DNA of 64,000 nt from Oceanispirochaeta sp. (GTDB lineage Bacteria > Spirochaetota > Spirochaetia > DSM-2461), in contig CAXXOA010000001.1 in NCBI GenBank assembly GCA_963666275.2, positions 32,001-96,000 of the forward strand. Direction: 5' to 3'. A model generated the notes under the pieces. That model was not told the DNA's origin. It saw nothing but the letters and a program-made list of their open reading frames with translations, and did no database searches. The translations under genes and the position numbers were made by a program. Below are positions 1 to 64,000 of this stretch, piece after piece (positions within the stretch are counted from its first letter, which is position 1; every line of letters starts with the position of its first letter).

Positions 1-548
1 ATCAGGCCGTAACCGGCACCTTCTGTTTCATCAAATCCGTATGCCAGGACTTCCGCAAGGGATTCAAACTTCCGCGCCTGTTTGAGCCTTTCGGCAATAC
101 GGATTTTCTCCTCCTGAAGAAGGGGGCTGTTATTGAGAATCTCAATTGTCAGATTTTCATCGGTTTTTGCATAGTTTATGGTGACAAAGGTCTCCTTTTC
201 CCTGTGGAGACGCGCGTACTTTTCAAAATTGCCGAAAACATCTTTTTTGAATGTTCTGATCCCTCTGGCATAATCGTCACTGTTTTCGATATCCAGGCCG
301 GAAGACTCGAAGTAGAGCCTTTTGGAATTGGCTTTACTGGCATTCATGCTCAGTTCGTTCTGAGTATACTCCAGGTAGGAGTAGAGTTTGTCCTGATTGA
401 TTTCAGATAGGATCGCTTTTAAAACCCGGGAAAGGGAACTGTCAGTCTCCCGGTTCACATAGGGAACTGTGCAGCTGAAGACGCCATTGCTGCTGAACTC
501 CTCCCGGATTTTTTCTTCCGGGAGGGATTCGAAATTTGTGTATTCCAT
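1..548 (-). CDS. Partial ORF (runs off the window start) with an HATPase-like domain of the spirochaete HDOD-associated type
   Basis: Not in the ORF track. Hand translation from ATG 548 is open to base 1: MEYTNFESLPEEKIREEF...NELSMNASKANSKRLYF...FDETEGAGYGL. It has an N-box-like ELSMNA and a G-box-like EGAGYG, with GGAG upstream. Confidence 0.75.
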   Translation of the reverse strand, partial: MEYTNFESLPEEKIREEFSSNGVFSCTVPYVNRETDSSLSRVLKAILSEINQDKLYSYLEYTQNELSMNASKANSKRLYFESSGLDIENSDDYARGIRTFKKDVFGNFEKYARLHREKETFVTINYAKTDENLTIEILNNSPLLQEEKIRIAERLKQARKFESLAEVLAYGFDETEGAGYGL

Positions 549-570
549 ACTAGCTCCAGAGGCATTGTGC

Positions 571-1815
571 CTACATATTCACTCTGTTCTTACCCTGCTG
601 TTTGGCTTCATACATTTTCTTGTCAGCCAGACTGATCATTTCAGCAAATGTATCTTTCTTCTCCAGACAGAGTCCTATGCTGGCTGTAATCTGGAATGGT
701 TTGAAATCAGTGTTAAATTCAATTTCCTGAATTTTGTATCGCAGCTCCTCAAACAGGAGTACCGCATCCTTGGGATGCATATTGTTTCCGACTATACAGA
801 ATTCCTCTCCCCCGTACCGGCAGAGTATATCGCTCTCTCTGACATTCTCAGAGAGTATCTCAGAGACCTTTTCAAGGACCGTATCGCCCATGTCATGGCC
901 CAGACTGTCATTGATGGCTTTAAAATTGTCCAGATCGATCATGGCAACCACCATGAACTGTCCCGTCCGCTGGGAGGTTTTGAAAAGGAGATCTCCCGTT
1001 TCAAAAAGGTAGCGTCTGTTATGAAGTCCTGTTAAGTGATCAATCAGAGCTTCTTCCTTGATATTCTCGAAACTGTCCACCAGACGGAGATTCTGATAGA
1101 TCCGGCAGAAAAGGAGGTCGCTGATAAAGGGCTTGGTGAAAAAGTCATTGGCCCCGTATTTGATGAATTTTATCATCATCGTATGGTTTCCCCGGGCAGA
1201 GATGCCTATGATGGCAAGTCTGTCGGTCGAGTAGGACTGGCGGATCCGTCTTGTCAGTTCAAAACCGTCACAGCGGGGCATACTGTAATCCGTGAGAACC
1301 AGCTTGATATCCATGTGGCTTTCGAGAATTTCCATAGCTTCCAGTCCATCTCTGGCTTCATAGACTTTGAACTGATGAATCTGAAGGAGCTGGAGAAGGT
1401 GTTTCCTGGCGACGGAAGAGTCGTCAACAACCAGGATTCCCAGATCCCGGTTACGGAAAAATCTCTGAATCATATCGATCAGATAATTGATGCAGTTACT
1501 GTCCTCTTTGAGGATATAGTCAATGACTTTCCGGGACCAGGTGGATTCCTGAACATCCGGTGAAAACCTTCCGGTCATAACGATGGAAGGAATATTCTCT
1601 TCGTTACAGAGGTCTACGATCTCTCCCTCTTCCGCATCGGGAAGGTGGAAATCCAGCAGAGCAATAGAATATTCTTTTTCTGTTTCAAAAGATTTCTTTG
1701 TTTCTTCCAGAGACTTGAACCAGTGAACTGTATAGCCCAGCCTGGATTCTATATTGTGTTTTAACAGTTTACCGAAAAACTGGCTGTCTTCAACGACGAG
1801 TATTTTAATATCCAT
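571..1815 (-). CDS. Response-regulator diguanylate cyclase (REC-REC-GGDEF, PleD-like)
   Basis: Two receiver domains (ILVVEDS...LLDFHLP; ILVVDDS...LTDYSMP), then DHLTGLHNRR, DLDNFKAINDSLGH, I-site RESD and RYGGEEF. Confidence 0.95.
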   Translation of the reverse strand: MDIKILVVEDSQFFGKLLKHNIESRLGYTVHWFKSLEETKKSFETEKEYSIALLDFHLPDAEEGEIVDLCNEENIPSIVMTGRFSPDVQESTWSRKVIDYILKEDSNCINYLIDMIQRFFRNRDLGILVVDDSSVARKHLLQLLQIHQFKVYEARDGLEAMEILESHMDIKLVLTDYSMPRCDGFELTRRIRQSYSTDRLAIIGISARGNHTMMIKFIKYGANDFFTKPFISDLLFCRIYQNLRLVDSFENIKEEALIDHLTGLHNRRYLFETGDLLFKTSQRTGQFMVVAMIDLDNFKAINDSLGHDMGDTVLEKVSEILSENVRESDILCRYGGEEFCIVGNNMHPKDAVLLFEELRYKIQEIEFNTDFKPFQITASIGLCLEKKDTFAEMISLADKKMYEAKQQGKNRVNM

Positions 1816-1888
1816 TATCTCTATTGAAGATATTACGAAACAACCTTATTTTCAACATGAAACGGTATTATAGAGGCCGAATAGAGGC

Positions 1889-1913
1889 AAAAAATCCCTT
1901 CCTGAGGGGGATT
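1889..1913 (-). terminator. Probable intrinsic terminator of the 1954-6214 operon
   Basis: AATCCC...GGGATT stem with an A-run on its left (U-tract on the minus strand). Confidence 0.55.
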
Positions 1914-1953
1914 GTGCTGTTTCTCCTGCTGAAGGAGTTCCGGAGGCTGTGAA

Positions 1954-3243
1954 TTAATACTCGTACTGCAGACGGATATAGACGTTGTCTGACTCGTCTC
2001 TGCCTGTGAAAATATTTTCTTCCGCCCCTCCCGTGTTGATATCGGCTCCGGCTTCTACAAGCATCCTGTCTGAGAGGCCGTAGCTGATGCGCGGAGCAAT
2101 GTAGATATCCGGATAGAGAAGGCCTGTGTTTAATCCCAGATAGAGCTTCTCCCTCATAAACGAGCGGTGCAGATGAAGGACCGCAAAGGCGATATGCTCC
2201 CGGGGCTGAACGGCGAAGCTGTTGTATTCTTCGGCCAGCTCCTCAAACAGAGCGCTGTCATAGGGCTCCTCCAGGGCATCGTAGTTGATAAAATACTGAT
2301 ACACCAGGCTCAGCTGGGCAAAGGTTCCATTCAGAATAGAACCGGTAATCTGGGTATTCGCAGAGAAGCTTGAATTGGCAATCCCCGGATCTGTTCCCTC
2401 AGGATCTTCTGTCAGGGTAAATCCCAGATCCTCCGAGAGGATCGTCTCTCCCAGGGTGGTGCTTACAGCGGCTCCGAAAAGCTGGTTTCTGGTGTAGAGC
2501 GGCTCAATCTCTCCTGTCAGGACCTGGCCGTCCGCGTCCAGTTCCGACAGGTCGAATCCCGGTGTCTGTTCCGTATACCAGGCGTAGACAAGCTGGAGAT
2601 CAAAGGTATCGGAAAAGTGGTAGTACCTGAAAAAAAGGGACTGGGCCTGATCTGTCAGATAAGCCTGGCTGTCCCGCTCCAGAGTCAGATCCCATTCATC
2701 GCTCCGGAGGGTTTCCTTTGCAGAGGGATCATAGTCCGGACGGGGAAAGGGGACATAGATCAGTTCAAAGGTATCGCTGAAATTGGGATAGTACAGGATC
2801 TGGACCATCCCGTCGGGGCGGCGGCCGTCCACACTGTCATCCAGGCTGAAAATGGTCTGATCCGAGGCATTTATGATGTTCAGAGGGCCGTAGACATCGG
2901 AGAATCCGAAAGATGCCAGCTTCTGCCCCAGGACTATGTCGAAGTTCCCCGCCGGCAGAGACACATAGGCTTCCCTGAGTATATTTTCCGGGGCTGTGAA
3001 TTCCTCTTCTCCCAGGGGCTGATACCAGAGGTTGGCTGAGAGGTTCACATCCGCAAGATAGCCGAACAGGGATGCCTGGAACTGGGGCTGCAGATAGTAT
3101 CGGTTCCGCAGAGTCTCATAGCTCTCATCCGGTTCGACCGCTCCGTAGTAGTCTGCAAAACTCAGGAGCCGGAACTCCCCGTCCGCCGGAAAGAGCTGGA
3201 AAGAAAGGAGCAGGGTTAGCAGAATGAGGATCTTTTTCATCAC
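1954..3243 (-). CDS. Exported, probably outer-membrane beta-barrel protein (DUF1302-like)
   Basis: Signal peptide, LREAYV and IVLGQK motifs, C-terminal aromatic YIRLQYEY; follows a LolA-like gene and an MMPL gene. Confidence 0.65.
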   Translation of the reverse strand: MMKKILILLTLLLSFQLFPADGEFRLLSFADYYGAVEPDESYETLRNRYYLQPQFQASLFGYLADVNLSANLWYQPLGEEEFTAPENILREAYVSLPAGNFDIVLGQKLASFGFSDVYGPLNIINASDQTIFSLDDSVDGRRPDGMVQILYYPNFSDTFELIYVPFPRPDYDPSAKETLRSDEWDLTLERDSQAYLTDQAQSLFFRYYHFSDTFDLQLVYAWYTEQTPGFDLSELDADGQVLTGEIEPLYTRNQLFGAAVSTTLGETILSEDLGFTLTEDPEGTDPGIANSSFSANTQITGSILNGTFAQLSLVYQYFINYDALEEPYDSALFEELAEEYNSFAVQPREHIAFAVLHLHRSFMREKLYLGLNTGLLYPDIYIAPRISYGLSDRMLVEAGADINTGGAEENIFTGRDESDNVYIRLQYEY

Positions 3244-4016
3244 CGGTTCCTCAGGTATCTGGTTGTAAAAATGTTCTCGGGGATCTCTTCCAGCGAATAA
3301 TCATGAAAATCCAGAATGGACTTGTGGTCGGTCTGGACATTGTGCATGACGATGTTGGTCGGATAAATGGCGCCGTTGTTGTTGAGTGTCTCCTTGACTC
3401 TGTAGGTTTTCAGCAGGTTTTCGGAAAGATCGTAATAATCCCGGGCATAGAGGAAATAGTCTTCGGTGCTGTAGTAGTTGATCTGGTAGGCATAGCCCCT
3501 CTGCTGCCTCTCCTCCAGGCTCTTGGCCCAGTCTTTGATGACATGGCAGGTCCTGCCGTCTATAACCTGAGTCCCCAGATACTCTCTTTCATAGTTATCC
3601 TGGGTTTTCAGAATAAAATCGGAATAGGTAAAATCGCTGCCCATGAAATACCCGCCGCCCGACTGCTCCAGGGCCACCCTTTTTATACGGCGGACCGCCG
3701 GAAGATAGATCCACATATTGCTGTCATCGCCGTTGAAGAAGGTATGAAGCAGGATTCCCGTATCCCTTACCGTGGGGGGGTAGCTGAAGAGAAAGAGCAT
3801 GTTTGTCTGATCGTTTCCGACAATCTTCTGATAGGCCTGGGCCTCCACCTCGCGGACATCTCCTTTTTTGGAAATCATTTCCATCCGGATCGTTCCGCTC
3901 AGATTGGGAAATGTGAGGGTATCGCCGAAATTTTTCAGAATCTGGTCAACACTTACCTGGGCTGAAAGGATATTTAAAGGGATCAGAAAGATCAGTACTA
4001 TAAAGAATTTCTTCAT
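3240..4016 (-). CDS. Outer-membrane lipoprotein-sorting protein (LolA-like)
   Basis: Signal peptide; WIYLPAVRRIKRV, FMGSDFTYSD and C-terminal IFTTRYL motifs. Confidence 0.85.
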   Translation of the reverse strand: MKKFFIVLIFLIPLNILSAQVSVDQILKNFGDTLTFPNLSGTIRMEMISKKGDVREVEAQAYQKIVGNDQTNMLFLFSYPPTVRDTGILLHTFFNGDDSNMWIYLPAVRRIKRVALEQSGGGYFMGSDFTYSDFILKTQDNYEREYLGTQVIDGRTCHVIKDWAKSLEERQQRGYAYQINYYSTEDYFLYARDYYDLSENLLKTYRVKETLNNNGAIYPTNIVMHNVQTDHKSILDFHDYSLEEIPENIFTTRYLRNR

Positions 4017-6214
4017 TTTGTATTCACCTCGTTTGTGGATTTATGGGGCAGTGCCAGAAGAGGCAGCAGGATAACACTCAGGAAAAAGGAAATGATAAGA
4101 GACGTAATAAGGAGGATCCCCAGATTCCTGGCTCCTTTGAAAGAGGAGAGCAGGAGGACCGAGAATGAGAAGAGGGATGTGAGGAAGCTCAACAGGATGG
4201 GAATGCCGCTGTAGTTCAGGATAAAACTGTAGGCTTCCTCCAGGGAGACCGCCTCTTTGAGGGATTCGATGGCTGTCAGGGTATGGATACTGTAGTCAAT
4301 CACAAGGCCGGTGATGATGGCGACGAATATAATGGAAAAGGCGTCAATGCTCAGGGAGGCACTGGAGATCATCCCGAAAGAAAAAATCATGCTGAAGATG
4401 GCCGGAACCAGGCTGAGAAGAGCCAGACGGAGATTCCTGTAGAAAATCAGGACCGTCAGAAAAATGAGGACGCTTCCGATCAGGAAGGAGACTATCCAGT
4501 TATTCCGCAGTTTTGACTGCTCCTTTTCCAGGTCCTCCACCATGCCGTGAACTGTCATGGTCCATCCGGTGGGGAGAGTCTCCCTGATCTCTTCCATGGT
4601 CAGGGAGAAGTCGTTCAGGTTGTCAATATTCCTGTAATAGACCATTCCTCTGATTGAGAAATACCGGTAGGAAGAGTCCAGCAGGGATTCGTATTCCAGA
4701 GGATCCACCGAAGAAGAGTAGTAGAGAAGATACTGTTCAATCAGCATGGGGAATATATCCGCAAGAAAGGGATCCGTCAGAAGGGATTCTTCGGATCCCT
4801 GAAAATAGAAATTCATCCTTTTCAGGACAGACAGGAATGAGTAGGCGTAACCGACGGACTCCCCCTGTTCCAGCCGGGAATGGATGGCATCAATGGTCAG
4901 TATGCTCTCCCTTTCCAGGAGGCTGTTGTTCTCACCGGTATCCACTTCGATGAAGTAGGGGACCGTTCCGAAAAAGGAGGAGTTGATAAGATCATCCGCC
5001 AGTTTCACCGTGTTGGAGTCGGGGAGCTGTTCGATGGGATAGGGTTCTATCCTCAGTTTCGGCAGCTGCAGCATTCCCCAGACCGTGAGCAGGGCCAGAA
5101 GCAGAAACAGGATGAATCTGTGTCTTGATATGAAGGTGAATACCCTCAGCTGTTTGCCTGCAAACAGCGGGAAAAGGGCCTTGTCCGATGTGGGAAAGCT
5201 CTGGTAGGGGAGCCAGAGGAACACCCCTGCAAAGGTCACGCTTATACTGATGGAGACCAGAGTGCCCAGCTGCCTGTGACCGGTTCCGTCCAGAAAAAGA
5301 AGGGAAAGGAAACCTGTCAGGGTGGAAATTGCCGTGAGCGACAGGGGGAACAGGAGCCGGCTTCTGATGGTGCCGCTTCCCTGCTGATGGGGCTCAAACC
5401 TGTAGTGATAGAAGTAGTGAATGATATAATCGCTCAGCAGTCCCATTCCGAAAACCGGGACCAGCAGGATCAGGGGAGAGTCCTCCATACCCAGGAATTT
5501 GATGAAAAAATAGGAGAGTCCCACCGAAAGGAGGATGAGCGCCCAGGAGATCAGGATAATCCTCAGATTCCGGAAGCTCAGAAAAACAAGGGTGATCAGA
5601 AGGATCAGAAGGGGAAGGAATATGGTTATATCCTTGGTGAGCAGATCTGCTGTCCTGGCCAGGATGGGGGCCCTTCCCGTATAGTGAAAGGGGATGATCC
5701 GGGAATAGGCCTTCTGAACCTCCGCCAGACTGCTGTTGATTTCTCCGGGAAGGCTGTTGTTTGAAAAATAGATATAGTAGAGGATCCTGTCCCGGGAGGC
5801 GTTCACATAGGGCTGCAGTTCAGGGTATGTTCCGATTTCTCCCGTAAAGTTTCTGATAAAATCTTCTGAAATTTCCGAGGGGTTTCCGGGGACCAGGGAG
5901 CTGACCAGGATATCATCGCCTTCGGATTTGATGACACTCGTACTGAACAGAGAGTCCACCCTGTTGACTCCCTCCATCCCTGCAAAGGATTTTTCCAGGT
6001 TTATGAGATCTTTGAAATCCCCCGGATCCGATAGTGAGAGATTTTCCCCCCCCAGATCAACTGTAGCCACAGCCACATTCCTCTGAGGGACCAGAAGGTG
6101 TGTTTCCATATCTGCATATATTTCAAGCTTTTCAGTTTTAGCCGTAGGTGAAAACAGAAGGAACGCAAGGAATAGCAGCAGAGCAAAAACCGGAAAACCG
6201 TATTTTTTTATCAT
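4013..6214 (-). CDS. MMPL/RND family transporter
   Basis: Two repeated TM bundles with periplasmic loops; GLLSDYIIH and GLVIDYSIH motifs. Confidence 0.88.
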   Translation of the reverse strand: MIKKYGFPVFALLLFLAFLLFSPTAKTEKLEIYADMETHLLVPQRNVAVATVDLGGENLSLSDPGDFKDLINLEKSFAGMEGVNRVDSLFSTSVIKSEGDDILVSSLVPGNPSEISEDFIRNFTGEIGTYPELQPYVNASRDRILYYIYFSNNSLPGEINSSLAEVQKAYSRIIPFHYTGRAPILARTADLLTKDITIFLPLLILLITLVFLSFRNLRIILISWALILLSVGLSYFFIKFLGMEDSPLILLVPVFGMGLLSDYIIHYFYHYRFEPHQQGSGTIRSRLLFPLSLTAISTLTGFLSLLFLDGTGHRQLGTLVSISISVTFAGVFLWLPYQSFPTSDKALFPLFAGKQLRVFTFISRHRFILFLLLALLTVWGMLQLPKLRIEPYPIEQLPDSNTVKLADDLINSSFFGTVPYFIEVDTGENNSLLERESILTIDAIHSRLEQGESVGYAYSFLSVLKRMNFYFQGSEESLLTDPFLADIFPMLIEQYLLYYSSSVDPLEYESLLDSSYRYFSIRGMVYYRNIDNLNDFSLTMEEIRETLPTGWTMTVHGMVEDLEKEQSKLRNNWIVSFLIGSVLIFLTVLIFYRNLRLALLSLVPAIFSMIFSFGMISSASLSIDAFSIIFVAIITGLVIDYSIHTLTAIESLKEAVSLEEAYSFILNYSGIPILLSFLTSLFSFSVLLLSSFKGARNLGILLITSLIISFFLSVILLPLLALPHKSTNEVNTK

Positions 6215-6358
6215 CGATTACCCTTTCAGCACATTTGGCGAATCCTGGTTGCAGACAATCCTATAATCATGAATATTACTTAATCAGTATAAAATATTGC
6301 CGGGGGAATCTCAAGTTTTCCGCCCGGTTCCGGGAGTCATCCCGGTTCTTTCCTGTTC

Positions 6359-8542
6359 TCAGATTTTTCCCTCTTTCGCCTTGATGGCTATGACCTCTTT
6401 CAATTGAATATCCCTGCTGCTGTTTCCCGCCATGATCACAAATTCACCCGGTTCCAGACGCCAGTTTCCCCGGTAGGGATCAAAATACTGAAAGGCTCTT
6501 TTGCCCAGTGAAAATGTCAGATGCTCGGATTTTCCGGGGAGCAGAAAAATTTTCCGGAAGGCTTTCAGTTCTTTGGGCGGCCTGATCAGATCGCTTTCCG
6601 GGTCCCGGATGTAGATCTGCACCACCTCTGCTCCCGCCCGGGTCCCTGTATTTTTGACTTTCAGAGACACTTCGCAGGAAAAATCTCCCTTTGTCTCCAC
6701 TTTTACCTTCAGACCGGTCAGGCTGAAACTTGTATAGCTCATACCGAAACCGAAGGGAAAGAGGGGGGGGATTCTCTCCCGTTCAAAGTGGCGGTAACCT
6801 ACAAAGATCCCTTCAAAATACTCCATGTCGTGAATCCGGCGCAGATAGGGATTCCCCTGGCCCATGGAGATCTGCCTGACCGATGTTTTATCCGGATTGG
6901 TCACATAGTGGGCGGTGGAACCGAAGTCCTCCCAGTGTTCCGACATGGTAAAGGGGAGTTTTCCCGATGGATTGATCTTTCCGAACAGGATATCCGCCAG
7001 AGCCGGGCCGGCTGTCTCTCCCAGGTAGAAGCTGTGGATAAAGGCCCTGACCCTGTCGATCCAGCCGGTGGTGTTCGCGCCTCCACCGGCGGTCATGACC
7101 ACAAGGGTATTGGGGTTGGCACTGGCAATGGAGAGAATGCTGTCTGACTGTCCGTAGGGAAGATCCCAGGAGCGGTCCCAGCATTCGCTCTCCTCGGTAT
7201 GACTGAATCCGGCGCAGTAGACCACCGCCCGGGCCAGTTTTATCTTTTCCAGATCTTCTTCGGAAAGAGAGTTTTCGCTCCAGGGCAGATACTCCACTTT
7301 CAGCTTCCCCGCCGCCTCCTGAATGCCTGTGAGAAAGTCTATGCCTGCAGAGGTCCTGACATAGCTGCTCCCGCCGCCTCCTGTTTCGGTGTCTTTTGCC
7401 ATCCGTCCTGTGACGATGAGGGTGCCCTCTTCCTCCGGATCAAGAGGAAGGAAGTCATTGCTGTTTTTAAGAAGGATCATGCCTTCGGCTGCCACTTTCC
7501 GGGCCAGTTTTATCTGGTCTTCCGAATGAACGGGCTTTTCCGGAGCTTTCTGCGGACGATGATAGACGCCCTCTTTCAGGAGGGTTCCCAATAGGTTCCT
7601 CACCATCCTGTTCAGGTCGGATTCCCGGATTTTCCCTTTTTTCAGAGCTTTCCGTATCCTTTTGTCGGAGAACCATTTCCCCTGGGGCATCTCCAGGTCA
7701 AGGCCGTTCTTTACAGGCCCCGCGGTGCTGTACAGACTGTTCCAGTCACTGAGGACGAAACCGTCAAATCCCCAATCTTCTCTGAGAATCTCCTGAAGGA
7801 GCTTTCCGTTTTCGCTGGCGTAGGTTCCGTTCACAGGGTTATAGGCTGTCATGACAGCCCGGGCGCCGCCCTCTTTTACAGCCATCTCAAAGGCGGGGAG
7901 GTAGATTTCCCGGAGGGCCCTTGCATTGACTACGGAGTTTGTCTTATGTCTGTCGTATTCTGAATTGTTGCAGGCAAAGTGCTTTACAGCAGTGATCACA
8001 CCCTCTTCCCTGGCGCCCCTGATATAGGAGGCGGCCATTTTTCCCGCAAGGAAGGGATCTTCTCCCATGTACTCGAAGTTTCTTCCGCATGTGGGAACCC
8101 TGTAGATATTGACTCCCGGTCCCAGCAGAATCGAGACACCCCTGTTTCTGAACTCCTGAGCCAGGGCTTTCCCGGCCTGGCGGATCAGCTCTTCATCCCA
8201 GCTTGCCGCCATGGCCAGAGGCGCGGGAAAGGCTGTTCCTCCGGGAAAGCTTCTCAGGCCGGCTGTAGCGTCACTGCACCAGATACTGGGGAGGCCCAGC
8301 CGCGGGAGGCCCTGAATCGCCAGATCCTGATAACCGCTGATATACTGGATTTTTTCATCCAGGGTCATCGAATCCAGGAGCTGGTCCGTCAGTTCTTCCA
8401 TGGAAATGTCAGAAGAGGGAAGACCCTGGAAATCTGCATCCTCCACATCCTGCTTGTGCATTCTGCGGACACCCTTTCCGGGATCACTGATGCTGTCCAT
8501 CTTTTCGCTGATCTTTTTTTTCAACCCTTTGTTCTGAACCAT
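6359..8542 (-). CDS. Glycoside hydrolase family 3 beta-glucosidase
   Basis: GRNFEYMGEDP, KHFACN, nucleophile SDW, NPSGKLP, and a C-terminal Fn3-like domain (GAEVVQIY, ELKAFRK). Confidence 0.95.
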   Translation of the reverse strand: MVQNKGLKKKISEKMDSISDPGKGVRRMHKQDVEDADFQGLPSSDISMEELTDQLLDSMTLDEKIQYISGYQDLAIQGLPRLGLPSIWCSDATAGLRSFPGGTAFPAPLAMAASWDEELIRQAGKALAQEFRNRGVSILLGPGVNIYRVPTCGRNFEYMGEDPFLAGKMAASYIRGAREEGVITAVKHFACNNSEYDRHKTNSVVNARALREIYLPAFEMAVKEGGARAVMTAYNPVNGTYASENGKLLQEILREDWGFDGFVLSDWNSLYSTAGPVKNGLDLEMPQGKWFSDKRIRKALKKGKIRESDLNRMVRNLLGTLLKEGVYHRPQKAPEKPVHSEDQIKLARKVAAEGMILLKNSNDFLPLDPEEEGTLIVTGRMAKDTETGGGGSSYVRTSAGIDFLTGIQEAAGKLKVEYLPWSENSLSEEDLEKIKLARAVVYCAGFSHTEESECWDRSWDLPYGQSDSILSIASANPNTLVVMTAGGGANTTGWIDRVRAFIHSFYLGETAGPALADILFGKINPSGKLPFTMSEHWEDFGSTAHYVTNPDKTSVRQISMGQGNPYLRRIHDMEYFEGIFVGYRHFERERIPPLFPFGFGMSYTSFSLTGLKVKVETKGDFSCEVSLKVKNTGTRAGAEVVQIYIRDPESDLIRPPKELKAFRKIFLLPGKSEHLTFSLGKRAFQYFDPYRGNWRLEPGEFVIMAGNSSRDIQLKEVIAIKAKEGKI

Positions 8543-8677
8543 GAGCTGCTCCTTGCTGATTGCCCCCTATTATACTATAAGTCGAGGATACGTGCCAAAA
8601 CCAATAGAGAATGGTTGGTCTTTTATATCCTTTCATTCTATAATATATCCATCTTACTATCCATGAAGCGGGGTTTT

Positions 8678-9181
8678 ATGTCCATGAGACGCAGCTTTTT
8701 CCTGATCGGTCTGTTTTTTCTGGTCTCCAGCGGGCTTTTCGCCCTGGATCCGGGAGAGGTCTTTCCCTCTTTTTCGGTTGTTTCCGGTGACGGGAAAATC
8801 CTGATCTCCCCCGATCTGGAGGGAAGATGGGGCCTCGTCTTTTATGAAGACAGAAATGAAACGGAAAAAAACAACGCTCTGAAGAGTTATTTTCAAAATC
8901 AGAGCCTTGATGATGAACTGGTGGCTCTTGTCTTCATTGCCGACTGTACCGATGCGGGACTCAGAAAAAAGATCTGGGAAAATCAGCTGAAAGACAGCAG
9001 CCGCAGGATGGGTGTCACTGTGTACGGCGACTGGAACGGAAAACTCAAGAGAGGGCTGGGTGCCGTGGAAGGGGAAGCCTTTTTTTATCTGATTGATCCT
9101 GAGGGTATTATCCGCTACTTTAAAGAAGGGACTGTCCCAGAGGGGGATTTTCAGGAGATTCAGGCGCTGCTTAATCCCTGA
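8678..9181 (+). CDS. Exported thioredoxin-fold protein (YtfJ/redoxin-like)
   Basis: 3' part of track ORF 7979..9181; start is ATG 8678 or 8684; signal peptide, DWNGK and YLIDPEGIIRY motifs. Confidence 0.6.
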   Translation: MSMRRSFFLIGLFFLVSSGLFALDPGEVFPSFSVVSGDGKILISPDLEGRWGLVFYEDRNETEKNNALKSYFQNQSLDDELVALVFIADCTDAGLRKKIWENQLKDSSRRMGVTVYGDWNGKLKRGLGAVEGEAFFYLIDPEGIIRYFKEGTVPEGDFQEIQALLNP

Positions 9182-9199
9182 ACGCTATTCCATATTCAG

Positions 9200-10540
9200 A
9201 TGAAAAGACAAACTCTATCTAACCGCCAGCTTCTGTTTCTCTATTTTTCTTCGATTATTCTGGTCGGGATCCTTCTCCTGTCTCTGCCTGTCTCCTACCG
9301 GTCCGGTTCTCCCCGTCCCCTGATTGACAGGGTTTTCACTGCGGTCTCAGCCGTCTGCGTGACCGGTCTGGCAACCTTTCCCACAGAGGAGCTTTCCCGG
9401 ACAGGGCAGGTGGCTCTCCTTTTTCTGATTCAGCTGGGCGGCCTGGGGTATATCGCGTTTACCACGCTGTTCCTCTTTTTTCCGGGGTTGCGCTTCACCT
9501 TCCGGGATTCCTCCATTATCGAGCAGTATTTCGGTGACAGCCGTGTTCTCAAGCCTAAGAGAATTATCCGGAATATCCTGGGAACAACCTTTTTTCTGGA
9601 GCTCGCAGGAGCCCTGATCCTTTGGGGCGGGATGAGGCGGCAGGGGGTGGATTCCCCCATTTTCTCCGCTGTGTTTCATGCGGTTTCCGCCTTCTGCAAT
9701 GCAGGCTTTTCCCTCTATCCCGACAGCCTTACCCGATTCTCCGCCAATCCGCTGGTCATGGGCGGGGCGTCTCTCATGATTGTCACGGGAGGACTGGGGT
9801 TTATGGTTCTCTGGAACCTGGGGGGCAAACTGAGGAATCCCGGTGAGGTCAGACTGATGTATCACTCCCGGGTCATGCTTGTCCTGACACCCCTGTTTAT
9901 TCTGGCGGGGTTTTTCTTTTATCTTATACAGGAACGCACCGGAGCCTTTTCCGGAATGGACGCCGGAGAAGCGGCGGGAGCGGCTCTGTTTCAGTCCATT
10001 ACCACCCGGACAGCCGGGTTCAATACGGTAGATCAGGGGGATCTCTCTCTGCCCTCGCTTTTTATCACTCTCTTTCTCATGATTACAGGAGGCGGTTCCG
10101 GATCGACCGCAGGGGGGCTGAAGGTGACGACGATCTTTCTGCTTTCCCTGATCCTCATCAAAGGGGTGGATGATCACGGGGAGGTTACTTTTCTGCAGAG
10201 AAGGATCAGCCGGGATCGTCTCAACCGGGCCGGGGTGTACCTGATGAAAGCCATGGCTATACTTTTTATATCCATTCTGCTGATCCTGTTTGTGGAGGAT
10301 TCCCCCTGGGGCAGCTCCCCGGGCTTTATGGAGATCCTTTTTGAAGGGTTCTCCGCTCTGGGCACTGTGGGCCTGAGTATGGGAATTACTCCGCAGCTCC
10401 ACATTCTGAGCAAGATCATTCTTATTTTTACCATGTTTGCCGGGAGGATCGGCCTTTTCGCCATGATCATGCCTCCGGCTTATGAACAGGAAGTTCAGAA
10501 ATATATCCGCTATCCGAAAGGGGAGGTCCTGATAGGATGA
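9200..10540 (+). CDS. trkH: Trk/Ktr potassium uptake membrane subunit
   Basis: Pore motifs SAVCVTGL, AFCNAGF, RTAGF, GTVGLS; GSTAGGLKVTT; MFAGRIG. Confidence 0.93.
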   Translation: MKRQTLSNRQLLFLYFSSIILVGILLLSLPVSYRSGSPRPLIDRVFTAVSAVCVTGLATFPTEELSRTGQVALLFLIQLGGLGYIAFTTLFLFFPGLRFTFRDSSIIEQYFGDSRVLKPKRIIRNILGTTFFLELAGALILWGGMRRQGVDSPIFSAVFHAVSAFCNAGFSLYPDSLTRFSANPLVMGGASLMIVTGGLGFMVLWNLGGKLRNPGEVRLMYHSRVMLVLTPLFILAGFFFYLIQERTGAFSGMDAGEAAGAALFQSITTRTAGFNTVDQGDLSLPSLFITLFLMITGGGSGSTAGGLKVTTIFLLSLILIKGVDDHGEVTFLQRRISRDRLNRAGVYLMKAMAILFISILLILFVEDSPWGSSPGFMEILFEGFSALGTVGLSMGITPQLHILSKIILIFTMFAGRIGLFAMIMPPAYEQEVQKYIRYPKGEVLIG

Positions 10541-11241
10541 AACAGTTTGCCATAATAGGATTGAGTTCCTTTGCCAAAAGGATCATTGAAGAGCTGGAGG
10601 CGTATCCCTGCGATATCCTTCTGATCGATAAGGATCCTGCCGCTATAGAGCTCTACAAGGACAGGGTTTCCCGTTCTTTTATAGCGGATGTTCTCAATGA
10701 AGAGACCATCCGCCGTCTGGTTCCCCCGGATATCAACGGCGTGGTTCTGGATCCGGGCGACAGGATCGAAGTGTCAATTCTTGTCACCAATTATCTGAAA
10801 AAAATGGGTGTGAAGAATATCTTTGTCCGGGCCGAAACCAATGAACATGGCGAGATCCTGGATCTTGTGGGGGCGGATCATGTGATTTTTCCCAACAGGG
10901 AGGCGGCTATCCGGATCTCTCCCATGCTTCTCACATCCCATCTGTTCAACTACCTTCCCATCAGCGACAATCTTGTCATTGCCGAGGTCAAGGCGCCGGA
11001 CCCTCTGATAGGGAAAACCCTGATTGAGGCGGATCTGCGGAAGACACTGAATCTGAATGTCATTGCTGTCCGGGAGGGGCAGGAGCAGGACTTCCTTTTC
11101 CGGAAGGCCGAATACAGGATCCAGCCGGGAGACATCCTTCTGCTGGCGGGGAGTCAGGATAATATCCACAGTTTTGCCGGAACCCAGAGGAATGAGAGTC
11201 CCGAAGGACTGAAACAGTTCTACAGGCGTCTGTTCAAATAA
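10537..11241 (+). CDS. trkA: Trk/Ktr regulatory subunit (RCK_N + RCK_C)
   Basis: KQFAIIGL, GADHVIFP and IGKTL...LNVIAV motifs; ATGA overlap with trkH. Confidence 0.92.
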   Translation: MKQFAIIGLSSFAKRIIEELEAYPCDILLIDKDPAAIELYKDRVSRSFIADVLNEETIRRLVPPDINGVVLDPGDRIEVSILVTNYLKKMGVKNIFVRAETNEHGEILDLVGADHVIFPNREAAIRISPMLLTSHLFNYLPISDNLVIAEVKAPDPLIGKTLIEADLRKTLNLNVIAVREGQEQDFLFRKAEYRIQPGDILLLAGSQDNIHSFAGTQRNESPEGLKQFYRRLFK

Positions 11242-11355
11242 AAGTCTCCTCTCCTCCGTCCGTATTCTCCGGAATAAAAGAGGAATCGGGAAAACCTTAT
11301 ATTTTGGTCATACCTGACTCCGGTAATATTCCCCTGCCGGGGGAAAATCCATATA

Positions 11356-13233
11356 ATGGCGATCATGAATAAATTTTTCAACGGAAGGTCCCTGGAGTTA
11401 CTGGCTCCTGCCGGGACTTTTGATATTTATAAGACTATTATTGATTCCAAATGTGATGCGGTCTACTGCGGAGGAGAAGTTCTCAATATGAGACTGATCC
11501 GCAAGGGCTACAATTTAAGCAATGAAGAGCTGAAAGAAGCGGTTTATCTGGCCAATGAGCGGGATAAAAAAGTATACATAACAGTCAACAGCCTGCTGGA
11601 TCCCTCGGAACTCTCTCAGGCGGAGGAGTACCTCTCCTTCCTGGAGGAGATTCAGCCCCACGGTCTGATCATTCAGGACGCGGCTGTTCTGGACCTTGTA
11701 AAACGGAAAAAGCTGAACCTGACCCTGCACGGTTCGGTGATGATGAATATCCACAATCTGGATATGATCCGCTTTTTTGAAAAACAGGGTGTCAGCCGGG
11801 TGGTCCTCTCCCGGGAGATGTCTCTGAAGGATATCCGGGAGCTTTCGGCCCGTACGGATATGGAACTGGAGTACTTTACCCACGGGGATATGTGTGTGGC
11901 CCATGGGGCCCAGTGCCTCTACAGCTCCTGGCTTTTCGGTATGTCCGGCAGCCGGGGCCGCTGTCTCAAACCCTGTCGCTGGCCCTATTCCCGGCTCGGA
12001 ACGGATGAGGACAAACCCTTTCCCCTGGCCGTGAAAGACCTCAGCATGTACAGCTACCTGTCCGATATGATCCTGGCGGGAGTCTCATCCTTCAAGATCG
12101 AGGGACGTATGCGGGAGAAAGAGTTCATTGCCAGTCTTGTGAATACCTACGGAGAGGCTCTGGAGCGTTTTCTGGATGATCCCTACGGAGCGTCCCATGG
12201 GGATCCGGAAGACATGGAACCCTTTAAAAAGCGGGATTACTCGACAGGCTATGCCTTCGGTACCCCCGGCATAAAGAATATCAATACCCGGGGAGAAGGT
12301 TCCGGGAAGTTCTATTCAACAGGAAAGATGTTCAGCACCCCCACCCGGGAGAGGGAGATCAACGGGGAGGAATCCCTGCCTGCGGGAAGTCCCTCTGATA
12401 GCGTCCCTCTGGAAATGGCCGTTAAGGTAAACTCTCCCGATCAGGGCCGGCTGGCTCTGGAATACGGAGCCAGACGGATCTATCTGAGCGCCGAACCTTT
12501 TGCTCCGGATCTTCCTGTCTCCCGGAAAGATCTGGCAGAACTGGCGGATCAGTGCGGGCAAGCCGGTGCAGATCTCTATTTCAGTCTGCCCCGTATGATG
12601 TCGGCTCAGCAGAGCGACCTCTTCAGAGCCTACTTTTCAAGGCCCCTTCCGGTGAAAGGCGTCCTTGCCGGCCAGGCGGGAGTCCTTGAGTTTTTGAAAA
12701 GCAGCGAGTATTCTCTTGTCTGCGATACCCCCATGAATCTGTACAATGCCAGGGCAATCCGCTTTTATGCGGATCAGGGTTTCCAGGGTTGGACTCCTTC
12801 CCTGGAGCTTCCTTTTGACTCACTCCTTTCCCTTCCGGAAGATCTGAAGGCTCTGGGTTGCGAGGCCCGGGGGGAGGTGGTTCTCCACGGTCTGCCCACT
12901 GTGATGTATATGGACCACGATGTGAGCCGGCGGCAGGAGGATCGGGTGGAGCTGGACACTCCCGAATCCCGGCTGACCATACGGCGGGACTGGTGGAACC
13001 GGTATCATCTGCTTCCCCACAAAGAGCTCTCCCTGCTGCCCCGTCTGCCCGAACTGGTCTCCGCGGGGTACAGTCGTTTCCGTCTGGAACTCCAGGGCTA
13101 CGGGCCTGCGGAATCCCGGGAGGTTCTGAGGGCCTGCGGAGAGTCTCTGGCTGACCCCGCTTCGGGAGGGGGTATCCTGAAAAATCTGAAACCCATCGGA
13201 GGAGGCTTTACCTATGGCGCACACCATTTCTGA
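11356..13233 (+). CDS. U32-family Fe-S protein with a second, degenerate U32-like C-terminal domain
   Basis: ELLAPAG; HGDMCVAHGAQC...RGRCLKPCR (CX6CX15CX3C); SFKIEGR. The C-terminal half repeats U32 motifs without the Cys cluster. Confidence 0.9.
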   Translation: MAIMNKFFNGRSLELLAPAGTFDIYKTIIDSKCDAVYCGGEVLNMRLIRKGYNLSNEELKEAVYLANERDKKVYITVNSLLDPSELSQAEEYLSFLEEIQPHGLIIQDAAVLDLVKRKKLNLTLHGSVMMNIHNLDMIRFFEKQGVSRVVLSREMSLKDIRELSARTDMELEYFTHGDMCVAHGAQCLYSSWLFGMSGSRGRCLKPCRWPYSRLGTDEDKPFPLAVKDLSMYSYLSDMILAGVSSFKIEGRMREKEFIASLVNTYGEALERFLDDPYGASHGDPEDMEPFKKRDYSTGYAFGTPGIKNINTRGEGSGKFYSTGKMFSTPTREREINGEESLPAGSPSDSVPLEMAVKVNSPDQGRLALEYGARRIYLSAEPFAPDLPVSRKDLAELADQCGQAGADLYFSLPRMMSAQQSDLFRAYFSRPLPVKGVLAGQAGVLEFLKSSEYSLVCDTPMNLYNARAIRFYADQGFQGWTPSLELPFDSLLSLPEDLKALGCEARGEVVLHGLPTVMYMDHDVSRRQEDRVELDTPESRLTIRRDWWNRYHLLPHKELSLLPRLPELVSAGYSRFRLELQGYGPAESREVLRACGESLADPASGGGILKNLKPIGGGFTYGAHHF

Positions 13234-14470
13234 TACTAACCGGTCCGATTATATCGGTCCCGAGGGGATCATAGAAAAGAAACAGGAGTATCTGATGCCC
13301 TGTTCCTTTCATTTTTACAAAGACCCTCCCCAGCTTGTAAAAGGGAAAGGCACAAAGCTCTACGACAGCTCAGGGCGGGAGTATACCGACTTTTTTGCAG
13401 GGGTTTCGGTCATGAGCTGCGGCCACTGCAATGAGAAGATCAATGCAAAGGTTATGGAACAGCTCAATACGCTGCAGCATACCACTTCGATCTATCTGAC
13501 TCAGCCTGTGGTGGATCTGGCGCAGAAACTGGCGGAAGTCCTCCCGGGAAATCTGAAGCAGAGTTTTTTCTGCAACTCCGGATCCGAAGCCAACGAGGGA
13601 GCCATGCTGCTGGCCCGGGTTGCGACGGGAAAGCGGGAGTTCCTGGCTCTGGAGAGAAGTCTCCATGGAAGGACCTTCCTGACCTCGGGAGCCACGGGGA
13701 TTCCCATGTGGCGGACCGACCCTTTTGCGGATGAAAACCCTGTGCATTTTGCCTCTGATGCGGATCATGTCTGCCGGATCCTGGAAGAAAAGGGTGATGC
13801 CATCGCCGCTCTGATGGTGGAACCCATTCAGGGCAACGCGGGGATCCGTCCTCTGGAGCCGGATTTCTTTGAAAAGGTGGGCCCCCTGCTGAAGGAGAAG
13901 AAGGTGCTTCTTATCAGTGATGAGATCCAGACGGGGTTTGCCCGGACAGGACGGATGTTTGCCATTGAGCATTACGGGATCGTTCCGGATATCCTGACAG
14001 GAGCCAAAGCCCTGGGGAACGGATTTCCCATCGGTTTCTTTGCGGCCGTCCCCGAGGTTGCCGCCTCTTTTACAAAGCCCTCGGCTTCCACCCTGGGGGG
14101 GAACCCCGTCTCCTGTCAGGCCGGACTGGCTGTCCTGGATTTTATCCGGGAGGAAAAATTGATGGAAAAGGCGGATACACTGGGTGGAATTCTGAAAAAG
14201 GGACTGACCAGGTTCAGCGGTTTGACTGACCATCTGGGTGAGCCCCGGGGCATGGGCCTTATGCTGGGGATTCCCGTGCTGCCCGAGGGAACTTCCCAGG
14301 CGGCGGATATCACCGACAGGATCCTGGAAGGGATGAAAGACCGGGGATTCCTTATCGGAAAGAACGGTATGGGCCGGGATGTTCTGGCCTTTCAGCCTCC
14401 TCTTGTCATTTCAGAAGAGGAAATAAAAGAGATGCTTGCGGCATTGGAAGAACTATTAACGGAGTTATGA
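13214..14470 (+). CDS. Class III PLP-dependent aminotransferase
   Basis: NSGSEANE, LHGRT, EPIQG, DEIQTGFARTG, PLP lysine in GAKALGNG, STLGGNP. Confidence 0.93.
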   Translation: MAHTISDTNRSDYIGPEGIIEKKQEYLMPCSFHFYKDPPQLVKGKGTKLYDSSGREYTDFFAGVSVMSCGHCNEKINAKVMEQLNTLQHTTSIYLTQPVVDLAQKLAEVLPGNLKQSFFCNSGSEANEGAMLLARVATGKREFLALERSLHGRTFLTSGATGIPMWRTDPFADENPVHFASDADHVCRILEEKGDAIAALMVEPIQGNAGIRPLEPDFFEKVGPLLKEKKVLLISDEIQTGFARTGRMFAIEHYGIVPDILTGAKALGNGFPIGFFAAVPEVAASFTKPSASTLGGNPVSCQAGLAVLDFIREEKLMEKADTLGGILKKGLTRFSGLTDHLGEPRGMGLMLGIPVLPEGTSQAADITDRILEGMKDRGFLIGKNGMGRDVLAFQPPLVISEEEIKEMLAALEELLTEL

Positions 14471-15336
14471 TGAAAAAGATTTTTACTGTTTTATATATTG
14501 CCTGCCTGACCCTTTCGGTTACGGCGGGAGGTCAGAAGGAAGGGGCTCCGGCGGATCAGCCTGTGCGGATCGGTGTTATGCCCGATGCGGGAGCTCTGCC
14601 TCTGTTCCTGATGGAGGGGGTCGAGACAGTTCCCTTTATGAGCGCCAAAGAGCGGGATACGGCTATGCAGCTGGGAGAACTGGACGGGATTATGACCGAC
14701 ATGGTCGCGGTGGTTTCCTACGGTCAGCGGGGCATGCCTCTGAAAGTCATGACAATCACAGAAAGCCGGTTCCTCCTGGTGGGGCATCCCGGTTTTTCCG
14801 AAGAGGACACCTGGAGCGTGGGGCTTTCGGAGAACACAGTGATTGAGTTTATGGTGGATCAGCTGGCTCAGGGGATCGATGTTGAAAAAGTCGGTATTCC
14901 CCAGGTCCCGGTGCGCATGGAGATGCTCCGGAACGGAAAAATCCCCCTGGCCTGTCTGACCGATGCCATGGCCTGGCCCCTACTGAGCCGGGATTTTCCC
15001 ATTGTAAGAGATCAGGCCGATACAGATCTGGAACCTGCTGTCCTGGCATTTTCTGCCGAGTATGCCGGAAAAAACAGTCACAAACTGGCGGATTTCAGCC
15101 GCCGATGGGATGAGGCGGTGGATAAGATTAACGCCAGTCCTGAAGAGTACCGGTCCCTCCTTCTGGAAAAAATCCGCCTCCCCGAGGACACAGATCACCC
15201 CTATCCCATGCCTGTATTCAGATCCATCCAGCTGCCTCCTGAGGGAACGGTGGAAAAGGTTTTAACCTGGTTTGATGAAAAATACGGACTCACCTCTCCG
15301 GTCTCCTACGGAGATCTGATGCTGCAGGGGGAGTAG
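14467..15336 (+). CDS. ABC transporter substrate-binding protein (NitT/TauT/NMT1-like)
   Basis: Signal peptide; IGVMPD...PLF, SAKERDTAMQLGELDG and VPVRMEML motifs; same operon as a NitT/TauT-type ATPase and permease. Confidence 0.82.
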   Translation: MMKKIFTVLYIACLTLSVTAGGQKEGAPADQPVRIGVMPDAGALPLFLMEGVETVPFMSAKERDTAMQLGELDGIMTDMVAVVSYGQRGMPLKVMTITESRFLLVGHPGFSEEDTWSVGLSENTVIEFMVDQLAQGIDVEKVGIPQVPVRMEMLRNGKIPLACLTDAMAWPLLSRDFPIVRDQADTDLEPAVLAFSAEYAGKNSHKLADFSRRWDEAVDKINASPEEYRSLLLEKIRLPEDTDHPYPMPVFRSIQLPPEGTVEKVLTWFDEKYGLTSPVSYGDLMLQGE

Positions 15337-15339
15337 TCC

Positions 15340-16788
15340 ATGTCCTATAAAAGTCTGCAGGATTTTATCAAGCAGCTGGAGAAGGAGGGAGAGCTGAAAC
15401 GGATCAGCCTTCCTGTGGATTCTCATCTTGAAATTACCGAAATTACAGACAGGGTCAGCAAGCAGAACGGTCCGGCCCTTCTTTTTGAAAATGTGAAGGG
15501 TTCTGAATTCCCCGTGCTTATCAATGCCATGGGGAGCTACAAAAGGATGGCCATGGCTCTGGGGGCCGCGTCCCTGGACGAAAAGGCCGCTGAACTGGAA
15601 GATCTGATGGAGTGGGGTTTTTCCCAGATGCGACAGCTGGACATTATGAGCTTCTTTCCCAAGATCAAATGGGCCCGGCTCTTTCTGCCCCACAAGGTCC
15701 TTTCCGCTCCCTGCCAGCAGGTGGTGGATCATGACCCCGATCTGGGGACACTGCCTGTTCTTACCTGCTGGCCCGGTGACGGGGGCCCCTTTTTCACACT
15801 GCCTCTTGTGATTACAAAAGATCCCGAAACGGGGGCCCAGAATATGGGAATGTACAGGATGCAGGTGTACGACAGAAACACAACGGGAATGCACTGGCAC
15901 CACCACAAGGACGGAGCCCATTTCTATCAGAAATACAAGGACCAGGGAGAGAAAATGCCCGTAGCTGTGGCACTGGGTGATGACCCTGCGGTGACCTATT
16001 CGGCCACAGCCCCGCTTCCCGAGGGAATCTCGGAGCTCTTTTTTGCAGGATACCTCCGGGGAAAGCCGGTGGATACCGTTAAGTGCATCACTTCGGATCT
16101 TCAGGTTCCGGCCAATGCGGAGTTTATCCTGGAAGGCTATGTGGATCCTTCGGAACCGCTGCGCCGGGAAGGCCCCTTCGGGGATCATACGGGTTACTAC
16201 TCCCTGGCCGATGACTTTCCCGTCTTCCATGTGACCTGCATTACCCGGAAGAAAAAGCCTGTTTTTCCGGCTACCATCGTGGGACAGCCTCCCATGGAGG
16301 ACTGCTATATGGCTAAAGCTACGGAAAGGCTCTTTCTGCCGCTTCTGAAGAAGATGCATCCCGAGATCATCGATATGAACCTTCCCCTGGAAGGGGTTTT
16401 TCACAACTGCGCCATCATCTCCATAAAAAAACGCTTTGCCGGGCATGTCCATAAAGTTCTGAGCAGCCTCTGGGGGCTGGGGCAGATGATGTACACCAAA
16501 ATGATCATTGTGGTAGACCACGATGTGGATGTGCAGGACCTGAGCCTCGTGATGTGGAAGGTCTTCAACAATATCGATGCCGAAAGGGATCTGATCATGA
16601 GTCAGGGCCCCCTGGATACTCTGGATCATGCTTCCCCCCGGGCCCGGTTCGGTACCCGCCTGGGCGTGGATGCCACCCGGAAAGGGCCCATGGACGGCCA
16701 TCACAGGGAGTGGCCTGAAGACATTGTGATGAGCGATGAAATCAAAGAACAGGTAGACCGCAGATGGAAGGAGCTGGGTTTTGAATAA
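15340..16788 (+). CDS. ubiD: UbiD-family prFMN-dependent decarboxylase (menaquinone-pathway type)
   Basis: LEITEI, GPALLFENV, NMGMYRMQ, EGPFGDHTGYY, LGVDATRK. Confidence 0.95.
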   Translation: MSYKSLQDFIKQLEKEGELKRISLPVDSHLEITEITDRVSKQNGPALLFENVKGSEFPVLINAMGSYKRMAMALGAASLDEKAAELEDLMEWGFSQMRQLDIMSFFPKIKWARLFLPHKVLSAPCQQVVDHDPDLGTLPVLTCWPGDGGPFFTLPLVITKDPETGAQNMGMYRMQVYDRNTTGMHWHHHKDGAHFYQKYKDQGEKMPVAVALGDDPAVTYSATAPLPEGISELFFAGYLRGKPVDTVKCITSDLQVPANAEFILEGYVDPSEPLRREGPFGDHTGYYSLADDFPVFHVTCITRKKKPVFPATIVGQPPMEDCYMAKATERLFLPLLKKMHPEIIDMNLPLEGVFHNCAIISIKKRFAGHVHKVLSSLWGLGQMMYTKMIIVVDHDVDVQDLSLVMWKVFNNIDAERDLIMSQGPLDTLDHASPRARFGTRLGVDATRKGPMDGHHREWPEDIVMSDEIKEQVDRRWKELGFE

Positions 16789-17683
16789 GCTCATCACCCT
16801 GGCGGGACGGGAGCTGGAAAGGGGAAAGGGGATCAGCCGGGCCGTGATGCTGGAGCATACCCTTTTCTCCCTGCCCCTGGCTGTGAGCGCCTTCCTTCTG
16901 GAAAGCAGGGGCCGTCCGGCTCTTATGGATGTGGTCTGGATTCTCCTGGCCGTATTCGGAGCCCGCAACGGCGCCAATGCGCTGAACCGCCTGATTGACC
17001 GGAAAATCGATGCGGCTAATCCCCGGACAGCCGGGAGGGATCTGCCCTCAGGGAAGGTGAAAGCCCTGGATCTTTGGCTTTTCACGGCTTTCTGCGGCAT
17101 CCTCTTTATAGTGTCCGCAGCCATGCTGAACCCGCTCTGTCTGGCCCTTGTGCCAGTCGGTGCCGTTCTGATCGGAGGCTACTCCTTTACCAAACGGTTC
17201 ACCTGGCTCTGCCATTTCTGGCTGGGCGTCACCTGCTCCGCCGCGGTGATGGGCAGTTATCTCGCCCTGACCGGCCACTTTGAGATCCGGTATTTTCCTC
17301 TGACCATCGCCGCGGCCCTCTGGATCGCCGGTTTTGATATGATCTACGCCCTTCAGGATATTGAGCACGACAGAGCCCACGGGATCCATTCGGTTCCCGC
17401 CCGGTTCGGCCGCAGCGGCGCTCTTGTGATCATCGCTTTGTGCCATGCCGGAGCGGTTTTGTTTTTTGCCCTGAATGCCCTGTTTTTTCCGGTCCGGATC
17501 TGGTACTTCCTGGGACTGGCCGGGGCGTCTCTTCTCCTGATCGCGGAAAACCTGATCGCCCGTAAGGGGAGCGTCAAATGGATTCCCCTGGCGTCCTACC
17601 ATCTGAATCAGATCCTTTCGCCTCTGTTTCTTCTCTTTGTCCTGCTGGATATCTATCTGCCCGGAGGACTGTATGGGAATTGA
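16781..17683 (+). CDS. ubiA: UbiA-family aromatic prenyltransferase (MqnP-like)
   Basis: TTG start; EHTLFSLP, NRLIDRKIDAANPRT, YSFTKRFT, FDMIYALQD; multiple TM helices. Confidence 0.93.
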   Translation: MNKLITLAGRELERGKGISRAVMLEHTLFSLPLAVSAFLLESRGRPALMDVVWILLAVFGARNGANALNRLIDRKIDAANPRTAGRDLPSGKVKALDLWLFTAFCGILFIVSAAMLNPLCLALVPVGAVLIGGYSFTKRFTWLCHFWLGVTCSAAVMGSYLALTGHFEIRYFPLTIAAALWIAGFDMIYALQDIEHDRAHGIHSVPARFGRSGALVIIALCHAGAVLFFALNALFFPVRIWYFLGLAGASLLLIAENLIARKGSVKWIPLASYHLNQILSPLFLLFVLLDIYLPGGLYGN

Positions 17684-17698
17684 AGGACAGGGCCGGAG

Positions 17699-18451
17699 AT
17701 GATTGCCTTCAGGGACCTCTCCTACTGTTACGGCAGCGGCAAAGCTGTGATCCCCTGTCTGAACGGCTCCTGGGAAGCCGGCAGGATCCACGGACTGATC
17801 GGCCCCTCGGGCTGCGGAAAGAGCACGCTCCTCTATCTGATCGCGGGACTTTTAACTCCTTCGGGAGGGGATCTGCTTGTGGATTCTGAGACTCCGGTTC
17901 CGGGAAGGTATAAAACCGCTGTGATCCTGCAGAATCACGGGCTTTTCCCCTGGAAAACAGCCTGGGAAAATATTGCTCTGGGCCTCAAAATCCGCAAAGA
18001 GAAACCGGCTGTGATCCGCCGGAAGGTGGCGCAGGTTCTGGAGGAGCTGGGTCTTCAGGGAAAGGAGAAATCCTATCCCCGGGAGCTCTCGGGGGGAGAA
18101 CAGCAGAGGCTTGCCATCGGGCGGGCGCTGGTGCTGGATCCGGAACTCCTTCTGCTGGATGAACCCTTTTCCGCTCTGGATGCCATGACCCGGGAGAGAC
18201 TGCAGGACAGCCTCTGGATGCTGAAACAGAGGCGTTCGGAAGGGACGGGACTGACTGTTGTCCATGTGACCCACAGTATTGAAGAGGCTGTCTTTCTGAG
18301 TGACCGCATTCATATCATGGATCAGGCCGGTGAGATCCACAGCACGGAAAATCATACCCCCGGCCCGGGATACAGAATGGAAAGCTCCTATTTCGAACGC
18401 TGTGTGGCCCTGAGAAAGGCCTTTGATCTTCATACGGGAGGGGAGATGTGA
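17699..18451 (+). CDS. ABC transporter ATP-binding protein (NitT/TauT type)
   Basis: GPSGCGKST, LFPWKT, LSGGEQQR, LLLDEPFSALD, HVTHSIEEA. Confidence 0.95.
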   Translation: MIAFRDLSYCYGSGKAVIPCLNGSWEAGRIHGLIGPSGCGKSTLLYLIAGLLTPSGGDLLVDSETPVPGRYKTAVILQNHGLFPWKTAWENIALGLKIRKEKPAVIRRKVAQVLEELGLQGKEKSYPRELSGGEQQRLAIGRALVLDPELLLLDEPFSALDAMTRERLQDSLWMLKQRRSEGTGLTVVHVTHSIEEAVFLSDRIHIMDQAGEIHSTENHTPGPGYRMESSYFERCVALRKAFDLHTGGEM

Positions 18452-19173
18452 AAAGACTGATTCCTCCGCTGCTCTTTTTTCTTTTTCTCTGGTGGGTGCT
18501 GGCCCTTGTTCTGGCCATCCCGTTTCTGCCGGCACCGGACAGGGTGATACTGGAACTCTTTGATCAGTTCCGTCAGGGGCTCCTGGGGCCTCATCTGGCG
18601 ATTTCCCTCTACAGGGTTCTCACGGCTCTGGCTCTGGCGTTTATCCCCGCCCTGTTTCTGGGAATCCTCTCGGGCGTAAACCGGAAGATCGACCGAGTTG
18701 TCAGCCCCGGAGTATACCTGCTCTATCCGATTCCCAAAGTGGCCCTTCTGCCAATTATCCTCCTCTTTCTGGGGCTTGGAAACGGCTCGAAGATCTTCTT
18801 TGTGGCTCTTATTATTTTCTTTCAGTTCTATCTGAACTTCCGTGATGAAACCGCCGGGATCAATCAGCGGTACTTTGATTCCCTGACCACTCTGGGAGGG
18901 GGCCGTATCGATCAGTGGAGACACATCATTCTGCCGGCTCTGCTTCCGAGGATCTACTCTTCCCTGCGGATGACCCTGGGAACCGCCATTGCCGTCCTGT
19001 TCCTGGCGGAAACTTTTGCCACCAGGCAGGGAATCGGCTGGTACATCATGGATGCCTGGTCCCGGTTCGCCTATGTGGAGATGTATGCGGGCATTGCCGC
19101 TCTGAGTCTGTCGGGGCTGGTTCTCTTCCTTCTGCTGGATCTGGCGGAAGCTTTGAGCTGCCGCTGGAAGTGA
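18448..19173 (+). CDS. ABC transporter permease (NitT/TauT type)
   Basis: GTG start; YPIPKVALLP, ILPALLP and GIGWYI motifs. Confidence 0.93.
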   Translation: MKRLIPPLLFFLFLWWVLALVLAIPFLPAPDRVILELFDQFRQGLLGPHLAISLYRVLTALALAFIPALFLGILSGVNRKIDRVVSPGVYLLYPIPKVALLPIILLFLGLGNGSKIFFVALIIFFQFYLNFRDETAGINQRYFDSLTTLGGGRIDQWRHIILPALLPRIYSSLRMTLGTAIAVLFLAETFATRQGIGWYIMDAWSRFAYVEMYAGIAALSLSGLVLFLLLDLAEALSCRWK

Positions 19174-19260
19174 ACTGAAGGTGGAGAAGGAAATGATAGA
19201 TCTTTGCGGGAATTGTCAAACAGCTGCAATAATGTATTCTCAAGGGGAAAAGAAGTTTTC

Positions 19261-20397
19261 CTATCCCTGAAATATATAATTATTTAGCCAAAGTTCAAAA
19301 ACCGGATCCAGAATGGTCAGGGATGATGATGTTATATCAATGATGTCATTCTCTTCCAGCCGTTTCTTATTTTTACTGACGTTCCCGGAAGTTCCCAACT
19401 TGTATTTTTGCAGGATCGATGCAGAGTTCAGCGAGGTTTCTCCATTACATAGTGCCCTGAGTAGATTTATCTGACTTGGACTGAAGCCTTCGAATTCCCT
19501 TGTAAAGAAAGGGCGGTTTGTATTGATTAACTGGTCTATTCCTGTATGAAATATTTCTTCGGTGACAATCTTTTCTGTCAGTGTCCAGATGATATGGGAC
19601 AGTTGTTGAACATAATAGGGGTGGTTTTTCATATGATCGGCAATTCTTCCGCAAAGAGCAGATGGAATGTCCTTTCCTGTTCTCTGAAAAGAATCTCCGA
19701 TGAAATCCACCCAGTGCTGCCGATCAATTTTTTCAAGAAAAAGAACTGTACCGAATCGATAGAACGGACTATTCTGGTTGTGGAAAATATGACTCATCAT
19801 ATGACGTTTACTGCCATACAGGCAGTAGGTCGTTAAACTGTGTGTCTGCCAGCGGCTGCGCAGCTCTTTCAGCAGTTCTTTGGGCTGTCCATATTGTGAG
19901 AGATTCTGAAATTCATCGATACATATCAGAAATTTTATTTTCTTCCTGCTAGCGATTTTCTCGGGTAAATCGAGAATCTCATGACGATGTTCTGAGACTT
20001 CACTAATATTGAAACTGAGAGATATATCTCCTCCCGCTGTATCAGGAGCAAGGGTAATCTTTGGGACTATGTTTTTCAGAAATGTTTTGGTATTCTGAAT
20101 TATTTCTTCCAGCTTTCCCGATGACGCTTTAATAACCTCTTTGGCATAAAGTTCCAGAAACTCCTCTTCAGTTCTTATACTGAAAAGATCTATCATTATG
20201 ACACGATATTGCTGATTTGGAATGAATGTCTCATCCATATACTTTTTTATTAATGAAGATTTGCCCCAGCGACGGGGAGATATAAGGATGGTCGATAAAC
20301 TGCTGGACAGGTTGGATTTGAGTAATTTCATGATCTCTTCCCTGTCTGTGAAGGATCTTCCTGATACAATTCTACCGAAAGAAAAGGGCGAAGTCAT
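19261..20397 (-). CDS. AAA ATPase (archaeal-ATPase/ATPase_2-like) with probable C-terminal winged helix
   Basis: ATG 20397 with AAGGAG; PFSFG, FTDRE, SPRRWGKSS, IDEFQ, HPYYVQ, DPVFELWL; visibly AT-richer than its neighbours. Confidence 0.85.
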   Translation of the reverse strand: MTSPFSFGRIVSGRSFTDREEIMKLLKSNLSSSLSTILISPRRWGKSSLIKKYMDETFIPNQQYRVIMIDLFSIRTEEEFLELYAKEVIKASSGKLEEIIQNTKTFLKNIVPKITLAPDTAGGDISLSFNISEVSEHRHEILDLPEKIASRKKIKFLICIDEFQNLSQYGQPKELLKELRSRWQTHSLTTYCLYGSKRHMMSHIFHNQNSPFYRFGTVLFLEKIDRQHWVDFIGDSFQRTGKDIPSALCGRIADHMKNHPYYVQQLSHIIWTLTEKIVTEEIFHTGIDQLINTNRPFFTREFEGFSPSQINLLRALCNGETSLNSASILQKYKLGTSGNVSKNKKRLEENDIIDITSSSLTILDPVFELWLNNYIFQG

Positions 20398-20406
20398 TTG
20401 AAACTC

Positions 20407-20449
20407 CTTGGTATGATACTCGATAGTAGCATACCAAGAGGTATCATGC
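20407..20449. promoter_or_regulatory. Three 9-bp palindromic boxes at 15-bp period, also forming a long inverted repeat
   Basis: GTATGATAC (20411), GTAGCATAC (20426), GTATCATGC (20441); CTTGGTATG/CATACCAAG inverted repeat at 20407-20438. Confidence 0.55.
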
Positions 20450-20480
20450 AATTAATAATTTATCTGAGAGAAGCTGGATA

Positions 20481-21968
20481 TCAGTTCAGATCTTCGATCC
20501 TGACGATTCCGATTTTATTCAGAACAATGCAGAAGTGGTAGATCTCTTCCTCTTCTATCTGACTGTCTTCCCTGAGGCTCATAATCAGATGGATTCTGTA
20601 GACCCGGTTTCCTTTGATTTTCAGTTTTTTCCGGTTCTCCAGGCGGTAGAAGATGTCTTTGGGATCATCCATCTCCTTGAGCCAGTCCTGAATGTTGATC
20701 CGGATTATTTCGGTGATACTGCTGGTCCGGCTGTGATGGTCCCTCAGTTTCCGGGACTTCAGCTCTATGATCCGTTTATAGTGAATGATATCCTGTTCCG
20801 GCAGGATCGAGCGGAAAGGGTTGGGCTGCTGATACCGGGCTTTCAGGATCTTCACCGGGACATCTCCGGCCTTTTCAAATCCCGCATATCCCCTGCTGAC
20901 ACCCACTTTTTTCTGCTGGGCCCTGTCAAAAAGGAGCGAGAGCTGATCCGAGGTAATCCGGGGCATCAGTTTCTTCATCCACTCCCGGAGGACTTCCTTG
21001 ATTCTGTCTTTGAACACATAGGACATGACAATCAGCAGTATCCAGGGAAGGCTGTTGGGAATGAACATCTTTCCGGCGAAGATCGTCACAAGCACCGCGA
21101 AAATCATAGCCACACCGGCGGCGATTCCCGCTATGATATGGCCCACTCTATGAGGGGTTCTGCTCTCTTCCAGGTTCATGTACATGGCTGACTGGGACCA
21201 CTTTTTGAGGATACTCTCCCTGTAGGCCATCCTTTCCCCCGAGTAGGGGTCGTTTTCCCTGTAGAGGTACTCGTATTTCATGCTCTCCCTGTAGACTGTT
21301 TCCGCCCGGGTTATCTCCTCATAGGAACTGAGCAGTTCCTCAGGGTTCTCCAGGGACAGGCTGTAGGTAAACAGCCGGTTCAGGGCCCTCTCCGTGGTTA
21401 TGCTTATGGATTCATCCGCCCAGGCCAGGGCGGTTCTCTGGACTTCTGAAACCCGGGGATTGATAAAGGCTTCGTGGAGTTTCCGGAAGGTTTTGAGAAA
21501 GGTCTGAACCTCATCCAGAAAGACATGGATCCTTCTGATACACATACTGTCCATATTGCGTTTCTGGATCTCATTGTTTATCAGTTCTACCGTGTTATCC
21601 ACTTCCACCTTATAGATATTCGCAAGAATCTGAAGCTCATGGAGGAGGACATCCCTCCTGCGGGGCTGCTTGATTTCAGGAATTTCCATAAAATTGAGGA
21701 TCCGGGTAATCGGGCTGAGTTTGTTTTTTTTATCCACCAGCATTTTCAGAGAAAGCCCGGGGGTGGAAAACCTTGTATAGACTTTAATGTTTTCTATAAA
21801 ACGTTTTACACCTATACGCCTTCCTGTGACATTCAGCTGGTTGGGGAAGAAAAAGTAGAAATCCATCTGGTAGTCGGTGAGCTTTTTATCCTTCAGGAGG
21901 GGATATTCCGATTTCAGTTCAAGGTGATGGCGGCTATGGACCCGGATGGAACAGTTGTATTCTTTCAT
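20481..21968 (-). CDS. Hypothetical membrane protein with two central TM helices
   Basis: 495-aa ORF filling the gap; hydrophobic IIAGIAAGVAMIFAVLVTIF and WILLIVMSYVF; no motif recognised. Confidence 0.75.
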   Translation of the reverse strand: MKEYNCSIRVHSRHHLELKSEYPLLKDKKLTDYQMDFYFFFPNQLNVTGRRIGVKRFIENIKVYTRFSTPGLSLKMLVDKKNKLSPITRILNFMEIPEIKQPRRRDVLLHELQILANIYKVEVDNTVELINNEIQKRNMDSMCIRRIHVFLDEVQTFLKTFRKLHEAFINPRVSEVQRTALAWADESISITTERALNRLFTYSLSLENPEELLSSYEEITRAETVYRESMKYEYLYRENDPYSGERMAYRESILKKWSQSAMYMNLEESRTPHRVGHIIAGIAAGVAMIFAVLVTIFAGKMFIPNSLPWILLIVMSYVFKDRIKEVLREWMKKLMPRITSDQLSLLFDRAQQKKVGVSRGYAGFEKAGDVPVKILKARYQQPNPFRSILPEQDIIHYKRIIELKSRKLRDHHSRTSSITEIIRINIQDWLKEMDDPKDIFYRLENRKKLKIKGNRVYRIHLIMSLREDSQIEEEEIYHFCIVLNKIGIVRIEDLN

Positions 21969-22066
21969 ATTTTTTTCTCAAATGTTAAAAAACTAACAAT
22001 AAACTAACATAACTGTGATTGCAAGGGCCTCCCTCTGGAGGGGCGGCGGCCGTTATGGGGCAAAAA

Positions 22067-23152
22067 CTATTTTTTATACAGCCGCAGCTGGGTCTTGTCA
22101 AAACTCAGATAGGCTTTCTCTCCGGGAAGAAAATTGTGCCTGTCCGGCCCTGTATTGGGTTTATGGATATTGAGGAATGATCCGTCGAATTCCACTCTGT
22201 ACTCGGTATGGGAACCCAGAAAGGATTTCACATCCACAACCGCACAGTAATCTCCAGGCTGCCGGCTTATACTGACCGCTTCGGGTTTGATGGAAAGATA
22301 TACCTCTTCGCCTTCATGGAAATACCGGGCGTGTTTTTCGACCTTCAGAACCAGGAGTTTCTCCTGCAGCCTCAGGGATATGCGGTGCCCCTCAATCTCT
22401 TCTATGACGGCTGTGAGAAAGTTGGTGTTCCCTATGAAATCCGCTACAAAAGGGGTAGCCGGAGAGTTGTAGATCTCTTCGGGGGATCCCGACTGAATCA
22501 TCTCTCCCCGGTTCATGACAATGATCCTGTCGGAAAGGCTCAGAGCCTCAGACTGGTCGTGGGTCACATAAATGACTGTGATTCCCAGCATCCTGTGGAC
22601 CCTTTTGATCTCTGTTCTTGTCTGAATCCGCAATTTGACATCCAGGTTGGACAGAGGTTCGTCAAACAGGATGATATGGGGTTTCAGAACCAGGGTTCTG
22701 GCCAGAGCCACCCGCTGCTGCTGTCCTCCCGACAGTTCCGAGGGAAAGCGGTTTTCCAGTCCGACAAGATTCACAACCTGACAGGCCATGGCCACATCGT
22801 TGCGGATCACTTCCCGGGACATCTTTCTGGCCCTCAGACCGTAGGCTATATTTTCGAAAACAGTCATATGGGGGAAGAGGGCGTAGCTCTGAAACACCAT
22901 GGGCATGGACCTTTTGTGAGGGGCCAGGGCGTTTATGTTCCTGCCCTCCAGGAATATCTGACCCTCCGAGGGGGCTTCCAGGCCTGCAATGATCCGCAGT
23001 GCCGTGGTTTTTCCGCTCCCCGAGGGGCCCAGAAGGGTCAGGAATTCCCCTTTCCGGACTTCCAGGTTCAATCTGTCCAGTGCAGATATTTCCTTCTCGG
23101 TACCGGGGAAATATTTTTTACTGATGTCTTTTAAAACAAGATACTCTTTCAT
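22067..23152 (-). CDS. ABC ATP-binding protein (FbpC/AfuC/PotA type), transporter 1
   Basis: GPSGSGKTT, FQSYALFPH, LSGGQQQR, DEPLSNLD; TOBE-like tail. Confidence 0.95.
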   Translation of the reverse strand: MKEYLVLKDISKKYFPGTEKEISALDRLNLEVRKGEFLTLLGPSGSGKTTALRIIAGLEAPSEGQIFLEGRNINALAPHKRSMPMVFQSYALFPHMTVFENIAYGLRARKMSREVIRNDVAMACQVVNLVGLENRFPSELSGGQQQRVALARTLVLKPHIILFDEPLSNLDVKLRIQTRTEIKRVHRMLGITVIYVTHDQSEALSLSDRIIVMNRGEMIQSGSPEEIYNSPATPFVADFIGNTNFLTAVIEEIEGHRISLRLQEKLLVLKVEKHARYFHEGEEVYLSIKPEAVSISRQPGDYCAVVDVKSFLGSHTEYRVEFDGSFLNIHKPNTGPDRHNFLPGEKAYLSFDKTQLRLYKK

Positions 23153-23161
23153 CAGGACTTC

Positions 23162-24826
23162 CTAAAACTGATTTGTGGTCAGGTACAGACCGGTTCTGCC
23201 TCCCCTGATGATCCGGGAGAGGATAAGAACAAACAGAGCTGTAATCACAATAAGGGAAAATGACATGACCGATGCCACTCCCAGGCGCATTATCTCTGTC
23301 TGGGCCAGTATCAGAACCGACATATGATTCCATCGGGCCGATATGAGAAAGATGATGGCACTGATGGCTGTCATACTTCGTATAAACGCGTAGGTGGCCC
23401 CGGCGAAAAAAGCCGGTCTGATCATGGGAATGGTGATCCGCCGGAGAATATAGGCGCTGTTCCCTCCCAGATTGGCCGCGGACTGGTCTATCTCCGGGGA
23501 AATCTGGCTTAACGCGGCGATGCCTCCTTCCACCCCGATGGGGAGATTCCGGAATACATACACAGCAATCAGGATAAAGGCTGTGCCCGAGAGCTTGAAG
23601 GGGCTGTGATTGAAGGCCAGCACATAGCTGATGCCCACCACTGTCCCGGGGATCGCATAGATCAGCAGGGACAGGTACTCGGGGATCCGCTTGCCCGGAA
23701 ATTTACCGTTGCGGCTCAGAAAGGCAATGAAAACCCCGAAAACCGCGGTGACCGGGGTGGAGACCAGCGCCAGGAGCAGGGTGTTCAGGAGGGTTTTGAA
23801 TCCCACATCATAGCTGTAGATAAAATGCTCCAGAGTCAGGGACCAGTCTTCTCCCCAGAGTTTGATAAAACTTCCGGCCATGATGGTTCCGTAGATCAGA
23901 AGGGTCAGGGCTGCCACAAGAGAGCAGAAGAGAAACAGCGCTGTTTTTATCTCTCTGCTCACAATATCACTGCTGTTCCGCCTGAAGTTTCCCGAAACAG
24001 TGACAAAATTCCGTCCTTTCAGTAAGCGCTTCTGAAAGATGAACACTCCCGTGGCGGGGAGTATCATCAGCAGGGCCAGGGCCGTCCCTCTCGTCAGATC
24101 TCCCATTCCCGTAAACTCCAGATAGGCCTGTACGGAGATCACGTTGAAGTCTCCCCCGATAATGATGGGATTGCCGAAATCCGTCAGGGATCCCACGAAT
24201 GTAAGGAGCCAGGAGGCTGTGAGCCCCGGAGTCATCAGTTTCAGGGTGATGGTCCGGAATACCCGCATTTTTCCGGCTCCCAGGTTCAGTCCTGCCGCCT
24301 CCAGATCCGGATTTATGCCCTGAACGATTCCCGAAAGGGTCAGGTAGGAGATGGGAAACAGGCCTATGGTCTGCACCAGCAGCAGCCCCTTCAGGCCGTA
24401 GATCTCCAGGTTGTCCAGGCCGAGCAGCCCCGCGGAGATCAGGCCGTTCCGTCCGAACAGCAGGATCGCCGACAGGGCGAACATGAAGGGCGGGGATATG
24501 AGGGGAAGGATGGCCATGGCCTGAAAAAGGCGCCGTCCCGGGATCAGCGCTTTATGGATCCCGTAGGAAAAAAGGAATCCTGTTATGGTAGCCAGGGTGG
24601 CGGTCAGCCCCCCCAGGAGAAGGCTGTTTGTCATGGCTCTCAGGTTCTGTGACTGATGAAAAACCTCTCTGTAGACGGCCAGACTGAAGTTCTGCCCCTC
24701 ATGTAGGGTGATCCTGACAGCCGAATAGAGAGGATAGAGGATAAAGAGGATCAGCAGCAGAAAGAGAAGGGCTCCTGCCGCCGGAAGGAGCAGATCCCTC
24801 CGGGGGGACCGGAATCTAATTCCCAT
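23162..24826 (-). CDS. Fused ABC permease (FbpB/AfuB type), transporter 1
   Basis: ISPPF, DFGNP and IPGTVVGISY motifs, two EAA-like loops; start probably ATG 24826 overlapping the SBP stop. Confidence 0.9.
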   Translation of the reverse strand: MGIRFRSPRRDLLLPAAGALLFLLLILFILYPLYSAVRITLHEGQNFSLAVYREVFHQSQNLRAMTNSLLLGGLTATLATITGFLFSYGIHKALIPGRRLFQAMAILPLISPPFMFALSAILLFGRNGLISAGLLGLDNLEIYGLKGLLLVQTIGLFPISYLTLSGIVQGINPDLEAAGLNLGAGKMRVFRTITLKLMTPGLTASWLLTFVGSLTDFGNPIIIGGDFNVISVQAYLEFTGMGDLTRGTALALLMILPATGVFIFQKRLLKGRNFVTVSGNFRRNSSDIVSREIKTALFLFCSLVAALTLLIYGTIMAGSFIKLWGEDWSLTLEHFIYSYDVGFKTLLNTLLLALVSTPVTAVFGVFIAFLSRNGKFPGKRIPEYLSLLIYAIPGTVVGISYVLAFNHSPFKLSGTAFILIAVYVFRNLPIGVEGGIAALSQISPEIDQSAANLGGNSAYILRRITIPMIRPAFFAGATYAFIRSMTAISAIIFLISARWNHMSVLILAQTEIMRLGVASVMSFSLIVITALFVLILSRIIRGGRTGLYLTTNQF

Positions 24827-25841
24827 CGCCGGATCCGATCGTTCTGTTCCACCGTTCCACGAGCCTCTGTTTATTGGCGGCGCTCCAAAGGTCATCCTGA
24901 AGAACCACATTCACATCTTCGATGGTAAAGGACTCGGATTCCGAGGGGGTCCTGTGAAAGGGAACCACATAGTGGGAGGCAAAAATTCTGGCCGCAGAAC
25001 CGCCCAGGGCCCAATTGAAGAGGGTCTCCGCCTGGGGCCGTTCACTCTCCGGTCCGTTTTTTATGAGGGATATAGAGGCAATCTCATACCCGGTTCCCTC
25101 CCGGGGAAAGGTTATCACCACAGGATAGCCCTCGTTTTTCAGGTACAGCGCATCATGGGTGTAGCCTATGGCAATGGCCACTTCTCCTATGCTCATATTT
25201 TTTCCCGGAGCCAGGCCGGAACGGGTGTAGTGGGTTATGTTTCTATCCAGTTCCTTCATGTAGGCAAAGGCTTCCTCTTCTCCGTAAATATGGATCAGGG
25301 TGGTGAGGATGCTGAAGGAGGTTCCCGAGGACCCGGGATTGGACATCTGGATATGGTTCCTGTATTCGGGACGGATCAGATCCTCCCAGGAATCCGGCGG
25401 CGACAACCCGTACTGGTCAAGCTTCTCCCTGTTGCTCTCAAAACAGAGCGGGCTGGCGTAGAGGCCCGTCCAGTAGTACTCGGGATCCCGGGAGTAGGGG
25501 AGGTCCGAACCGTTGGGAGAACGGAAAGGTTCGGTGAGCCCCTTGTTTTTGGCTTCTATATGGCCCAGACCGACCCCTCCGATCCAGAGGCTGGCATGGG
25601 GATTGCTCTGCTCCGTCTCCAGACGGGCCACACACTCTCCTGTGGACAGGCGTATCCAGTCCACCTGAATGCCAGTCTCTTTTGTAAAGGCTTTGAAGAG
25701 TTTCCTTGCCAGTTCCTCATCCAGGGTGGTATAGGCTGTGACCCTTTCGGGACGGGAGCAGCCTGAAAGGAAGAGAGTCAGAAGGATCACCGCAGCAAGG
25801 AGATGCCAGGGCCGGAATGCGGATGTCTCAGTATTTCGCAA
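24816..25841 (-). CDS. ABC substrate-binding lipoprotein (AfuA-like), transporter 1
   Basis: Lipobox LSGC; RLSTGE, NPGSSGT, YTHD, EGTGYEI; TTG start. Confidence 0.88.
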   Translation of the reverse strand: MRNTETSAFRPWHLLAAVILLTLFLSGCSRPERVTAYTTLDEELARKLFKAFTKETGIQVDWIRLSTGECVARLETEQSNPHASLWIGGVGLGHIEAKNKGLTEPFRSPNGSDLPYSRDPEYYWTGLYASPLCFESNREKLDQYGLSPPDSWEDLIRPEYRNHIQMSNPGSSGTSFSILTTLIHIYGEEEAFAYMKELDRNITHYTRSGLAPGKNMSIGEVAIAIGYTHDALYLKNEGYPVVITFPREGTGYEIASISLIKNGPESERPQAETLFNWALGGSAARIFASHYVVPFHRTPSESESFTIEDVNVVLQDDLWSAANKQRLVERWNRTIGSGDGN

Positions 25842-26511
25842 GCTTATAGCCTCTCCCTCTTTCGGTCAGAAGATAGACCGGTTCCGACGGGTCGGGTTCG
25901 ATCTTTTTTCTCAGTCGCCGGACATTGACTTTTACCATCTCCCGGCCCCCTTCCCAGTCTTCATACCCCCAGACCTCCCGGAGCAGGACCTGCCAGGACA
26001 TGACCCAGTCGATCTTACGGCCCAGAACTTCGAGGAGCCTGAATTCCATGGGCGTCAGCTTGATCTCCCGGGAAGAGAAAAAGACCTCTTCCCTGTCCGG
26101 ATCGATAGAAAGCTCTCCTGTTCTGATAACAGAGTGCTCTTCCGTATGATAGGAACGGACCAGAAGTTTTTTGACCCGCAGAGTCAGTTCCTTATGGTTG
26201 AAGGGTTTTCTTATGTAGTCTTCCGCACCAATCTCCAGACCCGAGATAACATCGCTGTCCTTGTCCCGGCAGCTGAGGATGATCACAGGAATATGTTCCG
26301 AGATCTTGATCCTGTTGCAGACTTCCAGTCCGTTGATTCCCGGAAGATTGATATCCAGAAGAACCAGGTCCACTTTCTCTTTTCTGAGCAGCGAGAGCCC
26401 GTCTTCTCCCGAAAGAGCCGAAAGGACCCGGTAGCCCTCATCTTTCATGAGAAATTCCAGAATCCGGACCAGATGGAGATCGTCTTCAATGATCAGTATG
26501 GTTTGTTCCAG
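25828..26511 (-). CDS. OmpR/PhoB-family response regulator (probable CTG start)
   Basis: The REC N-terminus TILIIEDD lies upstream of the track ATG 26448; AAAGGAG sits 6 nt before CTG 26511; LLDINLP, KPF and wHTH TERGRGY. Confidence 0.88.
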   Translation of the reverse strand: MEQTILIIEDDLHLVRILEFLMKDEGYRVLSALSGEDGLSLLRKEKVDLVLLDINLPGINGLEVCNRIKISEHIPVIILSCRDKDSDVISGLEIGAEDYIRKPFNHKELTLRVKKLLVRSYHTEEHSVIRTGELSIDPDREEVFFSSREIKLTPMEFRLLEVLGRKIDWVMSWQVLLREVWGYEDWEGGREMVKVNVRRLRKKIEPDPSEPVYLLTERGRGYKLAKY

Positions 26512-27688
26512 AAAAAACTCCTTTGTATCGGGGGAGAGTGAATGATACGGTGGTACCGCTCCCCGGCAGAGAGCTGATATAGACCTCTCCCTTATGCTTT
26601 TTTATGATATCCCTCACAATTGTAAGCCCCAGGCCGGCCCCTTCGTTCTGATCCCGGCCGGGATCGCTGGACTGATAGAACTCGTTGAATACATGGGGTA
26701 TCTCTTTTTTTTCAATCCCGCTGCCCCTGTCGTGAACCGAGACCACCAGGCACTGCTCGTTCTCCTGAAGCTGAACCGTAATTTCAGAACCTTCCGTGCT
26801 GTTCTTGCTGCCGTTATGGATCAGGTTCAGCAGGACCTGTTCCAGCCAGCGGCGGTCTCCCAGTGTCTTTGAAAGGAGAGAGGGATAGTTGTATCTGAGA
26901 GTCTGTTTTTTCGAATCCAGAAAGGGTTTGATGTCGACCGCTGTCTTCCGGATGATTTTTCTCAGATCCAGAGGCTGCCGTTTCATGTCAAACCAGGCGA
27001 ATTCCACCTTTACCTGGGAGAGGATATTCTCCACCAGGTCATTGAGCCTTTTGGTGTTTTCCAGGGAGGAGGAGACAAGGGCCTTCTGGGTACTGTTCAG
27101 CGGCCCCGGTCTCTCTTCCATGACAAGTTCGTTGGAGGTCCGTATGACCGCCAGAGGGGTTCTCAGTTCGTGAGTCAGGGTGGAAAGGAGTTTGTTCTTG
27201 TTGTCCACAAGGTTCTTCATGTATTCATAGGCCCTGCGGGTTTCCTGGGCTTTGATTCCCACCATTTTCACAAGGAGAAAGATGCCTCCCCCCAGGGGGG
27301 GCAGGAAGAGCAGTTCCCTGCAGGTTCCTCTTATCAGAGCCCCTGTTGTCATGGTCAGCACGGCGAAAGAGAGGAAGAGTCCCGTAATCAGCCGGGGACG
27401 CTCGTTAAGAACAAGCTGTACCGCATACAGGCAGAGGAAGGGGAGGAGCAGAAAAGGGGATGTAAAGAGAAGCATCAGGTCCAGCAGGACGAGCTCGGAG
27501 ATCATCAGAACAGGATTTTCAAAAATATGCTCCCGGGAGGAGCTCAGACCGTAGGCATAGAAAAGGACTATCAGGGAGAAGGCCGTACAGATCCCCCATA
27601 ATGCGTGTACCGGCTCCTCTCGGGTGAAAAGATCCATGACCGCTGTCAGGAGTAGCATTAGGGATGTGAATAGTCTTGTTTTTTTCAC
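26486..27688 (-). CDS. Membrane-bound sensor histidine kinase
   Basis: N-terminal TM helices; THELRTPL, NLIHNG, DRGSGI, GAGLGL. Confidence 0.93.
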   Translation of the reverse strand: MKKTRLFTSLMLLLTAVMDLFTREEPVHALWGICTAFSLIVLFYAYGLSSSREHIFENPVLMISELVLLDLMLLFTSPFLLLPFLCLYAVQLVLNERPRLITGLFLSFAVLTMTTGALIRGTCRELLFLPPLGGGIFLLVKMVGIKAQETRRAYEYMKNLVDNKNKLLSTLTHELRTPLAVIRTSNELVMEERPGPLNSTQKALVSSSLENTKRLNDLVENILSQVKVEFAWFDMKRQPLDLRKIIRKTAVDIKPFLDSKKQTLRYNYPSLLSKTLGDRRWLEQVLLNLIHNGSKNSTEGSEITVQLQENEQCLVVSVHDRGSGIEKKEIPHVFNEFYQSSDPGRDQNEGAGLGLTIVRDIIKKHKGEVYISSLPGSGTTVSFTLPRYKGVFSGTNHTDH

Positions 27689-27836
27689 GGGAGTTCTTGA
27701 TCTCCGGGGACTTCAGGTGCTCTGTACTGCTTCTTCCATTGTACTCCAATTCGGGAATATGTCTATAAAAAACCCCGATGATCCCGGCTTCCCCGTGACA
27801 AATGGACAAATATGCACGGATCAATAAAAAACGCAA

Positions 27837-27875
27837 GTTACAAAATGGTTACAGTTGCGTAACAGTTCGGTAACA
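27837..27875 (+). promoter_or_regulatory. Four GT(T/A)ACA direct repeats at exact 11-bp period (OmpR/PhoB-type box)
   Basis: GTTACA 27837, GTTACA 27848, GTAACA 27859, GTAACA 27870, in the divergent intergenic region; -10-like TAGAAT at 27919. Confidence 0.72.
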
Positions 27876-27953
27876 ATCCCCGGACTGAGGTTTTCAACTG
27901 CCCGGTCCGGGCTTAGAGTAGAATCATACAAAGACTCAAAGGAGATATCAAAA

Positions 27954-28994
27954 ATGTTAAAAAAATCCCTTCTTCTTGCTGTCGTACTGGTTTCTTGTAC
28001 CGGTATGATCTTTGCAAGCGGTTCTCAGGACGGAGGAGCTGAAGACAAAGGAAGCCTGGTGTTCTATGCGGGACTTCAGGAAGATCACGCTGCCATGATC
28101 GCAGAGGAATTTGAAGCCCAGACAGGCATTAAAACGGAATTCGTCCGTATGAGCAGCGGAGAAATCCTTGCCAGACTGAAAGCGGAAAAAGATAATATGA
28201 CTGCCTCTGTATGGTACGGCGGACCCGTAGACGGTATCGTTGCAGCCAATGAGGAAGGCATCATTGAACCCTATGTTTCTCCCGAAGCTGTGAATATCCG
28301 GGAAGGTTTCAAGGAACCCGGCGGAATCTGGACCGGTATCTATATCGGTTATCTGGGATTCGTCGGAAACAAAGCCATTCTGGAAGAGAAAGGCCTTGAA
28401 ATGCCCACTTCCTGGGCGGACTTTCTGAAACCCGAATACAATCAGGAAATTGTCGTGGCACATCCCGGTTCCTCCGGAACAGCCTATACCATGCTGGCCA
28501 CACTGGTTCAGATGATGGGTGAAGATGAGGCCATGGAATACTTCAAAAAATTCAGTCCCCAGGTACGGCAGTACACCAAATCCGGAACTGCTCCCGGTAG
28601 AATGGCGGGACTGGGCGAAACCACCGTGGGGATCACATTCCTTCACGATGCCATCAAATACAAAAAAGAAGGATATGAGGACATCGTCATTTCTGCTCCC
28701 GCAGAGGGAACCGGATACGAAATCGGCGGTGTTGCCCTTCTGAAAAACGGCCCCGACCAGGAAAATGCCAAGAAATTCATCGACTGGGTTCTGACCAAAG
28801 AGGTTCAGGAAATGGGCAAAACCGTAGGATCCTTCCAGTTCCTTACCAATAAAGATGCCATGCCTCCCGAAGAAGCCATGCCTATCAGAGATACCAAGCT
28901 GATCGACTATGACTTTCAGTGGGCCGGTGAAAACAAAAGACGGCTTGTTGAGCGTTTCAGCCAGGAAACTTCTACAACCGCACCGACTGAATAA
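27954..28994 (+). CDS. ABC substrate-binding protein (AfuA-like), transporter 2
   Basis: ATG 27954 with AAGGAG; signal peptide; RMSSGE, HPGSSGTAY, FLHD, EGTGYEIG. Confidence 0.92.
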   Translation: MLKKSLLLAVVLVSCTGMIFASGSQDGGAEDKGSLVFYAGLQEDHAAMIAEEFEAQTGIKTEFVRMSSGEILARLKAEKDNMTASVWYGGPVDGIVAANEEGIIEPYVSPEAVNIREGFKEPGGIWTGIYIGYLGFVGNKAILEEKGLEMPTSWADFLKPEYNQEIVVAHPGSSGTAYTMLATLVQMMGEDEAMEYFKKFSPQVRQYTKSGTAPGRMAGLGETTVGITFLHDAIKYKKEGYEDIVISAPAEGTGYEIGGVALLKNGPDQENAKKFIDWVLTKEVQEMGKTVGSFQFLTNKDAMPPEEAMPIRDTKLIDYDFQWAGENKRRLVERFSQETSTTAPTE

Positions 28995-29007
28995 TCTTTC
29001 ATAAAAG

Positions 29008-29032
29008 GGGGCTGCTCCCACGGGGCAGCCCC
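29008..29032 (+). other. Intercistronic hairpin after the SBP gene
   Basis: GGGGCTGCTCC-CAC-GGGGCAGCCCC with only a weak U-tract. Confidence 0.6.
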
Positions 29033-29064
29033 TCTGTTTCCGGTTATTTGAAATAGGAGCTTCC

Positions 29065-30765
29065 ATGACCAATACAAAAAGACTGAAGTTCCAGAGTAAT
29101 CTTAAAACACTGATTAATCTTAAAAATGATCCCGCCCTGCTGGCGGTCATTTTGTTTACTCTGGCTCTTGTTACTTTTTTTATACTCATCCCCCTCTACA
29201 ACGTATTGATTGAAAGTTTTACCACCGATTCGGGGAGCACTTTCGGAAATTACAAAGCTGTATTCTCTATGCACGGGAATTTTAAAATCCTCGTCAACAC
29301 AATCATGCTGGGAATCGTCACAGCTGTTATCTCTGTTGTGGTCGGCTTTATTTTTGCCTACGTCACAACCTATATGCGTATCCGTTTCAAGAGGATATTT
29401 GATTTTATAGCTATACTGCCTATTATCTCTCCCCCCTTTGTGGTTGCTCTTTCGGCAATCCTGCTCTTCGGCCGGGTGGGACTGATTACAAGAGGGCTTT
29501 TCGGAATTCGCGATGCTGAAATCTACGGCTTTCACGGACTGGTTCTGGTCCAGTCGCTGAGCTTTTTTCCGATCGCCTATATGATGCTGGTGGCTCTGCT
29601 GCAGCGGATTGATCCCTCTGTGGAGGAAGCCTCCCGGGACCTCGGGGCCTCCCGTTTCCGGGTTTTCACCTCTGTCACACTGCCCCTCATGGTTCCCGGC
29701 CTGGCCAACGCCTTCCTTCTTGTTTTTATCCAGTCCATTGCGGATTTTGCCAACCCCGTTGTTATCGGCGGCAATTTCACAACCGTGGCTGTAAAGATCT
29801 ATCAGGAAGGAATCGGTAATTACCAGTTCGGTATCGCCACGGCTCTGGCCATGATTCTGCTGACCATATCCATTACGATCTTTGTCCTGCAGAAGTATTA
29901 TGTCAGTCAGAAGTCCTATGTGACCGTGACTGGTAAGGTATCCCGTCACAGGGATCTGATCGATTCTCCCCGGATCGTGGTTCCCTCAACGATCATTCTG
30001 CTGATATTCACTGTGTTTGTTATTATGATGTATATCCTGATTCCCATCGGTTCCTTTGTGAAACTCTGGGGAGTCAACTATACACCCACGCTGGAACACT
30101 ACCGCTACGTGTTCAAACCCAAGCTGTTCCAGCCGGTACTGACTACCTCGTCTCTGGCTCTGATCGCCACTCCCGTTTCGGGATTCCTGGCCATGCTGAT
30201 TGCCTTCCTTATTGTGAGAAAGAAATTTTTCGGTAAATCCTTTATAGAGTTTACCACCATCATGGCTCTTGCTATCCCGGGAACCATCATCGGTCTGGGA
30301 TATGTTATAAGCTATAACAAAACCTACGGGATCGGAGGGCTGACAATCATTCCTCCCATTACGGGAACGGCCTTTATCATTATAATGGCCTTTATAATAA
30401 GGAGCCTCCCTGTGGGGGTCCGTTCGGGGATTACCTCGCTGCAGCAGATTGATCCGTCCATTGAGGAAGCGGCCAGTGTCCTGGGAGCCTCCAGCAGGAA
30501 AGTTTTTACAAGCATTACAATTCCCATGATTAAAAATGCCTTTCTCAACGGTCTGATCTTTACATTCGCTCGCAGTATGACTCTGGTCAGTACGGTTATT
30601 TTTCTCATTTCCGCCCGGTACAAGCTTCTGACCACTACCATTATGGCCCAGATTGATGTGGGGAAAATGGGCGTGGCTTCGGCCTACTGTACGATCCTGA
30701 TCATTATTGTCAGCGCTGCCATGCTGATAATCAAACTTCTGGTAAAAAACATCAGTGCCGAGTAA
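29065..30765 (+). CDS. Fused ABC permease, transporter 2
   Basis: ISPPF, EEASRDLGA, DFANP, IPGTIIG, EEAASVLGA. Confidence 0.93.
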   Translation: MTNTKRLKFQSNLKTLINLKNDPALLAVILFTLALVTFFILIPLYNVLIESFTTDSGSTFGNYKAVFSMHGNFKILVNTIMLGIVTAVISVVVGFIFAYVTTYMRIRFKRIFDFIAILPIISPPFVVALSAILLFGRVGLITRGLFGIRDAEIYGFHGLVLVQSLSFFPIAYMMLVALLQRIDPSVEEASRDLGASRFRVFTSVTLPLMVPGLANAFLLVFIQSIADFANPVVIGGNFTTVAVKIYQEGIGNYQFGIATALAMILLTISITIFVLQKYYVSQKSYVTVTGKVSRHRDLIDSPRIVVPSTIILLIFTVFVIMMYILIPIGSFVKLWGVNYTPTLEHYRYVFKPKLFQPVLTTSSLALIATPVSGFLAMLIAFLIVRKKFFGKSFIEFTTIMALAIPGTIIGLGYVISYNKTYGIGGLTIIPPITGTAFIIIMAFIIRSLPVGVRSGITSLQQIDPSIEEAASVLGASSRKVFTSITIPMIKNAFLNGLIFTFARSMTLVSTVIFLISARYKLLTTTIMAQIDVGKMGVASAYCTILIIIVSAAMLIIKLLVKNISAE

Positions 30766-30818
30766 ACCTGTAAGGGGAATGGGATGCCTGTTCCCCTGCG
30801 GCATCAAGGAGAACATTC

Positions 30819-31895
30819 ATGAATGAAAAAATAAAAGTGGAACTTCGCAACCTGACTAAAACTTTTGTGACCAACAAAAACGATCAGGTCAAAGCAGTAG
30901 ACAATATTAATCTGACAATCAATCCGGGAGAGTTCGTCTGTCTTCTGGGGCCTTCGGGATGCGGAAAAACCACAACCCTGAGGATGCTGGCGGGATTTGA
31001 AATTCCCACTTCCGGCGAGATCCTGATCGGGGATAAGAACGTGGCCAATCTGACCCCCGACAAAAGGGACACGGCCATGGTCTTTCAGAACTACGCCCTG
31101 TTTCCCCATATGAACGTGTATGACAACATCGCCTATGGGCTGAAGCTGCAGAAACTCCCTAAAAAGGAGATTGAGAGCCGGGTGGACAAGATCCTGGGGC
31201 TTATGAAAATGGAGGATTTCACCCATCGTGTTCCTTCGGAAATGTCAGGAGGACAGCAGCAGAGAGTCTCTCTGGCCAGAGCGCTGATTATGGAGTCGGG
31301 AGTCCTTCTCTTTGACGAGCCTCTGTCCAATCTGGATGCCAAACTGAGGATTCACATGAGAGATGAAATCCGGAAAATCCAGAAACAGGTCGGCATCTCC
31401 TCCATCTATGTGACCCATGACCAGGAAGAGGCCATGGGCCTGTCGGATAAAATCGTGATCATGAAGGACGGCGCCATACAGCAGGTGGGATCTCCCAGGG
31501 AGATCTATCAGAAACCTGTGAACGAGTTCGTGGCCCAGTTTATAGGCCGGGCCAATATTGTGGAGGGGAAAATCGTCGGAGAAAACGATGGAACCGTACA
31601 GCTGGATGTACACGGCGTTGTGTATGAAACAGAAAAAACCACCGGACATTCCGTGGGGGATGCCGTGAAATTCATGATCCGTCCCGAGTCTTTCCTTATC
31701 GGCGGAGGGGATTTCAGAGTGCCCGTGACAAAGAGCGTTTTTATGGGATCCCATCATGAATATGAGGTTGAACTCATGGGGAAGGTCTTTGAAATTTCTG
31801 AAAACAATCCCATGAGAAAAGAGGTCGTGGATGTGGGAGAAGAGCTTTCATTCTCTATGGATCCCAACTCCATTCATATTCTTGAGGAGTCCTGA
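30819..31895 (+). CDS. ABC ATP-binding protein, transporter 2
   Basis: GPSGCGKTT, MSGGQQQR, DEPLSNLD. Confidence 0.95.
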   Translation: MNEKIKVELRNLTKTFVTNKNDQVKAVDNINLTINPGEFVCLLGPSGCGKTTTLRMLAGFEIPTSGEILIGDKNVANLTPDKRDTAMVFQNYALFPHMNVYDNIAYGLKLQKLPKKEIESRVDKILGLMKMEDFTHRVPSEMSGGQQQRVSLARALIMESGVLLFDEPLSNLDAKLRIHMRDEIRKIQKQVGISSIYVTHDQEEAMGLSDKIVIMKDGAIQQVGSPREIYQKPVNEFVAQFIGRANIVEGKIVGENDGTVQLDVHGVVYETEKTTGHSVGDAVKFMIRPESFLIGGGDFRVPVTKSVFMGSHHEYEVELMGKVFEISENNPMRKEVVDVGEELSFSMDPNSIHILEES

Positions 31896-32119
31896 GGTTT
31901 TTGTGTTTTCCGGTTGAATTATCCTGATCCCCTCTTTTTCTGAGGGGATTATTTTTCTTTCATAAAAAGAAATACTATGCTCTGTGCCTCTTTCTTCCGG
32001 AGAGGCAAAAGGGCTCTATGCCTGCATTGAGCAGATCCATTTTCACTTTCGGTAATTGACATTTCCTGTATTTACCCTATTCTTAAAAACATCAATTGAC
32101 TGCAAAATAGTGAGAATCA

Positions 32120-33130
32120 ATGGCTGTCACAATTAAAGACATAGCCCGGATTGCCGGGGTTACCCATTCCACAGTCTCCCGTTGTCTCAATGACAAGCCG
32201 GGGGTCTCGGATGCCAAAAGAGAAGAGATAAAGAAAATAGCCCGGGATCTCGGCTTTGAATATAATGCCAATGCCAGAAGTCTGAATACAAGTAAGACAG
32301 GGACAATTGGTATCATCCTGAATGATGATGCCGACGACGATCAGCCCCATTTCTATACCAATACATTTCTCGGTCATATCAGGCACCAGCTGGAAGAGGA
32401 GGATCTGGATATCCTCACAACATTCACAAGGAATAATATTTCCGGAAAGGATAATGTGGTCAGGCTTGTGAACCGGAAAAAGGTGGACGGCTTTATTATC
32501 CTCAGTTCTTCGATTGATAAGAAAACAGTTGAATTCCTCAGGGATCAGAAAGTCCCGTTTGTTTTTTCCCATCAGATTCCCTCAAAATCTCTGGGAAATG
32601 TTAACACTGTTTACTGCGACCATGCCAACGGAGGGTACCTCGCCACCAGACACCTTCTGGAACAGGGCAGAAAAAGGATCCTCTGTCTGACCAGACCCGA
32701 AAAACGCTCGGAGTTTACCCAGAGGACCCTGGGGTATAAATCCGCCCTCATGGAGTTCGGGCTGGCCTATGATAAATCCCTTGTTGTTCATGGTGTGAAT
32801 GATCTTACTGCAACTGACAGGATGGGAGAGATCCTTACCCCGTTTATCGGAAAAATCGACGGGATCTTTGCCCATACGGACATTATGGCCATTGCGGTGG
32901 AAAAGGCCATGGAGAAGAAAGGCCTGAGGGTTCCCGACGACATCGCACTGGTGGGGTATGACAATATCAGCCTCTGTACTTTTGCTGAGCCGGCCCTGAC
33001 CTCGGTAGCTCAGCCTTCCAAAACCATTTCGGTGAAAACCTGTGAGATCCTCATTAAACTGCTGGCAGGAGAAGAGGTGAACAGCAAAATTATTGTTCCC
33101 CCCTGGCTTGTTATCAGAGATTCTGTCTGA
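32120..33130 (+). CDS. LacI-family regulator (LacI-1)
   Basis: TIKDIARIAGVTHSTVSRCLN, hinge ARSL, VPDDIALVGYD; TTGACA at 32056 upstream. Confidence 0.95.
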   Translation: MAVTIKDIARIAGVTHSTVSRCLNDKPGVSDAKREEIKKIARDLGFEYNANARSLNTSKTGTIGIILNDDADDDQPHFYTNTFLGHIRHQLEEEDLDILTTFTRNNISGKDNVVRLVNRKKVDGFIILSSSIDKKTVEFLRDQKVPFVFSHQIPSKSLGNVNTVYCDHANGGYLATRHLLEQGRKRILCLTRPEKRSEFTQRTLGYKSALMEFGLAYDKSLVVHGVNDLTATDRMGEILTPFIGKIDGIFAHTDIMAIAVEKAMEKKGLRVPDDIALVGYDNISLCTFAEPALTSVAQPSKTISVKTCEILIKLLAGEEVNSKIIVPPWLVIRDSV

Positions 33131-33164
33131 TCTTATTGTTTCTTCCCCTATAAAAAGAAAAAAC

Positions 33165-33233
33165 TTTACAAACTCATGATTGTGGAAGTATTATCAAAAA
33201 ACACGTGTGTGCAATAATAAAAGCACACGTGTG
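33165..33233 (+). promoter_or_regulatory. Sigma70-type promoter with two CACACGTGTG-type operators
   Basis: TTTACA 33165, TATTAT 33189; AACACGTGTG 33200-33209 and CACACGTGTG 33224-33233. Confidence 0.72.
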
Positions 33234-33382
33234 AACAAAAAAGTTTGAAATATTATGACGTCTGTTGTTTCAAGCTTTCCTGTTTTATTTTCCGGAAAAT
33301 ACTCGGATATGTCAGGCAGCTGCATTTCTGGCTGCCATTGCTTTACGTTTCTTTTCTACCAAATAAAAAGGAGATAGATTTA

Positions 33383-34780
33383 ATGAAACGGATAATTCTT
33401 TCATTTGCATTACTGGTTCTTTCTTTTTCACTGTTCGGCAAAGGGGCTCAGGAAGAGTCCCTTTATCTTGCCTCAAAGACTCCATATCCCTCACCGGCAG
33501 AAATCTCTGTTACGGCTCCGCCGGCAGGCTATGAACCATCATTCATATTTACGGTTAACAGGCATGGGTCAAGAAGCCTTTCCGGTTTCAAGTATGACAA
33601 GGGCTGGCTTGATATGCTTGCCGATGCTGATTCCCGTGGAGCCCTGTTGGATGAGGGGAGAAAACTCTGGGAAGATATCAAAGTGATTGCGGCTTTTGAA
33701 GAAGGAAAATACGGCCTGCTGACTCAACTGGGAAAAGACGAACTGTATGGGATCGGAAGCCGTGTAGGTGATGTCTATGGTGAAATGCTGACAAATGACA
33801 CTCTGATCAGAGCAGAGGCTACCTATAAAGAAAGAACTCAGGAATCGAGAGATAGTTTTCTTTCCGGCCTTGTTTCTGCCGGATATAAGGGAAATGCAGA
33901 TATCATGGCGTATGATAAAAAGAAAGATCCCTATCTGAGACCAATGGATCTGGCTACAAACTATAACAGATTCCTGGATGAGGGAGACTGGAACGACTAT
34001 CTTACCGCTTTCAGAGAGACTCCTGAGGCCAGTGCCATGTCCTACCGAATCTGTTCCCAGTTCTTTACAGATGAATACCTGAAGCTCCTTGATTCAGGAG
34101 AGCTGAAGTTCTACAAGGAAGGAGGAGAAGATGTTGTTATAAATAGTGTGGCAACGGCGGGATCCTGTCTTTTTGAACTATACATAATTCTTCCTTCTCT
34201 GAGAGAGGACGGCTTTGAAGGTATGAATCTGAGGAAATATTTCACTGATGAAGAACTGGCCATGTATCAGGAAGTACAGGGAGGAAAAAACTTTTTCAAA
34301 TACGGAGCCGGAAGACCGGAATATAACAATATTTCTCTGAATATTCTGGCACCTCTGGCCAAACGTTTTATAAATGAGACAGATCTGTATCTAAGCGGTG
34401 AGTCTCCCTATAAAGGTGTTTTCCTCTTTGCCCATGCAGAGACTGTTGTTCCCATGGAAGGATTCATGGAGATTGAAGGCAGCAACAAGGCCTACAGCGA
34501 TCTTTCTGAGGCTCTGGAAAACTGGCACGGTTACTATTATGGCCCCATGGGCGCAAATCTCCAGTTTATCCTGTTTACTTCTGAGGAGGGGGAACCTCTG
34601 GTTAAGGTCATGCTTAATGAAAGAGAGAGCACACTTTCTCCTTCACTGGAACCTGTTGAAGGACCATATTACAGTTGGAACGAAGTAAGAGCTTTTTATG
34701 CTAACAAGGTATCCACCCTTGGTATCTTTCTTGACAATACTCTGGAAGAGGATATTGAAGCTCTGAAAATAAAATTCTAG
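33383..34780 (+). CDS. Exported histidine acid phosphatase, MINPP-type phytase
   Basis: ATG 33383 with AAGGAG; signal peptide; RHGSR, LTQLG, RTQES, FAHAET, PMGANLQF, VMLNE. Confidence 0.85.
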   Translation: MKRIILSFALLVLSFSLFGKGAQEESLYLASKTPYPSPAEISVTAPPAGYEPSFIFTVNRHGSRSLSGFKYDKGWLDMLADADSRGALLDEGRKLWEDIKVIAAFEEGKYGLLTQLGKDELYGIGSRVGDVYGEMLTNDTLIRAEATYKERTQESRDSFLSGLVSAGYKGNADIMAYDKKKDPYLRPMDLATNYNRFLDEGDWNDYLTAFRETPEASAMSYRICSQFFTDEYLKLLDSGELKFYKEGGEDVVINSVATAGSCLFELYIILPSLREDGFEGMNLRKYFTDEELAMYQEVQGGKNFFKYGAGRPEYNNISLNILAPLAKRFINETDLYLSGESPYKGVFLFAHAETVVPMEGFMEIEGSNKAYSDLSEALENWHGYYYGPMGANLQFILFTSEEGEPLVKVMLNERESTLSPSLEPVEGPYYSWNEVRAFYANKVSTLGIFLDNTLEEDIEALKIKF

Positions 34781-34804
34781 AAATCTGATATAATTTTTTA
34801 CTCG

Positions 34805-34840
34805 GGTGTGCTGAAATTAGCTTTCAGTACACCTTTTTTT
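34805..34840 (+). terminator. Intrinsic terminator after the phosphatase
   Basis: GGTGTGCTGAAA-TTAGC-TTTCAGTACACC followed by T7. Confidence 0.85.
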
Positions 34841-34990
34841 ATAATTCAAGTTGGGATTATCAGCGCTTTGAACAGGATATCAGGAGTAGAAACAGCAGTT
34901 TGTTCAGGTTAGGGGCTGTTCTGAATAAACATTCCCGAAATCCGGTTTTCCTCTTCTCAAATATTCAGGAACTATTTATGAAAAAAAAAC

Positions 34991-35039
34991 TTTACAAATC
35001 ATGGGAGGGGGCGTATTATCAATAAAACGCACACGTGTG
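34991..35039 (+). promoter_or_regulatory. Sigma70-type promoter with a CACACGTGTG operator
   Basis: TTTACA 34991, 17-nt spacer, TATTAT 35014, CACACGTGTG 35030-35039; same layout as 33165-33233. Confidence 0.75.
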
Positions 35040-35085
35040 AGTTCTAGAAAAGGTGTATCGTGTGCATCGCAAAAATGGAGGTCTT

Positions 35086-36144
35086 ATGCGAGTTAAAATT
35101 ATTGCTTTACTGTCAGTTTCTCTTGTAGCTCTGGCATTGCTGATCGGGTGTATGGACAAAAAAGGAGATGCCGCCGCTGCGGGTGGAAAAAAATCCACAC
35201 ATCTGACCATCTACTGTGCTCTTCCCGAAACTGAAATCCCTTCCTATATCGAAGCTTTTAAAGAAGATACAGGTATTACTGTGGATTTTGTCCGACTCTC
35301 TGCAGGAGAAGTCCTTTCCAAAGTTCAGGTGGAAAAGAACAACCCCCAGGCCAGTGTCTGGTACGGTGGAAACTGTGACACTTTTATTGCCGCAGCTGGT
35401 AATGATCTTCTGGAACCATATGTTTCCCCTGAGCTGAAAAACATTCCTGAAAGCTATCAGGATCCCGAAGGATTCTGGTCGCCTGTCTATGTGGGAGCCC
35501 TTGCTTTCGCCGTAGACCGGGACTGGTTCAAAGAGAAGGGAATGGACTATCCCTCTTCCTGGAATGATCTTCTGGATCCCGTTTACAAGAATCAGATTTC
35601 CATGGCTCATCCCGGATCTTCGGGAACCGCCTATACCATCCTGGCCACTCTGGTTCAGATGCTGGGTGAAGACGAGGCGATGGATTATCTGAAAGAGCTG
35701 AATGCCAATATCCGTCAGTATACAAAATCCGGATCAGCTCCTCCCAAAAATGTGGGACTCGGTGAAGCCGCAGTAGGTCTCTCATTTTCCCATGACTGCC
35801 TGAAACCGGCTCTCCAGGGGTATCCAGTGGAAGTTTCTTTTCCCGAAGAGGGAACCGGATACGAAATCGGTGCGATTGCTCTGATCAAGGGCGGTCCCGA
35901 AGATGAAGTGGAAAATGCCAAAACTTTTATTGACTGGGTTCTCAGCAAAAAAGGCCAGGATATCTATTCCCAGAACGGTTCCTTCCGGCTGCCTGTCAAT
36001 GTGAACGCTCAGGTTCCCGAAGGGGCTGTGAATATCAAGGATCTTCCCATCATCGAGTATGATTTTATCTGGGCCGGTGAAAACCGGACACGACTGATTG
36101 AGAAATTTTCCGCCACCATCGCGGGGAAAGATAATCTGAAATAA
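35086..36144 (+). CDS. ABC substrate-binding lipoprotein (AfuA-like), transporter 3
   Basis: ATG 35086 with GGAGG; lipobox LIGC; RLSAGE, HPGSSGTAY, FSHD, EGTGYEIG. Confidence 0.92.
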   Translation: MRVKIIALLSVSLVALALLIGCMDKKGDAAAAGGKKSTHLTIYCALPETEIPSYIEAFKEDTGITVDFVRLSAGEVLSKVQVEKNNPQASVWYGGNCDTFIAAAGNDLLEPYVSPELKNIPESYQDPEGFWSPVYVGALAFAVDRDWFKEKGMDYPSSWNDLLDPVYKNQISMAHPGSSGTAYTILATLVQMLGEDEAMDYLKELNANIRQYTKSGSAPPKNVGLGEAAVGLSFSHDCLKPALQGYPVEVSFPEEGTGYEIGAIALIKGGPEDEVENAKTFIDWVLSKKGQDIYSQNGSFRLPVNVNAQVPEGAVNIKDLPIIEYDFIWAGENRTRLIEKFSATIAGKDNLK

Positions 36145-36233
36145 TTCCTTTTTCGTTTCTTCCGGAGTCTACGCAAGGGTTCTCCGGAATTCTGCTCCGG
36201 AAGAAACACCCCAATATAACGACAGGATTTACT

Positions 36234-37910
36234 ATGACCAACTCTTTAAAAGATTTAACCTGGAAACTGAAAATGCTCGGGAAGGAACCGGTCCTCCTGG
36301 CTTTTATCATTATCCTTATAGCCCTGCTGACTCTCTTCGTCATGTTTCCGCTCTTTATGATACTGCGTTACAGTATCTCAACCGAAGAGGGCAGGCTTTC
36401 TCTGGACACTGTTGTGTCTGTTCTTAAAAACAGTTCCTACAGAACCACTTTTTTCAACAGTATCAAGCTGGGTGTTATCTCAGCGGTGATTGCGACAATA
36501 ATCGGGTATTTATTTGCCTTTACCATAACCAGAACAGAAGCCCCTTTTAAGGGATTTCTCAAAACCATGGCAACCCTTCCGGTTATCTCACCCCCCTTTG
36601 TTCTCTCCCTTTCCATTATCTTCCTCTTCGGAAGAAAGGGACTGATAACCAATGGCCTGCTGGGTATAACCGATTTTAATGTCTATGGCATGCACTCTCT
36701 CATTCTTGTGCAGTCCATCTCGTTTTTTCCGGTAGCCTATCTCACCCTTTCGGGGATCCTGCAGGCCATAGATTCTTCTGTGGAGGATGCGGCTCTGAAC
36801 CTGGGTGCCTCCCGGTGGAAAATTTTCTGGACTGTCACCTTTCCCCTCTCCCTTCCAGGGATTTTCAGCGCCCTTCTTCTTGTTTTCATCCAGTCCCTGC
36901 AGGATTTCAGCAATCCCGCGGTTATCGGCGGGGGATTCCCCACCCTGGGGGTCGAGGCCTACAGAGTCATCACCGGAATGTACGACCTGAGAACCGGAGC
37001 AATCCTTTCGATCATGCTCCTGGTTCCCAGTCTGATCGCCTTTCTGCTGCAGAAGTACTGGGTCAGCGGCAAAGGGTTTGTTACAGTCACGGGAAAGCCC
37101 TCCCAGAACCGGACCAAACTGGACGAAAAACACATTGTCATTCCCCTTGTGGGATTCTGCCTTCTCTTTAGCGGCGTGATCGTTCTGTTTTACGGTACCG
37201 TGATCGGAGGGGCCTTTGTAAAGGTCTGGGGCGTGGACTACTCTCCCACGTTCAATCACTTCAGATATGTTTTCTCCATAGGGTTCAAACCTCTGAAGAA
37301 TGCGGTACTTCTGGCTGTGATCGCCACCCCGCTGACGGGGCTCGCCGGTATGGCCATAGCCTTCCTGACAGTCCGTAAAAGCTTTATCGGTAAAAAGTAT
37401 ATGGGCCTGGCCTCTCTTCTGACTTTTGCCCTCCCGGGGACCGTGGTGGGAATCAGTTTTATCCTTGCCTTCAATGACAGGCCTTTCCTGCTGACAGGTA
37501 CCGCACTGATCCTCATCTGTGTTTTTGTATTCCGGAACCTGCCGGTAGGTATCGAAGGAGCGACGTCCGCTTTAATGCAGATAGATCCCTCCATTGAAGA
37601 GGCTGCAGTGAACATGGGGGCCAACAGCTTTCAGACATTTTTCCATGTCACTCTGCCTCTCATAAAAGGGGCATTCTTTTCGGGACTTGTCTACTCCTTT
37701 GTGCGGGCCATGACGGCGGTCAGCGCCATCATCTTTCTGGTTTCAGCCCGGTGGAATGTGGTTACCACAAGAATCTTTTCCCTCTTTGAAGTCAGTCAGT
37801 ACAGCGATGCCGCCGCGTATATCGTCATCATGATAGCTGTGATTATCACAGCCATTTATATTCTCAACAATCTGGTCGAGCGCATCAGTCCGGATCAAAA
37901 AAACAAATAA
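36234..37910 (+). CDS. Fused ABC permease, transporter 3
   Basis: ISPPF, EDAALNLGA, DFSNP, LPGTVVG, EEAAVNMGA. Confidence 0.93.
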   Translation: MTNSLKDLTWKLKMLGKEPVLLAFIIILIALLTLFVMFPLFMILRYSISTEEGRLSLDTVVSVLKNSSYRTTFFNSIKLGVISAVIATIIGYLFAFTITRTEAPFKGFLKTMATLPVISPPFVLSLSIIFLFGRKGLITNGLLGITDFNVYGMHSLILVQSISFFPVAYLTLSGILQAIDSSVEDAALNLGASRWKIFWTVTFPLSLPGIFSALLLVFIQSLQDFSNPAVIGGGFPTLGVEAYRVITGMYDLRTGAILSIMLLVPSLIAFLLQKYWVSGKGFVTVTGKPSQNRTKLDEKHIVIPLVGFCLLFSGVIVLFYGTVIGGAFVKVWGVDYSPTFNHFRYVFSIGFKPLKNAVLLAVIATPLTGLAGMAIAFLTVRKSFIGKKYMGLASLLTFALPGTVVGISFILAFNDRPFLLTGTALILICVFVFRNLPVGIEGATSALMQIDPSIEEAAVNMGANSFQTFFHVTLPLIKGAFFSGLVYSFVRAMTAVSAIIFLVSARWNVVTTRIFSLFEVSQYSDAAAYIVIMIAVIITAIYILNNLVERISPDQKNK

Positions 37911-37918
37911 AGGAAGAC

Positions 37919-39055
37919 TTGAAAATGAAAGATCATTTTGAGGAAGAAATAAAAGCCAAAAGCAGCGGATTGAAAATGGTCAATCTGACAAAGAAATTTT
38001 CCAGTCACGACGGGACAGGGGAGTTCACAGCTGTGGATTCAATCAACCTGGAGATCAAGTCAGGGGAACTGACCACACTCCTGGGGCCTTCGGGCTGCGG
38101 AAAAACAACCACCCTCCGTATGGTGGCGGGGTTTGAGAGCATCACTTCCGGGTCCCTCCTTCTGGGAGATGAGTCCATTGAGTCGGTTCCTCCCAATAAA
38201 AGGGATATGGCCATGATGTTCCAGAGCTACGCCCTTTTTCCCCATATGACAGTCTACAACAATATCCGTTACGGACTGAAAATTCAGAAACTGCCGGAGA
38301 AGGAGATTGAGGAAAGGACCAACAAGATCATCGATCTTATGCAAATCCGGGGTATGGAAAACAGACTCCCTTCAAAAATCTCCGGAGGACAGCAGCAGAG
38401 AGTCGCCCTGGCCAGAGCTGTGGTGATTGAGCCCAAAGTCCTGCTATTCGACGAACCCCTTTCCAATCTGGATGCCAAACTGAGGGAGTATATGAGAGAC
38501 GAGCTCCGGTCCCTTCAGCAGAGGCTGGGAATTACAAGTCTCTATGTCACCCATGACCAGTCAGAAGCCATGGCCATCAGCGACAAGGTCGTCCTTATGA
38601 ATGAGGGACGGATTCAGCAGGTGGGATCTCCCGCGGAACTCTATAACGAACCGGCCTCTCTCTTCGTAGCGGATTTCATCGGCAAATCCAACTTTCTGCC
38701 CTGTCTGGTGGCTTCCCGGTCCGCCGATGGAGCTGTCGCTTCCATACTGGGGGAGAATTTCCTTCTGAAAGCTCCGGGTAAAGCCTATACGGGAGAAACC
38801 GGAGAGATGACCGCCGTCATAAGGCCCGAAGCTGTCAAACTGGTCGATCCGGAGGAGGAAAAACTCACAGGTGTGGTCCGGAAGGCCATTTTCTTCGGCA
38901 ATTTTGTGGAGTATGAGGTCCGGGTAAAGGACAGAAATTTGCGAATCGAATCCTACTGTCCCCAGGAACAGAAAATCTACAGGGTCAACGATCCGGTGGG
39001 TATCCGGTTCAACCTTGAAAGTATCCGTCTTCTGGAAGAGTCGGAAAAGGACTGA
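37919..39055 (+). CDS. ABC ATP-binding protein, transporter 3
   Basis: GPSGCGKTT, ISGGQQQR, DEPLSNLD; start is TTG 37919 or ATG 37925. Confidence 0.95.
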   Translation: MKMKDHFEEEIKAKSSGLKMVNLTKKFSSHDGTGEFTAVDSINLEIKSGELTTLLGPSGCGKTTTLRMVAGFESITSGSLLLGDESIESVPPNKRDMAMMFQSYALFPHMTVYNNIRYGLKIQKLPEKEIEERTNKIIDLMQIRGMENRLPSKISGGQQQRVALARAVVIEPKVLLFDEPLSNLDAKLREYMRDELRSLQQRLGITSLYVTHDQSEAMAISDKVVLMNEGRIQQVGSPAELYNEPASLFVADFIGKSNFLPCLVASRSADGAVASILGENFLLKAPGKAYTGETGEMTAVIRPEAVKLVDPEEEKLTGVVRKAIFFGNFVEYEVRVKDRNLRIESYCPQEQKIYRVNDPVGIRFNLESIRLLEESEKD

Positions 39056-39060
39056 ATCCT

Positions 39061-39867
39061 ATGAAAAGCGCATATAAACTGGTGGTCTGTGATCTCGACG
39101 GAACTCTGGTCAATGAGGAAAAGCAGATCTCCCGGAAGAACCGGGAGGCCATTGAACAGTTCCGGGAGTGCGGAGGTGAAATCACTTTTGCGACCGGCAG
39201 GATCGAAAAATCCGTCAAAAAGTACGCCACTGAGCTGAATGTCCGTGTTCCCATGATCCTCTATAACGGTGCCAGGATCTATCATCCCGAAACAGGGGAT
39301 GTGGTCCGGGATCTGACCCTCTCGGCATCAGAAGTCGGAAAAGCGGTTGAACTGATGGAACAGTTCCCCTTCGACTATATTTTCTACTCCGCAGGAGAGG
39401 CCTATATTCTGAAGTCCACTGAAGCCGTCCGGACCTATGAAAAAGGGGATGGATTCCAGTGCGTAGTGGATCCGGACATTGAAAAGATATCCCGGCTGAA
39501 GATAACCAAAATCCTGATGATCGGGGATAACAGATATTTCGAAGATTTCAGACGGCAGTTTCAGGCCGATCCGGAATGCCGGGCCAATCTGGTCCAGTCT
39601 GAGAATACCTACCTGGAAATACTCCCCGAAGGAGTTAACAAGGGAAATGCCCTGGAGGTCCTCTCTGATCATCTTGGTATTCCCATGAAGGAGATCATCT
39701 GCTTCGGAGACAATCTGAATGATCTGGAGATGATTGTCAGAGCCGGAGTGGGCGTAGCCATGTCCAACGGGCGTGAGGAAGTCCGGGCTGCCGCAGATAT
39801 TGTGGCCCCAAGCAATAATGAAGATGGAGTGGGAAGCGTTCTGACTTCCCTGATGGAGGAATCGTAA
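39061..39867 (+). CDS. Cof-type HAD phosphatase (subfamily IIB)
   Basis: DLDGTL, ATGR, YNGA, NKGNAL, GDNLND. Confidence 0.93.
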   Translation: MKSAYKLVVCDLDGTLVNEEKQISRKNREAIEQFRECGGEITFATGRIEKSVKKYATELNVRVPMILYNGARIYHPETGDVVRDLTLSASEVGKAVELMEQFPFDYIFYSAGEAYILKSTEAVRTYEKGDGFQCVVDPDIEKISRLKITKILMIGDNRYFEDFRRQFQADPECRANLVQSENTYLEILPEGVNKGNALEVLSDHLGIPMKEIICFGDNLNDLEMIVRAGVGVAMSNGREEVRAAADIVAPSNNEDGVGSVLTSLMEES

Positions 39868-40742
39868 TGAAGGATATTACAATGGTAGGTCATATATCCA
39901 GGGATATCATGATCTATGAGGAGGAGACTCAGCGTTTTACAGGAGGGCCGGTCATCTACTCTTCCGTGGCTGCGGCCCGTTCGGGAGCCCGGGTGCAGGT
40001 GATCACGGCCTGCAGCGAAGAAGACGACAGGTCTCTGGATGTCATGAGAGATAACGGAGTGGATGTGGTCCGCCTGGAATCGGAAACTTCCACGAGTATT
40101 GAAAATATCTATCTATCTGCCGACAGGGAGAGGCGGAAAGTCACACTCCTGTCCCAGGCTGTTCCCTTCAGCACGGAGAATTTCCCGGAAACAGAGAGCC
40201 GGATCTATCATCTGGCAGGGCTTTTCCGGGGGGAGATTCCCGATGACTTTATTCCCTATTTTGCAGCAAAAGGACGCCTGGGGATTGATGCGCAGGGACT
40301 GCTGCGCTGCAGTGAAGAGGGCAAGCTCCTCTTCCGGAACTGGGAGAATATGGATGACCTGATGCCCCATGTCTCCTTTTTCAAGGTCGATGCCGCGGAA
40401 GCCGAGATCCTGACAGGATTGAATAACCGGGAGGAAGCGGCAAAGGTTCTTGCCGGGAAGGGCGCTGATGAGGTCGTCCTGACCCATAATAATGAGGTCC
40501 TTGTCGTGGCGGAGGGGAAGGTTTTCCGGGCGCCCTACAATCCGTCGAATCTGTCGGGAAGGACCGGACGGGGAGATACCACCTTTGCCGCCTACATGGC
40601 CAGGAGGCTCAGCGCCGGACCGGAGGAGAGCACCTATTACGCCGCGGCCCTCTGTTCCATCAAAATGGAGCAGCCCGGTCCTTTTTCCGGAACTGAAGAG
40701 GATGTGTACAAGCGGATGGAGGCGATAGGGTTCAGAGCCTAG
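39867..40742 (+). CDS. PfkB/ribokinase-family kinase, PPi-dependent myo-inositol-kinase type (copy A)
   Basis: GGPVIYS, IDAQG, KVDAAEA, GRTGRGD in place of the usual DTTGAGD, and KME. Confidence 0.85.
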   Translation: MKDITMVGHISRDIMIYEEETQRFTGGPVIYSSVAAARSGARVQVITACSEEDDRSLDVMRDNGVDVVRLESETSTSIENIYLSADRERRKVTLLSQAVPFSTENFPETESRIYHLAGLFRGEIPDDFIPYFAAKGRLGIDAQGLLRCSEEGKLLFRNWENMDDLMPHVSFFKVDAAEAEILTGLNNREEAAKVLAGKGADEVVLTHNNEVLVVAEGKVFRAPYNPSNLSGRTGRGDTTFAAYMARRLSAGPEESTYYAAALCSIKMEQPGPFSGTEEDVYKRMEAIGFRA

Positions 40743-40805
40743 GAGTCTTTCCCTTTGAGGGCGGTAAAATTGTGAAATAATCCGCCTGAAAGGGAAAGAA
40801 AAAAA

Positions 40806-40853
40806 TTGACGGATCCTTTTTACCGTAGTACTATTACTTAAACGTTTTAGTAA
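40806..40853 (+). promoter_or_regulatory. Promoter and 20-bp LacI-type operator upstream of LacI-2
   Basis: TTGACG 40806, 17-nt spacer, TACTAT 40829; TTACTTAAACGTTTTAGTAA 40834-40853 with central CG. Confidence 0.78.
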
Positions 40854-40863
40854 TGAGGGTCAA

Positions 40864-41871
40864 TTGAGAGTTACCATAAAGGATATTGCCAGAAAAGCCG
40901 GAGTTTCTCCGGCTGCCGTATCCAAGGCATTGAATGGTCAGCCTGATATAGGAGAGGCCACCAGAGAGAATATCCTGCGCATAAGCAGGGAGCTGGGGTA
41001 CACGCCGAATATGATCGCCAGGAACCTTGTGAAGAAGGGAAATAAAACCGTAGGCGTTCTGATTCCGGATATCTCCACTCCGATCTATCCGGTGATCTAT
41101 AAAGGGATCAACGAAAGGGCCATGGAGTACGGGTATACTCTCTTTCTGGGTGATACAAAAAGGGATCTGGCAAATGAGCGGAAGTATATTGCCACCATGA
41201 TGGAAAACAGAGTGGCAGGACTACTTGTCAGTCCGGTGAGCAATGATATTTCCCATCTTGAGGAGGTTGTACAGAATCAGATACCAGTCATTTATTTCGG
41301 CGGTAAAGTCAATGAATCCATGAATGATTACATTGGTATTGATAATTTGCGGGGAGGAGCTCTGGCAGTTGAACATCTGACAGAACTGGGGCATCAGCGG
41401 ATTACCATGATCTGTGATGACCTGAATACCAGAACCCGGCATGACAGGGTGGAAGGATACAGAAAGGCGATGATCCAACGCGGTCTGACTCCTGATGTCT
41501 TTATCGACGATGAAGGCCTGAAGGGGAGAGAGTGCGGCAGTGCGGCTATCAACAGGATTCTGAAACGGAATCAGAAAGTTCCCACGGCGGTTTTTGCCCT
41601 GAATGACCTGATGGCTATCGGGGTCATGGAAGCTCTCAATACAGCAGGATTGCGGGTTCCCGAAGATATTTCTGTAATGGGTTACGATGATATCCCTTTT
41701 GCATCCCTTCCCATGATCGGTCTATCCACCATCTGGCAGCCCAAGTTTGAGACAGGTGAAATGGCTCTGGAGCAGCTGCATCACAGGATCATCAGAGATA
41801 ACTGGGAGGGGGAGAGACAGGTGGTACTGCAGCCGGAGCTGAGAGTCCGGACATCGACCTGCAGGGTCTGA
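40864..41871 (+). CDS. LacI-family regulator (LacI-2)
   Basis: TTG start; TIKDIARKAGVSPAAVSKALN, ARNL, VPEDISVMGYDD. Confidence 0.95.
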   Translation: MRVTIKDIARKAGVSPAAVSKALNGQPDIGEATRENILRISRELGYTPNMIARNLVKKGNKTVGVLIPDISTPIYPVIYKGINERAMEYGYTLFLGDTKRDLANERKYIATMMENRVAGLLVSPVSNDISHLEEVVQNQIPVIYFGGKVNESMNDYIGIDNLRGGALAVEHLTELGHQRITMICDDLNTRTRHDRVEGYRKAMIQRGLTPDVFIDDEGLKGRECGSAAINRILKRNQKVPTAVFALNDLMAIGVMEALNTAGLRVPEDISVMGYDDIPFASLPMIGLSTIWQPKFETGEMALEQLHHRIIRDNWEGERQVVLQPELRVRTSTCRV

Positions 41872-41887
41872 TATTTTTTTTAATTTG

Positions 41888-41907
41888 TTACTAAAACGTT
41901 TAAGTAT
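41888..41907. promoter_or_regulatory. Second copy of the LacI-2 operator, inverted
   Basis: TTACTAAAACGTTTAAGTAT matches the reverse complement of 40834-40853 at 19 of 20 positions. Confidence 0.78.
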
Positions 41908-41935
41908 ATGTTTAATTTTCCTGAAAGGAGTCCCT

Positions 41936-42628
41936 ATGGGGAAGTATAAGTATGAAATTCACGCCCATACGGCGGAAGTCAGCAGCTGCGGTCATGTAAA
42001 GGCGGCAGATGCTATAGCCCTGTACAAAGAGGCAGGGTATCAGGGCATTGTTTTTACAGATCATTTCAACCGGGAGTATTTTGACAGGCTCGATGGAATG
42101 GGCTGGGAGGAGATGATCGATGCTTTTCTGGAGGGGTACAGAAGTGCCCTGCCGGCGGCGCAGGCCCTTGATATGGATGTTTTCTGGGGAGTGGAACTCC
42201 GCTTTACAGAAAACGATAACGACTATCTGGTTTATGGCCTGGAAGAGGATTTTCTGAAAAGTCTGCCCTTTGTTCACACAACTTCCATAAAGGAGTTTAT
42301 GGAGCAGATCAGCAGCAGACCGGATATCCTTGTCTTTCAGGCTCATCCCTTCAGAGACGGCTGTTCTCTGGTGGATCCTCTGATTGTTGACGGACTGGAA
42401 GTTCATAACGGGAATCCCCGGCATGATTCCAGAGATGCACTGGCCGCGGAAATCGCCAGGGAGAATAACCTTCTTATTCTTTCGGGTTCGGACTTTCACA
42501 GGACGGGAGATCTGGCAACGGGAGGAATCATTTTACCCGAAAGAGTTGCATCCATGGGGGAATTTGTCTCCCGTGTGAAAAAACTGGACTGGGAATCACT
42601 CATAGTAAAGGAACGGGTATGCAGATAA
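41936..42628 (+). CDS. PHP-domain phosphoesterase
   Basis: ATG 41936 with AAGGAG; HAHT, TDH, QAHP, HNGN, GSDFH. Confidence 0.9.
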   Translation: MGKYKYEIHAHTAEVSSCGHVKAADAIALYKEAGYQGIVFTDHFNREYFDRLDGMGWEEMIDAFLEGYRSALPAAQALDMDVFWGVELRFTENDNDYLVYGLEEDFLKSLPFVHTTSIKEFMEQISSRPDILVFQAHPFRDGCSLVDPLIVDGLEVHNGNPRHDSRDALAAEIARENNLLILSGSDFHRTGDLATGGIILPERVASMGEFVSRVKKLDWESLIVKERVCR

Positions 42629-43377
42629 AGACAATTCTTTTTGATATGGGAGGGACCCTGGAGGACATCCATTATTCCGATAATGTCCCCCAGATCATAG
42701 GGAAAAGGATGGAGGAGATCCTTGAAATTCCCTTTGAAAAGATTACGGAGAAAAACGGCACTGATTTTTACAGTCACCTCCAGGGCCGCTATAAAGAGTA
42801 TCGGGATTTCAGGGAGAAAACCTGTATAGAGGTTCATCCCGCCATGGTATGGAAAGACTGGATTCTCAAGGGCCTGCCGGTGCCTGACTCCATTATTTTC
42901 GATAATCATGAAAAGCTGGCCTATTTCTGGGAAACCGAAGTGATCCAGCGCAGATGCCGCACAGAAGCGGTGGAAATGCTGAATGAGATCCGGAAAAGAG
43001 GAATCCGGATGGGAATAATAAGCAATACAGGCAGCTTCACCCAGGTTTACAAATCCCTGGATAAATACGGTATCCGGGATTTCTTTGAAAAAATTGCCCT
43101 TTCCGCAGACTACGGAATCAGAAAGCCTCATGGTTTTCTTTTCCGGGACATTATTAATCAGATGGGATGCGAAGCGGAAAATACACTTTATGTGGGTGAT
43201 ACGGTTTCCCGTGATGTAGTGGGCGCCAGGAACGCCGGACTGTACGGGTCTATTCAGATCTGCTCAGAGTTCACAAAACTGAGTGATCAGGAGCACAGTC
43301 CCGGAATCAAACCCGATTACATCATTCATGATCTGATGAGTATTCCCGAAATCGTGGACCGTATTAATCAGATCTGA
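42619..43377 (+). CDS. HAD-family hydrolase (subfamily IA-like)
   Basis: FDMGGTL, IISNT, RKP, YVGDTVSRDVVGA. Confidence 0.88.
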   Translation: MQIKTILFDMGGTLEDIHYSDNVPQIIGKRMEEILEIPFEKITEKNGTDFYSHLQGRYKEYRDFREKTCIEVHPAMVWKDWILKGLPVPDSIIFDNHEKLAYFWETEVIQRRCRTEAVEMLNEIRKRGIRMGIISNTGSFTQVYKSLDKYGIRDFFEKIALSADYGIRKPHGFLFRDIINQMGCEAENTLYVGDTVSRDVVGARNAGLYGSIQICSEFTKLSDQEHSPGIKPDYIIHDLMSIPEIVDRINQI

Positions 43378-43409
43378 AAGGAGGAAATTGTGAAAAAAAG
43401 GAGATATCT

Positions 43410-45248
43410 ATGGAAAATATAATCCAATCGGCAGTTTATGATAAATGGACAGGCAAAATCCGCTGCTCCATAAACAGAGCTGTCAATTATATACGAGACC
43501 CTCAGAATCTTCTGAGTGTGGTTTCTATCATTCTGCTGATCTATCTTGTGGCTTTTCCCCTCTGGGAAATCTTAAGTACCACATTTCAGCTTCAGTTCCG
43601 GGATTCCATGAAAACAGGCATTCCCGAAGGGTCATTCACGCTGCGCTACTGGGCATCCACCTTTGCCAGCGAAATCAGTAAGGCCATGTTTTACAAACCC
43701 CTGATGAATTCTCTGATGATTTCATTAAGTGTTTCGTTTTTCGGCATTATGATCGGAGGAATACTGGCCTGGCTGGTTTCCAGGACCGACCTGCCCATGA
43801 AGAAATTCTTCTCGTTCATCCTGGTGGTAGCCTATATGGTTCCCTCCTGGTGTAAAGCTCTTGCCTGGCAGGTTATGTTCAAGAACGACAGGATCGGAGG
43901 ACATCCGGGGATGTTTCAGGCCATTACCGGAGTCAGTCTTCCCGACTGGTTCTCCTACGGCTTTGTTCCCATTGTGGTGACCCTGTCGCTGCACTATTTT
44001 GTTTTCTCTTTTCTGCTGATCTCTTCCGCTCTGGCTTCCATCGGGGGAGACCTGGAGGAAATGGCAGAAATTACAGGGGCCAAACGGGGAACCATCCTGA
44101 GGAAAATTACTTTTCCCCTGGTCCTCCCGGCCATTCTGTCCTCATTTATTCTGACTTTTTCAAAAGCCATCGGTTCTTTCGGCGCTCCCGCTTTTCTGGG
44201 GCTGAAAGTAAACTATTACACTCTTTCCACCATGATCTATGCCAATATCAGGAACAGAATGACCACTCAGGCATTCACCCTGGGAATCGTTCTGATGGTT
44301 GTGGCCAGTTTTACTGTCTACCTCAACCAGAAAGCTATCGGTAAAAGGAAGAGTTTTACCACCATCGGCGGAAAAAGCACAAGAAAGAACTTCATCAAGC
44401 TGAAAAAGCTGAAACCGGTGATTACGGCTCTGGTTCTGCTCTTTGTTATTCTCGGAGTGATCATGCCCCTGGTGGTGCTGGTCCTTCAGAGTGTTATGCT
44501 CACCGAAGGAGTCTACAGCCTGGATAATCTGACCCTCCATTTCTGGATAGGCGATGGAAACCCGGCTATTGCCGACGGAGAAGCCGGTATCTTTCATAAT
44601 CCGCGTATATGGAAAGCCCTTTTCAATACCCTGAGGCTTGTCTTTATTGTGTCCATTATAGCAACTGTGGCGGGACTGCTTCTGGGGTATCTCATATCCC
44701 GGGGAAGAAGGAAAATGAGCGGCAGATTTATTGAACAGATCTCTTTTACGCCCATGCTGATTCCCTCTATTGCCCTGAGTACCATTTATCTCTCCATGTT
44801 TTCCAAACCCCAGCTGTTTCTGCCGGTGCTCTACGGAACATTTGCCCTGCTTGTGCTTATCAGTATTGTCAAATATCTGCCCTTTGCGGTCCGTTCCGGA
44901 ACCAGCAGCATGATGCAGATCAATACGGAGCTGGAAGAGGCGGCCAAGATTGAAGGAACCCCCTGGGTGAAAATCTTTTCAAAGCTAATCCTTCCCCTGG
45001 CAAAGGGCGGTGTCTTCAGTGCTTTTCTTCTGATCTTTATCAGCGGAATGAAAGAACTGGCGCTGATTATGCTTCTGGTTACTCCTGAAACAGCCACCCT
45101 TACCACTTTGACCTACGCCTATACAGAGTCGGGGTTTGAGCAGTTTTCCAATGCCATTACTACACTGATCATTTTTATCATTATCACTGTGAACTTTATT
45201 GCTCGGAAAGTGAGCAAAGCGGACATTTCCAAAGGAATAGGAGGTTGA
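43410..45248 (+). CDS. Fused ABC permease, transporter 4
   Basis: LVSRTDLP, LEEMAEITGA, SFGAPAFLG, LEEAAKIEG. Confidence 0.92.
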   Translation: MENIIQSAVYDKWTGKIRCSINRAVNYIRDPQNLLSVVSIILLIYLVAFPLWEILSTTFQLQFRDSMKTGIPEGSFTLRYWASTFASEISKAMFYKPLMNSLMISLSVSFFGIMIGGILAWLVSRTDLPMKKFFSFILVVAYMVPSWCKALAWQVMFKNDRIGGHPGMFQAITGVSLPDWFSYGFVPIVVTLSLHYFVFSFLLISSALASIGGDLEEMAEITGAKRGTILRKITFPLVLPAILSSFILTFSKAIGSFGAPAFLGLKVNYYTLSTMIYANIRNRMTTQAFTLGIVLMVVASFTVYLNQKAIGKRKSFTTIGGKSTRKNFIKLKKLKPVITALVLLFVILGVIMPLVVLVLQSVMLTEGVYSLDNLTLHFWIGDGNPAIADGEAGIFHNPRIWKALFNTLRLVFIVSIIATVAGLLLGYLISRGRRKMSGRFIEQISFTPMLIPSIALSTIYLSMFSKPQLFLPVLYGTFALLVLISIVKYLPFAVRSGTSSMMQINTELEEAAKIEGTPWVKIFSKLILPLAKGGVFSAFLLIFISGMKELALIMLLVTPETATLTTLTYAYTESGFEQFSNAITTLIIFIIITVNFIARKVSKADISKGIGG

Positions 45249-45249
45249 T

Positions 45250-46392
45250 ATGAGCCGGATTGAATTGAATAAGGTAAATAAATTTTATGATAAAGTGCAT
45301 ATCCTCAAAGATGTGGACCTGGTAATAGAACAGGGCGATTTCATGACCCTTCTGGGCCCCTCTGGCTGTGGGAAAACCACCACGCTCCGGGTCATTTCGG
45401 GACTGGAGAATCCCCAGAGCGGGACTGTTGTTATCGACGGTCAGTCTGTGGCTGATCCTGTGACCGGAAAATTCGCCCCTCCCTCCAAAAGGAATCTGAA
45501 TCTTGTTTTTCAGAGCTATGCGCTCTGGCCCCATATGACTGTATTTGACAATGTGGCATTCGGTCTGACAGTTAAAAAAGAGCCAAAAAGTGAAATAAAG
45601 AAAAAAGTCATGGCCGCTCTGGAGAAAATGCAGATAGCCGAGTACGCCGAAAGGTATCCTTCCGAGCTTTCAGGAGGTCAGCAGCAGAGGGTCGCCATTG
45701 CCCGGGCGATCGTTTCCCAGCCCAAGATCCTCCTGCTGGATGAACCTCTTTCCAACCTGGATGCCAAGCTCCGGGTGGATATGAGAGCCGAGCTGAAAAG
45801 GCTGCATAAGGATCTGAAAACCACCATTATCTATGTGACTCACGATCAGGTGGAGGCTCTGACCCTCTCTTCAAAGATTGCTGTTTACTTCGAGGGGGTT
45901 CTTACCCAGTGCAATACCCCGTCGGAAATCTATAACAATCCATCCACCCTCAAGGTGGCGGAGTTTATCGGTAATCCTAAAATCAACTTTATCAAAGGGG
46001 TCGTTAATGACATGGAGAAGGGGCAGCTCAAGGTGAAAAGCTCCTTCGGAGAGATTTCTCTCAAAGATATCGATGCCAGAGACAGTGGGATTGTAAAACT
46101 CTTCAGTGAGAATAATCCGGGATCCGAGGTGACCCTTGCCATCCGTCCAGAGGACATTCTTGTTTCCAGAGAGAAGGCGGAAGGGGCTTTCCCCTGCACA
46201 GTCGTTTCCATTCTGCCCGCCGGATCGGAAACCCTTCTGGAACTGGAAATGGGAGATTCTCTGCTCATGGCCAAAGAGATTGGTCAGCACCGGTATGAAA
46301 TGGGCGATGTCCTGTTTGCCACGTTAAAGCAGGAGAGGATGAATGTGTATGAGAACGGAGAGGGATCCCTGGTGGTTCGTGCCGTTGACTGA
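45250..46392 (+). CDS. ABC ATP-binding protein, transporter 4
   Basis: GPSGCGKTT, FQSYALWPH, LSGGQQQR, DEPLSNLD. Confidence 0.95.
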   Translation: MSRIELNKVNKFYDKVHILKDVDLVIEQGDFMTLLGPSGCGKTTTLRVISGLENPQSGTVVIDGQSVADPVTGKFAPPSKRNLNLVFQSYALWPHMTVFDNVAFGLTVKKEPKSEIKKKVMAALEKMQIAEYAERYPSELSGGQQQRVAIARAIVSQPKILLLDEPLSNLDAKLRVDMRAELKRLHKDLKTTIIYVTHDQVEALTLSSKIAVYFEGVLTQCNTPSEIYNNPSTLKVAEFIGNPKINFIKGVVNDMEKGQLKVKSSFGEISLKDIDARDSGIVKLFSENNPGSEVTLAIRPEDILVSREKAEGAFPCTVVSILPAGSETLLELEMGDSLLMAKEIGQHRYEMGDVLFATLKQERMNVYENGEGSLVVRAVD

Positions 46393-46473
46393 GACCAATA
46401 AGGGTTAGGTTCGGGAAACTCCCCGCAAGGGGATTTCCTGATAATAATAGATTCTATTCTAAAGGAGCGTTCT

Positions 46474-47646
46474 ATGTTGAAAATGAGAAAGGTCGGATTT
46501 TTTCTATTTACCGCACTTCTGGTATTGTCTTTTTCCGGATGCAGTAAAAAAGCCGCGGACACTGTTCAGGCCGTCGAAGAAAAAAGTTGGGACGAGCAGG
46601 TCGGTCTGGCCGAAAACCTGAGCACCGAGGAACTGTATGAGAAAGCCAAGGAGGAAGGCACAGTTACAGTTTATTCCATGTCCAGCAGATTCAACGATGT
46701 AAAGGAGACTTTTGAAGCTCAGTATCCCGGGGTCGAAGTTGTCGTTTATGACATGAGAAACTCGGAAATTCTGGAAAAATTCCAGAGAGAGCATGAGGCG
46801 GGCATTAGAAATGCGGATCTTCTTTTTGTGAAAGATACGGATGGCGCCGTGTACAATGAGTTTGTCAGAATGGGACTGCTGAAAGAGTTCGTCCCCCAGG
46901 ATATGATGAAAACCGCCCCTGCCAGTTTTCAGAAAGGCGGCTATGCTCCCTATTTTGAAATGAAGCAGGTGTTCTACAATACCGAAGTCTATGATTCCTG
47001 TCCTATCGACAGCTGGTGGGATCTGACCCGGCCTGAATACAGGGGAAAAATCATACTGAGAAGTCCCATTGAAAACTCTGAAATCATGGGTCTTTTTACA
47101 GCGATTGTGAAAAACAGTGACGAAATGGAACAGGCTTATAAAAAAGAGTTCGGCCAGGACATTGTGCTGAATGACACTAAAAATGCCGGTTTTGAGTTCC
47201 TGAAAAGACTGACAGACAATGACCTTATCGTGATGACCAGTGATACGGACATCGTCGAAGCCGTGGGAACTCCCGGACAGATTGATCCTCCCTTCGGAAT
47301 CGCCACTTCCAGTAAAATGCGGAAAGCCGGTCCCAACCTGATGATCAATGTTGCGGAAGATCTCTCCCCCCGTCTTGGTATTGTCGATCCGGCCTACCTT
47401 TACATCGCCGATCACTCCGAGCACGTGAATGCGGCCAAACTGGTTATGAGATGGGTCGGCGGAGAAGCTGATGGATCCGGAGCCGGATTCAATCCCTTCC
47501 ATGTCAGGGGTTCCTGGCCTTCCAGAGCGGATGTTGAACCTGTTCAGACTCCTGCCCTGGCGTCTCTGAATCTCTGGGATCTGGACCTGGAATACAACTA
47601 CAGCGTTCTGGATGATATGAGAAATTTCTGGATTACCCTGCAGTAA
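46474..47646 (+). CDS. ABC substrate-binding lipoprotein, transporter 4 (different subfamily from SBPs 1-3)
   Basis: Lipobox FSGC; LYEKAKEEGTVTVYS, FEAQYPGV, YNTE, SWWDLT. Confidence 0.88.
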   Translation: MLKMRKVGFFLFTALLVLSFSGCSKKAADTVQAVEEKSWDEQVGLAENLSTEELYEKAKEEGTVTVYSMSSRFNDVKETFEAQYPGVEVVVYDMRNSEILEKFQREHEAGIRNADLLFVKDTDGAVYNEFVRMGLLKEFVPQDMMKTAPASFQKGGYAPYFEMKQVFYNTEVYDSCPIDSWWDLTRPEYRGKIILRSPIENSEIMGLFTAIVKNSDEMEQAYKKEFGQDIVLNDTKNAGFEFLKRLTDNDLIVMTSDTDIVEAVGTPGQIDPPFGIATSSKMRKAGPNLMINVAEDLSPRLGIVDPAYLYIADHSEHVNAAKLVMRWVGGEADGSGAGFNPFHVRGSWPSRADVEPVQTPALASLNLWDLDLEYNYSVLDDMRNFWITLQ

Positions 47647-47704
47647 GTTAAAAAAACGGGACAGCCTGAGTGCAGGCTGTCCTATCTGAAAAGGATATTT
47701 CACA

Positions 47705-48583
47705 ATGCAATATGATATAACTATGATCGGCCATGTCTGCAAGGATACCCTGGAGGATATGGGACAGATCTCCCATAGTCTGGGAGGGGCGGTCTATTAC
47801 TCCTCCATCGCCGCAGCAAGAAGCGGTTCCCGAATCCATGTGGTCACAAAGGCATCCCTTCAGGATGATCTTCTGATGGACGTTATGCGCAAGAATGGCG
47901 TTGAGGTCACACGGCTTGACGACGATAAAACTACCGAAATCAAGCTGATTTATGATTCTCCCGACAGGGAAAGACGGCAGGTCATCCTGGAGCAGCAGGC
48001 CGAACCATTCGCCACAGCGGGATTCCCCGCCTCGGAAAGCAGGATCTATCATATGGCAGGACTGTTCAAAGGGGAAATCCCGGATGATTTTATTCCCTTC
48101 CTCGCCGAGAGGGGAGAGGTGGCCATGGACGTGCAGGGGGTTCTGCGATGCAGTGAAGAGGGAAACCTGGTTTTCCGTAACTGGGAACTGGCCAATGAAT
48201 ACCTTCCCCGGGTTACCTATCTGAAAACCGATGCGGCGGAAGCGGAAATTCTGACAGGCCTGAAAGACAGGGAAGCCGCCGCCCGGGAGCTGGCAGCAAA
48301 GGGTGTGAGGGAAGTGATGATCACCCACAATGAAGAAGTCCTTCTTCTGGCAGAGGGCAAAATGATGAAGGCTCCCTTCAATCCGGCGAACCTTTCGGGA
48401 AGAACCGGTCGGGGAGATACCACCTTTGCGGCCTACCTTTCCAAACGGCTGGAAGCGGGGCCCTATGAATCCCTCTTTTACGCCGCCGCCCTCTGTTCCA
48501 TAAAAATGGAGAGTCCCGGTCCCTATCTGGGAGGGATTTCCGAGGTATACAAACGGATGGAGCAGATAGGATACAGGCAGTAA
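47705..48583 (+). CDS. PfkB/ribokinase-family kinase, PPi-dependent myo-inositol-kinase type (copy B)
   Basis: Paralogue of 39867..40742; KTDAAEA, APFNPANLSGRTGRGD, CSIKME. Confidence 0.85.
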   Translation: MQYDITMIGHVCKDTLEDMGQISHSLGGAVYYSSIAAARSGSRIHVVTKASLQDDLLMDVMRKNGVEVTRLDDDKTTEIKLIYDSPDRERRQVILEQQAEPFATAGFPASESRIYHMAGLFKGEIPDDFIPFLAERGEVAMDVQGVLRCSEEGNLVFRNWELANEYLPRVTYLKTDAAEAEILTGLKDREAAARELAAKGVREVMITHNEEVLLLAEGKMMKAPFNPANLSGRTGRGDTTFAAYLSKRLEAGPYESLFYAAALCSIKMESPGPYLGGISEVYKRMEQIGYRQ

Positions 48584-48761
48584 AGCCTGTACGGGGAAAA
48601 ACACTTTCTTTTACAGAAAGGTCTCTTTAATGAGCCCTTTCTGTCTCACTATTTTCACCTTCTAATATCAATTTCCCGCTGTATATCTGGATATTCAGGA
48701 ATAATCAGTTATCAGGATAATGAAATACTGTTGAGAACACCCATCTTTACTGCAATGACTT

Positions 48762-49790
48762 TTATAAGCGGATTCCTCCGAAAAGAGTGGCATCCAGAAC
48801 CGTTGCAGACATTTGCAGGTTTTCCTTCGGATTGGCTATATCAGTCACATCAAGGTATGCATGAAAACCGCAATAAAAATTGTTGAAATTCATTCCAGTA
48901 GCCAGGCGGATGTTGTATTTCATCATCAGGATCTGTGCTTTGATTGTCTCGCTGCTTACACTATAGTCCCGGGCATCCTTGCTGAGAGTCTCATAGCTCT
49001 GCCACTGATAGGCCGGACCGGCAAAAATTACGGGTGTAAAATAGAAGTGTGACAGGACAAAGCTGTATCCGAACCCGGGCAACAAGCTCACTGAGTGGTA
49101 GCTGGATTCGCTGAATGCCGCTGCCTGGCCATAGTAGGATATCTGTTCTTCCGGGATGAGGGGTTTGTCGTTTGAAAAGCTGATATAATTGTAGGATGTC
49201 ATCAGCATCATCGCCCCGGCTCTTTTCAGTTGGACGGCAGAATTTTTAAAGGCGCTTTTCAGGGAGAAATTGTCTCCCGCAATGGTATAGAAAAAATCGG
49301 CCCCGATATTGTAGCACTCCATATCGCCCTGCTGAATCATTACCCCATTCTCCGGAGGTGAGGAAACCAGATCGGAGGTATTGGAAATATAATAGCCCTT
49401 GTACCGCATATAGTAGGTATCCAGGCCCCAACTGTCGCTGTAATAGGTAAGATTTATATCCTGATAATCTGTTTCTCCGTATTTGGTGCTGTCTCTTCCG
49501 TTCAGTAAACCATAGGAAGCACTGATTCCCCACTGTTTGTAGGAAGCCTGCATTCCCAGGTTCAGGGGGACATTCGGTCTGTATTCAATGGAGGTGCTCT
49601 CTGAGTCGGATGAGGAAAAGTTCAGAAAAAACATCCTGGATGAAACAGATGGCTGAATAATGAGATCGCTGTCATAGGACATATAGTAGAGTGAGTCATC
49701 AGTGCTCTCGGGTTTCGGAACTTCCCCGGAAATAAAAAAGGCAGTTAGAAGTAAAGCCGTGATAAATAGTCTCAGTTTCAATTCAGCCAT
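48762..49790 (-). CDS. Exported probable beta-barrel protein (DUF4421-like)
   Basis: Signal peptide; YRPN, YKGYY, FSLKSAF...QLKRAG; Tyr/Gly-rich strands. Confidence 0.65.
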   Translation of the reverse strand: MAELKLRLFITALLLTAFFISGEVPKPESTDDSLYYMSYDSDLIIQPSVSSRMFFLNFSSSDSESTSIEYRPNVPLNLGMQASYKQWGISASYGLLNGRDSTKYGETDYQDINLTYYSDSWGLDTYYMRYKGYYISNTSDLVSSPPENGVMIQQGDMECYNIGADFFYTIAGDNFSLKSAFKNSAVQLKRAGAMMLMTSYNYISFSNDKPLIPEEQISYYGQAAAFSESSYHSVSLLPGFGYSFVLSHFYFTPVIFAGPAYQWQSYETLSKDARDYSVSSETIKAQILMMKYNIRLATGMNFNNFYCGFHAYLDVTDIANPKENLQMSATVLDATLFGGIRL

Positions 49791-49887
49791 GGAAAATCCT
49801 TATATGGTTGGAATCATTTTATCATATCAACTCATAGAAAAAAGATCATTAAAATCCTCGAGTCAGCCTTTAATTCCAGAAATTCAG

Positions 49888-49940
49888 ACAAAAAAAGCCC
49901 ACCCGAAGGTGAGCACACTAAATGTAACAGAAGAGTATCC
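49888..49940. repeat. Direct repeat copy 1, containing a minus-strand terminator
   Basis: ACAAAAAAAGCCCACCCGAAGGTGAGCACACTAAATGTAACAGAAGAGTATCC. Confidence 0.9.
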
Positions 49941-50030
49941 TGAATTCGACTGATCATACTGACAGTTCTATTATGAGTATCTTTCTTGATCCAGTATAAA
50001 AAGAACGCTATTATATAATCAGAGGTTTAT

Positions 50031-50333
50031 ATGCATCCTTTAGAAGAAGCTGCCGAAAAAATCAGATCTCATTACCATGATGCCAGAGTTCTGTTATTCG
50101 GATCTCAGGCAAAAGGAGATGCTAACGAGGATAGTGATATTGACCTCTGCATTATCATTACTGATCCTCAGAAGCGGTTACTGGAAATAAGCCGAGAAAT
50201 CAGAAAAGATATTTATCCTATACTCAGAAGACCTCTTGATATTCTGGTGTATGACAGTAAATCTTTTGAAGAACGTTCATCTTTCCCCCTGACCATGGAA
50301 TCAGAAATACTTGAGTATGCAAGAGACTTATGA
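50031..50333 (+). CDS. Minimal nucleotidyltransferase (MNT), putative antitoxin
   Basis: LFGSQAKGDANEDSDIDL (GS-x10-DxD) and LDILV; 100 aa. Confidence 0.92.
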   Translation: MHPLEEAAEKIRSHYHDARVLLFGSQAKGDANEDSDIDLCIIITDPQKRLLEISREIRKDIYPILRRPLDILVYDSKSFEERSSFPLTMESEILEYARDL

Positions 50334-50710
50334 ATAAGGATGACCTTGTTAAAGAATGGCTTGATTACAGTCTGAAGGATCTGGAATCAGCCAAATTCCT
50401 GACAGCGATGGTTCCTGAGCCATTTGAAATTATCTGTTTCCATTGTCAGCAGTCCGTCGAAAAAGCATTGAAAGCTGTTTTGTATAAAAAGAATGTGCGG
50501 CCGCCGAAAACACATGATCTGGATGAATTAATTACTCTTTGTGCTATAAAAGAGGTGGAGGATTTCAGAGAATCAGTACTGCCCCTTAATGACTATTCTG
50601 TCATGATTCGCTACCCCTCCCTGGAAACTGTAGAAGAGCAGGATACCCGTCAGGCAACCCATGCTGCCGAACAATTCTTTTCAATGGTTTCAGATCTTAT
50701 CTCAAAATAA
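50330..50710 (+). CDS. HEPN-domain protein, putative toxin
   Basis: CFHCQQSVEKALKA, RPPKTHDL, IRYP; ATGA overlap with the MNT gene. Confidence 0.92.
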   Translation: MNKDDLVKEWLDYSLKDLESAKFLTAMVPEPFEIICFHCQQSVEKALKAVLYKKNVRPPKTHDLDELITLCAIKEVEDFRESVLPLNDYSVMIRYPSLETVEEQDTRQATHAAEQFFSMVSDLISK

Positions 50711-50804
50711 ATCTTTTTCCTGAAAGATAATCAGGTCTTTTGAATCAATCCGGGGAAATCAAATATATTCCGACTTAATAAAGAGAAAATTTCATTTCAG
50801 CTGC

Positions 50805-50858
50805 ACAAAAAAAAGCCCACCCGAAGGTGAGCTCTCTATATGTAACAGAAGAGTATCC
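50805..50858. repeat. Direct repeat copy 2, the intrinsic terminator of the PFOR gene
   Basis: ACAAAAAAAAGCCCACCCGAAGGTGAGCTCTCTATATGTAACAGAAGAGTATCC; the minus strand reads GCTCACC-TTCG-GGTGGGC-T8. Confidence 0.9.
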
Positions 50859-50937
50859 CGTGGAACACTCTTCCGATTCTCCCCATTATCGACTGCCTGA
50901 ACCAGTGATTCAGGCAGCGTCTAAATCAGAGATTAGA

Positions 50938-53900
50938 TTACATGATTTCTCCCATTTTCTTGAAGAAATCCCATCTTTTCTTGGCATCTGCTTCACATTC
51001 CGCGTAGAGGCCTTCGGCTTCTTCGGGAGCAGTTTTAAGCAGCGCGGTGTAACGTCTTTCGCTTCTGATGAACTCCTGGAAATCTCCGGTAGGATCTTTG
51101 GCATCCCAGCTGAATTTCTTTCCTTCTTCCAGAGCGGGGTTGTAGCGGTACATAGGCCAGTAACCGCAGTCTACGGCTCTTTTCTCTTCGACCTGAGTTT
51201 TCATCATGTCGATACCGTGGGCAATACAGGGCGCGTAAGCGAAGATGATGGAAGGTCCGTCATACGCTACAGCTTCCTGGATGGCTTTCTGAGCATGGTT
51301 CCTGTTGGCACCCAGAGCGATAGAGGCTACGTAACAGTAACCATAGCTCATGGCCATGAGGCTCATGTTCTTTTTACCCAGTCTCTTACCGGCGTTGGCA
51401 AACTTGGCAACAGCACTGATCTGGGTAGATTTGGAAGCCTGTCCACCGGTGTTTGAGTAAACCTCGGTATCCAGAACAAGGATGTTTACGTTTTTACCGG
51501 CAGCCAGTACGTGGTCTACACCACTGAATCCGATATCGTAAGCCCAACCGTCACCACCGATGATCCATACCGACTTATCTACAAAGTAGTCCTGGAGTTC
51601 GATGATTTTGGCCATGGTTTCGTCGCCGGCGGCATCAGCAGGAAGAGCTGCTTTTACAGCATCCTGAGCGTCGATGGCTTTCTGAGTTGTATCATCCCAC
51701 AGCTCCAGAGAAGCTTTCAGGGCTGATGTCAGTTCGGGAGTGGTTCCCGCAGCCAGAAGTGCGTCGACTTTTTTCTTCAGCAGAGTTCTGTTGGAATCTA
51801 CAGCCAGTCTCATACCGAAACCGTATTCCGCATTGTCTTCGAAGAGTGAGTTACCCCAGGCGGGTCCTCTTCCCTGTTCGTTTTTACAGTAGGGAACTGT
51901 GGGGAATGTACCACCGTAGATGGAGGAACATCCTGTTGCATTGGCTGCCAGCATGTGCTCACCGCAGATCTGGGTTACCAGTTTAACATAGGGAGTTTCA
52001 CCACAACCTGCACAGGCTCCGGAGAACTCGAACAGAGGTCTCTTGAACTGAGTTCCCTTGACGTTGTCTTCGGAAGATCCGTCGAGAGCTCCGTAGGGAA
52101 GGGGTTCGAAGAATTTTTCATTTTCGTGTTCACCCAGCTCTCTTTCTTTTTCAAGAGTAGAGAATACAAGGGCTTTTTCTTTGGCGGGACAGGTTTCGAT
52201 ACAGACACCACAACCCTGACAGTCGTCAGTGTAAACCTGAACTTTGTATTTCAGGTCAGCGTCTTTATCTTTGGATGCTTTCAGGTCTACAACGTTGAAA
52301 GTATCGGGTGCACCGGCCAGGTCGGCAGGTCTGATCTGTTTTGCCCGGATAGCCGCATGGGGACAGGACTGTACACACTGGTTACACTGGATACAGTTGG
52401 CACTCTGCCACTGGGGTACACGGGGTGCAACACCACGTTTTTCCAGTTTGGTGGTTCCTGTGGGGAGCACACCGTCAAAGCTCATGTGAGATACGGGGAT
52501 ATCATCACCCTTCATGAGCATGGATTTTTCAATGATGTTTTTGGTGAAATCATCTGCATCCGCGGGGATCAGAGTTTCGGGAACGTAAGATTTGGTGATG
52601 GAAGAAGGAACTTCAACCTTGATCAGGGCGGCAGCAGATTTATCTACGGCTTCCCAGTTCATCTTAACGATATCTTCACCCTTTCTGCTGAAAGTTTTCT
52701 TGATGTAGGATTTCATCAGGTCGATGGCCTGCTCTTCGGGCAGTACACCGGAGATCTTGAAGAAAGCAGCCTGCAGTACAGTATTGGTTCTGTTACCCAG
52801 TCCGACTTCTTCGGCAATCTTGTAGGCGTTCATGGCGTAGAACTTGACTTTTCTGTCGATGATAATCTGCTGTTCCTCTTTGGTGAGGCTGTTGAAGATC
52901 TCATCAGCGGGAACTTCAGTGTTCAGCAGGAATACTCCGCCTTCCTTGATAGGACCGAGCATATCGTAACGACCGATATAAGCGGGGTTTGAACAGGCTA
53001 CAAAGTCGGCTTTGTTGATCAGCCAGGGCATATTAACGGAAGATTTTCCGAATCTCAGGTGAGAAGTGGTAACACCACCGGACTTTTTAGAGTCGTATAC
53101 GAAGTAGGCCTGAGCGTTCATGTCGGTGTTGTCACCGATGATTTTGATGGAGTTCTTGTTGGCTCCGACGGTACCGTCAGATCCCAGACCCCAGAACATA
53201 CCGCTGAAAATATCGTCTGCGGCTACGCTGATCTCTTCTTTGATTTCAATGGACTTGTTGGAAACGTCATCGGTAATACCAACTGTGAATCCGTGGAAAG
53301 CCGCACCGTCGAGGTGATCGTAGATGGCTTTGACGTGAGAGGGGTTGAACTCTTTGGAAGACAGACCGTAGCGTCCTCCGATGATTTCAATACCTTTTCC
53401 GTTCAGAACAGTCACAACATCTTTGTAAAGAGGTTCACCCAGTGAACCGGGTTCTTTTGTTCTGTCCATAACAGCGATTTTCTTAACACTGGCGGGCAGG
53501 GCATCGATAAACGCTTTGGCAGAGAAAGGTCTGTAAAGTCTTACTTTGATAGCACCGACTTTTTCACCTTTGCTTACAAGGTAGTTTACAGTCTGTTCTG
53601 TTGTGTCACAGGCGGATCCCATGATGATGATAACTTTTTCAGCATCGGGAGCACCAACGTAATCAAACAGGTGGTACTGTCTGCCCACTTTGGAAGCCAG
53701 CAGATCCATATATTCCTGAACAACTTCAGGAACTGTATCATAAATGTTATTGGTTGTTTCACGACCCTGGAAGTAAACGTCGGGGTTCTGAGCTGCCACT
53801 TTTACAACGGGCTTTTCAGGTCTCATACCTCTGGAGCGGAATCTTTCGATATATTCAGGCTCGATCATGGATTTGATCGTATCGTAGGAGATTTCCTCTA

Positions 53901-54453
53901 CCTTCTGGATTTCGTGAGAGGTTCTGAATCCGTCAAAGAAAGACAGGAAAGGAACCTGGGTTTTCAGAGTTGCCAGATGAGCAACAACAGCCATATCCAT
54001 TGTTTCCTGAATGGAGGAAGCAGCGGTCATGGCGAAACCGGTAGCCAGACAGGACATAACGTCTGAGTGGTCACCGAAAATAGACAGAGACTGTGCCGCC
54101 AGTGAACGGGCGGAAACATGGAAAACTGTCGGAATCATTTCACCGGCAATCTTGTACATGTTGGGGATCATCAGCAGAAGACCCTGAGACGCGGTAAACG
54201 TGGTTGTCAGGGCACCACCGGAAAGGGCTCCGTGAACGGAACCGGCTGCACCGGCTTCAGACTGCATTTCTACAACATCGACTTTTTTGCCGAAGACGTT
54301 TTCCCGGCCCTGGCTCGCCCAGGCGTCGGAATACTCACCCATCGGTGATGAGGGAGTAATGGGGAAAATTGCGGCTACTTCACTGAAAGCATACGCTACA
54401 TGAGCTGCAGCGGCATTACCGTCAATGGTAACCATTTTCTTTTCATTTGACAT
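50938..54453 (-). CDS. nifJ: Pyruvate:ferredoxin (flavodoxin) oxidoreductase
   Basis: FPITPSS, EMQSEAGAAG, GLGSDGTVGANK, two ferredoxin Cys motifs, GACAGCGE, GGDGWAYD, YSNTGGQ. Confidence 0.98.
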   Translation of the reverse strand: MSNEKKMVTIDGNAAAAHVAYAFSEVAAIFPITPSSPMGEYSDAWASQGRENVFGKKVDVVEMQSEAGAAGSVHGALSGGALTTTFTASQGLLLMIPNMYKIAGEMIPTVFHVSARSLAAQSLSIFGDHSDVMSCLATGFAMTAASSIQETMDMAVVAHLATLKTQVPFLSFFDGFRTSHEIQKVEEISYDTIKSMIEPEYIERFRSRGMRPEKPVVKVAAQNPDVYFQGRETTNNIYDTVPEVVQEYMDLLASKVGRQYHLFDYVGAPDAEKVIIIMGSACDTTEQTVNYLVSKGEKVGAIKVRLYRPFSAKAFIDALPASVKKIAVMDRTKEPGSLGEPLYKDVVTVLNGKGIEIIGGRYGLSSKEFNPSHVKAIYDHLDGAAFHGFTVGITDDVSNKSIEIKEEISVAADDIFSGMFWGLGSDGTVGANKNSIKIIGDNTDMNAQAYFVYDSKKSGGVTTSHLRFGKSSVNMPWLINKADFVACSNPAYIGRYDMLGPIKEGGVFLLNTEVPADEIFNSLTKEEQQIIIDRKVKFYAMNAYKIAEEVGLGNRTNTVLQAAFFKISGVLPEEQAIDLMKSYIKKTFSRKGEDIVKMNWEAVDKSAAALIKVEVPSSITKSYVPETLIPADADDFTKNIIEKSMLMKGDDIPVSHMSFDGVLPTGTTKLEKRGVAPRVPQWQSANCIQCNQCVQSCPHAAIRAKQIRPADLAGAPDTFNVVDLKASKDKDADLKYKVQVYTDDCQGCGVCIETCPAKEKALVFSTLEKERELGEHENEKFFEPLPYGALDGSSEDNVKGTQFKRPLFEFSGACAGCGETPYVKLVTQICGEHMLAANATGCSSIYGGTFPTVPYCKNEQGRGPAWGNSLFEDNAEYGFGMRLAVDSNRTLLKKKVDALLAAGTTPELTSALKASLELWDDTTQKAIDAQDAVKAALPADAAGDETMAKIIELQDYFVDKSVWIIGGDGWAYDIGFSGVDHVLAAGKNVNILVLDTEVYSNTGGQASKSTQISAVAKFANAGKRLGKKNMSLMAMSYGYCYVASIALGANRNHAQKAIQEAVAYDGPSIIFAYAPCIAHGIDMMKTQVEEKRAVDCGYWPMYRYNPALEEGKKFSWDAKDPTGDFQEFIRSERRYTALLKTAPEEAEGLYAECEADAKKRWDFFKKMGEIM

Positions 54454-54738
54454 ATGAGAAATCCCTTATAATTAGAATAGTTTTGACCCCAACATCATAA
54501 AGGTTATGCCAGAAGTGGGCAAGGGCAATTCTCCAACCCTTTCTTAAAATAGGTAGGGAAATATCGAATAATTCGCAATTCTATGATGCAAAAAATCCAA
54601 CATAAGAATTTTAGGGGAATCCTGACAAAATCCTAATATAAATGAATCAGAATAGACGGAAATATCACCACTATAGGACCTTATTTACTAATATTAGCTC
54701 CTTTCAGGGGGTATATAAGTGACTTTTGGAGAAAAATT

Positions 54739-55626
54739 ATGGAAATACGGGAAGAAATCCTCGGAAATGTCCGGGTGTGTCATCTATCAGGGGAGTTGGA
54801 TCTTTATACCTCCGGAAGAGTGAAAGAGGCTGTGACCGGCCAGATAAACCGGGGAGCAAGGAAGGTCATTCTGCACTGCAAAGATATGACATATATTGAT
54901 TCCAGCGGGGTGGGAGTTGTCATTTCCCTTTTCACATCCCTTAGAAAAATGAAAGGAGATCTGTACCTCTGCGGACTTCTGCCGCAGGTCCTCTCGGTCC
55001 TCTCCTTTACAAAACTGGTGGGATTTCTTCCTGTTGCGGAGACCCTGGGGCAGGCTCTGAAGGACATCGGCCAAACCGCAGAGGATGAAAGGGAGAAATT
55101 TTCCGCAGAACATAAATACAGAGAGATTATTCAGGATGATGAGCATGTACTTCTGAAGACAGATAAAATGAATCATAAGGACTTCAATCTGGATCTGAGA
55201 AAGGTCCGCCGTCTGAGTCAGCTGATTGTGCAGAAGGCTCCCCGGGAGATCCTGGAGATTAACCTTCTGGAACAGCAGATCTGTGAAATCATAAAAAATG
55301 CCGTACGCCACGGCAACAGGAATGATCCCAATAAAAAAGTGAGGATATGGTACTCTTTCAGTGAGAAACACGCCCATCTGGTGGTCCAGGATGAGGGCGA
55401 AGGGTTCAGGAATCTCGACCGATGGAACTCTTTCTACAGGAAAAAGATGAAAGCCTTTGAAGAGAAAGACTTTGATACCATGATGGATTATCTCTCCTAC
55501 AGAACCGCCGACAGTAATGACAATGACGGGGGGAATGCCCTTTTTGCGGCTGTGGAATTCTGGAACCGGGGTGTGGTTTTTTCGGAAAAAGGAAATACAG
55601 TGGCTGTGAAACGGATCTATAGCTGA
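54739..55626 (+). CDS. STAS anti-sigma antagonist fused to an RsbW-like HATPase domain
   Basis: LSGELD and YIDSSGVG (STAS); EIIKNAVRHGN and QDEGEGF (HATPase_c_2). Confidence 0.85.
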   Translation: MEIREEILGNVRVCHLSGELDLYTSGRVKEAVTGQINRGARKVILHCKDMTYIDSSGVGVVISLFTSLRKMKGDLYLCGLLPQVLSVLSFTKLVGFLPVAETLGQALKDIGQTAEDEREKFSAEHKYREIIQDDEHVLLKTDKMNHKDFNLDLRKVRRLSQLIVQKAPREILEINLLEQQICEIIKNAVRHGNRNDPNKKVRIWYSFSEKHAHLVVQDEGEGFRNLDRWNSFYRKKMKAFEEKDFDTMMDYLSYRTADSNDNDGGNALFAAVEFWNRGVVFSEKGNTVAVKRIYS

Positions 55627-55643
55627 TTTCAGGCTCCCGCCCT

Positions 55644-56858
55644 TTATAACCTGATATCTTCGGCTTCATCCGGATGGGGGTAGCGGATCAGCAGGAAGGT
55701 CATATCGTCATGATAGGGCGTGTCCTGCCGGAAGGTTTCGAAATCCAGAAGCACCGCATCGCGGATCTCCTCCAGGGAGCAGTCTCTGTAGATTTTGATA
55801 AGGTCCTGGAGCTGCCGCATCTCATAGCATTGTCCCGAAGCATCCTTCTGCTCCACAAGACCGTCTGTAATGGTCATGATAATGTCGTTGTATTTCAGAG
55901 TCAGGGCTCCCGCTTTAGGTTCCAGGGATTCTGTGACCCCCACCGGGAGATTGTCCATTTCCGATGCGATCCTGTTGGACTTCCCCTCCCTGATCAGAGA
56001 GAGATAGGAGTGGCCCATGTCCAGAATAATCACTTTGCCGGTGAGTTCGTTGAACTGCATGAAGACTCCTGTGAGGAAACGGTCCCCTTTGAAGGTTTCA
56101 AAGATGATGCGGTTGAGATCTCTCACAAAGGCTTTCAGCCCTTTCCGGAAATCATAGGTCTGGGCAATGCCGTAGAGCATGGCTGTCACAATAGAGGCCG
56201 CCACCCCTTTGCCTGAGACATCGCAGAGCATGAGGATCCAGTCACTGGTGTTGATCTTCTTGGTCAGGTAGAAATCTCCTCCCACGCCCTGTGCGGGGGT
56301 GAAGGATGTGGCCACTTCTACACCGAAGGCCATGATATTATGACGGCTCTTCACCATCCTGTTCTGAACTTTTCTTGCAAGCTGCAGATCTTTCCGGCTC
56401 TGTTCGGACAGGTGTATCAGAAGGTTCCTTGTAGAGAAAATCCCGGCAAAACCTCCTTTTTTATCCAGAACCGTATAGTAGCTCTCCTTCTGAAGTTTCA
56501 TTTCATGCTTCAGTTCCTCGCTGACTGTGAGGAGAGGGGTTTTCAGTTCGAATTCCCGGGGCATCACTGTGACTTTGCTGACCGGTCTTTTTTTAAGCAC
56601 ATCCAGGCCGAAAGGGCGGCTGACCAGTTTCATCAGCTCTTTCCTTACTATAATGCCTCTGTAGGTTCTCCTGTCATCGCTGACCACGCCAACCGCATTG
56701 ATCTCCGAGCCGGGGCCGTTGAAGAGATTGACAAGCTCCTGGATCGGCAGATCCTCCCTGATATAGGAGCGGCTCGAGATGAGGCGGCACACCGAATAGC
56801 CCGAGTCCATCAGCTCGTCGGGAACCCTTCTGAGTATAGTCGTCTCTGCTGTATTCAT
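55644..56858 (-). CDS. SpoIIE/RsbU-type PP2C phosphatase with N-terminal CBS-like pair
   Basis: ARKVQ, VGGDFY, DVSGKG, TDGLVE, DDMT; CBS-like N-terminus. Confidence 0.9.
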   Translation of the reverse strand: MNTAETTILRRVPDELMDSGYSVCRLISSRSYIREDLPIQELVNLFNGPGSEINAVGVVSDDRRTYRGIIVRKELMKLVSRPFGLDVLKKRPVSKVTVMPREFELKTPLLTVSEELKHEMKLQKESYYTVLDKKGGFAGIFSTRNLLIHLSEQSRKDLQLARKVQNRMVKSRHNIMAFGVEVATSFTPAQGVGGDFYLTKKINTSDWILMLCDVSGKGVAASIVTAMLYGIAQTYDFRKGLKAFVRDLNRIIFETFKGDRFLTGVFMQFNELTGKVIILDMGHSYLSLIREGKSNRIASEMDNLPVGVTESLEPKAGALTLKYNDIIMTITDGLVEQKDASGQCYEMRQLQDLIKIYRDCSLEEIRDAVLLDFETFRQDTPYHDDMTFLLIRYPHPDEAEDIRL

Positions 56859-56934
56859 ATGATCTCTCCTTTTTTCGTATGGACAGAGATCAGAGTATCA
56901 GCGGAGTATGAATGTTTTGTTAAATCCCGGAAAT

Positions 56935-58482
56935 TCAGGAGTAGAGCAGTCTCAGATATTCCAGCCTGGTGAAGTCCCTGAGAAGTGTCTCGCCGGGATC
57001 CCGGTTAAGACTGAAAGTTCTGCCATCCTGAAAAGAGTCTAGTATTTTCTGAAACGCACTGTTATAGGCATCAAACCCATAGTGCCTGAAAAGCTCTTCC
57101 CTGTGGGAGTCCTTCTCCACTTTTTCCATGGATGTGATGGATCTGATCAGAGAATGATTCAGCTCTTTGAGTTCCTTCCGGTAGCCCTTGTCCTCTTTCT
57201 GTGTCTGCAGCGATGAGTACTGATCCAGAACGGAGAGGAAGGAGAAGTCTATTCCTTCCTGATTCAGCAGGGCATCCAGTTCGCCGATCAGTTTTTCCTT
57301 CAGTGCTGCAGAAGGGCCCGGATTCAGGGCGTCAAAGCGGAGTATATACTCTTCCCGGAGGGACTGTTTCAGCTGTTTTTTACCTGGGACTTTCACCTGC
57401 CTGTAGAAATGGGAGGGGTAGGTCTCAAACAGGGGAAGGAATCCGCCCATTATGTCCAGATAGCGGGCTATCAGGGGTTTGTTCCAGAGAATCGCATTCA
57501 GATACATATAGCCGAATCCCTCCTGAACTGAGGAAGAAAAAATCCGGTCGGCATGCCGGATCATACCCTGATAGGTAATTCCCGATTCTTCGGGAAGAAT
57601 TCCGGTTCCCCAGAACCCCGGGATAAGCCCTTCCAGAAAGGCCCTCTCCACTGTTTCCGAGTACTCTTTCTCCTGTTCTGATATGCCCGGCAGGGTCACA
57701 ATCAGGTTGGCCGGGGAGTCAAGAAGCCGGCAGATCAGTCCCCCTTCGAGGATATTCTTTCTGCGTATGGTTCTGACAGGGTACAGCCAGAGTTCACCCT
57801 GGGGGAGGAAGCTGCCGTGATCCGGTGCATAACGGGACAGATTCTCGATCAGGACAGCCCTTTCCTCCGGAGAGGGAAGGGGGGCGGCCGGTTTAAAGGG
57901 GAGAGGGTTCTCAAGGAGGAAAATCTGATTCTCCGGCAGGCCCGCCTGAATCATAAGATCGTAATCCCGCTGGTTGATGACCGAGTACCTGACAGAAAGG
58001 GAGCCTGTGTAGAGGCTTTTTTTCAGATTGTCTCTCAGGATCTTCAGGTTTTCATATCTGCCGCATTCTGGGAAATCATGAACCTGAAAGATCATTTTCT
58101 GATCACCCTTTTCGGCCAGCTGAAGGAGCGCGGCTGTAAAAATCCAGTTTTTTCCCAGATGGTAGTTGTGAATCAGCCAGACCGACTGCTCTGAACCGAA
58201 CTCTCTCTCCAGTTTTCCGGCCAGGACCGCAGGCTCGTCCGGGGGGGAGTCCCGTTGGGACAGATAGTCTATAGCGGGGTATACCCTGACCTCTATGTCC
58301 CTCTCGGGATCTGCGGCATACTCCCTCAGTGAATCCAGGTTTTCATCTCTCCCGCAGACGATTGTTATTTTACCTACCGAAGGCCCCGGGTTGAAGGCCT
58401 GCAGAGAGAGGCGCACAACATCGGTCACACCTCCCGGCAGAAGATGGTAGTGGAATATGACAAGGTTCACTGGCTGGTTCAT
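56935..58482 (-). CDS. GT-B fold glycosyltransferase (GT4-like)
   Basis: HYHLLPGGVT, HNYHLGKN, HDFPE, PVRTIRRKN, EGFG. Confidence 0.75.
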   Translation of the reverse strand: MNQPVNLVIFHYHLLPGGVTDVVRLSLQAFNPGPSVGKITIVCGRDENLDSLREYAADPERDIEVRVYPAIDYLSQRDSPPDEPAVLAGKLEREFGSEQSVWLIHNYHLGKNWIFTAALLQLAEKGDQKMIFQVHDFPECGRYENLKILRDNLKKSLYTGSLSVRYSVINQRDYDLMIQAGLPENQIFLLENPLPFKPAAPLPSPEERAVLIENLSRYAPDHGSFLPQGELWLYPVRTIRRKNILEGGLICRLLDSPANLIVTLPGISEQEKEYSETVERAFLEGLIPGFWGTGILPEESGITYQGMIRHADRIFSSSVQEGFGYMYLNAILWNKPLIARYLDIMGGFLPLFETYPSHFYRQVKVPGKKQLKQSLREEYILRFDALNPGPSAALKEKLIGELDALLNQEGIDFSFLSVLDQYSSLQTQKEDKGYRKELKELNHSLIRSITSMEKVEKDSHREELFRHYGFDAYNSAFQKILDSFQDGRTFSLNRDPGETLLRDFTRLEYLRLLYS

Positions 58483-58645
58483 GACGGCTGCTCCCTGATT
58501 CTAATAATAGGAAAAAACAAGGGGGATTCGCAAGAGAATACCAACATGGGGCTGTAATATTGATAAACCTGTACCAATGAAATATATTCTAAGTTGTTAG
58601 ACATCATTGATATCATTATATAATACAAAGAAAAGTAGGGCTGTT

Positions 58646-61222
58646 ATGAAGAAGATTCTGTTGTTATTTCTTTCTCTTCCTCTGCTGTTTACTGCATGCG
58701 GACCGAAAACCATTACACCTGATATTCCGGTTCAGAAGGAGCAGGCTTCCGCCCCGGCTCCGGTCACTTCCACGCCGGCAGAATCTCCCCGGTCGATCCA
58801 GATGGAAGCCCTCAGTGAGGGACTGGTTGTTTTTACTTCGGGAGATGTTTTTGTCAGGAGAGACGGAGAGGAAAATTATCTTGATATCGGAGACATGCTC
58901 TTCCAGGATGATATTGTCGGAACAGGACCGGACTCCTACTGTGAGATCCAGCTGGGAGAAATAGCGGTTGTCCGTATGGAGGCAGAGTCTCTTATCACCA
59001 TGAGTTCTCTTTTCAGCTCCGAATCCGGCAGCCGTATGGGGGTGGATCTTGAGGAGGGACAGGTCCTCTGCAAGGTGAAAAAGCTCCTGGAGGATGATTC
59101 CTTCAAGGTCAAAGCCGGGACTGTTGTCTGCGGTGTCCGGGGGACTGAATTCGGAGTCTCCTCCAGAGGGGATGAAAAGGTTCTTCTTGCAGTCAAGGAG
59201 GGCGCCGTGGCTGTCACTCCTGTTTCTCTGGAAAAAGTCTCGGAACTGTCCCGGGATGAGGAGTCTCTCAGGGGCGTTGCTTCTCTCATACAGGAAGCCT
59301 CTCTTGTGGTCGGAGCTTCAGAAGAACTGAATATCGAAGATGAAACCTTCAAAGATCTGGAGGAAATTGCTCCTGTCCTCGAGCAGGTTGTTCAGAAAAT
59401 AGAAGAGAAAAATACAGCCAGAGAAAAACAGGAGGCCGCCGGCGAGGCCGGTACGGAAGAGCAGGCCGACCTGGAAGAGGCTGTGGCAGTCCTTGAACAG
59501 GAAGTCAGCCGGCAGGCCCGGGACATCCTCACTGTCATTGAAAGTAAACCGGAAATTGTGGCACCTGCTGTGCTTGAGAAGAAAGAGATTTCGGAAGAGT
59601 CAAAGAAAGTCCTGGAATCCACCGATCAGATGGAACTGATCACCTTCGCCGCTCCCGAAACGGAAGAGAAGGCCCGGAGTGAGTCATCGGCGCCAGCGGC
59701 TCCTGTTCTTCCCACTCTATATAAGGTTGCTGTCCGTGTGGTCCCCGCAGACGCTGAGATCATCAGTGCGGGAAGGGTCATTGCCAGAGGAAGTCTCAGT
59801 AAGCTCTACAGCGAGGGAAAGACCCTCTCTCTTGAGTTCAGGCTGGAGGGGTACAAAGCTGAAACTCTGAATATCACAGTGGATGAAAATATGGAGGCCG
59901 AATACGCTGTCGAGCTTAAACCAGAGGAAGATCAGAACACCTCTCTGCCGATCCAGGCTCCTGAAGAAAATATGACGGCTCCCATCGCGGCTGCAGACCC
60001 TGCTGCTTCAGTACCCGGTTCCGTTGATACAGCGGCTGAACCGGTTCGGGTTGCCCTGACGACAAGTCCTGCAGACGCCGCACTGAAAATTGACGGATCC
60101 TCTGCGGGAAAGGGATCCTGGGACGGTAAGGTTAAACCGGGGGATCAGATCCGGGTTTCCGCCGAAAGGAATGGTTATGCTCCCGCTTCCCTGACATTGA
60201 CAGTGCCTCCGGAAGGACTGGAACGGGTCATTACTCTGGATCCCCGGCCGCTGGAGGTCTCAAATGATCTTTCTTCTGCCGGCCTTGTGGGGGTTCTGGC
60301 AGGAGATCCTTCCCTGATGATCGGTGCAGATACAGCGGGAAAACTGACCGCCTTTGACAGAAACGGAAAGCTCCTGTGGCAGTATGCTTCTGCCAACAGT
60401 CCCAATGCCAACTCCTCTGCGGTTCTTCATAATGGTAAGGTGTATTTTTCAGGCGGTTCAGAGCTTGTTATTCTCAGCAGTAAAGAGGGCAGTCTGGTTT
60501 CCCGTATTCCCCTGGAAGAGGAGCGTTCCCATATCTACGGGCGCCAGGTGATGCCTCTGGACGGGGATATTCTGTATCCAGCCAACGATGAACTTGTACT
60601 GATGGACTCTTCAGGCAATGAACAGGCCTCATACTCTCTTCCGGAAGGATCCAGTATGTCTCCTGCTCTGTGGGAGGGGAAAATCCTTATTGCCGACAAG
60701 AAAGGCGAGCTATTAATAATGGATCCTGCTGACGGCTCCATTATTACGTCCGTTTCGACAGGATCTCTTCAGTCTGTCGCCCAGAGCCCGGCTGTACAGG
60801 GCAATATTGCGGTTTTTACCAGCCGGAAAGGAGTTGTCTCTGCAGTGGATCTGACAAATGAAACTGTCCTCTGGGAACGGGATCTGGACAGTACGGTCTT
60901 TGCCAATATTGTAGCTTCGCCCGAGGGCTGTTACGTGTTTACCACAAAACGGGAAGTATACCCTCTCTCCTGGGAGAGCGGTGAAGACCTCTTCTCTCCT
61001 CTGAAAGATATAAGTTCCGCTCCCGGCTATGCTCAGGGGCAGCTCTACATCACGACGACCTCGGGGATCATGCGGATTCTCAACGCCCGGACAGGAACTG
61101 TGGCCGCCGAGATGGATCTGGGAGATTCTTTTTCGGCCCGGCCTATCATCCGGGAGGGGCTTGTCTTCGGAGTGGGACGCAAGGGGAAATTCTACAGAAT
61201 AAATCCGGCGGGTCTTGAATAG
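58646..61222 (+). CDS. Lipoprotein with FecR-like, PEGA-like and PQQ-type beta-propeller domains
   Basis: Lipobox FTAC; CGVRGTEF (FecR); PADA...GY repeats (PEGA); GKLLWQY and VLWE propeller repeats. Confidence 0.8.
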   Translation: MKKILLLFLSLPLLFTACGPKTITPDIPVQKEQASAPAPVTSTPAESPRSIQMEALSEGLVVFTSGDVFVRRDGEENYLDIGDMLFQDDIVGTGPDSYCEIQLGEIAVVRMEAESLITMSSLFSSESGSRMGVDLEEGQVLCKVKKLLEDDSFKVKAGTVVCGVRGTEFGVSSRGDEKVLLAVKEGAVAVTPVSLEKVSELSRDEESLRGVASLIQEASLVVGASEELNIEDETFKDLEEIAPVLEQVVQKIEEKNTAREKQEAAGEAGTEEQADLEEAVAVLEQEVSRQARDILTVIESKPEIVAPAVLEKKEISEESKKVLESTDQMELITFAAPETEEKARSESSAPAAPVLPTLYKVAVRVVPADAEIISAGRVIARGSLSKLYSEGKTLSLEFRLEGYKAETLNITVDENMEAEYAVELKPEEDQNTSLPIQAPEENMTAPIAAADPAASVPGSVDTAAEPVRVALTTSPADAALKIDGSSAGKGSWDGKVKPGDQIRVSAERNGYAPASLTLTVPPEGLERVITLDPRPLEVSNDLSSAGLVGVLAGDPSLMIGADTAGKLTAFDRNGKLLWQYASANSPNANSSAVLHNGKVYFSGGSELVILSSKEGSLVSRIPLEEERSHIYGRQVMPLDGDILYPANDELVLMDSSGNEQASYSLPEGSSMSPALWEGKILIADKKGELLIMDPADGSIITSVSTGSLQSVAQSPAVQGNIAVFTSRKGVVSAVDLTNETVLWERDLDSTVFANIVASPEGCYVFTTKREVYPLSWESGEDLFSPLKDISSAPGYAQGQLYITTTSGIMRILNARTGTVAAEMDLGDSFSARPIIREGLVFGVGRKGKFYRINPAGLE

Positions 61223-61244
61223 GAATTGTATCAGGAATCTATGG

Positions 61245-61275
61245 AGGGGAATCGGGTAGGATTCCCCTTTTTTTT
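61245..61275 (+). terminator. Intrinsic terminator
   Basis: AGGGGAATC-GGGTAG-GATTCCCCT followed by a T-run. Confidence 0.85.
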
Positions 61276-61282
61276 ACGGCGG

Positions 61283-61320
61283 CATCTGTTACTGTAACAA
61301 TCTCATCTGTAACGGTAACA
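61283..61320. promoter_or_regulatory. Tandem 17-bp repeat at 21-bp period with a palindromic core
   Basis: CATCTGTTACTGTAACA (61283) and CATCTGTAACGGTAACA (61304). Confidence 0.55.
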
Positions 61321-61403
61321 GACGGGGAAGCCCGGGATTCCGTGCTATCTTATGTATATGACACATTTAAAAATACAGAAACAAATACATAAGAAGGTAC
61401 TCT

Positions 61404-62057
61404 ATGAAAAAAATCCTATTGCTGCTGGTCCTTGCCGGAGCCGGCTCTCCGGCCCTCTGGTCCACCCAGAATTCCGCAAAAGTTGCTATTATTTCGCAGA
61501 TGGCAGGCTCTGAAGATCCGGAACAGAAGCTTTCCGCCCTCTCTCTGGTTCGGGAGCAGTTCTCCACGGGCAGACTCAGCCGTCCGGAAGAAGAGGACCT
61601 CATCGGCATTGTGGGTTCCCTGGCGAGAGAAGGGATTGTGTTTCTCAGTTATGACAGCAGAAAGGTGGGAAACAATCACACCCAGGTAAGGCTGGAAGCC
61701 AACAGAATCCTCAGGACCATAGGGAATCCGGGTTCATACGAAACAGTCCTGGATATCCTGGAGAATGAACCTCTTTCCTACATCCTTTCCGTTGCTGTTG
61801 AAACCTCCGGTGAAATCGGTGAAGTGACTGAGGAGCTGGAGCAGCTCTATTATAATATCCTCACAGGAAGAGAGCTCCGTTTTAAGGATGAGCTTCTGGT
61901 TTCAAAAACAATGGGTGCCATTGAGGCTCTAAAAGAGAAGGATGAAGCCATTCTTCTGTCAGACAGAATCCGGGGCGGGCTTATCTATGTTTTCAATCCC
62001 ATGAACGGATGCAGCAGAAGGCTCCGGGACCAGGCGGGAGATATCCTTAAAAACTGA
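61404..62057 (+). CDS. Exported HEAT-repeat-like protein
   Basis: Signal peptide; VRLEANRILRTIG and AVETSGEIG helical repeats. Confidence 0.65.
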   Translation: MKKILLLLVLAGAGSPALWSTQNSAKVAIISQMAGSEDPEQKLSALSLVREQFSTGRLSRPEEEDLIGIVGSLAREGIVFLSYDSRKVGNNHTQVRLEANRILRTIGNPGSYETVLDILENEPLSYILSVAVETSGEIGEVTEELEQLYYNILTGRELRFKDELLVSKTMGAIEALKEKDEAILLSDRIRGGLIYVFNPMNGCSRRLRDQAGDILKN

Positions 62058-62085
62058 CAGGCCCTTTGCCCGGGGAAGTCTTTTT

Positions 62086-62997
62086 TTAAACCGATTGATT
62101 TCCCGACTGGGCATAGCGGTTCTTCAGGACATAGTCCGCCGGTTTGTTGTACACCACGCTGTCCGCCGGTATGGAAGATGTAATCCAGACATTTCCCCCG
62201 ATGACCGAATTGGCTCCCACTGTCGTATTTCCTCCCAGGATGGTGGCTCCCGCATAGATGGTGACATTGTCTTCCAGGGTGGGATGGCGTTTGACATTGG
62301 CATCCTCTTTTTTAACGCTCAGAGCACCCAGGGTGACTCCCTGATAGATTTTGACATTTTCGCCGATGATGGAGGTCTCTCCGATAACGACTCCTGTCCC
62401 GTGGTCGATAAAAAATGATTCACCGATAGAGGCCCCGGGATGGATATCAATTCCAGTTTTCCGGTGAATGTGTTCATTCATCATACGGGGAATCAGGGGA
62501 ACATCCATATTGAACAGTTCATGGGCCAGGCGATGCACTGTGATGGCTTCCAGCCCGGGATAGGCCAGGATCACTTCCTCTCTGGACCGGGCGGCGGGGT
62601 CGCCTTTCAGGGCGGCATTCACATCCTTCAGCGTTTTTTCTCTGATGGCCGGGAGCTTATCCATAAAATCGAAAGTCAGTCCTCTGGCTTCCTTTCCGCA
62701 GTCAATTTCGTCTCTGTCTGTGAGTTCCCGGCAGCGGAACTCTATGCTTTTGCGAATTTCCACCATAAGACGGCTACCCAGACTCAGGAGTTTTTCGCCC
62801 AGATTGAAGGGAAGATTCTCTTCGTCGACCTGCTCGTTTTCCTGATACCCGGGAAATATGATGGATTCCAGAGTCGTTATTATATCAATGATACTCTGCC
62901 TGGAGGGAAGAACCGGACCGTTCAGATGGTTGATCCCCTCTTTGATCCGATAGGTCTTCATAATCTCTTCAGTTATGGTATCGATTTTCTTTATCAT
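62086..62997 (-). CDS. cysE: Serine O-acetyltransferase (long EpsC-like form)
   Basis: GDPAA, YPGL, TGIDIHPGA, FIDHGTGVVIGET, KRHPT. Confidence 0.93.
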   Translation of the reverse strand: MIKKIDTITEEIMKTYRIKEGINHLNGPVLPSRQSIIDIITTLESIIFPGYQENEQVDEENLPFNLGEKLLSLGSRLMVEIRKSIEFRCRELTDRDEIDCGKEARGLTFDFMDKLPAIREKTLKDVNAALKGDPAARSREEVILAYPGLEAITVHRLAHELFNMDVPLIPRMMNEHIHRKTGIDIHPGASIGESFFIDHGTGVVIGETSIIGENVKIYQGVTLGALSVKKEDANVKRHPTLEDNVTIYAGATILGGNTTVGANSVIGGNVWITSSIPADSVVYNKPADYVLKNRYAQSGNQSV

Positions 62998-63860
62998 ACG
63001 CTTATGGTCCTCCGTCCTGTAAATGGGGCATGTACGGCTCTTTTTATGGCCCTCAGCTCTTTGAGCGCTGCCTCTTCTCCCGATTGAATAATTTTTTCCG
63101 CATCTTCAAAATTGAAACTGGTTGAACCGGGCTTTCCAAGATGAAGAGTTAAACTGGCTTTATCAAACTTTGTGCGTCTCCGGGTCTGGCAGGAGGTGAC
63201 AAAACTCCTGAACATCACCGCCAGAGCGTTATCTATTTCGGATGAGGGAATCCGGCTGTAGTGTCCCACATCCACACCGATGACTCTTGAACAGCCGAAA
63301 CGGCGGGCAATCCAGACGGGATAGTTGTTCAATACAGAGCCGTCGCACAGGAGCTCTTCTGCCCGTTCGAGAGGTTCGAAGAATCCGGGATACGCCATGG
63401 AACTGTAAACCCCGTCACTGAGAAGCCCATCGTGGAGTATCATTTCATGCCCTGTCAGAAGATCTACCGCATTGCAGTAGAAGGGGATCTCCGTCTCCTG
63501 AAAGGTCTTGCCTTCAAAAAGTGTATCCAGGTAATTCCTTACTTTCAAACTGCTTATGAGTCCTCTTTTGGTCAGCATATTCCCGAAAGCCTCCTCGGCC
63601 TGCAGGAATTTGATAAGCATGTTTTCAAAGGGAATCTTGTAGGTTATCCCCTCCATAAAATCGGAGATCTTAAAATCCAGGGCTATGCGGATCATCTCCT
63701 CACTGCTGTGACCGGTTGCCCATAGGGCTCCTACTATGGCTCCCATGGAGGTTCCGCTTATGGCACAGGGCCGGAGGTTCTCTTTTTCCAGTACTTTCAA
63801 TACGCCAAGGTGAGCCAGCCCCAGGGCTCCTCCACCGGACAACACCAGTGCCCATTTCAT
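62994..63860 (-). CDS. Patatin-like phospholipase
   Basis: LSGGGALG, GTSMG, and DGS (variant of DGG). Confidence 0.9.
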   Translation of the reverse strand: MKWALVLSGGGALGLAHLGVLKVLEKENLRPCAISGTSMGAIVGALWATGHSSEEMIRIALDFKISDFMEGITYKIPFENMLIKFLQAEEAFGNMLTKRGLISSLKVRNYLDTLFEGKTFQETEIPFYCNAVDLLTGHEMILHDGLLSDGVYSSMAYPGFFEPLERAEELLCDGSVLNNYPVWIARRFGCSRVIGVDVGHYSRIPSSEIDNALAVMFRSFVTSCQTRRRTKFDKASLTLHLGKPGSTSFNFEDAEKIIQSGEEAALKELRAIKRAVHAPFTGRRTISV

Positions 63861-63915
63861 GGGTTAACCATAGAATTCGGTTTATCAAAAGTCAAGGTTC
63901 CGCTAAGATGGGACC

Positions 63916-64000
63916 ATGGTGAATAAGGACTGGAAAACTCTACTGAAAAAGAGCTGTCGTCAGGAAGTGTCCCTCAGGGAAACAATAACCCTCTCAAAAG
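63916..64000 (+). CDS. 5' end of an ORF running off the window; product not assignable
   Basis: Open frame MVNKDWKTLLKKSCRQEVSLRETITLSK, divergent from the patatin gene. Confidence 0.4.
   Translation, partial: MVNKDWKTLLKKSCRQEVSLRETITLSK

Follow-up and report, generated by a model that had tools for sequence, protein, structure and literature searches.

What does an operon that joins a U32 protein, a class-III aminotransferase, an ABC importer, a UbiD-family decarboxylase and a UbiA-family prenyltransferase do in a genome that lacks the genes for building a quinone ring? The question is raised by a locus of Oceanispirochaeta sp. (GCA_963666275.2), in which an ORF listing of a 64,000-nucleotide stretch, hereafter the window, gave seven plus-strand ORFs at 11356..19173. 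Our literature searches found no paper in which this cluster is described. The reading that we modestly favor is that its genes form two modules supplying a membrane quinone for NDH-2-based anaerobic electron export in an organism unable to make the quinone ring, with one module salvaging the ring and the other tailoring it.

Gene order and two-module structure

The seven ORFs, with start codons set mechanically as the first start after a stop, are listed below.

11356..13233, + strand: two-barrel U32 Fe-S protein, 625 aa (Peptidase_U32, PF01136, 253.6 bits)
13214..14470, + strand: class-III (ArgD-like) PLP enzyme, 418 aa (Aminotran_3, PF00202, 304.8 bits)
14467..15336, + strand: lipoprotein substrate-binding protein (SBP) of a NitT/TauT-type ABC importer, 289 aa (signal peptide and fold; no Pfam family)
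15340..16788, + strand: UbiD-family prFMN decarboxylase, apparently MqnL type, 482 aa (UbiD_N/UbiD/UbiD_C; TIGR03701, 638.8 bits)
16781..17683, + strand: UbiA-family aromatic polyprenyltransferase, apparently MqnP-like, 300 aa, TTG start (PF01040, 171.2 bits)
17699..18451, + strand: ABC transporter ATPase, 250 aa (ABC_tran, PF00005, 107.1 bits)
18448..19173, + strand: ABC importer permease, SsuC/TauC/SaoP-like, 241 aa, GTG start (BPD_transp_1, PF00528, 60.5 bits)

The junctions are, in order, a 20-nt overlap, a 4-nt overlap, a 3-nt gap, an 8-nt overlap, a 15-nt gap and a 4-nt overlap. ORF coordinates and Pfam matches thus bear out the preliminary description of seven co-directional genes that overlap or lie at most 15 nt apart, and the seven-gene operon is real. 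Its order is U32, aminotransferase, SBP, UbiD, UbiA, ATPase, permease; the importer, earlier placed between the aminotransferase and UbiD, is found there as regards the SBP, while the ATPase and permease both lie downstream of UbiA. Promoter and terminator scans returned consensus-level sites only, and Rfam gave a single sub-threshold match, to Histone3, which was taken as chance.

The operon consists of two modules, A (U32 and aminotransferase) and B (SBP, UbiD, UbiA, ATPase and permease). Of 80 loci from Spirochaetota and Bacillota, 78 have the U32 and aminotransferase genes side by side, and because this adjacency returns in two phyla, the clustering is far beyond chance. UbiA is present in 69 of the 80 loci, and where it is not adjacent a UbiD-UbiA pair lies elsewhere in the genome (3/3 genomes checked). 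The functional linkage proposed earlier is therefore upheld, and the objection that module A might not accompany UbiA and UbiD in other genomes falls away, since it does accompany them. The same description had treated the U32 protein and aminotransferase as core members of the pathway, and this did not hold. All four related spirochete genomes fetched carry SBP-UbiD-UbiA-UbiX-ATPase-permease without either gene, and within Oceanispirochaeta module A is a cassette, present or absent at one chromosomal site (the TrkA-SBP junction), so that it is a separable accessory. A cultured member of the genus, Oceanispirochaeta crateris, encodes the SBP and a U32 protein with 65% identity. In loci of the Paenibacillaceae type, U32-aminotransferase-UbiA is flanked on one side by an ECF/PF07456 module (53-54 loci) and on the other by a prenyl synthase with NDH-2 (44 loci). 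As an MqnL-type UbiD accompanies U32-aminotransferase-UbiA in only 2 of 60 Paenibacillus loci, module A has no fixed link to decarboxylation; the best genome-wide UbiD match in Paenibacillus was 31-32% identical (2/2 genomes).

Proposed salvage of a ring precursor by module B

No ring-building gene came up in Pfam searches of the remaining ORFs of the window, in agreement with the preliminary description. In the whole source genome, which is 97% complete, MqnA/D (PF02621) had no match, and MqnE (best 35.9 bits against 434.55), MenB, MenG (best 50.9 bits against 158.35) and a UbiG/UbiE-type methyltransferase had none over cut-off; none of 38 genomes from the order had UbiC. With MqnA/D and MqnE, the two early functions searched, both absent, the genome does not qualify as a carrier of the futalosine pathway. 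Among 14 module-carrying genomes, MqnA/D was over cut-off in two, both Paenibacillus, and MenB in none; MenG was over cut-off in the same two Paenibacillus among 25 genomes. From these counts, the importer-bearing carriers lack ring synthesis. UbiX is present in the source genome on another contig. A MenA-type prenyltransferase over cut-off is also encoded, so the operon is not the genome's only quinone route; in at least nine relatives NDH-2 has a MenA-like gene as its neighbor, and NDH-2 could be served by the MenA-type route alone.

The UbiD protein scores 638.8 bits on the MqnL equivalog model TIGR03701 (trusted cut-off 495.9) and 449.6 bits, under the cut-off of 788, on the E. coli-type UbiD model NF008175. 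UbiA passes the generic model TIGR01475 (254.5 > 180.8 bits) and falls short of three NCBIfam MqnP models (258.6 < 430, 200 < 420 and 196.7 < 375), on all of which it scores higher than on the proteobacterial UbiA model. By these profiles, UbiD appears to be of the MqnL type and UbiA MqnP-like.

The three transport genes belong to the NitT/TauT class of ABC importers: they encode an exported SBP of the SsuA/TauA/ThiY fold, an ATPase and a BPD_transp_1 permease. The 289-aa SBP has a lipoprotein-type signal peptide, and its model (pLDDT 93.8) best matches SsuA (2x26, E 4.7e-12), with further matches to TauA, ThiY and PqqT; a sequence search of the PDB gave no match. Its 70 homologs are named NitT/TauT SBPs by JGI, and the family at 45% identity or more is small (68 of the 70 matches, query included). 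Firmicute counterparts match NMT1_2, and the permease's best NCBIfam matches are SaoP, SsuC and TauC, all under cut-off. The fold does not fix the ligand, because sulfonates, taurine, pyrimidines and PQQ are likewise ligands within this broad family.

The ABC genes might accordingly import something other than a ring, such as flavin for UbiX/prFMN and flavinylation, a pyrimidine or a sulfonate, with the ring entering by diffusion or another carrier. The inclusion of ThiY, SsuA and TauA in the fold family fits such cargo, as does the dependence of FLEET-type systems on flavin delivery that is described in passages of PMC9864754. Against it, the SBP and ABC genes are joined to UbiD-UbiA in all 12 surveyed U32-aminotransferase loci with an SBP homolog, in the 4 module-B-only operons and in 2 of 3 other loci fetched. 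Moreover, no FMN riboswitch, TPP riboswitch or other Rfam family exceeded threshold in 10500-19600, and the named members of the small SBP family are all spirochetes save one MAG labelled Bacteroidetes. We regard non-ring cargo as distinctly unlikely.

Our preferred reading is that the SBP, ATPase and permease would bring a soluble precursor of the ring into the cell, the likeliest being a para-dihydroxy aromatic acid, probably a naphthoate, e.g. 1,4-dihydroxy-6-naphthoate. The MqnP-like UbiA would attach a long prenyl chain, supplied by a HepT-like synthase encoded beside NDH-2 elsewhere in the genome, and the MqnL-type UbiD would then strip the carboxyl group using prFMN from UbiX. Because MenG/UbiE is absent, a demethylmenaquinone-like carrier would result. 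The ligand, the order of the steps and the chemistry of the product are here as we infer them. The earlier sequence of import, prenylation and decarboxylation fits the occurrence of the SBP-UbiD-UbiA-UbiX-ABC operon in ring-less relatives, beside NDH-2 and a prenyl synthase.

The U32-aminotransferase cassette

UbiU/UbiV, TrhP and RlhA are O2-independent hydroxylases of the U32 family. The cluster protein belongs to this family (PF01136 at 253.6 bits against a gathering score of 22.4), and its N-terminal, catalytic barrel carries C33 and C180-x6-C187-x15-C203-x3-C207. All five cysteines are invariant in 57 of 57 sequences, which agrees with the Fe-S cysteine motif of U32 hydroxylases; by analogy with UbiU/UbiV, we take C180, C187, C203 and C207 to be 4Fe-4S ligands. 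The other barrel, at the C-terminal end, is U32-like but degenerate and has no conserved cysteines; a second, weak U32 match lies at window positions 12649-13089. An AF2 model (pLDDT 91.3, pTM 0.92) shows two tandem barrels, and a sequence search of the PDB gave no match. The idea that the two-domain protein is a unique fusion was rejected, as long RlhA-like U32 proteins also have a weak second match.

Phylogenetically, the cluster proteins form their own clade (support 100/100), sister (98/96) to an RlhA-like group of long U32 proteins and apart from E. coli UbiU and UbiV. Identity to each E. coli U32 member is 26-33%, and every NCBIfam U32 equivalog cut-off is missed (UbiU 140.8 bits < 440; UbiV 71.1 < 275). 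The earlier likening to UbiU/UbiV thus has to be given up. As to a grouping with RlhA/TrhP RNA hydroxylases, which the preliminary description had named as damaging to its proposal, the sister relationship to the RlhA-like group counts against our preferred reading. The cluster proteins are nevertheless not RlhA or TrhP orthologs, since their clade is separate and the genomes concerned have RlhA-like and TrhP-like paralogs besides; in the source genome these are an RlhA-like gene of 728 aa and a TrhP-like gene of 408 aa, the latter with 36% identity to E. coli TrhP.

These results bear on a benzenoid pathway like that of anaerobic ubiquinone synthesis, in which imported 4-hydroxybenzoate would become, by prenylation and loss of its carboxyl group, a prenylphenol and the U32 protein, as UbiU/UbiV do, would hydroxylate it to a quinol. 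UbiA does pass the generic model, and the scores of UbiD on the E. coli UbiD model and of the U32 protein on UbiU are in its favor. Yet UbiD passes the MqnL model and not the UbiD model, the U32 protein lies outside the UbiU branch, and no UbiG/UbiE-type methyltransferase over cut-off accompanies them. Module-B-only operons have no U32 gene, yet one of the four faces NDH-2 and a prenyl synthase; because a prenylphenol is no redox carrier, the imported ring should already bear both oxygens. A benzenoid route therefore seems very unlikely.

The aminotransferase is a class-III enzyme (PF00202, 304.8 bits) whose PLP lysine, Lys265 of an AKALGNG motif, is kept in all 11 sequences compared. The nearest solved structure is the acetylornithine/acetyl-lysine aminotransferase 1vef (222 bits), and no specific NCBIfam equivalog was over cut-off, the best being argD TIGR00707 (333.1 bits < 410). 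Identification as HemL or ArgD proper was rejected, as the protein is under all equivalog cut-offs and the genome has other class-III paralogs. The class-III fold also covers racemases, phospho-lyases and decarboxylases, which counts against our preferred reading. Since the Cys motif and PLP lysine are invariant, both module A proteins look active. Complex prediction for the U32 protein (residues 12-625) and the aminotransferase (33-418) scored 0.00 and gave no verdict either way.

In our preferred reading, module A is an optional cassette in which the U32 protein and its ArgD-like PLP partner, a pair so far undescribed, probably alter the ring. Most economically, a ring carbon would be hydroxylated without O2 and the resulting keto tautomer then transaminated. 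Replacement of MenG by module A was rejected: MenG is missing from all 23 non-Paenibacillus genomes, whether the cassette is present or not, and as its absence is independent of module A, the cassette is no simple substitute.

Module A could instead act before prenylation, making UbiA's acid from another compound, whether imported or endogenous, or building the ring from a shikimate intermediate such as prephenate. NCBIfam describes the U32 relative TrhP as prephenate-dependent, the two proteins appear soluble (no membrane family matches) and are encoded first in the operon, and Paenibacillus loci have module A and UbiA without the NitT/TauT importer. However, the importer is kept alongside module A in every ring-less carrier examined, the Paenibacillus genomes do not need a new ring route because a second UbiA there already has MqnA/D and MenG as neighbors, and an ArgD-like enzyme has no obvious part in ring formation. 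We consider such a role in precursor supply unlikely.

A stronger version of the preferred reading, which we hold to be doubtful, is that the two enzymes aminate the ring of a demethylmenaquinone-type quinone or its precursor. The U32 protein would hydroxylate a free ring carbon and the PLP enzyme would transaminate the keto tautomer, giving an amino-naphthoquinone, a low-potential, rhodoquinone-like carrier of anaerobes whose enzymes would share no ancestry with RquA. The linked ABC system would then be the first transporter devoted to importing a soluble menaquinone ring precursor. RquA makes the amino-quinone rhodoquinone from ubiquinone.

Electron-export context and comparison with known systems

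The context of the operon, beyond what the window shows, is a FLEET-like NDH-2 electron-export system. Elsewhere in the source genome, a 670-aa NDH-2-like protein, 38% identical over 634 aa to a Paenibacillus FLEET-like NDH-2, adjoins the HepT-like prenyl synthase and faces an FMN_bind + flavocytochrome-c-type reductase. ApbE and the flavinylated reductase are both present, so that NDH-2 with a dedicated prenyl synthase, ApbE and a flavinylation target make up a FLEET-like set. Searches of the source genome by tblastn with Paenibacillus queries gave no match at E < 1e-5 to NusG_II or PF07456, which we take to be EetA and EetB, respectively. Module B lies beside NDH-2 and the long-chain prenyl synthase of Listeria-type (FLEET-like) loci in three lineages; in Anaerovorax and Vallitalea it is contiguous with NDH-2, NusG_II, PF07456 and either a prenyl synthase or ApbE.

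Both modules are thereby linked to FLEET-like electron export in spirochetes, Clostridia and Paenibacillaceae, and the quinone used may therefore differ between lineages. Passages of a 2016 study (PMC4746308) state that incomplete pathways call for importers of soluble menaquinone ring precursors, for which there was no annotation; our literature searches found none described since 2016, and the operon provides a concrete candidate. The U32 clade, new and with an obligate PLP partner, is tied to quinone prenylation in two phyla and would extend O2-independent ring chemistry beyond ubiquinone and RNA. Presence or absence of the cassette within one genus offers a built-in comparison for mass spectrometry.

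Among known systems, the FLEET locus of Listeria and Enterococcus is given in passages of PMC9864754 as ndh2/ndh3, dmkA, dmkB, eetA, eetB, fmnB and pplA. Common to both are an NDH-2 extended at its C-terminus, ApbE, FMN_bind proteins or reductases, a dedicated prenyl synthase, and a prenyltransferase specific to the locus that feeds a demethylmenaquinone-like pool. Here, in contrast, the prenyltransferase is UbiA/MqnP-type rather than MenA-type and needs a separate decarboxylase, and a U32-aminotransferase pair and ring importer are attached, neither known in FLEET loci. The late futalosine steps MqnP, MqnL and MqnM were predicted by Ravcheev and Thiele in 2016 (PMC4746308), who, in the passages concerned, found the three genes only in genomes having early Mqn genes. 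The operon resembles these steps in its UbiA-type prenyltransferase, its UbiD-type decarboxylase that passes the MqnL model, and UbiX; it differs in that MqnA/D and MqnE are missing, an ABC importer is joined to the operon and UbiA fails the three MqnP models. With UbiU/UbiV, TrhP and RlhA, the cluster U32 protein shares the barrel and conserved four-Cys motif, whereas its separate clade, second barrel without cysteines and constant PLP-enzyme partner set it apart. If module A adds an amino group that lowers the quinone potential, it would be a functional analog of RquA without homology, RquA being methyltransferase-like and the candidate here a hydroxylase with a class-III PLP enzyme.

Operon anatomy and linkage across genomes

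Seven ORFs, all on the plus strand, occupy positions 11356-19173; neighbours overlap by 20, 4, 8 and 4 nt at four junctions and are separated by 3 and 15 nt at the other two (ORF listing), and these junctions bear out the tightly packed, co-directional array that the preliminary description had reported.

Genes of the operon (11356-19173), in order
U32 protein, 625 aa, plus strand: Peptidase_U32 (Pfam)
Class-III PLP enzyme (aminotransferase), 418 aa, plus strand: top NCBIfam matches argD-like, every one under cut-off
SBP, 289 aa, plus strand: no Pfam or NCBIfam family
UbiD, plus strand: MqnL equivalog TIGR03701 passed (638.8 bits vs 495.9), E. coli UbiD model failed (449.6 vs 788)
UbiA, plus strand: generic TIGR01475 the only model passed, three MqnP models at 197-259 bits each under their own cut-off
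ABC ATPase, plus strand (Pfam/NCBIfam)
Permease, plus strand: SsuC/TauC-like (Pfam/NCBIfam)

The 289-aa SBP carries a signal peptide of the lipoprotein type, and its predicted structure (pLDDT 93.8) has a NitT/TauT binding-protein fold, with SsuA, TauA, ThiY and the PQQ-binding PqqT as the top fold matches. The operon is flanked by TrkH and TrkA upstream and by minus-strand genes downstream (Pfam), and scans of the operon region found neither a riboswitch nor a convincing internal terminator. Tail to tail with the operon, on the minus strand of the window at 19261-21968, are genes for a 396-aa AAA/ORC-Cdc6-like ATPase and a 495-aa protein without a real family. A 400-aa plus-strand ORF upstream of TrkH-TrkA (window 7979-9181) has no Pfam or NCBIfam family and is kept in relatives, at 35-51% identity in the spirochete loci L016, L017 and L104; as its mechanical start overlaps the opposite-strand GH3 gene by ~560 nt, the true start probably lies later.

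A profile scan with one genome per species yielded 80 loci, of which, by record title, 60 were Paenibacillaceae-like, 5 spirochete and 15 other Bacillota. The PLP enzyme lies directly 3' of the U32 gene in 78 of these, and in the other two (L026, L085) the sequence stops less than 0.7 kb past the U32 gene. UbiA is found within the locus in 69/80, a UbiD of MqnL type (identity of 50% or higher) in 14/80 and an SBP in 12/80. A point against the proposed pathway is that most Paenibacillus loci have no MqnL-type UbiD, the best matches genome-wide being 31-32% identical in the two genomes checked. Anaerovorax, Vallitalea and Fusibacter ferrireducens, whose loci have no nearby UbiA, each carry an adjacent UbiD-UbiA pair elsewhere (3/3 genomes searched), with the distant UbiD 59-62% identical. 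The refutation envisaged in the preliminary description, that U32 and aminotransferase would not occur with UbiA and UbiD elsewhere, therefore fails.

Two modules and the probable source of the ring

The operon is real, conserved and composed of two modules: a U32-aminotransferase cassette, and a second module (module B) of SBP, MqnL-type UbiD, UbiA, ATPase and permease. Of the order's 38 genomes, eight have the U32 C-domain, all of them among the 11 members of one genus, 13 have UbiA and 25 have NDH-2; a further 300 genomes sampled from the phylum gave no match to the U32 C-domain. Four genomes with UbiA and without U32 each have SBP-UbiD-UbiA-UbiX-ATPase-permease and no other cluster gene. 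In one of these four, which belongs to the same genus, GH3, the 400-aa ORF, TrkH and TrkA stand as in the window and are followed immediately by SBP, so that U32 and the aminotransferase form a two-gene cassette that some genomes have, and others lack, at one and the same site. UbiX is absent from the cassette-bearing spirochete operons (3/3: window, L016, L017), lies between UbiA and the ATPase in the cassette-less ones (4/4: L104-L107), and is retained in Bacillota operons with both modules (9 loci). The sole UbiX of the window's own genome is on another contig, with an additional UbiD paralog on either side (450 and 445 aa). That region (L101, G000:C2:1111000-1128000, at 3589-12603) also holds flavodoxin-like, FMN-reductase, aldehyde dehydrogenase, Fe-alcohol dehydrogenase and GntR regulator genes, a content that suggests an island for (de)carboxylation of aromatic acids.

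In the own genome (97% complete), MqnA/D, MqnE, MenB and MenG/UbiE gave no match over cut-off. UbiC was found in 0/38 genomes of the order, own included, with a narrow model that matched just one control genome. Among 14 carrier genomes, none has MenB over cut-off and only two, both Paenibacillus, have MqnA/D, which there adjoins a second UbiA and MenG and belongs to a normal futalosine pathway. The NitT/TauT importer and ring synthesis are thus mutually exclusive among carriers, each type occurring without the other, and no other finding argues as strongly for import of the ring by this transporter. Although a hydroxylase is missing from the module-B-only operons, NDH-2 and a prenyl synthase lie opposite one of them, so the imported acid should already bear both oxygens; together with the passed MqnL model, this points to dihydroxynaphthoate in preference to 4-hydroxybenzoate. 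As MenG is absent, the predicted imported acid would yield a demethylmenaquinone-like carrier. A distribution of the cassette complementary to that of MenG was looked for and not found.

A point against this reading is that the MenB-less own genome also encodes a MenA-type prenyltransferase (NF004752, 338.5 bits vs 289):

L135:6974-7906 (G000:C3:240976-241905), minus strand: MenA-type 1,4-dihydroxy-2-naphthoate prenyltransferase

MenA-like genes occur in 17/38 genomes of the order, and in nine or more relatives only a few kb separate them from NDH-2, so a DHNA route may also feed NDH-2. The presence of MenA suggests that the ring handled by the operon differs from DHNA.

The U32 protein and the PLP enzyme

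The U32 protein is modelled as two tandem barrels (pLDDT 91.3, pTM 0.92), with Foldseek matches to the MetH two-barrel module and the U32 structure 5d88. Barrel 1 carries C33 and C180-x6-C187-x15-C203-x3-C207, invariant in 57/57 homologs; barrel 2 has only a weak U32 match and no conserved cysteine. Identity to E. coli UbiU, UbiV, RlhA and TrhP is 26-33%. A tree was built from 33 N-terminal domains (12 database homologs, 15 proteins of five other carrier genomes, two own-genome paralogs and four E. coli proteins), in which the very long branches of UbiV, UbiU and one 311-aa sequence make the root and the placement of these three unsure. The cluster-linked proteins make up a clade of their own (100/100) with a long stem; its sister group (98/96) is the long RlhA-like proteins, and it is separate from UbiU and the TrhP-like proteins. 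Because separate TrhP-like and RlhA-like genes are present in the own genome and other carriers, the cluster U32 is a third paralog rather than the RNA hydroxylase itself. One congener has its U32 C-domain broken across two frames (G311:C9:106341-107163; matches end at 106904 and start at 106900), through a frameshift or an assembly error.

In the PLP enzyme, lysine K265 and the DE(I/V)QTGF motif are retained in 11/11 sequences. The closest solved structures are acetylornithine/acetyl-lysine aminotransferases; the fold also covers racemases and lyases. The coupling of an Fe-S, hydroxylase-like U32 protein to an aldehyde/ketone aminotransferase suggests that the first would hydroxylate the ring and the second would then aminate it. 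It is just as likely that the two work on the free acid, ahead of prenylation.

The electron-export setting and comparison with known systems

The operon stands in a setting like that of FLEET, the Listeria/Enterococcus electron-export locus built on NDH-2. In Paenibacillaceae-like loci, NusG_II and PF07456 (which we take to be EetA and EetB, respectively), two ECF ATPases and EcfT are followed directly by U32-aminotransferase-UbiA (53-54/80 loci). In 44 loci a prenyl synthase and a 626-aa NDH-2 bearing a DoxX-like tail are only a few kb away, and ApbE lies upstream in 18. In one Paenibacillus, an IS element (rve integrase and HTH_Tnp_1; L034:14724-15916, minus strand) separates U32-aminotransferase-UbiA from the prenyl synthase and NDH-2. 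Anaerovorax has NDH-2, NusG_II, PF07456, prenyl synthase, UbiD, UbiA, ATPase and permease contiguously, with ApbE close by; in Vallitalea, SBP faces NDH-2, NusG_II, PF07456, UbiD, UbiA, UbiX, ATPase, permease and an FMN_bind protein; and in one spirochete relative, NDH-2, prenyl synthase and an FMN_bind protein face the module-B operon. The own genome has a 670-aa NDH-2-like gene (38% identity over 634 aa to the Paenibacillus NDH-2) adjoined by a HepT-like prenyl synthase, and opposite these an FMN_bind-flavocytochrome-c-type reductase, a two-component pair and a second FAD reductase:

L102 (G000:C1:2466000-2484000), 8507-17260: NDH-2/prenyl synthase/reductase region, sensor kinase CitA/DcuS-like, regulator DpiA-like

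The make-up of this spirochete region suggests an extracytoplasmic reductase system under regulatory control. ApbE is at another place in the own genome, and cytochrome bd was not found there.

Ravcheev and Thiele predicted MqnP, MqnL and MqnM, saw them solely alongside early Mqn genes, and regarded importers of soluble menaquinone precursors as still awaiting discovery (PMC4746308). Papers on L. plantarum show that exogenous quinones such as DHNA can sustain electron export. Searches of the non-subscription literature found no paper tying U32 and a class-III aminotransferase to UbiA, FLEET loci or a ring importer. The operon is a putative new form of quinone biosynthesis, in which precursor salvage is joined to an undescribed putative tailoring pair. 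The FLEET locus, as described, consists of ndh, dmkAB and eetAB, with EetB as the FAD-binding part of an ECF transporter serving FmnB, and this gene make-up is matched by the surroundings of U32-aminotransferase-UbiA in the Paenibacillaceae-like loci (PMC9864754).

Follow-up and report, generated by a model that had tools for sequence, protein, structure and literature searches.

The 26.5-kb block at positions 22067-48583 of the window (the whole 64-kb stretch of spirochaete DNA analysed) appears, on balance, to serve substrate-induced acquisition of phosphorylated cyclitols, most likely myo-inositol phosphates derived from phytate. Open reading frames together with Pfam and NCBIfam searches gave 22 genes: four importers, one MINPP-type phosphatase, Cof HAD, HAD-IA and PHP phosphatases, two kinases, two LacI regulators and a two-component system. 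Every part listed in the first-pass annotation was thereby found in its place. The neighbours on either side are unrelated genes, and both boundaries are therefore sound. The overall interpretation of that annotation held in part: its inositol markers and the sugar-phosphate kinship of binding proteins SBP1-3 stood, but parallel import of different inositol phosphates and the argument from absent iol genes did not. Its expectation of automatic naming as iron transport was half right: JGI labels homologues of the fourth substrate-binding protein (SBP4) "iron(III) transport system substrate-binding protein", and the best solved relatives of SBP3 are PDB depositions as Fe3+ transport components, but NCBI names are generic.

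All four importers have a fused permease (558-612 aa, two BPD_transp_1 stretches each) and an ATPase with ABC_tran and TOBE_2 domains. Importer 1 lies on the minus strand (ATPase1, 22067..23152, ABC_tran 4e-34; Perm1, 23162..24910, best NCBIfam match PhnU2, below cut-off; SBP1, 24816..25841, an AfuA-type lipoprotein with lipobox LSGC, matching SBP_bac_6 and keeping SSGT, HD and EGTGYE). The plus strand carries importer 2 (SBP2, AfuA-type, 27855..28994, probable start ATG 27954, SBP_bac_6 2e-26; Perm2, 29065..30765; ATPase2, 30819..31895, with a terminator-like hairpin 3' of it at 31925-31951), importer 3 (SBP3, an AfuA-type lipoprotein, 35053..36144, probable start 35086; Perm3, 36234..37910; ATPase3, 37919..39055) and importer 4 (Perm4, 43410..45248, only 21-26% identical to Perm1-3; ATPase4, 45250..46392; SBP4, 46474..47646, a divergent cluster-D lipoprotein).

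SBP1-3 group with AfuA and VcA0625 (E 1e-71 to 1e-75) and match FbpA at only ~1e-7, in line with the earlier link to AfuABC-type sugar-phosphate import. In structure-database matches SBP3 found the G6P-binding VcA0625 (8x1a) at 7e-75, AfuA (4r72) at 9e-71 and P5PA at 4e-58, and its kinship is not FbpA-type (~1e-7 vs 1e-71 for AfuA). The ring-hydroxyl triad of AfuA (H205, D206, E229) is retained in the alignment of all three, as it is in 23 of the 24 AfuA-type SBPs linked to a kinase; the phosphate contact T150 is also present in SBP1-3. The S37 position is S in SBP2, which retains all five AfuA signature positions, T in SBP1 and A in SBP3. With this triad and its acidic pocket, which favours one phosphate on the ring, SBP1-3 probably take singly phosphorylated rings rather than polyphosphates, contrary to the earlier idea that different inositol phosphates are imported in parallel. 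The SBP4 type, in which the alignment found no AfuA triad, alone looks suited to more phosphates. Its near-invariant residues (S71, R72, K120, S279, S280, K281, R283) are Ser, Lys or Arg and fall in loops after beta strands, as placed from secondary structure rather than coordinates. A fold search with an SBP4 model gave MctA, IbpS and FbpA proteins as best structural matches and did not separate candidate ligands. The top match, MctA (PDB 7f6e; E 9e-17, TM 0.68-0.77, 17% identity), is the metal-citrate SBP of an ABC transporter and binds a metal-bound polyanion; because dozens of cluster-D SBPs score nearly equally, it is a lead only.

The AfuABC systems of Actinobacillus pleuropneumoniae and Citrobacter rodentium and the VcA0625 system of Vibrio cholerae (PDB 4r72-75, 8x1a; PMC4546632, in its accessible part) likewise combine a cluster-D SBP, a fused permease and an ATPase. 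That family was mis-named as an iron transporter, like the importers here, and a two-component system adjoins the transporter both here and in EHEC OI-20. Unlike AfuABC, the present locus has three paralogues (36-46% identical) plus a divergent fourth system, its SBPs are lipoproteins, and its importers share regulation with an exported MINPP and an operon with a phosphatase and a PPi-type kinase. As ligand we propose an inositol monophosphate in place of G6P. AfuA rejects G1P, which carries its phosphate on the ring as InsP does, and we found no mention of inositol phosphates in the accessible part of the AfuA paper (PMC4546632).

The predicted exported histidine phosphatase, MINPP1 (33245..34780, plus strand, probable start ATG 33383), matches His_Phos_2 at 3e-19 and BtMinpp (4fdt) at 2e-37, and its N-terminus from that ATG (MKRIILSFALLVLSFSLF) is signal-peptide-like by inspection. 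MINPPs carry an HAE tripeptide where classical acid phytases have HD. At the proton-donor site MINPP1 has FAHAETV, identical to the aligned stretch of 4fdt, and its catalytic motif is RHGSRSL against RHGARFP in 4fdt, with RHGxR retained and Pro replaced by Leu. Every one of its closest solved relatives is a MINPP or a phytase-type enzyme of bacteria, and the MINPP likeness originally read from RHGxR and HAE is thus confirmed. Like BtMinpp of Bacteroides thetaiotaomicron and the Bifidobacterium MINPPs (PDB 4fdt, 6rxd), MINPP1 belongs to the branch-2 histidine phosphatases, combines RHGxR with HAE and is predicted to be exported; it is nonetheless distant from BtMinpp in sequence and lacks the Pro. 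It also differs from these enzymes in its LacI-type operators, common to the importers, and in having a paralogue, the predicted exported MINPP2 on contig 2 (50-52% identical). Histidine acid phosphatases can be broad, and activity of MINPP1 on InsP6 is predicted. Three further phosphatases lie on the plus strand: the Cof-type HAD-IIB protein (39061..39867; Hydrolase_3 1e-68; TIGR00099 206.7 bits, cut-off 137 bits), whose stop codon shares 1 nt with the start of Kin1; a PHP-domain phosphoesterase (41885..42628, probable start 41936; PHP and PHP_C), for which a structure-database search found no close solved relative (best 3e0f, E 0.026); and a HAD-IA phosphatase (42619..43377; Pfam and NCBIfam).

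Kin1 (39867..40742) and Kin2 (47705..48583), both on the plus strand, are PfkB kinases 61% identical to each other, and each matches TM0415 at E 1e-54. TM0415 (IolK of Thermotoga maritima; PDB 1vk4, 5ysp) is a PPi-dependent myo-inositol 1-kinase defined by RXGRGD and the donor residues K171, F221, R229, R232 and M266 (PMC5931981, accessible part). The motif takes the form GRTGRGD in both kinases and in each of the 17 relatives aligned with them; Kin2 keeps all five donor residues and Kin1 four, with Y, also a large aromatic, for F221. Kin1 and Kin2 further share with TM0415 the catalytic Asp and the substitution of DxxE for NXXE. The RxGRGD kinase marker of the first-pass annotation is real, and use of PPi over ATP or ADP is predicted for both enzymes. 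Kin1, with a TM0415-like acceptor pocket (SIEN), retains all four myo-inositol contacts of TM0415 (D11, N78, Q141, R145); the altered pocket of Kin2 (EIKL, CKDTL) retains three, with N78 replaced by L, a change common to its two closest aligned relatives (P0002, P0005) and absent from TM0415. In the lid segment, 15 of the 17 aligned kinases have D[RK]E[RK]R and TM0415 has DPDTR. Also unlike TM0415, Kin1 and Kin2 lie outside any iolM-N-G-O operon, among importers and phosphatases, and the Thermotoga-type iolM-N-G-O operon of this genome stands elsewhere without a kinase. According to the accessible part of PMC5931981, the Km of TM0415 for myo-inositol is 12 mM, and the authors question whether inositol is its real acceptor. 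Of the four homologues assayed there, two showed no activity on any of the 14 acceptors. Myo-inositol is the sole acceptor shown for the family, in three of five proteins (TM0415, homologue 7 and homologue 49). The earlier claim that products are re-phosphorylated using PPi presupposes the kinase direction and is unsupported.

Two palindromes with a central CG, at or after the -10 box and with three sites each at functionally linked promoters, fit LacI-type operators. The first, GCACACGTGTGA, stands at 33223-33234 with a second core, ACACGTGT, at 33201 (together 33200..33234), immediately 3' of the MINPP1 promoter TTTACA-18-TATTAT; at 35029..35040, 3' of TTTACA-17-TATTAT upstream of SBP3; and at the promoter of a distant Na_Pi_cotrans + PhoU gene (Na/Pi symporter). 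These are its only sites on both strands of the 5.27-Mb genome, against 0.011 expected under a third-order Markov model, and they join MINPP1, the SBP3-Cof-Kin1 operon and the symporter. Similarly, ACTTAAACGTTTTAGT has three genome sites against 0.0001 expected: at 40836..40851, straight after the LacI2 promoter TTGACG-17-TACTAT; at 41890..41905 as the reverse complement of the 16-mer, 5' of PHP; and at the MINPP2 promoter on contig 2. It joins LacI2, the PHP-HAD-ABC4-Kin2 operon and MINPP2. The LacI genes themselves lie at 32120..33130 (LacI1, LacI and Peripla_BP_3 domains) and 40864..41871 (LacI2), both on the plus strand. Related operators precede MINPP, SBP3, Kin1, LacI2 or PHP at six loci of relatives (L008, L009, L010, L094, L095, L096). 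The two-component system, on the minus strand, comprises an OmpR-type response regulator (25828..26448; Response_reg and Trans_reg_C), whose true start is upstream of the listed ORF, the frame being open through TILIIEDD, and a membrane histidine kinase (26486..27688; HisKA and HATPase_c) that resembles PhoR/CreC/PnpS with scores far under NCBIfam cut-offs. Four direct repeats GT[TA]ACA[AG] with an 11-nt period (27837..27876, plus strand) are a candidate response-regulator binding site; the paired pattern occurs at one place only in the genome.

Four of seven MINPP copies (six genomes), including the one in the window, lie beside kinase modules, so that the adjacency recurs in three other genomes. 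The order is MINPP, a 1009-aa ORF and SBP3-Perm3-ATPase3-Cof-Kin1 in G015, and MINPP-LacI2-PHP-HADIA-Perm4-ATPase4-SBP4-Kin2 in G009 and G008. Of the order's 38 genomes, 11 carry the kinase and 6 carry MINPP; all six MINPP genomes bear the kinase, and MINPP is absent from all 27 genomes that lack it (Fisher p = 2e-4, which overstates the case because related genomes are not independent). With MINPP in so few genomes, most kinase modules must work without their own phytase. Of 80 kinase loci from many phyla, taken from genome contigs, 19 had an AfuA-type SBP, 11 an SBP or permease of the SBP4 type, 22 PHP, 12 three or more tandem HAD-IA genes and 8 iol genes (at least 45% identity). No locus had MINPP within 10 kb of its kinase, and 29 showed no partner gene, of which 12 are shorter than 8 kb.

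A genome-wide search for iol/ino genes, as the first-pass annotation had suggested, found two inositol catabolic clusters outside the window (IolG-IolD-IolE and a Thermotoga-type IolM-IolG-IolN-IolO), with five IolG above cut-off; a profile search gave no match to Inos-1-P_synth (inositol-phosphate synthase) in the genome. Arguing against catabolism from the lack of iol genes in the window was thus misleading and, since two pathways are encoded elsewhere, released inositol is likely catabolised. The genome also encodes two membrane PPases and one PPi-PFK (849 bits), by which PPi is, from gene content, a working currency in this spirochaete.

From the observed gene content, sequence-based family membership, common operators, synteny and co-occurrence, we infer each ligand, each activity, the kinase direction and the order of steps as follows. 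The block would comprise three regulatory units: A, under LacI1, with exported MINPP1, AfuA-type importer 3, the Cof phosphatase, Kin1 and the distant Na/Pi symporter; B, under LacI2, with PHP, HAD-IA, divergent importer 4, Kin2 and MINPP2; and C, under the two-component system, with AfuA-type importers 1 and 2. Periplasmic MINPPs would strip phosphates from InsP6, and the released Pi would enter through the co-regulated symporter. The AfuA-type systems would import singly phosphorylated rings, and importer 4 more highly phosphorylated or metal-bound species. In the cytoplasm, these rings and free inositol would be interconverted by phosphatases of the HAD and PHP types and by Kin1 and Kin2 as PPi-linked phosphotransferases of the TM0415 type, and the free inositol would pass to the iol pathways. 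In favour of this scheme, two independent markers specific to inositol, the MINPP-like phosphatase and the TM0415-type kinases, occur side by side. The parts are tied together because of the common operators, the MINPP-module adjacency and the restriction of MINPP to kinase-bearing genomes. The phytate pathway of Mitsuokella jalaludinii (PMC7618129, accessible part) similarly places a periplasmic phytase first and inositol catabolism next, with Pi uptake co-induced; unlike here, its model has uptake of free inositol and neither an importer of phosphorylated products nor a kinase. Several observations count against our scheme: a phosphatase and a kinase share one operon to no obvious joint purpose, AfuA rejects G1P, MINPP lay near the kinase in none of the 80 loci and 29 of these showed no partner gene, inositol may not be the real acceptor of TM0415, and histidine acid phosphatases can be broad. 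SBP1-3, moreover, have 40-50% identity with proteins for which binding of G6P, F6P or S7P was demonstrated.

This kinship feeds a less probable but substantial alternative, in which the locus scavenges hexose or heptose phosphates: importers 1-3 would be AfuABC orthologues for G6P, F6P or S7P, the exported enzyme an Agp/AppA-like general periplasmic acid phosphatase, and the kinases and phosphatases would act on a non-inositol sugar or polyol. The E-values of SBP3 and the retained triad and T150 agree with it, SBP1-3 pass the AfuA authors' own homologue filter (PMC4546632, accessible part), the Cof protein is akin to sugar phosphatases (NCBIfam), and phosphoglucomutase and aldolase stand beside the kinase in two loci. 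Yet imported G6P or F6P would require neither phosphatase nor kinase, and the MINPP-type relatives of the phosphatase, the sole shown acceptor of the kinase family, the iol genes at 8 of 80 kinase loci and the confinement of MINPP to kinase-bearing genomes all speak against it.

Uptake of ferric iron or a metal chelate, as pipeline names would have it, is very improbable. The JGI name and the structural matches of SBP4 speak for it, but SBP1-3 resemble AfuA far more than FbpA, LacI-type control with phosphatase and kinase partners fits an iron system poorly, and the SBP4 loop residues, by secondary-structure assignment, are not a Tyr/His/Glu set. Scarcely credible is 2-aminoethylphosphonate uptake, to which the top NCBIfam matches of modules 1-3 (PhnS2, PhnU2, PhnT2) would lead: all scores are far under curated cut-offs (e.g., SBPs 199-244 bits vs 393), and Pfam and NCBIfam scans did not find PhnW, PhnX or C-P lyase at the locus.

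Within the phytate-derived inositol phosphate reading, we also entertain, as a rather improbable variant, that TM0415-type enzymes are phosphorolytic "reverse kinases", converting imported inositol phosphate and Pi to inositol and PPi. In this way the cell would conserve, as PPi, the phosphoester energy of the inositol phosphates that it scavenges, and could spend it at the PPi-dependent phosphofructokinase and the two membrane pyrophosphatases. On this variant the divergent importer 4 would rank as the first bacterial system devoted to importing inositol polyphosphates. Such a direction would explain a "kinase" beside phosphatases and importers of phosphorylated compounds, the place of TM0415 in an operon requiring free inositol, and its poor Km for inositol; furthermore, Kin1 and Kin2, with their different acceptor pockets, would serve different phosphate positions.

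The locus comprises 22 genes within 22067-48583 of the window (G000:C1:32001-96000, in a 5.27 Mb spirochaete genome of three contigs), as determined by ORF calling and by Pfam and NCBIfam scans, with several start codons set by inspection. A histidine kinase, a response regulator, SBP1, Perm1 and ATPase1 lie on the minus strand; SBP2, Perm2 and ATPase2 run divergently from this group on the plus strand, with LacI1 (32120-33130) and then a His_Phos_2 protein (MINPP1, 33245-34780, +) located 3′ of ATPase2. MINPP1 is followed by SBP3, Perm3, ATPase3, a Cof-type HAD-IIB and Kin1 (39867-40742), and Kin1 by LacI2 (40864-41871), PHP, HAD-IA, Perm4, ATPase4, SBP4 and Kin2 (47705-48583). All four permeases are fused double domains, and all four ATPases end in TOBE_2. 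Both flanks are unrelated to the locus: U32 peptidase, Trk genes and a GH3 enzyme upstream; downstream, a DUF4421 protein of a predicted outer-membrane family (48762-49790, -, convergent with Kin2), a HEPN/nucleotidyltransferase pair (50031-50710, +) and pyruvate:ferredoxin oxidoreductase. DUF4421 is not retained beside the locus in L007, the counterpart locus of a MAG labelled Oceanispirochaeta sp. GC content over importer 1 (24001-26000) was 0.56, versus 0.475-0.48 for the contigs, and this module may have been acquired separately. The response-regulator ORF as called (25828-26600, -) begins inside the receiver domain; since the frame is open upstream through TILIIEDD without ATG, GTG or TTG, the true start is a rarer codon, and the L007 response regulator has an identical start layout.

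We then compared the locus proteins with characterized relatives. MINPP1 aligned over its full length with Bacteroides MINPP structures (E 2e-37), RHGSR falling on RHGAR and HAE on HAE, consistent with the MINPP assignment made in the first-pass annotation. Read from ATG 33383, which AAGGAG precedes, its N-terminus is signal-peptide-like by inspection. A paralogue, MINPP2 (C2:1207648), is 50-52% identical to MINPP1. No informative solved relative was found for the PHP protein (best E 0.026), and HAD-IA had solely generic relatives among its matches. Kin1 and Kin2, the sole two TM0415-type kinase genes in the host genome, each matched the Thermotoga maritima PPi-dependent myo-inositol kinase TM0415 at E 1e-54. 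In the available text of PMC5931981, PPi use in this family is defined by RXGRGD and five donor residues; in our alignment Kin2 has all five and Kin1 four, the remaining Phe being Tyr, which supports the link to TM0415 proposed earlier for both kinases from the motif. Kin1 keeps 4/4 inositol contacts; in Kin2, as in the two aligned kinases closest to it, Leu stands in for N78 alongside further pocket changes. Kin2 is 86% identical to its L007 counterpart, and Kin1 is translationally coupled to a phosphatase gene.

Among the substrate-binding proteins, SBP3 matched the G6P-binding VcA0625 (8x1a) at 7e-75, AfuA at 9e-71 and the pyridoxal-phosphate binder P5PA at 4e-58, whereas FbpA proteins reached about 1e-7 only; we rejected iron uptake by the locus on this difference, on its LacI-type control and on its phosphatase and kinase partners. 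Phosphonate uptake was also rejected: the best NCBIfam hits of modules 1-3 (PhnS2, PhnU2, PhnT2) fall well short of their curated thresholds, e.g. 199-244 bits versus 393 for the SBPs, and the Pfam and NCBIfam scans gave no match to PhnW, PhnX or C-P lyase. H205, D206, E229 and T150 of AfuA (residues from the AfuA paper, printed alignment) are retained in SBP1-3, and the earlier proposal of AfuABC-type sugar-phosphate kinship is thereby upheld, at the level of sequence, for these three proteins. The acidic triad argues for a ligand that is a hydroxylated ring bearing a single phosphate; candidates are a phytate end product of histidine-phosphatase action, e.g. Ins(2)P, which is named in the available text of PMC7618129, or hexose phosphates. 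SBP4 is 20-22% identical to SBP1-3 and has none of the four AfuA residues. Its family shows nearly invariant Ser, Lys and Arg in loops after strands of the predicted model, and co-occurs with PHP and, in Clostridia, also with three or four HAD-IA paralogues; these traits would fit a more highly phosphorylated ligand, the pocket being judged from conservation and secondary structure rather than coordinates. A fold search with the SBP4 model (pLDDT 91.7) returned MctA, IbpS and many FbpA, FutA, AfuA and PotD entries within two orders of E-value, so close that no ligand can be read from the fold, and the ESM Atlas yielded merely unnamed or generic SBP clusters for SBP4.

Shared operators connect these genes. 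The MINPP1 and SBP3 promoters are near-identical (TTTACA, 17-18 nt, TATTAT, then the palindrome GCACACGTGTGA), and this 12-mer has three genome sites with both strands counted, where a 3rd-order Markov model predicts 0.011; the third site is in the promoter of a contig-2 gene encoding a PhoU-domain Na/Pi cotransporter. Expectation for the 10-mer CACACGTGTG was ~4.6 by base composition (hand estimate) versus 0.11 under the 3rd-order Markov model, and the motif-1 argument rests on the 12-mer and the placement of its sites, not on the bare 10-mer. A second palindrome, ACTTAAACGTTTTAGT, also has three genome sites (0.0001 expected): directly 3′ of the LacI2 promoter, between LacI2 and PHP, and directly 3′ of the TTGACA-17-TATTAT promoter of MINPP2 on contig 2. 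From adjacency, we predict that motif 1 pairs with LacI1 and motif 2 with LacI2. Six loci from other genomes have related operator sites upstream of MINPP, SBP3, Kin1, LacI2 or PHP, and both motifs precede the MINPP gene in 3/6 of these. Promoter-like sites in 31800-48800 were no commoner than in shuffles (20 vs 18.9), and the promoter evidence used is solely that operators stand beside the four top-scoring sites of the plus strand. That regulation would run through LacI-type repressors and not through a Pho box points to substrate as the inducer. In the MINPP2 promoter (G000:C2:1207314-1207370), the LacI2-type operator is followed ~20 nt on by GCACACGTG, which repeats the LacI1-type site in part and points to dual LacI1/LacI2-type control of MINPP2; in loci L095 and L096 both motifs likewise stand ahead of MINPP. 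Between the divergent histidine-kinase and SBP2 operons, four direct repeats GT[TA]ACA[AG] with an exact 11-nt period (27837-27876) form a paired pattern unique in the genome, likely the target of the response regulator.

Co-occurrence was surveyed in 38 genomes of the order. The kinase is present in 11 and MINPP in six; all six MINPP genomes carry the kinase, and MINPP is found in 0/27 kinase-less genomes (Fisher p 2e-4, which overstates the co-occurrence because the genomes are relatives). The kinase module adjoins four of the seven MINPP copies; the other three (the contig-2 copy, the G011 copy and a copy on a 6 kb contig) do not adjoin it or cannot be judged. The MINPP match in genome G011 (G011:C15:31503-32822) has one in-frame TAA, and may be a pseudogene or reflect a sequencing error. 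In genome G015, a 1009-aa ORF without Pfam match (L094:6022-9051, -) lies between MINPP and the SBP3 operon, bracketed by two motif-1 sites, and a GDPD gene is immediately upstream of MINPP. In a wider set of 80 kinase loci, drawn from Spirochaetota, Clostridia, Atribacterota and further phyla, partners within 10 kb of the kinase were an AfuA-type SBP (19 loci), an SBP4-type SBP or permease (11), PHP (22), at least three tandem HAD-IA (12), iol genes at ≥45% identity (8) and MINPP (0); 29 loci, 12 of them below 8 kb, had none of these. Neighbours at some partner-less loci were an ABC permease of another type, a GDPD protein, a HAD, phosphoglucomutase or an MFS carrier. Some of the compared genomes may equal named records among L007-L086, and the MINPP-copy and 80-locus counts may overlap. 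A GDPD-domain ORF abuts the kinase in locus L039.

An inositol-phosphate theme is the best-supported reading of the locus, and we regard it as somewhat probable, since two inositol-specific markers are joined by shared operators, by adjacency in several genomes and by co-occurrence. The main rival is that SBP1-3 bind hexose phosphates, as the match of SBP3 to a G6P-binding protein and the ring-plus-phosphate pocket would allow; we consider this rather unlikely. As for the fate of imported inositol phosphates, the first-pass annotation had considered phosphorus scavenging or inositol-phosphate salvage rather than catabolism, there being no iol genes in the window; the genome-wide search makes catabolism likely, with five IolG above cut-off and, in the same genome, two iol clusters, a classical IolG-IolD-IolE and a Thermotoga-type IolM-IolG-IolN-IolO, the latter without a kinase. 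Given these iol pathways, the organism probably uses released inositol for carbon, besides using the phosphate as a phosphorus source. The iol loci are on contig 2 (~1.896 Mb and ~2.22 Mb), and three further IolG adjoin sugar-type ABC systems and ROK regulators. One IMPase-family gene is present in the host genome.

The direction of the kinase reaction was also considered. TM0415 itself lies in an operon requiring free inositol, and forward kinase action explains neither this nor the kinase-phosphatase coupling. By textbook free energies, a phosphomonoester exchanges with PPi/Pi close to equilibrium, and the Pi/PPi ratios of the cell make the reverse direction, with PPi as product, feasible; the host genome encodes two membrane pyrophosphatases and a PPi-dependent phosphofructokinase. 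We judge it quite improbable that the kinases run in reverse in the cell. Inducer synthesis, or salvage for inositol lipids without a synthase, are other possibilities; no match to Inos-1-P_synth was found in the host genome (completeness 97%). The discoverers of the TM0415 family left its true substrate and role open in the available text of PMC5931981, and the locus gives this family of PPi-dependent kinases a physiological setting.

Plants store organic phosphorus mainly as phytate, of which soils and sediments also hold a large pool, and current bacterial models go no further than the export of a phytase and the import of Pi and free inositol. Our literature search turned up no report of an SBP or importer for inositol phosphates or phytate in bacteria, and the available portions of a 2025 review (PMC12482443) and a Mitsuokella study (PMC7618129) contain no bacterial inositol-phosphate importer or inositol kinase. 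The locus supplies four candidate importers and a defined regulon with two predicted operators. Furthermore, proteins labelled iron(III) transport components by some pipelines can occupy organophosphate-handling neighbourhoods. Modules of a similar LacI-PHP-kinase-multi-HAD make-up are found in gut Clostridia such as Oscillibacter and Dysosmobacter, and the finding may thus be relevant to how phytate from the diet is turned over in animals. In loci of gut and rumen Clostridia such as Oscillibacter, Dysosmobacter and Lachnospiraceae (L056-L058, L062, L064, L066, L071, L074, L076, L080, L084 and L086), HAD-IA paralogues stand three or four in tandem, opposite a LacI-PHP-kinase unit in 10/12 and with an IolG-like gene nearby in 4/12.
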